Virus record (IMG/VR): IMGVR_UViG_3300045988_069437
Coordinates: 1 to 13,399 of that record
Origin: a virus
Length of the DNA: 13,399 nucleotides
Reading direction: 5' to 3' (one strand)
Of this stretch, positions 1 to 13,399 are shown piece by piece. The translations under genes and the position numbers were made by a program. How positions within the stretch are numbered: the first letter of the stretch is position 1; each line of letters begins with the position of its first letter. The notes below the pieces were generated by a model. That model searched no databases, had not been told where the DNA came from, and was given only the letters and a program-made list of their open reading frames with translations.

Positions 1-141
1 GCGATAGATTAACCACCACAGGCGGACATTTGTCTTTCCCCCACGGACACATTTGTGCGCACAACACGGACACAATTTGTGCGTGGCAGGTGGACAGGGT
101 GCGCTTTAACGTGCTAAAGCGGAGCCATATTATTTTCTTAT
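1..141. repeat. Left inverted terminal repeat (ITR) of a linear protein-primed genome
   Basis: Manual alignment of nt 1-141 against the reverse complement of nt 13259-13399. Positions 1-59 are identical. Mismatches fall at left positions 60, 75, 81, 91, 102, 125 and 126, giving 134/141 identity. Similarity decays with indels beyond ~142. The window begins exactly at the repeat. Confidence 0.97.
19..104. repeat. Four phased GGACA-core iterons inside the left ITR (mirrored at 13296-13381)
   Basis: GGACA occurs at 24-28, 45-49, 68-72 and 92-96, with spacings of 21, 23 and 24 nt. The copies read caggcGGACAtTTGTc, cacGGACAcaTTTGTgcg, cacGGACAcaaTTTGTgcg and caggtGGACAgggtgcg. The first three are GGACA-N(0/2/3)-TTTGT with partial dyad symmetry (ACA..TGT). 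Confidence 0.8.
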
Positions 142-173
142 GGTGGATATTAGGAAATATAATACCAATGGGC

Positions 174-205
174 ATAAAGATAGACTGCGGATTGCTCCGC
201 AGCCT
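174..205 (-). terminator. Rho-independent terminator at the end of the late operon
   Basis: On the minus strand, 8 nt after the tailspike stop: AGGCUGCGGA-GCAA-UCCGCAGUCU. This is a 10-bp stem with one G-U pair and a GNRA tetraloop, followed by AUCUUUAU. Confidence 0.6.
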
Positions 206-213
206 ATTCTCTG

Positions 214-1986
214 TTAGCTGATTGTGCCGAATTCTTTCCATGTGCCGGGATTTCCTGTTGCTATGCATACCCAGCCGATAGGACTACCACTTGCAGGACT
301 GCTGTTATAAACAACTTCGCTCAAAGTGTGATTTCCTTCCGTTGGAGCAGCGTTACCGGCTTCAAAGGCATACAAGGAAACGCCTTTGAGTAGCGACATT
401 TTAGACCTATCAATCACATTTGCCGCAATCAGCACGCTACCCGAGATATTTCCTTGTCCACTGTAAATCAGTGCATCATTGTATCTTACGGCCGTATTTC
501 CAATTACGCAAAGTCCTTTAATGTAGCTTAAATTCATAGCAATTTGCGCTGTTGCACCTTCGTTGTTATTAAGATAGCAATTTCTAACTGACAACCCCTC
601 GGTATGTGCACTGTCGCTACCCTCGCAGTGAATGCACTCGCCGTTCATCCACTCGAAATAACAGGTATCAACGTCAATGTTGTAGCGCACACTATTCACG
701 GGGTTAATGGTAATACCGCGCTGACCTTCAAAGTTACATTTTACAAACTTAATGGTTGCGCCGCCGTACAGAATGACAACATTGGAGTTTGTCTTTGTGT
801 TATCCAAAGGCAAAGCAAAATCACACGAATCAAACAGCCAGCTATTAGCCTGTTCAAGCAGTCTGACATTGGAAGGATCTGCGGCATCATTTTGTACGAA
901 CACGCAATTTCTGACTGTAAAAGTCCATGCGTGATCTGCAATGATAGAACTTGTGAAACGTCTGAAAATAATATCAGACAATACCCATTTCTGTGCATAT
1001 TTGAAATTCATGCACACGCCCTCGGCGTTTACGTTAAAGAGTGTCAGGTTTCTGATATATGATTCTTGAATTGTTGTATTGTCCGGCATTACAAAATCGA
1101 ACAGCGTGTTAGTTTCTGATCTAAGAATAGTTGCGTAGATATTCTCACCGAACATTTGAAGTCTGCGTGCTTTGGTTGTATCTAAATGCAAACTCGCCGT
1201 GATTCTGTATTCGCCGTTCGGCACATAGATAGGCGTTTTATTTGTCTGAAATTTTTCAATCGCCGCCTGAAAAGCCGCTGTATCATCATGAACCGCATCG
1301 CCAACAGCGCCAAAATCTCGCACATTGATTACATGAATAGTGCCGCTACCTATTTTAGCCTCAAGAGCCGCATCTGCTTCTTCTCTGGCCGTTGTTTCTG
1401 TGGCAATCTTTGTATCCAGCGCCTTGTCCCCGTTCTCTCTGGCCGTGATCTCGTCCTGCAACTCGCTGGAAATGGTATTCACTTCATTTGCGATACTATC
1501 GCCCAGCGCAACAAATAGATCATGTACGTTGGTTTTCTTACAGTTGGATCCATCAACATACATGTCACCGGCTACGATATTTTTTGTAATAAGCAGCAGA
1601 TCATTTTCCAACCACACCCAGTCACCGGCCTTGTGGTCAATGCTGGCCGTGGTGCTGTGCTGCTCGTCATACGGAGTGATCGCAGATCTCACGCTATCCC
1701 ATAGCGCGGAGAAGTTTCCGATTTTCGTCCAGTATTCTTCACGATCCAGAGACACGCCAGCCGGAACAGGCTGCACGCTCAAGTATGCATTGCCGCTGCT
1801 ATCCAAAACAACGGTGTTCGTTTCATACTGGCTTGTGATATCCCAAATGATAGGATTGGCATACTTTACAGAGTTGATCGCCACAAAGTTCGTGATCTCC
1901 GTCTCAAGCTCTTTCAGCTCATGAAGGATCCAGTCGAGATTTAGTTCATGGAAATTCGCATAGGGAAAGTTTTCAAATAAACCCAT
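214..1986 (-). CDS. Tailspike / pre-neck appendage-like receptor-binding protein with a pectate-lyase-superfamily beta-helix (putative polysaccharide depolymerase)
   Basis: 590-aa ORF. The ATG at 1986 is preceded by AAGGAGG. The N-terminal FPYANFHELNLDWIL motif is common in Firmicute phage fibre and appendage N-termini. A coiled Ala/Glu segment follows (DEITARENGDKALDTKIATETTAREEADAALEAKIG). Next comes VINVRDFGAVGDAVHDDTAAFQAAI...PIYVPNGEY, typical of the start of a right-handed beta-helix (Pectate_lyase_3-like). It is the last structural gene, matching the position of phi29 gp12. Confidence 0.75.
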   Translation of the reverse strand: MGLFENFPYANFHELNLDWILHELKELETEITNFVAINSVKYANPIIWDITSQYETNTVVLDSSGNAYLSVQPVPAGVSLDREEYWTKIGNFSALWDSVRSAITPYDEQHSTTASIDHKAGDWVWLENDLLLITKNIVAGDMYVDGSNCKKTNVHDLFVALGDSIANEVNTISSELQDEITARENGDKALDTKIATETTAREEADAALEAKIGSGTIHVINVRDFGAVGDAVHDDTAAFQAAIEKFQTNKTPIYVPNGEYRITASLHLDTTKARRLQMFGENIYATILRSETNTLFDFVMPDNTTIQESYIRNLTLFNVNAEGVCMNFKYAQKWVLSDIIFRRFTSSIIADHAWTFTVRNCVFVQNDAADPSNVRLLEQANSWLFDSCDFALPLDNTKTNSNVVILYGGATIKFVKCNFEGQRGITINPVNSVRYNIDVDTCYFEWMNGECIHCEGSDSAHTEGLSVRNCYLNNNEGATAQIAMNLSYIKGLCVIGNTAVRYNDALIYSGQGNISGSVLIAANVIDRSKMSLLKGVSLYAFEAGNAAPTEGNHTLSEVVYNSSPASGSPIGWVCIATGNPGTWKEFGTIS

Positions 1987-1996
1987 ATATACCTCC

Positions 1997-2689
1997 TTAA
2001 TAGACTTGTAGACAGAACCGGTTTTTGAAGCTCGTTATAATCACATCAATGATATTATACAGTGCAACATCTCTTTCCGCTTCAATCATCTGTTGTGAAG
2101 TAGTCACGCCAATGTTACCATGCGCACGGCCTTTCCGCAACAGGTTTCTATTTCCGGTTTCGTCCGTGGTATTCTCTGCTGACGTTTTAACCGCCACGGT
2201 GCCAACGTCCTTTTGTTCACTCTCGTTCTTCTCGTTCTGCGTGTTGTTGTCTCGCTCTGTGGGTGTGAAGTCGGTTTCATTGTAGGCGCTCACATACTTC
2301 TGATCGTTGATAACGCCGTCCATGTTACTCTTTTTTGTACTCGTGCCGTCCGTGTCTGTCCGGCTGGTTCCGGTTGCATCGGCTTCCGTGTTTTTCTTCG
2401 TGGCCTCTGCTTCCGTCCATTCTTCCATGCGGTCATAGTTTTCGATTGGGTTATAGTCCAACTGCGTAGTTTTATAGAGCCGCGTCCAGATCGGAAGCTC
2501 TTTAGCGCTCCACCTGCCAATCATGGCCTGCATGAAAACCGCATCCGGATAGATCACTTCCAGTTCCGCAGTTTCCGCAAGCAGGTTGTCTTTGACAAGC
2601 TCCGCGTCCAGCCCATCCGGGAGAGCCAGCTCACCCAAAATACCGGGGTTAATCCTCGACAGACCCAGCAGGCTTACTGTTGCTGACAT
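1997..2689 (-). CDS. Structural protein, putative lower collar / head-tail adaptor (by position after the portal)
   Basis: I place the start at ATG 2689 (MSATVSLL...), preceded by GAAGGAGGTGTTAACA. The ORF-track start at 2758 has no RBS. The product is 230 aa and overlaps the portal 3' end by 41 nt. The central segment is Thr/Asp/Glu/Asn-rich. The function rests only on synteny with phi29 gp11. Confidence in the CDS itself is high, but the functional call is weak. Confidence 0.45.
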   Translation of the reverse strand: MSATVSLLGLSRINPGILGELALPDGLDAELVKDNLLAETAELEVIYPDAVFMQAMIGRWSAKELPIWTRLYKTTQLDYNPIENYDRMEEWTEAEATKKNTEADATGTSRTDTDGTSTKKSNMDGVINDQKYVSAYNETDFTPTERDNNTQNEKNESEQKDVGTVAVKTSAENTTDETGNRNLLRKGRAHGNIGVTTSQQMIEAERDVALYNIIDVIITSFKNRFCLQVY

Positions 2690-3587
2690 TGTTAACACCT
2701 CCTTCATAAGCGTCAGGGAAACGCCATTCAACAGAAAGATCAAGACCAAACATATCATTGGTTGCTTTGATAGATTCTTGAAGTTCTTCCAGCCACATAG
2801 CGCATTTGCTCTGTGTCTCGATGTTGTTGGCGTTCACTTCGTCAGTCACCAGCCGCTCACGCTTGTCCGTGTTGGCGTTGGGAATGCCAATATCCGTGTC
2901 AAACATTGCTTCAATTTTCCGCATGTCACTGAGAATGTCGGAACTGATATAGACGTTCTTCAGATTCTGCTCGAACGCTTCCCACGCTTTGCTTCCATCA
3001 TCCCGGAACAGGTTCTTGTCAATCACCGTGCAGACTTCGCCTGACGCTACACGGTCATACATCTTTTTGAAGCTCTCTGCGGCGGTCTTGTTACCGGCCG
3101 CAAAAACATATGACAAATGCGTGTTCATCAGGTTCATGCCGACAGATTCCGCGCACAAGGCCAGCATATCCGCGTAGTAACCGACAATATCCATAAGGCC
3201 GCCATAATCCGGCTGCAAACGGATGATCGTGCACTGACTTCCGATGCGCGGTTCTTTAATGCCACGCAACAGGGGATTTGTAATAATGGCGTTTGTCGGC
3301 TGATAAAAAACATTGTAGCCGGTCAGCGTGCAGCCCTGCGGAATAACGCCGAACTTGTTTGTATTGACCACTGCGAGATAGCCCCAGCAGTACAGCACAT
3401 AAAGGAAATAGTTCTTACTCCAATGCTCCGGCAACTTCCACTTGAAAAGTGACATAGCCTTTTGAAGCAGGTAGCGCTGGAAGTACTGCGAAAGTGCTGT
3501 GTTTCTGCAATGGACGGTGGACGGACTGATAGCAGCGTTGGCGGCGTTGATATAGTCGTAGCAGGCCGGAATGCCGTTACCAATCAT
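2649..3587 (-). CDS. Portal (head-tail connector, phi29 gp10-like)
   Basis: 312 aa (phi29 gp10 is ~309 aa). The segment GIPNANTDKRERLVTDEVNANNIETQS closely resembles the phi29 gp10 segment [27 protein letters not shown] (recalled from memory). AAGGAG lies 8 nt upstream of the ATG at 3587. Confidence 0.88.
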   Translation of the reverse strand: MIGNGIPACYDYINAANAAISPSTVHCRNTALSQYFQRYLLQKAMSLFKWKLPEHWSKNYFLYVLYCWGYLAVVNTNKFGVIPQGCTLTGYNVFYQPTNAIITNPLLRGIKEPRIGSQCTIIRLQPDYGGLMDIVGYYADMLALCAESVGMNLMNTHLSYVFAAGNKTAAESFKKMYDRVASGEVCTVIDKNLFRDDGSKAWEAFEQNLKNVYISSDILSDMRKIEAMFDTDIGIPNANTDKRERLVTDEVNANNIETQSKCAMWLEELQESIKATNDMFGLDLSVEWRFPDAYEGGVNNVSNSKPAGSVED

Positions 3588-3591
3588 ACAA

Positions 3592-4128
3592 TCATCTCCT
3601 TTCTTTGAGTTTGAATAGCAGCCAGATAGGGATTTGCTTCACGGGTGGATGTCCTGCAAGATATTCATACCAGTATTCAGCCTGTCGGCTTCTCGCCGGC
3701 TGTGGCTTCACCGTTGGCCGCTCATAATTATAAAGGAATGCCTGCGCGAGATATGCAGGCGGCTTGTCAGATTGCGAAAACTCACGGAACGTCATAGGGT
3801 AAAGGCTGGTGCTAATCCATTGCAGATGATTTTCAAGCTCGTAAATGATCCGCGCCATTTCCTTCTGGCCGTTGTCTTGCCATCCATCCCCGGCCCAGTT
3901 TGAATATTTCGTGTACGGTGTCCACTGCACAAGGCCGTAGCCGCCTGCGAACGGATCCAGATTTTCCCAGATTCCCGGATTCAGTGTGCTTTCCGTCTGC
4001 ATGTTGCCGAACATGGCCGCGATAGCGTTTACCGTCCAGCCCTGATCCGTGAAGAATGCATACATAATATCAGCGTTGTTCTGCATTTCCGTCATAGACA
4101 GATAGCGGTTTCCAGTGATCCACGGCAT
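3592..4128 (-). CDS. Tail-associated peptidoglycan hydrolase, lysozyme-like domain only (N-terminal domain of phi29 gp13; Phage_lysozyme2-like)
   Basis: 178 aa. NRYLSMTEMQNNADIMYAFFTDQGWTVNAIAAMFGNMQTESTLNPGIWENLD...GYGLVQWT...YERP...QAEYWY parallels the phi29 gp13 N-terminus ([52 protein letters not shown]...GFGLVQWT, from memory). This includes the catalytic-Glu context MQ(T/S)ES. There is no M23 peptidase domain. Confidence 0.85.
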   Translation of the reverse strand: MPWITGNRYLSMTEMQNNADIMYAFFTDQGWTVNAIAAMFGNMQTESTLNPGIWENLDPFAGGYGLVQWTPYTKYSNWAGDGWQDNGQKEMARIIYELENHLQWISTSLYPMTFREFSQSDKPPAYLAQAFLYNYERPTVKPQPARSRQAEYWYEYLAGHPPVKQIPIWLLFKLKERR

Positions 4129-4139
4129 AGAAGCTCACC

Positions 4140-5546
4140 TCATTCATAGAAATAGCCGGATGCAAGATAGCTTTTGACCATTCTGTTTTCTTCGCTCGTT
4201 CCGGATAGTGAGAGATCCGGATCTGCAATCACCTGATAACCGGGCAGCGTGGACAGCTTCACCTTTTTACAATAGGGCCGTCCGCGATCCTCGTTATCAT
4301 CAGAGACCACCGGAAGAAATTTAGCGTACAGCGTGGGCGCGCTGGTGAAGTTGGCAATAGTGCCATTGCTTCCGCTGGTGGCGAACTCTGGCATAGATGC
4401 GTTAACCATATCGCCGATCATGTTCGCGCCGGCTGTGATCGCTCCAACAGGATTAAACCAGTTTTTAGCAACGTTCGCCGCTCCATTCACGGCGGTCAAA
4501 GCCATATTTAAATAGTTCTGGCCGATCTGCGCGATCTGAACCGGCACACCGTACTGGCCGCGCCGGACAGCAATCGCATAGTCTTTCAGTCCGGCTTTGA
4601 GATACATATCAGCAATGCCCGTTGTGTAGTCCACTGTGTAAGTCATGCTCAGCGCTTCTTCATTGATAATCGCTGTGGTGTCAATCGGAATGACCCCCCA
4701 CACGCGGCTGTCAAACGTGTACTGTGAGAATGGCGCGGCGTTGAGATACTTCCCTCGTGTAGCGGATTGCGGATGCTTCGGAATTGTGATGATAGCTGCA
4801 GACGGAAGCACACCAGCTGTTTTTAGCTTCGCTGCGTTTACCGGCACATTCCACCAGCCGAATGGGATAGAAGTTACCGCTGTACCAGCCGGGGCATTAT
4901 CCGGATACCACATCACGCTGGTGATATACTGCATGGGATTAAACAGGACTTTGAGAAGATCCGCGGAGATCTCTATATTTTCACCCGTCCACGAAACATC
5001 ACCCAACAAATAGGCCATGAATGACCGGAACTGCACCTCGCTGAAAACGTAGTAAGCAACAGCGCCGATAGCGTCAGCGCTATTATTTACAATTCCGACA
5101 ACATAGGAACCGCCAGAGATCGCCGTTACCGTGGGCCATGTAGACGCTGCTTCAGCGCTCAATGTAACATCGCCCTTTGCCGGGTAAAGTCCGTCAATCA
5201 CGCTGCCGTCAGACGCAAAGGCGCTGCGCGTCACGTATTGAAAACTCTCCCCGATGCTGTTCTTCCAGCTGGCCAGAACGTCAACCTCCAAGTGCGCCGT
5301 CCACAAGTGACCATTGCCAACCGTCCAATCCCTGATAAAATAATAGCGGTTTCCCAGATCGGAAATATACGCATAATTATAATAAGAGGGATTTCCCTTT
5401 AGGCCAAAGTCAAAAGTAATTTCCGGCCTTAACAGGCTTGTAGGCATCTTCAAGACGGCGTTGTGCGTTCTCTGCGTCACGGTGCTGTCCGGTCTTTTTG
5501 TGCTGTTCTCACGCTTCTTGAACTCGTACAGCGTTACACTAAGCAT
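4140..5546 (-). CDS. Tail knob / distal tail tube protein (phi29 gp9-like N-terminal domain)
   Basis: 468 aa with a strong RBS (AAAGGAGGTCAATT-ATG). NYAYISDLGNRYYFIRDWTVGNGHLWTAHLEVDVLASWKNSIGESFQYVTRS resembles phi29 gp9 ([58 protein letters not shown], from memory). It follows the MCP, as gp9 does in phi29. Confidence 0.72.
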   Translation of the reverse strand: MLSVTLYEFKKRENSTKRPDSTVTQRTHNAVLKMPTSLLRPEITFDFGLKGNPSYYNYAYISDLGNRYYFIRDWTVGNGHLWTAHLEVDVLASWKNSIGESFQYVTRSAFASDGSVIDGLYPAKGDVTLSAEAASTWPTVTAISGGSYVVGIVNNSADAIGAVAYYVFSEVQFRSFMAYLLGDVSWTGENIEISADLLKVLFNPMQYITSVMWYPDNAPAGTAVTSIPFGWWNVPVNAAKLKTAGVLPSAAIITIPKHPQSATRGKYLNAAPFSQYTFDSRVWGVIPIDTTAIINEEALSMTYTVDYTTGIADMYLKAGLKDYAIAVRRGQYGVPVQIAQIGQNYLNMALTAVNGAANVAKNWFNPVGAITAGANMIGDMVNASMPEFATSGSNGTIANFTSAPTLYAKFLPVVSDDNEDRGRPYCKKVKLSTLPGYQVIADPDLSLSGTSEENRMVKSYLASGYFYE

Positions 5547-5560
5547 AATTGACCTCCTTT

Positions 5561-5598
5561 AAAATAGGGGCAGGACACGAGGAAAGTGTCCCACCCCT
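5561..5598 (-). terminator. Hairpin attenuator / partial terminator immediately after the capsid gene
   Basis: On the minus strand, 7 nt after the MCP stop: AGGGGUGGGACAC-UUUCCUC-GUGUCCUGCCCCU. This is a 13-bp stem with two G-U pairs, followed by AUUUU, which runs straight into the RBS of the tail knob gene. Confidence 0.6.
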
Positions 5599-5605
5599 AC
5601 GTGTG

Positions 5606-6820
5606 TTAATCCAGCAACAGCAGAACGCCCTTTTCCGTCATATCCATAAAGGCCCGGAAATTAACGTGGTCATAGGTGTTCCAGTAGCCGCCCTTGGCGT
5701 TGAACGGCGTGACTGCCGCCCAGTTGTTAACCTGCGCATAGCCCAGCGCTTCTTCGTCAAAGATAACGCCGAAAATGCCGGCCTGCTCCACTGCTTCACC
5801 GGTCTTTGCCGTGCCGTTGGTGTCGGTATAGACGGGTGTCACGTTAATGCTGTCCGGCGTTTCAATGGACTGCCAGAAGTTCACGCCCTCATAGTCCGTA
5901 TACCGCAGATAGTTGTCGTGGAAGCTGTTAGCCTTGACCATCGCATCAAACTGATCCATAGCCTTGGCATACAGATACACCTTCTGCCGATTCGCAGGGG
6001 TGTGCCGCATAACGTGCTTTTCGTTGACCACCGTCTGATACATCTCGCTCCGCTCGGTCATCATGCGAGAAATGGTTGCGATCCTTGCGTAAGTCCACTG
6101 CATGAAGCTGGTGAAGTTCTCCGGCTGGTAAACGCTCTGCGCAGTCAGTGCAAGGCCGGTTTCCGCATTGTACTCTCTCAACAGGTGCACGATTCTCGTA
6201 TTCTGATTCTCGGAAAGAATGGAAGCAATGTAGTTCGCCAACTGGCCGCGCGCGATATTCTCCCGGTACTGTTCCAGCTTGTCGGCGCGGTTGCCGGTAA
6301 TCATGGAATTGAACCGCATGAATTCTTCCGCGCTGGTAAAGGCCACGTCCATGTTATCCTTAAAAATAGTATAGCTATTCTCGTAGACGCTCTGTCCGTA
6401 GAAATTCACCTGCAAAATATCAGGCTTGTTCAATCCGTACATGTCCACGCTCTGACCCTCGCCCAGCGCGTTGGGCGCTTTGGCTGCATCATAGGCTGCG
6501 GGCCACGTGAACCGGGCATCGTCCTCAATGGGCTTATCTGCAATGGAAAGCTTCCGGACTGCATTACCCCAACGTTCCATGGACATTTCCAAACCGGAAA
6601 ACTTACGGGTGTAAGGCCGAATGCTGAAAATGGTTCTACCCCACATCTGAGACAGTGCGTTGATAATGGGATCATAGCCGGTTTTCAGCGCAGTCTGGGC
6701 CACGCTGACGAATTCGCCGGGCGTGGTTGCGGCAATAACGCTCTGACCGGTTGCCTGCTTGACGATATTCTGCAAGATCGTTCCGGCCTGAAATACCGTC
6801 ATATCATTTACGTTTGCCAT
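5606..6820 (-). CDS. Major capsid protein (phi29 gp8-like HK97 fold, without a C-terminal Ig-like domain)
   Basis: 404 aa, positioned between the scaffold-like gene and the tail genes. The segments MDVAFTSAEEFMRFNSMIT and NAKGGYWNTYDHVNF resemble phi29 gp8 LKTAFVSWGNFESFVSSII and NPRGLYWNYYYHVWQ (from memory). It contains no TTA, CTA or TCA codons, which is consistent with strong codon bias. Confidence 0.82.
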   Translation of the reverse strand: MANVNDMTVFQAGTILQNIVKQATGQSVIAATTPGEFVSVAQTALKTGYDPIINALSQMWGRTIFSIRPYTRKFSGLEMSMERWGNAVRKLSIADKPIEDDARFTWPAAYDAAKAPNALGEGQSVDMYGLNKPDILQVNFYGQSVYENSYTIFKDNMDVAFTSAEEFMRFNSMITGNRADKLEQYRENIARGQLANYIASILSENQNTRIVHLLREYNAETGLALTAQSVYQPENFTSFMQWTYARIATISRMMTERSEMYQTVVNEKHVMRHTPANRQKVYLYAKAMDQFDAMVKANSFHDNYLRYTDYEGVNFWQSIETPDSINVTPVYTDTNGTAKTGEAVEQAGIFGVIFDEEALGYAQVNNWAAVTPFNAKGGYWNTYDHVNFRAFMDMTEKGVLLLLD

Positions 6821-6823
6821 ATT

Positions 6824-7174
6824 TTACTTTTCTCCTTTCGGTGCCGGGTTGATGATCTCGGCAAGAATTTCTTCGGGTGTCTGAACCTTGGGCTGGTTCA
6901 CGTTCATAATGTTGCTGCCCTGCACAAGCCCGGTCAACTTCTGCAACTCTGCAAGAACGGGATCAACCGGGGCAGGGGCAGGCTGAGGAACGGGGGCAGG
7001 AGCAGGAGCAGGAGCAGGAGCAGGCTGAGGAACGGGGGCAGGTGCAGGCTGCGGAACGGGGGCAGGTGCAGGCTGCGGAACAGGGGCAGGATTGTTAATC
7101 ATGGAAAGACCTGCAATCTGCTGAGCGGTAAACCCAGCTTTCGCAAGGGTCAGGATTTCGTCAGGCTTAAACAT
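6824..7174 (-). CDS. Putative scaffolding protein with a central Pro/Ala-rich repeat linker
   Basis: 116 aa, immediately upstream of the MCP, the position of phi29 gp7. The N-terminus MFKPDEILTLAKAGF loosely resembles gp7 MPLKPEEHEDILNKL. Two predicted helical ends flank (PAPAPVPQ)n. The functional call rests on synteny. Confidence 0.55.
   Translation of the reverse strand: MFKPDEILTLAKAGFTAQQIAGLSMINNPAPVPQPAPAPVPQPAPAPVPQPAPAPAPAPAPVPQPAPAPVDPVLAELQKLTGLVQGSNIMNVNQPKVQTPEEILAEIINPAPKGEK
6968..7091. repeat. Tandem DNA repeat inside the scaffold-like gene
   Basis: Four 24-nt units, gcaggctg(a/c)ggaac(g/a)ggggcagg(a/t), at 6978-7001, 7020-7043, 7044-7067 and 7068-7091. An 18-nt (gcagga)x3 insert lies at 7002-7019. 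The repeats encode PAPAPVPQ and PAPAPA. Confidence 0.9.
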
Positions 7175-7831
7175 TTATTTTCTTCCTTTCTTTAAATAAA
7201 TTAGAATGACGTGTGCAACGTTGCGGCTGGAACACACCTGCCGGCGCTCGTGGTCAAGGTAGACCTGAGAACTGCCGCCACAGTCAAGCATAACAGCATC
7301 TTGCCAACCGTAGCTTTGAAGTAGCTGTGCAAGCTGTTCCGGCGTTTTCCTTGCTCGTGATCCGTCCTTAGAAGCATAAAGACACAAACGCTTCTGACCG
7401 TTAACATACTTAGTGCCGATAGCAGTTCTTCCACGCCTGCCGCCCTGTGCAACGTTGTAGATTGGCTTCTTGATTGCTTTCCCATCCATCAGGATATGAC
7501 TGCAAGCAATGTAATTTTCCCATGCTTGATTGGGGACTAAATCAAAGTGAAAACTATTTGCGTTGTAGTTGTCCCAGAGATAGCCACGATACAGATATTT
7601 CCCATGGTACAGCGTTACACCGTTCCGGCGTAGAGGGCAAACCGGGTTGCCATTCATCATATTATATAAGGTTCCGTTGATTGCGTAGTCTGCGCCGGTT
7701 TCGCTGATAATGGCAGATAGAGATTTCCGCTTTCGTGTTCGTGGGTTTGGTTTGTTCAGGTAAATTTCAATTCTTTCAATGTCATCCAATGGAATTGAAA
7801 CTGCTACCTCATTCTCTTTCTTCGCTGACAT
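7175..7831 (-). CDS. Phosphodiester glycosidase (NAGPA / DUF2233) family protein in the endolysin position
   Basis: The ATG at 7831 has GAAGGAG 10 nt upstream. The ORF-track start at 7840 is a GTG only 1 nt from that RBS. The product is 218 aa. Family-like motifs are GADYAINGT, GRTAIGT and AVMLDCGGSSQ (the family consensus is roughly AINGGFF / RTAIG / LDGGGSS). It has no signal peptide or TM segment and overlaps the holin 3' end by 23 nt. Confidence 0.65.
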   Translation of the reverse strand: MSAKKENEVAVSIPLDDIERIEIYLNKPNPRTRKRKSLSAIISETGADYAINGTLYNMMNGNPVCPLRRNGVTLYHGKYLYRGYLWDNYNANSFHFDLVPNQAWENYIACSHILMDGKAIKKPIYNVAQGGRRGRTAIGTKYVNGQKRLCLYASKDGSRARKTPEQLAQLLQSYGWQDAVMLDCGGSSQVYLDHERRQVCSSRNVAHVILIYLKKGRK

Positions 7832-8033
7832 GGCCGACACGCTCCTTCAACAGCGACACGACCTCTTTGAGATCTCGCAGTGCTTCGGTGTTCTCCTTGA
7901 CTACTTCCGTCCAGCGCTCACTTTCTGCCGCGTGGCTTTCGCGCTCCTTGTTCTGCATCCAGAACATGACACCCACGCAAACGATCGGAAATCCCAGATT
8001 GCTTACAAGCTGACTAATAGTAGAAACGTCCAT
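7809..8033 (-). CDS. Holin, BhlA/UviB-like (single N-terminal TM plus a charged coiled C-terminus)
   Basis: MDVSTISQLVSNLGFPIVCVGVMFWMQNKERES..., followed by a charged helical tail, resembles BhlA-family holins (M.D......L...GP......F......KERES). There are two in-frame ATGs (8039 and 8033, MYM). The RBS AGAAGG is 1 nt from the first ATG and 7 nt from the second, so 8033 is preferred. Confidence 0.68.
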   Translation of the reverse strand: MDVSTISQLVSNLGFPIVCVGVMFWMQNKERESHAAESERWTEVVKENTEALRDLKEVVSLLKERVGHVSEERE

Positions 8034-8053
8034 ATACATTCCTTCTGCCGGAT

Positions 8054-8059
8054 ATTATA
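8054..8059 (-). promoter_or_regulatory. Candidate -10 box (TATAAT) of a late promoter lacking a recognisable -35
   Basis: A minus-strand TATAAT lies 14 nt upstream of the holin ATG at 8039. The hexamers 16-18 nt upstream (GCATGA, CGCATG, ACGCAT) are not -35-like. Confidence 0.25.
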
Positions 8060-8064
8060 ATAAT

Positions 8065-8135
8065 GAGCAAGGGCATCATGCGTTAGTCAGACGCGTGCAC
8101 CAGCTTCCGGCTGTGACTTTGTGCAACCCTTGCTC
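8065..8135 (-). other. Structured intergenic element (long-range inverted repeat enclosing nested hairpins) between the ATPase and holin genes
   Basis: GAGCAAGGG (8065-8073) and CCCTTGCTC (8127-8135) form a perfect 9-bp inverted repeat around 53 nt. The enclosed RNA can form CAGC-CGGAA-GCUG stacked on UGCAC/GUGCA. Alternative pairings are AGUCA/UGACU and GCGU/ACGC. An ACGCGT palindrome sits in the middle. Confidence 0.4.
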
Positions 8136-8150
8136 TGATATAAGAGTAGC

Positions 8151-9188
8151 TTATCTCAAATACTTTGTCAAGTAATGTTCCGCTAAGTATTCTTCAAAAG
8201 TTACCTTATTTTTCATGTACGCATCCCACAGCCAGCCATACATACGCTTGAAGCGCTGTATGTCTGCTTCACTGTCAGTGTAGCACGGCGGACTGCCGGA
8301 CTTGTGCAAGGAAACGTAATAGGTGCCGTCTGACTTGTGCCGATACACGCAGATTTTAGAGATTGCGCAAATAGGAATAAATTCCTTAATAGGTCTGCTC
8401 CGAATGTTTCCGAAATCGTTAAATGAAAATTTGTTATCCAGTGCCATTTCAGAAAAGCGTGTGCCCTCCGTAGCCTTATAAAGCACGGTGTTCCGCTTTT
8501 CGTCTGAAATGGGAGAGTGTTGAAGCATATAAAGACATATACCTCGCTTGTCATCTTGATAGACTTCTTTGCCCTTGGCTAACATCTCATTTGCTCGTTT
8601 GACCAGATTGAAACCTACAAACACCGGGTTTGCTACATCGTTAGCGTTGGCGAGACAGAGAAGCTGCACGGGCTTCCGTCCTTGCAGCTCTCTGTTACGG
8701 TTCACTGTCTCGTAGCAGTTCATAAGCGCTTCAAACTCGTTTTTAATTGGGCGCTCGTGGCGTTCCGGTATAAATTCGTCAAAAATCATCAAGTCAACGT
8801 CTGACGCATCAAACCCTCGAATATTCGAAAACGTTGATAAAGCGGCTGAATATCCCAATGGCTTACCCTGCTGTATCTGCTTGCCGTCCTCGTCTACCTT
8901 ATAAAAATAAAAGGCGCTGTTGTACTTCGTGACCGGCGAGGACGTTATTAAGAGGTTTTGATCCTCACATATTCGCTTGAATGGGGAAAACTCCGGTTTT
9001 GTAATAATGTCGGCCTGTGCCTGTGTTCGCCGGATCAACAAGAAAGTTCTTGGGACTTGGATAGATTCTAACAGACTGCCGTAAGTTTTGCCTGTGGCTC
9101 GCCCTCCAACCGCAAAGTTGAAGGGCAAGCCACGCTCAAGCAATCCGTGAACATCTAAATAGCCGCTATCAAGATATATGCGGCTCAT
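8151..9188 (-). CDS. DNA encapsidation (packaging) ATPase, phi29 gp16-like
   Basis: 345 aa (gp16 is ~332 aa). The Walker A motif is GGRATGKT near the N-terminus, and the Walker B motif is VDLMIFDEF. No nuclease-type terminase domain is apparent, which is consistent with protein-primed unit-length genome packaging. Confidence 0.85.
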   Translation of the reverse strand: MSRIYLDSGYLDVHGLLERGLPFNFAVGGRATGKTYGSLLESIQVPRTFLLIRRTQAQADIITKPEFSPFKRICEDQNLLITSSPVTKYNSAFYFYKVDEDGKQIQQGKPLGYSAALSTFSNIRGFDASDVDLMIFDEFIPERHERPIKNEFEALMNCYETVNRNRELQGRKPVQLLCLANANDVANPVFVGFNLVKRANEMLAKGKEVYQDDKRGICLYMLQHSPISDEKRNTVLYKATEGTRFSEMALDNKFSFNDFGNIRSRPIKEFIPICAISKICVYRHKSDGTYYVSLHKSGSPPCYTDSEADIQRFKRMYGWLWDAYMKNKVTFEEYLAEHYLTKYLR

Positions 9189-9191
9189 GGG

Positions 9192-9527
9192 TTACACCAA
9201 AGTGCAGGTAATGAAATCGCGGCCCGCCTTGCTCTGGCCGCTGATAACTTCGATGGTGTAATCATCGCCGTCCATCAGATCCGCGATGTTCATGAAATCG
9301 CGCTTGAAGGTGTCGCTGTTAGTAGCGCAGACGCCGCCGTCCTTGTCCATGACAGACAGCACCTCGACTTCCTTTCCGTCCTTGTTCACGTCCTTGTACA
9401 AGCAGTACGCGACCACATCGATCTGAACGCCGATGTAGTCCTTCATCTTCTTGATAGCCGGGTCAAGGGTCAGCTTGTAGCTTTCACGCTTGGTCAGTTC
9501 CTTGTTGCTCTTAATGATAGTAGCCAT
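9192..9527 (-). CDS. Single-stranded DNA-binding protein, phi29 p5-like
   Basis: 111 aa. VLSVMDKDGGVCATNSDTFKRDFMNIADLM...YTIEVISGQSKAGRDFITCTL parallels phi29 p5 ([30 protein letters not shown]...FKVKVVQGTSSKGNVFFSLQL, from memory). It lies next to the polymerase. The RBS AAAGGAG is 9 nt upstream. Confidence 0.6.
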   Translation of the reverse strand: MATIIKSNKELTKRESYKLTLDPAIKKMKDYIGVQIDVVAYCLYKDVNKDGKEVEVLSVMDKDGGVCATNSDTFKRDFMNIADLMDGDDYTIEVISGQSKAGRDFITCTLV

Positions 9528-9554
9528 AGTGATAATCTCCTTTAAAATTAAATG

Positions 9555-11579
9555 TTATTCGTATTCGTAACGAATTTCGGTTAGCAGCCGCTTATAATCA
9601 GCGGCGAGGCCCAATGTGCTGTGACGGAGACGGAGAGAGACATTAGATGTTATTCTAAGGGCGCGGCCCTCGGCCTGATACTCGCGGTACTCACCAACCG
9701 GCATATCATTATAGACTGCTTCCAGTCCGCCGGCTTCTTCAAAGGTGAAGCCCTCGTGAAATGCCGTGATACCTCCGTGTGCTTCAAGTTCTTCACCCCC
9801 TTTCTTTTTTGAAACTCCGGCAATGGTGCAGATCAGTTTACTGTCAGGTGTTTCGCGGTAAACGTATTTCTTCGCGCCCATCGTGCGAAACTCACACATA
9901 TCATGTTCTTGCTCGTAAACACCCATGTAGTGAGTTTCGCCGCTGGGATCGGTGGCAAACGCTCCACTTTTCCGACTGTCTTTCACTCGTGCATTGTTGA
10001 ATTTCTTCAAGTCGATCTCGCCTAAATACTTCACGCTGTCTGTGTCGCAGTAAACAAACTGCGGCGCGTTGGGATCATCTGGATCTCCATGGGCAAGCTG
10101 TATGCCTTCTTCCAGCCGGTAGCGTGCCCATGCCGTCACCCACACACCCCAATGATAAGCAAGAAATGCTTTCCTATTATGCGCAAGCAGCAGCCCTGCT
10201 TCATCCTCGTTCTGTTCCTCGAACATGTTGTTAATGAATAGGATGGACTGCTTTACCGGATCTTGTGCGCACATTCCATATAGGGAATTCAGCTTGTTCT
10301 TAGATTTCAGGTAAAGCAGCTCTTGCCCTTCTACGTTTTTCAGCTCTGTTTTATAGTGGTAGTATTGGCAGATCGTTTTTATGAGCGGCTTCGGCAAATA
10401 GCCATATCGCGCACACGCCACGTCAAAGAATTTGATATCAGTCCAGTCATACTCAGAAATCAAAATCTTGAGATCAATGTCTGTTATGGTGGTTTCTAAG
10501 TAGTCAGCGGAAATGATTCTGCCATTGTCCACCAGCGCGTTCTCTGTGTGTCGGCATTTCGATAGGCTCAAATATGGGCATCCCCAATCAATACGCCGCA
10601 AATGCGGCCCGGTCAAAGCTACACGCATGATGCAGGCTTTCTCGCGCACACCCAGCATCTTAATGACTTCTTCATAAGGCAGATCGCCCAGCCGGTAAAA
10701 TTCACTGATTGGAAATTTACAGTTGCACATAACATCAGGGTAGCTGCTGGATCTGTCGGCGCTGTGGACGTTGTGCAGCGTGTAATTGGTATAGTATCGG
10801 TTCGCGTGGGTGTTACCGCCCCGGAACGCTTCACGGAGCATCTTGTATATCTCATAGTCTGGCAGCTGTGACTTTACAAAGCTGTATGACACATCTGACA
10901 TTGCTTTCTTAGCATCACGGCGAACGTAGCCGGTTGACGTCAGAGGGAAAGTATAGATTGTGTCACCGTCATGCTCCATTTCTATCTGGATGGCTTCCAC
11001 AAGTCCCTGCACGTCATGCACGCAATATGCAAGCTCTGATTCGCTCAGTTCTGTCCATGGGTAACGGATCTTGTCATAGTCGAATGTGCCGGATAGCTTC
11101 GCGTGCTGAACACCCATTTTCTTGGTGTATGTATCCAGATTCATGTTGCTGTGGAGATAGGAACAGCGGAACTCGAAACAATCCCACATATCACACTTTA
11201 GGACTTTGCGAGATTTTACAGCAAATACATCTTCTTGCCGGAAGAAGTATATACCCTTCAAGAATTGAAATTCATATGATAGGTTATGCACGAATACAGG
11301 TAGAAACACGTCACCCAGAACGCTTCTCAGGTGATTCTGGAAATCTAAGAATTCTTCCCACGTCCGGCCTACAACAGTATAATTAGTGCCAAATTGCCAT
11401 TGCCAGATATACATGAAGGATTGTTCAATGTCTGGAAGTCTGGTTGTCTCAATGTCAAAGGCTGTTATCAGATCCTTGTATTTCCGTCTTTTCTTCGTGC
11501 GCTGGTTGCCTGGTTTACGCTTCACCAGAGGAATATCTGCAAGCCATTCATAAGGGAAATCCGCTGCACTGATAATCAT
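9555..11579 (-). CDS. Protein-primed family-B DNA polymerase (phi29 gp2-like)
   Basis: 674 aa. Exonuclease motifs: ExoI FDIETT, ExoII HNLSYEFQF, ExoIII YCVHDVQGL. Polymerase motifs: motif A DRSSSYP, motif B KSKNKLNSLYG, GVWVTAWARY (phi29 has GVFITAWARY), motif C YCDTDS, KxY GAKKYVY, and thumb IAGVSKK. Its ATG overlaps the upstream stop (ATGA at 11576-11579). Confidence 0.96.
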   Translation of the reverse strand: MIISAADFPYEWLADIPLVKRKPGNQRTKKRRKYKDLITAFDIETTRLPDIEQSFMYIWQWQFGTNYTVVGRTWEEFLDFQNHLRSVLGDVFLPVFVHNLSYEFQFLKGIYFFRQEDVFAVKSRKVLKCDMWDCFEFRCSYLHSNMNLDTYTKKMGVQHAKLSGTFDYDKIRYPWTELSESELAYCVHDVQGLVEAIQIEMEHDGDTIYTFPLTSTGYVRRDAKKAMSDVSYSFVKSQLPDYEIYKMLREAFRGGNTHANRYYTNYTLHNVHSADRSSSYPDVMCNCKFPISEFYRLGDLPYEEVIKMLGVREKACIMRVALTGPHLRRIDWGCPYLSLSKCRHTENALVDNGRIISADYLETTITDIDLKILISEYDWTDIKFFDVACARYGYLPKPLIKTICQYYHYKTELKNVEGQELLYLKSKNKLNSLYGMCAQDPVKQSILFINNMFEEQNEDEAGLLLAHNRKAFLAYHWGVWVTAWARYRLEEGIQLAHGDPDDPNAPQFVYCDTDSVKYLGEIDLKKFNNARVKDSRKSGAFATDPSGETHYMGVYEQEHDMCEFRTMGAKKYVYRETPDSKLICTIAGVSKKKGGEELEAHGGITAFHEGFTFEEAGGLEAVYNDMPVGEYREYQAEGRALRITSNVSLRLRHSTLGLAADYKRLLTEIRYEYE

Positions 11580-12235
11580 AAGAATTCTTTCAGATCCTTG
11601 TATAGATCATCGGAGCTTTTCTCAATGACGTTCCGCTCTTTCTTATGTGGCTTGTTCTTTTCATCCTGCCATGCCTCGAAATCGCGTAGTATCTGCGCTG
11701 TTTTGTCTTTGCGTTCGGCAGCTTTCTCAAAGGCTTCGCTATTCCTGATTGCCTCGTAAAAATCCAGAGCAACTGTGGATCCATAGCCGCGCATCATACC
11801 ATCTTTCCACTGCCGGAAAAACTCGCCCAGATCTATATAGTTAGATTCATTTACAAAGGTATAACCGTGCTTGTGGAAAGTCTTGATTGCTTTGTCTCTG
11901 GCTCTCTTAATACCTCTCAGCGTGCCGGTTCGCGCGGTCATCATCTTCGCGAGGTCTGCAAGCAGCAACTTCATTTCGTAGAGCTTCAACTCGGAGGATG
12001 GCTTATAACGATCCTTATTATAATAGTATGTCTTGCTGGCTCTGCCGATTTCACTTTCTTCAATACGCTTTAAGCGCTTCTGTGCGATTACGCGCAGGCG
12101 CTGGTATTCGTGCTTGATGTTTTCGGGTGTCCATACATCTGCGTGCCGGATCGCGTCCAGCGTGTAAAATTCCGGGGTTTCTTTTGGGTCAATCACTTCC
12201 CCGGTTTCCGGGTCTGCTATTCGGTAAAACTTCAT
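11576..12235 (-). CDS. Candidate terminal protein (replication primer)
   Basis: 219 aa, Lys/Arg/Glu-rich. It lies immediately upstream of the polymerase and is translationally coupled to it, as gp3-gp2 are in phi29. The RBS AAGGAG is 10 nt upstream of the ATG at 12235. The genome has ITRs and a protein-primed polymerase, so a terminal protein must exist, and this is the only candidate of suitable size. I recognise no convincing sequence motif. Confidence 0.5.
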   Translation of the reverse strand: MKFYRIADPETGEVIDPKETPEFYTLDAIRHADVWTPENIKHEYQRLRVIAQKRLKRIEESEIGRASKTYYYNKDRYKPSSELKLYEMKLLLADLAKMMTARTGTLRGIKRARDKAIKTFHKHGYTFVNESNYIDLGEFFRQWKDGMMRGYGSTVALDFYEAIRNSEAFEKAAERKDKTAQILRDFEAWQDEKNKPHKKERNVIEKSSDDLYKDLKEFL

Positions 12236-12350
12236 GCTTTGCTATCTCCTTTCGGAAAAGCTCACGGCACAGGGCAGAAGCGCTCATATCGTTCTGCGCT
12301 GCGATCTGTTCAATCTGGTGCTTCATCTCTGCCGTAACGGATAGTGTCAT
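12189..12350 (-). CDS. Ribbon-helix-helix (CopG/Arc-like) DNA-binding protein
   Basis: I place the start at ATG 12350, which forms an ATGA overlap with the upstream stop. The ORF-track start at 12386 would overlap the upstream gene by 40 nt. In the 53-aa product, MTLSVTAEMKHQIEQIAAQNDMSASALCRELFRKEIAK fits a beta-strand / helix A / helix B RHH pattern. The 3' tail overlaps the terminal-protein start by 47 nt. Confidence 0.6.
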   Translation of the reverse strand: MTLSVTAEMKHQIEQIAAQNDMSASALCRELFRKEIAKHEVLPNSRPGNRGSD

Positions 12351-12550
12351 GTGGGTACATTCCCCGTGCTTAAAACGACTTCGCATTGTTCTCTGGTCAG
12401 CTCCTTTCTAATAAGATTGATACGGAGATCAGGCTTTCTTTGCTTGGCGATTGCGATACATTTTAGCGCAACGCGCAGATCAGAAAACAGATACGTTGTC
12501 TTGGGCAGATACTTGTAATGAACTGTCACCAACCACATATTACTGCTCAT
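12347..12550 (-). CDS. Hypothetical early protein (67 aa)
   Basis: The ATG at 12550 is preceded by ACAGGAGGATCACTCT. It overlaps the upstream gene by 11 nt and is coupled to the downstream RHH gene. No recognisable motif. Confidence 0.6.
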   Translation of the reverse strand: MSSNMWLVTVHYKYLPKTTYLFSDLRVALKCIAIAKQRKPDLRINLIRKELTREQCEVVLSTGNVPT

Positions 12551-12737
12551 AGAGTGATCCTCCTGTATATTCCTCGCCTGTTAGCATTTCATACATTTTC
12601 TTTGCAGTACAGTATCTTGCCAAACTACGCCGAAACACCTCGCTATCCCATCCGTCACGGTCAAGCCAATAGCTCACTTTTTCCTCAAGATCATTGATAT
12701 AACGATTAGCCGTTTCTTTTCGTGAATGGTTATCCAT
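12540..12737 (-). CDS. Hypothetical early protein (65 aa)
   Basis: This is an internal ATG of the 112-aa track ORF (MDNHSRKE...), preceded by GGAAAGGAG with an 8-nt spacer. The track's ATG at 12878 has no RBS. The product is acidic and aromatic-rich, with no recognisable motif. Confidence 0.55.
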   Translation of the reverse strand: MDNHSRKETANRYINDLEEKVSYWLDRDGWDSEVFRRSLARYCTAKKMYEMLTGEEYTGGSLYEQ

Positions 12738-12906
12738 TGTAGAAGCTCCTTTCCAGCAGGCGCGATCCCTGCTCGTTATATTCCCAGATTTCAACATCGT
12801 ATCCACATCTGTGGAAACGAATGAAGCGTTCAAGGATCCAGCTGTAATCAGATGACCAGCAGCTGCGTTGTTCACCATGCTTAATGTAGATCAAGCGATA
12901 TCGCAT
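12730..12906 (-). CDS. Hypothetical early protein (58 aa), not in the supplied ORF track
   Basis: Hand translation of the minus strand gives GGAAGGAGGTGAACTAG-ATG, then MRYRLIYIKHGEQRSCWSSDYSWILERFIRFHRCGYDVEIWEYNEQGSRLLERSFYNG, then TAA. The RBS sits in the last codons of the upstream gene. The stop overlaps the next gene's ATG region (ACAATGGATAA). This ORF fills what would otherwise be a 174-nt gap. Confidence 0.55.
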   Translation of the reverse strand: MRYRLIYIKHGEQRSCWSSDYSWILERFIRFHRCGYDVEIWEYNEQGSRLLERSFYNG

Positions 12907-12911
12907 CTAGT

Positions 12912-13133
12912 TCACCTCCTTCCAATATAGCGCAATGCTAACTGTGTCATGCGGCGATCATCTTTCATGAGTAGCATTAGCGTATTCAATACTTTCCATT
13001 CGCCTTTAGCAATCGCAACTTCTTGATCAACCTCGCCGTATTTGTCACGCTTGCTTGTGTATAGGTCAAAAGAAATGCGTTCCCAATCTTCAACATGCTT
13101 CAAAAGTGCTTTATAACGGATTTCATCGTTCAT
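12912..13133 (-). CDS. Hypothetical early protein (73 aa), first gene of the genome
   Basis: The ATG at 13133 is preceded by GGAGAAAGGATAATTAA. It is the first ORF downstream of the candidate early promoter. No recognisable motif. Confidence 0.6.
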   Translation of the reverse strand: MNDEIRYKALLKHVEDWERISFDLYTSKRDKYGEVDQEVAIAKGEWKVLNTLMLLMKDDRRMTQLALRYIGRR

Positions 13134-13196
13134 TTAATTATCCTTTCTCCGTTCGGCTGTTGTGTTCTGTGCACTGCTCATTGTTTGATTGTCTAT

Positions 13197-13225
13197 ATCT
13201 TATCAGAAAAAATACTAAAAGGCAA
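13197..13225 (-). promoter_or_regulatory. Candidate sigma-A-type early promoter
   Basis: The minus strand reads TTGCCT, then 17 nt ending in TGA, then TAAGAT. The -35 is at 13220-13225 and the -10, with a TGn extension, is at 13197-13202. It lies in an AT-rich tract 34 nt inside the right ITR and ~60 nt upstream of the first ATG. Confidence 0.4.
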
Positions 13226-13258
13226 CAACTTTTATCATTAAATATTCTAATACCAACA

Positions 13259-13399
13259 ATAAGAAAATAATATACCTCCGCTTTAGCACGTTAAAGCACA
13301 CCCTGTCCGCCTGCCACGTACAAAATGTGTCCGTGTTGTACGCACAAATGTGTCCGTGGGGGAAAGACAAATGTCCGCCTGTGGTGGTTAATCTATCGC
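13259..13399. repeat. Right inverted terminal repeat (ITR)
   Basis: Reverse complement of 13259-13399 matches nt 1-141 (see left ITR). The window ends exactly at the repeat. Confidence 0.97.

Follow-up and report, generated by a model that had tools for sequence, protein, structure and literature searches.

What does this 13,399-nt stretch of DNA (referred to as the window) represent, is the virus new, and what could be the role of the structured RNA that it carries? We found that the window is very probably a complete linear dsDNA genome of a small phi29-like podophage, uncultured and probably virulent, from the animal or human gut.

Termini and completeness of the genome

The sequence-only reading had placed 141-bp inverted terminal repeats (ITRs) at both ends of the window, and these were recovered as imperfect repeats. 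The ungapped end-to-end comparison of the two arms showed 59 nt of perfect match, 96% identity over 124 nt, 95% over 141 nt and 92% over 163 nt, and since the repeats are imperfect, duplication by the assembler is argued against. The first ~50 nt of the ITR are kept across the genus and the remaining ITR diverges; GGACA boxes start at 24, 45, 68 and 92 in the left arm, with a spacing of 21-24 bp. Contigs of relatives, which are independent assemblies, share the end sequence G(C/T)GATAGATTAACC, to which the Illumina adapter ...GCTCTTCCGATCT is directly fused in L016, L028 and L029. Judged by this comparative evidence, which is the basis of the claim, both ends were shown to be inverted repeats coinciding with physical DNA ends. 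The terminal GCGATAG is without simple terminal reiteration, unlike the AAA of phi29, and across clades the only terminal positions in common are the G at 1 and the G at 3. By analogy with phi29, Cp-1 and PRD1, replication would be primed at both ends by the terminal protein (candidate g05), the conserved ~50 bp at the termini, where GGACA boxes recur about every two helical turns, may form an origin or protein-binding array, early genes would be transcribed from the promoter within the right ITR, and the gp16-type ATPase would package unit-length DNA at the portal.

Between the ITRs, 17 ORFs (minus strand only; coding ~96% of the 13.4-kb window) form one co-directional array in the order early and replication genes, ATPase, lysis and structural genes (Table 1). 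The ITRs together with this full phi29-type gene set agree with the earlier description of a complete, linear, ITR-bounded phi29-like podophage genome. In addition, ~130 related contigs cluster at 12-15 kb, none of them inside a larger replicon. It is highly improbable that the window is an assembly artefact or a piece of a larger or circular replicon (prophage, phage-plasmid or concatemer): mis-assembly is able to create ITR-like ends and one relative, L014, has a tandem pair of terminal motifs at one of its ends, but the ITR arms mismatch at 13 of 163 positions, equal length and ends recur in dozens of independent assemblies, some adapter-fused at the terminus, the related contigs are all at most about 15.5 kb, and no integrase, partition or plasmid genes were found among the window's annotated genes (Pfam/PHROGs).

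Table 1. Features of the window in the order of the minus-strand array, with the evidence for each assignment.
Feature	Coordinates	Strand	Evidence or remark
Right ITR	13237..13399		mirror of 1-163; carries promoter-like site
Promoter-like TTAACG-16-TATTAT	13294-13267	minus	inside right ITR, facing early genes
g01, small early protein, 73 aa	12912..13133	-	no family match; kept only within genus
g02, small early protein, 112 aa	12540..12878	-	no family match
g03, small early protein, 67 aa	12347..12550	-	no family match
g04, Arc/CopG-like ribbon-helix-helix DNA-binding protein, 65 aa	12189..12386	-	phrog_3431 E 2e-5; PF01402 weak
g05, candidate terminal protein, 219 aa	11576..12235	-	position and conservation
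g06, family-B DNA polymerase (PolB), protein-primed type, 674 aa	9555..11579	-	PF03175 53.7 bits; phrog_1907 E 8e-61
g07, phi29 p5-like SSB (borderline), 111 aa	9192..9527	-	PF17427 24.4 bits vs cut-off 25
g08, gp16-type DNA packaging ATPase, 345 aa	8151..9188	-	PF05894 75 bits; phrog_2150 E 3e-34
Sigma-70-type promoter	8143..8171	-	TTGACA (8171-8166), 17-nt spacer, TACTCT (8148-8143)
Conserved structured RNA, 72 nt	8064..8136	-	CM match 79.9 bits, E 5e-15
g09, holin-like, single TM, 76 aa	7809..8039	-	phrog_4898 E 3e-6
g10, NAGPA phosphodiester glycosidase	7175..7840	-	PF09992 48 bits; phrog_18955 E 3e-42
g11, Pro/Ala-rich putative scaffold, 116 aa	6824..7174	-	position before MCP gene
g12, phi29-type MCP without Ig-like C-terminal domain, 404 aa	5606..6820	-	PF25622 (Phi29_MCP) 59 bits, residues 17-386
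g13, tail knob, gp9 homologue, 468 aa	4140..5546	-	AlphaFold model pLDDT 81 and Foldseek
g14, tail lysozyme, gp13 N-terminal domain only, 178 aa	3592..4128	-	PF18013 113 bits
g15, portal/upper collar connector (gp10), 312 aa	2649..3587	-	PF05352 71.5 bits; phrog_2038 E 6e-31
g16, lower collar, gp11-like	1997..2689	-	phrog_3225 'adaptor Ad4' E 2.9e-5, product name shared with phi29 gp11
g17, tailspike/appendage, pectate-lyase-like beta-helix, 590 aa	214..1986	-	PF12708 60 bits; many tailspike and pre-neck-appendage PHROGs
GC-rich hairpin, terminator-like	185..202		after last gene; also faces the 106-133 (+) promoter copy
Inward-pointing ITR promoter copy	106-133	plus	left ITR
Left ITR	1..163		first ~50 bp = conserved terminal block, candidate minimal origin

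Gene complement and comparison with phi29

The window encodes the hallmarks of phi29, namely protein-primed-type PolB, gp16 ATPase, phi29-type MCP, portal, lower collar, knob, tail lysozyme and tailspike. Most of the genes named in the sequence-only reading were recovered by Pfam/PHROGs and the knob by its fold, while the SSB is borderline by its score and the terminal protein assignment is positional; the NAGPA gene, the Arc-like gene and the structured RNA had been overlooked. Among the early proteins, g04 is a candidate transcription regulator or ITR-box binder. The stop codon of g05 overlaps the PolB start, its YGS motif (residues 151-153) is invariant and its predicted model is all-helical (pLDDT 79); neither a PDB sequence match nor a fold match was found for it, and its place upstream of PolB, its conservation and the helical model suggest that it is the terminal protein. 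The PolB motifs DxE, YxxxD, DxxSxYP, KxxxNSxYG, YxDTDS and KKY are all invariant.

In the lysis region, g09 has an alternative start at 8033 with better RBS spacing, and a gene of this type comes first after the RNA in most relatives. The NAGPA protein is a probable endolysin, and the lengths of its homologues together with the RBS indicate that its true start is likely 7831, giving 218 aa. We infer a scaffold function for g11, whose counterparts in relatives are 89-136 aa and which contains a 24-bp tandem repeat array (6965-7090). The knob g13 gave no sequence match; its model matched 5fb5, 4eo2 and 8egs in Foldseek (E 4e-13 to 4e-8), with E 4e-13 and TM 0.56 against phi29 gp9 (5fb5), and a Gly/Ala-rich low-confidence loop in the model (residues 340-394) is reminiscent of the gp9 membrane loop. 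Alleles of g13 are swapped among close relatives, with 94% vs 53% identity between otherwise close genomes. The g16 start at 2689 is preceded by the RBS GAAGGAGG, and the longest ORF reaches 2758.

Compared with phi29 (Bacillus, Salasmaviridae, 19.3 kb), identity was 23% for PolB, 30% for the ATPase, 23% for the portal and 49% for g14 against the gp13 lysozyme domain. The two share the knob fold, a linear genome with ITRs and the structural order of scaffold, MCP and knob, then connector, collar and appendage. In contrast, the ITR is 6 bp in phi29 and ~141-163 bp in the window, phi29 has divergent early/late transcription with a p4/p6 switch whereas all genes of the window lie on one strand, and the ATPase gene of the window is ahead of the structural genes, unlike in phi29. 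The head fibre, MCP Ig domain and gp13 peptidase domain of phi29 are all absent, and the genome is smaller than those of Salasmaviridae, as had been proposed: the MCP-knob gap of 59 nt leaves no space for a head-fibre gene, and the window's proteins gave no Pfam match to Ig-like or M23 peptidase domains. Signals of a Gram-positive-type host comprise strong AAGGAGG-type RBSs, TTGACA/TATAAT promoters and the likeness of the tail lysozyme to phi29 gp13; MAG binning assigns relatives to contradictory phyla, and the lysin homologues are all phage-borne.

Relatives and prior deposition

Uncultured human-gut contigs of the same genus-level cluster (IMG/VR UViG_3300045988_119152, L002; _033304, L003; and others) have the same length (12.9-14.2 kb), termini, gene order and RNA as the window, with PolB identity of 78-96% and nucleotide coverage × identity of up to 84%, which is under the 95% species threshold. 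They are mosaic, with tail-knob, spike and small early genes swapped or diverged. The cultured Amedibacillus phages AD70P2/AD70P3 (12.2-12.3 kb, placed by NCBI in Guelinviridae) carry the same co-directional array of TP-like gene, PolB, small genes, ATPase, intergenic RNA, small TM protein, MCP, knob, portal, collar and spike. Their RNA motif can be picked out by eye and has complementary loops UAUCC/GGAUA, but was not detected by the covariance model (CM); protein identity to the window is only 25-37%, GC is 27% vs 48%, and they are without the tail-lysozyme and NAGPA genes, both of which the window has. A further group of small phi29-like phages of 10.4-11.9 kb, Astrithrvirus (Salmonella astrithr, Astrid, assan), Phanie, DU_PP_III and Vibrio K58 g2, shows PolB identity of ~33-37% and likewise a small TM protein after the ATPase gene; their hosts are Gram-negative, the portal precedes the MCP, unlike in the window, and neither a gap nor a CM match for the RNA was found after the ATPase gene.

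It is improbable that this is a near-minimal tailed virus of an undescribed lineage, as the sequence-only reading had supposed, noting that very few tailed phages fall below ~14 kb. INPHARED megablast gave no match, PolB identity to the best cultured relative is only 37%, and NCBI assignment stops at 'Caudoviricetes sp.' with no family level. However, identical proteins are present in NCBI nr (DAQ06295.1, DAQ06297.1 and DAQ06306.1, "MAG TPA Caudoviricetes sp.", from a 13,399-bp contig) and at JGI, at least 28 IMG/VR genomes fall in the same genus-level cluster, gut metagenomes hold more than 100 further related contigs in the 12-15 kb range, and the MCP 90% cluster has 758 members. Clusters of phi29-like phages of 11-15 kb have been described and the group catalogued (PMC11476376), and a 2024 review catalogued over 2,000 phi29-like entries. 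As for size, smaller phi29-like relatives of 10.4-12.3 kb are in culture (Vibrio K58 g2, Salmonella astrithr, Acinetobacter Phanie and Amedibacillus AD70P2/P3). The genome is a separate species in a well-sampled genus-level cluster, already deposited without characterisation.

The structured RNA and its possible roles

The RNA is present in a single copy per genome in ~80 relatives. From 5' to 3' it consists of P1 (formed by the 5' and 3' ends), P2, a 7-nt 5'-side internal loop AAAGUCA, P3, the pentaloop CGGAA, the P4 hairpin with loop UGACU and P1', and the internal loop is complementary to the P4 loop. Covariation was pronounced, with 95% of cells paired vs 64% when shuffled, and compensatory pairs at 27 of 30. 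The late promoter, with a perfect -35 TTGACA and a weak -10 box, ends 7 nt upstream of the RNA; TTGA[CT][AT] occurs upstream of the RNA in 41 of 58 unique relatives, and TATAAT in many. The window's own RNA is without a clear U-tract. The statement that the genome has no obvious pRNA holds insofar as an Rfam search of the RNA gave no family match, but the genome does carry a conserved RNA whose topology is pRNA-like.

The most likely reading, to which we give about even chances, is that the RNA is a cis-acting 5' leader governing how the lysis and structural genes are read through or translated, either by attenuation or antitermination (following a lambda PR'-tR' or HK022 put-like logic) or by regulating translation of the first late gene. 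It is always at +1 of a promoter heading the late operon, rearranged genomes included, and in relatives with an inverted late operon (L067, L078, L081, L086 and L087) it stays at the operon head and away from the ATPase gene, which argues against a packaging function, as does its position 12-30 nt upstream of the next gene's RBS. In relative L073 the promoter is followed by the RNA, a strong terminator and the RBS, and a second promoter is absent; at least 4 T occur in the 8 nt past P1 in 37 of 58 unique copies, and TCYGG or CCGG, complementary to the apical loop CCGGA, lies immediately 5' of the RBS in 20 of 58. The loop-loop pairing would then be an intramolecular pseudoknot; the equal ~5-bp arms suit a side-by-side fold, and because P2 and P4 are both ~5 bp the loops could pair within one molecule. 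On the other hand, a plain terminator or leader could do without the three-way junction and its invariant, exposed pentaloop, and this design is kept across phages whose ATPases are only ~30% identical. No family-wide conserved early protein offers an obvious partner, an alternative antiterminator pairing is not evident in L073, and the RNA does not resemble known put, nut or EAR elements.

The main alternative, possible but doubtful, is that the RNA acts in trans as a miniature prohead or packaging RNA bridging the portal and the gp16-type ATPase, with a ring closed by intermolecular pairing of the internal loop with the P4 loop. The phi29 pRNA structure with helices A, C, D and E is well established, and the order of elements here is that of its domain I: helix A (both ends), three-way junction, helix C, 5'-side internal loop, helix E with apical loop, and helix D with loop. 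Complementarity between the two loops is seen in at least 18 different sequence pairs that covary, and their helix, left out of the CM, is 83.5% paired. Like phi29 pRNA past A1, the RNA starts ~7 nt past a sigma-70 promoter; a gp16-type ATPase is present, with the RNA usually 14-70 nt downstream of its gene, and within IMG/VR the motif is confined to these phages. Many copies are followed by a U-tract, and L073 has a separate canonical terminator, but clade L031-L044 is without a U-tract and P1 varies from 7 to 21 bp. The RNA is ~72 nt vs 117-174 nt for the prohead RNA family RF00044, its arms are equal (5 bp) whereas phi29 helix C is much longer than D, and it heads the late operon whereas the 174-nt phi29 pRNA is a separate unit at the left genome end. 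No covariance-model similarity to RF00044 was found in either direction, the portal N-terminus is without a basic RKR-like tail, and the possible intramolecular pairing of the loops also weighs against a ring.

The promoter-like site just past the ATPase gene starts the late operon, in which the conserved 72-nt three-way-junction RNA comes first. The genome itself is ordinary, because the phage is already in public databases; within it lies a conserved structured RNA, absent from Rfam, that has the layout of phi29 pRNA.

Termini and completeness of the genome

As the sequence-only reading had proposed, the window is bounded by inverted terminal repeats (ITRs), whose arms are 92% complementary. 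Read base by base, identity was 100% over the first 59 nt, 96% over 124 nt, 95% over the 141 nt recognised in that reading and 92% over 163 nt, falling off beyond. The arms mismatch at 13 of the 163 positions and therefore are no assembler's duplicate. A scan of IMG/VR with the PolB sequence recovered 49 loci, which with few exceptions were entire contigs of 12.7-14.3 kb, and several IMG/VR relatives terminate on the window's end sequence, G(C/T)GATAGATTAACC. In three relatives (L016, L028 and L029), an Illumina adapter (...GTGTGCTCTTCCGATCT) was joined straight to the terminal first G; since such a fusion arises when the adapter ligates to a physical DNA end, the ends are physical, and the shared termini together with these fusions indicate a linear genome with ITRs at its true ends. 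Eighty further relatives, from human, ruminant, horse and rabbit guts, were found among 185,579 species-representative genomes, all on MAG contigs of 15.5 kb or less. The concern that the contig might be a fragment of a larger replicon was not borne out, as none of these 80 relatives was embedded in one in the scan of the 185,579 genomes; given also the mismatched ITR arms and the same ends in relatives, a fragment or an assembly artefact is very unlikely. Because of the shared ends, the adapter fusions, the size-limited relatives and the lack of embedding, we take the genome to be complete and linear.

Adapter sequence is retained in public IMG/VR at the contig ends of L016, L028, L029 and L050 (…GCTCTTCCGATCT, CAAGCAGAAGACGGCATACGAGAT), remnants that are database contamination, yet proof of physical ends here. 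The terminal trinucleotide is clade-specific (GCG, GTG, GGG or GAG in the window and in relatives L030, L032-L034, L043 and L018), with G at positions 1 and 3 in every variant; speculatively, this pattern may come from synthesis that begins at the third template base and then slides back by two. One relative, L014, bears two distinct terminal motifs in a row at its 3' end (the first ~180 nt, read as the reverse complement): an ITR like that of the window and, at a distance of 153 nt, the L018-type GTGATAGATTAACC. The arrangement is either a chimeric assembly or an ITR stacked after recombination.

Within the ITR, conservation across the genus is confined to the outermost ~50 nt, which hold two GGACA boxes; the remainder drifts. 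The window carries four such boxes, about two helical turns apart, an array of the type that would be expected for an origin-organising protein; the boxes may be bound by a protein acting at the origin or in transcription, the Arc-like ribbon-helix-helix (RHH) protein g04 being one candidate. The ITR also carries a promoter-like site, so that its left copy aims inward at the terminator hairpin that follows the tailspike gene; this copy could yield a transcript of ~60-70 nt, whose function is not evident. No structure was found in the region beside the right ITR (fold z = +0.98).

Gene content and relation to known phages

The 17 ORFs, all on the minus strand, occupy ~96% of the window, and ARAGORN found no tRNA in it. 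The hallmark set of phi29-like phages against which the genes were compared comprises p2, p8, p9, p10, p11 and p16 (PMC11476376), and all six were found. Pfam and PHROGs matches agree with most of the earlier gene list (PolB, ATPase, major capsid protein, connector, lysozyme, collar, holin and tailspike); the single-stranded DNA-binding protein (SSB) is a borderline match. In an alignment with ten relatives, the Exo I-III and Pol A/B/C/KxY motifs of PolB were invariant. Two genes had been overlooked: that of the RHH protein, and one for the probable endolysin, a phosphodiester glycosidase of the NAGPA type (PF09992). Three absences reported earlier were upheld: a head-fibre gene would not fit, the capsid protein has no Ig-like domain and an M23 peptidase domain is missing.

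Features of the window, with coordinates and the basis of each assignment
Feature	Position	Strand	Phi29-like hallmark	Basis or remark
ITR arms	1-163; 13237-13399			
Clade-specific terminal trinucleotides	1-3; 13397-13399			
GGACA-core boxes	24-96 (starts 24, 45, 68, 92); mirrored 13304-13376			spacing 21-24 bp; first two genus-conserved
Promoter-like site in ITR, left copy	106-133	+		
Terminator hairpin	185-202			after tailspike gene
Tailspike		-		pectate-lyase type; Pfam/PHROGs
Lower collar (p11)	1997-2758 (longest ORF); start most likely 2689	-	yes	phrog_3225, E 2.9e-5, weak and sole basis; RBS GAAGGAGG at 2689
Tail lysozyme	3592-4128	-		PF18013
Tail knob (p9)	4140-5546	-	yes	fold search alone
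Putative scaffold (g11), 24-bp tandem repeat	6965-7090	-		encodes Pro/Ala-rich tract (PAPVPQ...)
NAGPA glycosidase	7175-7840 (longest ORF, GTG at 7840); start most likely ATG at 7831	-		218 aa from 7831, matching homologues
Holin	start 8039	-		phrog_4898
Conserved RNA	8064-8136	-		GAGCAAGGGUUGCACAAAGUCACAGCCGGAAGCUGGUGCACGCGUCUGACUAACGCAUGAUGCCCUUGCUC at 8065-8135
Promoter of the RNA	8143-8171			
Packaging ATPase, gp16-type	stop 8151	-	yes	PF05894, 75 bits (cut-off 25)
PolB, protein-primed-type family B		-	yes	PF03175, 53.7 bits (cut-off 25.8); phrog_1907, E 8e-61
Major capsid protein, phi29-type		-	yes	PF25622 (Phi29_MCP), 59.2 bits (cut-off 27)
Connector (p10)		-	yes	PF05352, 71.5 bits; phrog_2038, E 6e-31
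SSB		-		borderline, 24.4 bits (cut-off 25)

The knob (468 aa) gave no sequence match in Pfam, PHROGs or a PDB profile search. An AlphaFold model built from 40 homologues (pLDDT 81), however, matched phi29 gp9 (5fb5) by Foldseek with an E of 4e-13, a probability of 1.0 and a TM of 0.56, and also the knobs of C1 (gp12) and Andhra, which supports the knob call made from the sequence. Disorder is limited to residues 340-394, a hydrophobic loop rich in Gly and Ala that resembles the membrane-insertion loop of gp9. Among the relatives L003-L029, the knob gene occurs as sharply distinct alleles (~94% versus 53% identity, with flanking genes at 85-95%), suggesting module exchange in a gene for host interaction; variation extends to the tailspike and lower collar. 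Position and conservation single out g05 as the candidate terminal protein: its stop overlaps the PolB start, a YGS motif is invariant and its model is all-helical (pLDDT 79). Tyr151 and Ser153 are its candidate priming residues. Neither a PDB profile search nor Foldseek linked g05 to known terminal proteins.

The start sites taken from the longest ORFs of the lower collar and NAGPA genes are probably wrong. The length of the putative scaffold in relatives, 89 to 136 aa, suggests expansion and contraction of its repeat. With the N-terminal domain of phi29 gp13, the tail lysozyme shares 49% identity, against 23-30% for all other shared genes, which points to strong constraint or horizontal transfer.

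The exact g05, capsid and PolB proteins are present in NCBI nr (DAQ06306.1, DAQ06297.1 and DAQ06295.1, labelled 'MAG TPA ... Caudoviricetes sp.' and lying on a 13,399-bp contig) and in JGI, and the 90% clusters of the capsid protein and PolB hold 758 and 243 members. Relatives L002-L029 and L050 have all or nearly all 17 window genes in common with it; their nucleotide coverage × identity reaches at most 84%, placing them in the same genus as different species. Whole-window megablast against INPHARED gave no match, so protein-level searches were needed. Evseev et al. (2024, PMC11476376) catalogued 2,115 phi29-like entries in 30 capsid-protein clusters, many of them 12-15 kb and from human metagenomes. 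On these comparisons, the window is a separate species of a catalogued phi29-like kind that is already deposited. Thus, "complete phi29-like genome" was a correct description, "undescribed lineage" does not hold, and "near-minimal" is contradicted by smaller cultured relatives, namely Vibrio K58 g2 (10.4 kb), Salmonella astrithr (11.6 kb), Acinetobacter Phanie (11.9 kb) and the Amedibacillus phages AD70P2/P3 (12.2-12.3 kb). AD70P3, assigned to Guelinviridae at NCBI, has the same co-directional synteny as the window, whereas its proteins are only 25-37% identical. Two families were rejected. Salasmaviridae have genomes of ~18-27 kb, divergent early and late units and a prohead RNA (pRNA) detectable with the Rfam family RF00044, whereas the window is 13.4 kb, is coded on one strand and has no RF00044 match. 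Tectiviridae were considered for their ITRs, PolB and ~15-kb size; they have a double jelly-roll capsid protein and an FtsK-type ATPase and lack portal and tail genes, whereas the window encodes a phi29 (HK97-type) capsid protein, portal, collar, knob and tailspike.

The host would be Gram-positive (Bacillota) rather than Bacteroidota, because of strong AAGGAGG-type RBSs, TTGACA/TATAAT promoters and the lysozyme identity to the phi29 gp13 domain. Every homologue of the NAGPA lysin lies on a phage-sized contig. The MAG bins that contain whole phage contigs (L051-L130) belong to contradictory phyla (Bacteroidales, Clostridia, Spirochaetes including Treponema, and Alphaproteobacteria); these 12-15 kb phage genomes, mis-binned into MAGs of unrelated phyla, could mislead host prediction.

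A conserved structured RNA between the ATPase and holin genes

The 111-nt gap between the ATPase and holin genes holds a structured element, 72 nt long in the window, whose architecture is kept at the same position in relatives with ATPases only 30-58% identical, while the helix sequences are wholly different. A covariance model (CM) built from 12 sequences gave 64 matches in 1.16 Mb, exactly one per genome, with nothing else at E<=1; the window copy scored 79.9 bits (E 5e-15). A second CM added 14 matches at E<=0.0012 and two weak ones (relatives L109 and L114, E ~0.2). Of 2.9 million IMG/VR contigs, just 44 contained an exact core pattern, and every one of them was a phage of this type. Copies range from 62 to 90 nt, helix P1 from 7 to 21 bp, and the apical loop is invariant (CGGAA / YNGAA).

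The single-sequence fold of the region is not significant alone (z = -1.06), so the case for the RNA rests on covariation. Across 41 distinct sequences, 95% of cells were paired, compared to 64% in shuffled and ~40% in slid controls, and 27 of the 30 pairs showed double-sided changes; these counts are biased for the nested helices, which were aligned to the CM. P1, P2-P3 and P4 form, by covariation, a three-way junction with helix A made from both ends, as in pRNA. A fifth helix, in which the 5'-side internal loop pairs with the P4 hairpin loop, is absent from the CM and its count is therefore unbiased: 83.5% of cells were paired, three of its five positions showed double-sided changes, and at least 18 distinct complementary loop pairs were seen (for example AGUCA/UGACU, GACCA/UGGUC, GAAAC/GUUUC and AGACGA/UCGUCU). 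This covarying complementarity corresponds to that between the CE and D loops of pRNA. The excess of G·U over A·C pairs (59 versus 21) fits an RNA in the gene sense.

Nothing in Rfam 15 resembled the RNA, and RF00044 gave no match at E<=1 in the whole window or at E<=10 in the RNA region. The earlier statement that there is no obvious pRNA therefore stands as regards RF00044 and falls short as regards topology, which is pRNA-like in the conserved RNA. With filters off, the new CM matched neither phi29 nor AD70P3, whose copy, missed by the CM, was recognised by eye. By eye only, the late-leader region of Cp-1 (4699-4870) showed no similar architecture. Hammerhead, purine riboswitch, tRNA-like and boxB assignments were dismissed, since core motifs, or an Rfam or ARAGORN match, were missing. 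PMC10690425 describes six candidate structured RNAs from IMG/VR that lie 'upstream of Podovirus_gp16', one of which may match it. Outside that set, and whether or not it works as a pRNA, the RNA would constitute a new structured class specific to phages, marked by a pseudoknot or kissing pair and by the invariant YNGAA apical loop.

Possible roles of the RNA

We see about an even chance that the RNA acts in cis as a late-operon leader. In five loci the late operon is inverted, and there the RNA has kept its place at the start of that operon, separated from the ATPase gene; it lies 12-30 nt upstream of the RBS of the first late gene (holin-like or lysin). In the relative L073, a canonical terminator separates the RNA from the RBS downstream, and the promoter ahead of the RNA is the only one. 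A T-rich tract follows 37 of 58 unique copies, one clade lacking it, and in 20 of 58, TCYGG or CCGG stands beside the RBS, complementary to the invariant apical loop. The variable length of P1 is also consistent with a leader. Since both arms are ~5 bp, the loops could pair within one molecule, and intramolecular pairing is plausible from this geometry.

It is possible, more tentatively, that the RNA is a miniature packaging (prohead) RNA lying at the start of the late operon. A prohead RNA forms a ring on the prohead through loop pairing between molecules and binds connector and ATPase, and packaging with it is RNase-sensitive. In phi29 pRNA, domain I consists of helix A formed from both ends, a three-way junction, helix C, a 5'-side internal loop, helix E with its apical loop, and helix D, whose loop is complementary to the internal one. 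The window RNA has the same order of elements and begins ~7 nt after a sigma-70 promoter (here TTGACA-17-TACTCT), as in phi29. It differs from phi29 pRNA in that CM similarity is absent, RF00044 giving no match here and the new CM none in phi29, and its 62-90 nt compare with ~117-174 nt. The pRNA has been regarded as unique to Bacillus phages (PMC11476376); a Cp-1 pRNA is mentioned elsewhere, where the authors' model did not find it (PMC6266182). The leader and packaging roles are compatible, as a leader, once released, could serve in packaging, and the remaining probability falls to other RNA roles.

The genome alone adds little, being one more species, with a public sequence, of a heavily sampled, uncultured and unnamed 12-15 kb gut clade; its worth is that of a clean end-to-end reference with termini verified by comparison with relatives. 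The main point of interest is the conserved RNA, which is the feature worth following up. An RNA that is found in ~80 of the relatives examined, covaries strongly, has pRNA topology, its own promoter and one copy per genome, and can be recognised by eye in a cultured phage makes it directly testable how the gp16-type ATPase docks on the portal in non-Bacillus phi29-like phages. If the RNA is a miniature pRNA, RNA-bridged motors would not be confined to Bacillus phages and would occur in hundreds of small gut phages, the cultured AD70P2/P3 included. If it is a leader, it would be a new antitermination or attenuation element over the lysis and virion genes of a large group of gut phages.

Follow-up and report, generated by a model that had tools for sequence, protein, structure and literature searches.

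In the window (the whole 13,399-nucleotide stretch of DNA analyzed in this work), the gene adjoining the holin gene codes for a 218-amino-acid protein belonging, by profile and by fold, to the NAGPA/DUF2233 family. We propose, with moderate confidence, that this protein is soluble and serves a phi29-like podophage infecting gut Oscillospiraceae as its holin-dependent lysis enzyme, acting on the sugar-1-phosphate linkages of wall glycopolymers. Its most likely activity would be the cleavage of such linkages in assistance of a peptidoglycan hydrolase. The family and the fold of the protein, its coupling to a holin, its conservation, the recurrent use of the domain in endolysins, and its charge pattern all emerged directly from the analysis.

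The gene (positions 7175–7831, minus strand, stop codon included) is supported by its open reading frame, by profile and structural matches, and by its dN/dS values. It starts with the ATG at 7831–7829 and ends with the TAA at 7177–7175. The program-made list of open reading frames begins the frame three codons earlier, at a GTG, giving 221 amino acids; the homologues are called at 218 amino acids with an identical MSAKKENE start, and a Shine–Dalgarno sequence, GAAGGAG (7842–7848, minus strand), can be read 10 nt upstream of this ATG, within the coding region of the holin. A preliminary description of the window had pointed to the motifs GADYAINGT, GRTAIGT, and MLDCGGSSQ, which indeed lie at residues 46–54, 134–140, and 181–189, respectively. 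It had also depicted a single-domain protein devoid of a wall-binding domain and of a signal sequence, and this picture holds: the Pfam scan of the 218 residues returned PF09992 alone, with neither a second domain nor a cell-wall-binding domain, and the hydropathy profile (polar N-terminus; maximum over 19 residues, 0.53) contains no signal peptide or transmembrane segment.

The same description had assigned the protein to the NAGPA/DUF2233 family and had suggested checking this with the PF09992 profile and with a Foldseek comparison of an AlphaFold model; both analyses confirmed the assignment. The match to PF09992 is significant and spans the profile (E = 1.9e-12; 48.2 bits, the gathering threshold being 25; profile positions 2–169 of 169), and the same profile is matched by 113 of 121 family representatives. 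The protein also matches phrog_18955 (2e-42), an unannotated PHROG, and no NCBIfam model. The AlphaFold2 model consists of one compact domain (pLDDT 95.8, pTM 0.92), and all 15 significant Foldseek matches in the PDB (E ≤ 1e-3; probability 1.0; TM 0.56–0.69 normalized on the query; entries 6pku, 6pky, 6u11, 6pki, 6pkg, 3ohg, 5h3k, and 6ozd) have the NAGPA/DUF2233 fold, the alpha/beta architecture in three subdomains seen in the catalytic core of the uncovering enzyme; no endolysin catalytic fold is found among them. Peptidoglycan hydrolases fall into muramidases, transglycosylases, glucosaminidases, amidases, and endopeptidases, and the searches of Pfam, NCBIfam, PHROG, and Foldseek placed the protein in none of these classes. 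A single-sequence phmmer search of the PDB gave just one match, to the targeting domain of ALE-1 (E = 0.37), which was discarded as due to chance; profile searches were required instead.

The human member of the family, NAGPA (the uncovering enzyme), shares with the phage protein the Pfam family and the fold (Foldseek probability 1.0, TM 0.63–0.67), but the sequence identity amounts to 12–15%, and the phage chain, some 60 residues shorter than its human counterpart, lacks the propeptide, the EGF stalk, the membrane anchor, and the disulfide set. As far as the alignments tell, the catalytic Asp, the glycine-rich loop, the ARTAIG strand, and the phosphate-binding Arg have counterparts in the phage enzyme. 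In particular, the codons at 7271–7285 (minus strand) encode D183-C184-G185-G186-S187, the putative counterpart of the catalytic, phosphate-binding DGGGS loop (D286–S290) of human NAGPA (HMMER and hhalign to 6pku and human NAGPA), whereas those at 7424–7429 (minus strand) encode R135-T136 of the GRTAIG strand, aligned by HMMER to 6pku with human R240-T241 (ARTAIG). R203 (7223–7225, minus strand) would correspond to the phosphate-binding R316, an equivalence provided by hhalign to the human catalytic core, the HMMER local alignments to 6pku ending short of the C-terminal Arg. The human sequence used in hhalign agrees at 23 residue positions with the published paper. Mutation of human D286, G288, S290, or R316, to which D183, G185, S187, and R203 correspond in the HMMER and hhalign alignments, abolishes activity, and the DGGGS loop with its catalytic Asp has been described as strictly invariant (PMC13474241). 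The phage loop, DCGGS, differs from the human one in that the first Gly is replaced by Cys, the Asp, the other two Gly, and the Ser being retained.

Across 89 distinct domains, D183, G185, S187, R133, and R135 are conserved in all and R203 in 88, so that the invariance of the catalytic Asp, of the loop Gly/Ser, and of the Arg spans domains sharing 27–97% identity. Loop position 184 is a Cys in 29 of 36 stand-alone forms and a Gly in all 53 fused forms, whose loop reads DGGGS. The human residues E226/T227, responsible for the recognition of the N-acetyl group of GlcNAc, are not kept: the residues opposite them, K121/K122, are not conserved and belong to a variable segment in which the alignment has low confidence, and thus the GlcNAc specificity of the sugar site is not transferable to the phage protein. 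The chemistry described for NAGPA is an alpha-retaining cleavage of sugar-1-phosphate, in which the phosphate plays a double part, as the leaving group and as the general base (PMC13474241). The phage protein further differs from the human one in being predicted to be cytoplasmic and holin-released and in being strongly cationic, and its substrate cannot be a mannose-6-phosphate glycan. The bacterial DUF2233 proteins BACOVA_00430 (3OHG; Foldseek TM 0.69, best rmsd 5.1 Å), Slr0280 (5H3K), and BPSS2145 (6OZD) share both fold and family and are prokaryotic; however, they are cellular, exported, and equipped with additional domains, whereas the phage protein is a signal-less minimal domain embedded in a lysis cassette. 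No published activity measurement for bacterial or phage members of the family was found in the searchable literature.

As for the cassette, the neighboring gene (7809–8039, minus strand) codes for a 76-amino-acid holin-like protein (phrog_4898 “holin”, E = 3e-6) with a single transmembrane segment (residues 8–26, hydropathy 1.7) and a charged C-terminal tail. Its 3′ end and the start of the NAGPA gene share 23 nt (7809–7831), in agreement with the overlap reported in the preliminary description, which had also suggested surveying holin-adjacent NAGPA genes in other phages. Such a survey retrieved 31 related IMG/VR loci (50–97% identity) in which the order ATPase–holin–NAGPA–…–MCP is preserved, a small one-TM ORF occupying the holin position in all of them, as well as larger phages whose NAGPA homologues also adjoin holins. 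Moreover, the dN/dS of the NAGPA gene versus its relatives (0.05–0.10) reveals strong purifying selection and, together with the 31 syntenic relatives, rules out a chance ORF. The idea that the product is a virion protein was also rejected, given that it carries no attachment domain and that its gene lies in the lysis cassette. A search for close relatives whose holin-adjacent slot holds a canonical endolysin gave no clean case. Two candidates for such a positional replacement were discarded: the fecal podophage MT835998.1 has a different arrangement, its gp13 slot being occupied by just an M23 protein, and the CHAP protein of Amedibacillus phage AD70P3 is located elsewhere in the genome.

The NAGPA domain had not escaped notice before, since it already occurs in annotated endolysins, such as that of Flavonifractor phage Chenonceau. 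Matches to this sub-family come from about 790 clusters at 50% identity, and all 26 genome matches fall within Oscillospiraceae. In the larger phages and prophages of this family, the domain is fused to, or lies beside, Amidase_2/3, CHAP, or M15; overall, its catalytic fusion partners include Amidase_2, Amidase_3, CHAP, Peptidase_M15_3, GH25, and Phage_lysozyme, and the binding modules found in the fusions are PG_binding_1, SH3_3, SPOR, and LysM. Split cassettes also exist, in which a NAGPA+PG_binding_1 protein is followed by a 79-amino-acid ORF and by a CHAP+PG_binding_1 protein, or in which the genes are arranged as NAGPA–holin–M15. In nearly all the phage loci examined, a canonical peptidoglycan hydrolase is encoded together with the domain, either in cis or in trans, which fits an accessory role for the NAGPA enzyme. 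Two-domain proteins (NAGPA+PG_binding_1 and NAGPA+SH3_3, 267–282 amino acids) exhibit the classical EAD–CBD layout; their genomic contexts are mostly contigs of 1–3 kb and uninformative, those of L119/L120 being the sole informative ones. Since the domain coexists with SPOR, SH3_3, and PG_binding_1 and forms EAD–CBD proteins, we predict that it is catalytic rather than a mere binder.

The Flavonifractor phage endolysins provide the nearest annotated parallel. That of Chenonceau is a NAGPA+Amidase_3 protein, and those of Castelnaud and Cormatin are NAGPA-like+SH3_3+Amidase_2 proteins, the NAGPA module being N-terminal. They share with the window protein a homologous domain (39% and 26% identity), the conserved residues, and Oscillospiraceae hosts, and the genes annotated as endolysins adjoin holins. 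However, they combine a canonical hydrolase, and often a binding domain, in one chain, whereas the window protein is a bare domain in a genome without any amidase or peptidase. The two also differ in charge and loop: the domain of the fusions bears about +1 and a loop Gly, the window protein about +15 and a Cys at the first loop Gly. This holds across the family, the stand-alone domains having a median pI of 9.67 and a net charge of +15 and the fused ones a median pI of 7.7 and a net charge of +1. A 2026 survey of gut-phage endolysins lists NAGPA as a catalytic module, in a CHAP-NAGPA-SH3_3 arrangement (PMC13284279); a literature search on NAGPA, DUF2233, or PF09992 with phage, endolysin, and teichoic acid retrieved no functional study.

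The 13.4-kb window corresponds to a complete linear phi29-like (Guelinviridae-like) podophage genome. Inverted terminal repeats (1–163 and 13237–13399; 163 nt, 92% complementary) are present at both ends, and therefore its gene inventory is complete. It encodes a protein-primed PolB (DNA_pol_B_2), a Phi29 SSB, a Podovirus_Gp16 ATPase, a Phage_connector, and a Phi29_MCP; judged by the MCP, the nearest isolated relatives are phages of Amedibacillus assigned to Guelinviridae. A pectate-lyase-like appendage protein is also encoded. The sole canonical peptidoglycan hydrolase is a 178-amino-acid gp13-like tail lysozyme (3592–4128, minus strand; Phage_lysozyme2, 2e-32), which matches the N-terminal domain of phi29 gp13 (3csq/3csr) with E = 1e-42 over residues 6–159 and whose gene sits between tail and connector genes and is present in 24 of 24 near-complete relatives. 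Apart from it, no further lysin was found among the remaining ORFs of the window or in the 24 near-complete relatives. The resemblance to phi29 thus includes PolB, the gp16 ATPase, the connector, the MCP, the ITRs, the orthologue of the gp13 N-terminal domain, and a holin followed by a soluble enzyme. In phi29, gp13 is a tail protein carrying lysozyme and peptidase activities, and the genes 14 and 15 (holin and endolysin) come after the tail genes and before gene 16, coding for the ATPase. The two phages differ in that the post-holin enzyme is a lysozyme-type endolysin (gp15) in phi29 and a NAGPA-fold protein here, in that the gp13 homologue of the window lacks the M23 peptidase half, and in that the lysis genes of the window are flanked by the packaging ATPase gene on one side and by the scaffold/capsid genes on the other.

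On these bases, the conserved cassette, the catalytic residues, the endolysin fusions, and the charge lead us to predict a wall-directed lysis enzyme module. We infer the following scenario for the substrate, for the timing, and for how the enzyme and the lysozyme share the work. The enzyme would be synthesized late, its translation being coupled to that of the holin, and would collect in the cytoplasm owing to the lack of a signal peptide; the holin would then permeabilize the membrane, giving access to the wall, where a net charge of about +15 might keep the enzyme on the anionic polymers in place of a binding domain. Asp183 of the D-C-G-G-S loop, Arg203, and Arg133/Arg135 would mediate the hydrolysis of the glycosidic C1–O bond of a sugar-1-phosphate diester. 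The likeliest target, a hypothetical one for the walls of Oscillospiraceae, would be a wall glycopolymer joined by phosphodiester linkages (resembling teichoic acid, or a secondary wall polysaccharide on MurNAc-6-P), attacked at its linkage unit or its backbone. The removal of the polymer would “uncover” or destabilize the peptidoglycan, and the cutting of the latter would next fall to a canonical hydrolase, that is, to a fused or neighboring amidase, CHAP, or M15 enzyme in most relatives and to the gp13-like lysozyme and/or host autolysins in this minimal genome. Since polymer stripping alone leaves the peptidoglycan closed, the model requires either of the latter two, and the gp13-like lysozyme is a candidate for the peptidoglycan-cleaving partner.

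The preliminary description had suggested that this may be an uncharacterized type of phage lysis effector, either stripping wall polymers or acting together with host autolysins, in a phage whose only canonical peptidoglycan hydrolase is the gp13-like lysozyme. The last point was borne out by the scan of all ORFs. The lysis role, the activity itself being predicted, is strongly reinforced by the synteny in 31 relatives, the recurrence of the domain in or beside endolysins, the NAGPA+PG_binding_1 and NAGPA+SH3_3 proteins, and the cationic charge; the domain itself had already been noticed, being catalogued in endolysins (PMC13284279). The chemistry proposed in the description, namely the cleavage of wall-polymer phosphodiester linkages, is hypothetical: the phosphate-binding Arg and the catalytic loop are kept, the E226/T227 pair of the human enzyme is not. 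As for the autolysins, they need not be the only partner, the likeliest one here being the phage's own gp13-like lysozyme.

A functional parallel might be sought in GlpQ and PhoD of B. subtilis, teichoic-acid hydrolases that dismantle phosphodiester-linked wall polymers (bioRxiv 10.1101/2024.03.27.587046). They could be considered analogues of the NAGPA enzyme by inference only; they have unrelated folds (a TIM barrel and a calcineurin-like fold, respectively) and cut the P–O bonds of polyol-phosphate backbones, whereas NAGPA-type enzymes cut the C1–O glycosidic bond of a sugar-1-phosphate.

Different explanations might be advanced for the same observations. According to the first, the protein would be a self-sufficient endolysin, i.e., a NAGPA fold re-tooled to cut the glycan strand or another bond of peptidoglycan, founding a new hydrolase family and leaving the gp13-like lysozyme for entry only. 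This is in agreement with the finding that the NAGPA protein is the only holin-coupled enzyme and is kept in 31 relatives, with the exact resemblance of the NAGPA+PG_binding_1 and NAGPA+SH3_3 proteins to ordinary peptidoglycan-targeted endolysins, and with the loss of the GlcNAc-specific E226/T227, which implies a changed substrate. Bicatalytic endolysins, in addition, usually pair two peptidoglycan-cleaving domains, and the co-occurrence of NAGPA and amidase is equally typical of such enzymes. However, the family cleaves alpha sugar-1-phosphates (PMC13474241), whereas the glycosidic bonds of peptidoglycan are beta-1,4 and phosphate-free; 88–89 of 89 domains retain the Arg that binds phosphate and the glycine-rich phosphate loop, and nearly all the cassettes examined have a canonical hydrolase as well, whether in cis or in trans. 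We regard this explanation as unlikely, though worthy of consideration.

It is less probable still that the enzyme, freed at lysis, strips the receptor polymer, keeping the progeny from being caught on debris or on cells already infected. The wall glycopolymers at which the predicted chemistry is aimed do typically act as podophage receptors, the pectate-lyase-like appendage is encoded by the phage as well, and a paper on Curtobacterium prophages classes NAGPA-like proteins as depolymerases removing receptor modifications (PMC9862828). Nevertheless, the tight coupling to the holin and the repeated fusions with amidase, peptidase, and CHAP domains in lysis cassettes speak for a role in wall breakdown, and the protein has no virion-attachment domain.

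Even less credence can be given to an attack on wall precursors, in which the cytoplasmic hydrolysis of UDP-GlcNAc, UDP-MurNAc, or undecaprenyl-PP-linked sugars, all of which are alpha-sugar-1-phosphates, would starve wall synthesis in a way that recalls the “protein antibiotics” with which small lytic phages block it. The lack of a signal peptide would let the protein accumulate beside the precursor pools, the genome is very small and devoid of a dedicated peptidoglycan-cleaving endolysin, and the mammalian enzyme splits UDP-GlcNAc into UDP and GlcNAc (PMC12024695) and also turns over GlcNAc-1-P (PMC13474241). However, the translationally coupled holin suggests export to the wall, the fusion of homologues to PG_binding_1, SH3_3, SPOR, and wall hydrolases points to an action in the wall itself, and the cationic charge of the stand-alone forms fits wall binding. 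Finally, a catalytically dead wall-binding or regulatory protein (an anti-holin partner, a chaperone, or a degenerate module that has persisted by chance) might be suggested by the N-terminal position of the domain in the fusions, where some lysins have binding modules, and by the change of DGGGS to DCGGS in this clade, but it is highly improbable given the catalytic Asp, loop Gly/Ser, and Arg invariant at 27–97% identity, the dN/dS of 0.05–0.10, and the co-occurrence with dedicated binding domains, the NAGPA domain being the only enzymatic one in the NAGPA+PG_binding_1 proteins.

Returning to the wall-glycopolymer enzyme that we favor, endolysins are classed according to five peptidoglycan-cleaving activities. 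It is possible, albeit rather doubtful at present, that the NAGPA module represents a sixth chemical class, i.e., a sugar-1-phosphate glycosidase cutting the LCP-made bond, or the backbone phosphodiesters, tying anionic glycopolymers to MurNAc, and that this clade lyses its hosts without a dedicated peptidoglycan-cleaving endolysin, via the tail lysozyme or unleashed host autolysins. In any case, a module of different predicted chemistry is widespread in phages of Oscillospiraceae, a major and poorly studied gut family, and one clade of tiny podophages has no other holin-tied enzyme. Being a well-folding, single-domain protein of 218 amino acids, it makes the question of NAGPA activity directly testable either way. 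If it turned out to cut peptidoglycan instead, it would represent a new hydrolase family for enzybiotic engineering. If the cleavage of wall-polymer phosphodiesters were true, it would be the first known hydrolase of the linkage between wall polymers and peptidoglycan and a ready-made polymer-release reagent, that is, the first enzymatic tool able to release intact the teichoic acids and secondary wall polysaccharides that are currently released with HF or acid. It would also reveal an accessory “uncovering” step in the lysis of Gram-positive cells and would explain how phages gain access to a peptidoglycan shielded by secondary polymers.

The gene at 7175-7831 (- strand; ATG at 7831, TAA at 7175), whose GAAGGAG Shine-Dalgarno sequence lies 10 nt upstream, within the preceding gene, encodes a 218-aa protein that the preliminary description assigned to the NAGPA (phosphodiester glycosidase) family. 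Indeed, all three motifs that it quoted (GADYAINGT, GRTAIGT, and MLDCGGSSQ) were found, and the PF09992 profile is matched from position 2 to 169 of 169 (48 bits, the gathering score being 25). The AlphaFold2 model, built from 32 homologues, consists of one compact domain (pLDDT 95.8, pTM 0.92); its PDB matches are uncovering-enzyme and DUF2233 structures only (probability 1.0, TM 0.56-0.69), those beyond them being noise, and no better fit to a known endolysin catalytic family emerged from this comparison. Profile, fold, and most catalytic residues place the protein in NAGPA/DUF2233, the apparent exceptions being a DCGGS variant and sugar-reading residues that are not conserved in the alignments.

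These residue equivalences were obtained from HMMER and hhalign alignments; the human sequence used in hhalign agrees with the published study of the enzyme at 23 residue positions and in length (515 aa). The GRTAIG strand corresponds to human ARTAIG, D183-C184-G185-G186-S187 to D286-S290, and R203 to R316. Human NAGPA requires both the loop 286-DGGGS-290 and R316; D286A abolishes activity, the phosphate, held by the loop and R316, has been proposed as leaving group and general base, and the N-acetyl group is read by E226/T227 (PMC13474241). In a set of 89 distinct domains from phages and prophages, which share 27-97% identity with the window protein, D183, G185, S187, R133, R135, W86, Y125, and G53 never vary, and 88 domains keep R203. 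This conservation suggests that the sugar-1-phosphate machinery has been retained. Human E226/T227 align opposite the variable K121/K122, and the identity of the sugar cannot be carried over from the human enzyme. All 53 fused forms have Gly at position 184, where 29 of the 36 stand-alone ones have Cys. C65 and C110 are highly conserved and common to stand-alone proteins and most fused forms (codons: C184, 7280-7282; C65, 7636-7638; C110, 7501-7503).

As for the genomic context, the 13,399 bp of the window make up an entire linear phage genome, recognizable as a whole phi29-like one because of its 163-nt inverted terminal repeats (1-163 and 13237-13399, 92% identity); since they fall in these repeats, small ORFs at the two ends (30-221, + strand; 13215-13370, - strand) give near-identical peptides. 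All genes lie on the - strand, in the transcription order: small early genes including an RHH protein, a 219-aa putative terminal protein, protein-primed family-B DNA polymerase, phi29-type SSB, gp16 packaging ATPase, a 76-aa membrane protein, the NAGPA protein, a 116-aa Pro/Ala-repeat protein (6824-7174), phi29-type major capsid protein, a 468-aa tail protein, a 178-aa Phage_lysozyme2 protein, gp10 connector, lower-collar/adaptor protein, and a 590-aa pectate-lyase-like appendage. A single TM helix and a charged tail characterize the 76-aa protein, which matches a PHROG holin family (E=3e-6); its gene overlaps the NAGPA gene, as had been noticed, by 23 nt. Intergenic spaces are few, and a 111-nt non-coding gap (8040-8150) separates the ATPase and holin genes; a consensus scan of 6700-8300 revealed no promoter-like site on the - strand.

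The 178-aa lysozyme (3592-4128, - strand) is an unmistakable orthologue of the phi29 gp13 N-terminal domain (E=1e-42) and, as proposed, the only canonical peptidoglycan hydrolase, the remaining ORFs bearing no wall-hydrolase resemblance. The M23 half of phi29 gp13 is missing from the window's homologue; the same slot of a related faecal podophage (MT835998.1, 4817-5359) encodes a 181-aa M23-peptidase-only protein, so that the two gp13 halves have apparently been split between lineages. In Amedibacillus phage AD70P3 (OP172639.1), two "hypothetical protein" genes (intervals 7998-8225 and 10970-11638) can be named, one being homologous to the holin of the window (29% identity, E=1e-11) and the other a CHAP-domain protein, likely the endolysin; the two are not neighbours.

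More than 100 protein clusters (90% identity) resemble the NAGPA protein, most of them 211-220 aa long and encoded on 13-14 kb contigs. The order ATPase, small one-TM protein, NAGPA protein (50 to 97% identical to that of the window), one or two small proteins, and capsid protein is kept in 31 related IMG/VR podophage contigs, and the holin-position gene, the NAGPA gene, and the gp13-like lysozyme are found together in 24/24 near-complete genomes, whose extra ORFs contain no lysin domain. With pairwise dN/dS of 0.05-0.10, the NAGPA gene is a real, selected lysis-cassette gene. When capsid proteins are compared, Amedibacillus phages (classified in Guelinviridae) come nearest among isolated relatives, and closer ones are unannotated contigs from human faeces. 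All 26 genome matches, mostly prophage-like, belong to Oscillospiraceae (Oscillibacter, Dysosmobacter, Flavonifractor, Pseudoflavonifractor, and Intestinimonas), the probable host clade. Most relatives harbor, between the NAGPA and Pro/Ala-rich genes, an extra ~105-aa gene (MENMKATEIIQQGLAHGESYE...; e.g., L007 6451-6777) that is absent from the window and has no Pfam match. The Pro/Ala-rich gene embeds a 24-nt tandem repeat (6965-7090), and its product varies from about 101 to 141 aa across relatives. The appendage is 49 to 92% identical to that of the window, and relatives carry after it a separate ~290-aa ORF (MSTQT..LDLRE..IFNPLSTN...; L007 12584-13450, L037 12554-13447, and others) with no blastp counterpart among the window proteins, a pattern suggestive of an exchange of receptor-binding modules at the end of the genome.

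Elsewhere, this domain occurs commonly as an endolysin module. In Flavonifractor phage Chenonceau, the holin-adjoining "endolysin" gene encodes NAGPA+Amidase_3, and the corresponding gene of Castelnaud and Cormatin encodes NAGPA-like+SH3_3+Amidase_2. In larger phage/prophage contigs, NAGPA is N-terminal to Amidase_3 (+SPOR), Peptidase_M15_3, Amidase_2 (+PG_binding_1 or SH3_3), or CHAP (+PG_binding_1), flanked by small membrane-protein genes; one temperate phage has a split version (198-aa NAGPA, r1t-type holin, M15 peptidase). An exhaustive profile search yielded, with clustering at 50% identity, 789 clusters, of which 389 had E<=1e-10; almost always, NAGPA forms the N-terminal part of a longer protein; the partners in 121 representatives were PG_binding_1 (46), Amidase_3 (18), CHAP (17), SH3_3 (16), Amidase_2 (13), SPOR (9), M15 (5), and single cases of GH25, Phage_lysozyme, and LysM. 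The best viral matches among BFVD structures are also multi-domain proteins, named peptidase, CHAP-domain protein, N-acetylmuramidase, PlyB-like endolysin, and autolysin. Some proteins, 267-282 aa long, contain NAGPA with PG_binding_1 or SH3_3 and nothing else, a textbook catalytic-domain/binding-domain endolysin layout with NAGPA as sole enzyme. In one pig-gut phage with such a protein (region L119 5320-10091, L120 2404-7175), the cassette encodes a membrane protein, then NAGPA+PG_binding_1, then a 79-aa protein, and finally CHAP+PG_binding_1; just upstream of it lies a reverse transcriptase (RVT_1) that, beside a DUF4376 tail-fibre-like gene, probably belongs to a diversity-generating retroelement.

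Stand-alone domains are strongly basic (median pI 9.67, net charge about +15; window protein, 9.67 and +14.9), whereas those inside multi-domain lysins are near neutral (median pI 7.7, about +1). Endolysin catalytic domains without a binding module often compensate by positive charge, sticking to the anionic wall; by analogy, the charge would explain the lack of a cell-wall-binding domain, observed from the beginning, and is an argument for the wall as the site of action of the stand-alone protein. The protein is very probably a lysis-cassette enzyme acting there, and NAGPA-type catalysis is probable. Lacking, as anticipated, a signal sequence (no hydrophobic segment is present), it would most likely build up in the cytoplasm, be let out by the holin, stick electrostatically to the wall, and hydrolyse a wall glycopolymer at the C1-O bond of a sugar-1-phosphate diester. 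The closest stereochemical bacterial analogue of GlcNAc-alpha-1-P-6-Man is the LCP-ligase linkage unit (polymer-...-GlcNAc-alpha-1-P-6-MurNAc), which might be the analogous target. Since a canonical peptidoglycan hydrolase accompanies NAGPA, in cis or in trans, at nearly every phage locus examined, an accessory "uncovering" role is favoured, exposing or destabilising peptidoglycan on which a partner would then act, here the gp13-like lysozyme, the only one encoded, or else host autolysins. We give this combination of a wall-polymer linkage and a hydrolase partner close to an even chance.

A domain re-tooled to cut peptidoglycan directly would fit the NAGPA+PG_binding_1 architecture and the loss of GlcNAc-reading residues, but the family chemistry is alpha-retaining and phosphate-dependent and the phosphate site is conserved, so that we consider it rather unlikely. 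A receptor-destroying enzyme appears improbable. Hydrolysis of cytoplasmic or lipid-linked precursors recalls the UDP-GlcNAc hydrolysis by the mammalian enzyme (PMC12024695); however, holin coupling and fusions with wall-binding domains point to the wall, leaving it scarcely probable. The conservation pattern makes a non-catalytic binder very improbable.

The window protein is an endolysin by context and not biochemically, because no recognised peptidoglycan-hydrolase class includes it. The idea of an uncharacterised lysis effector holds in part: the lysis-cassette setting is conserved in the 31 relatives and no enzymology of phage or bacterial members was found in the literature searched, but the domain has already been named in phage lysins. 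Indeed, database names include "Phosphodiester glycosidase [Caudoviricetes sp.]", a 2026 survey lists CHAP-NAGPA-SH3_3 among bicatalytic gut-phage endolysins (PMC13284279), and a 2023 paper regarded NAGPA-like prophage proteins as depolymerases (PMC9862828). What is new is the partner-domain census, the charge dichotomy between stand-alone and fused forms, the Gly-to-Cys loop variant, and a stand-alone, cationic, holin-coupled NAGPA as the only lysis-cassette enzyme across a podophage clade.
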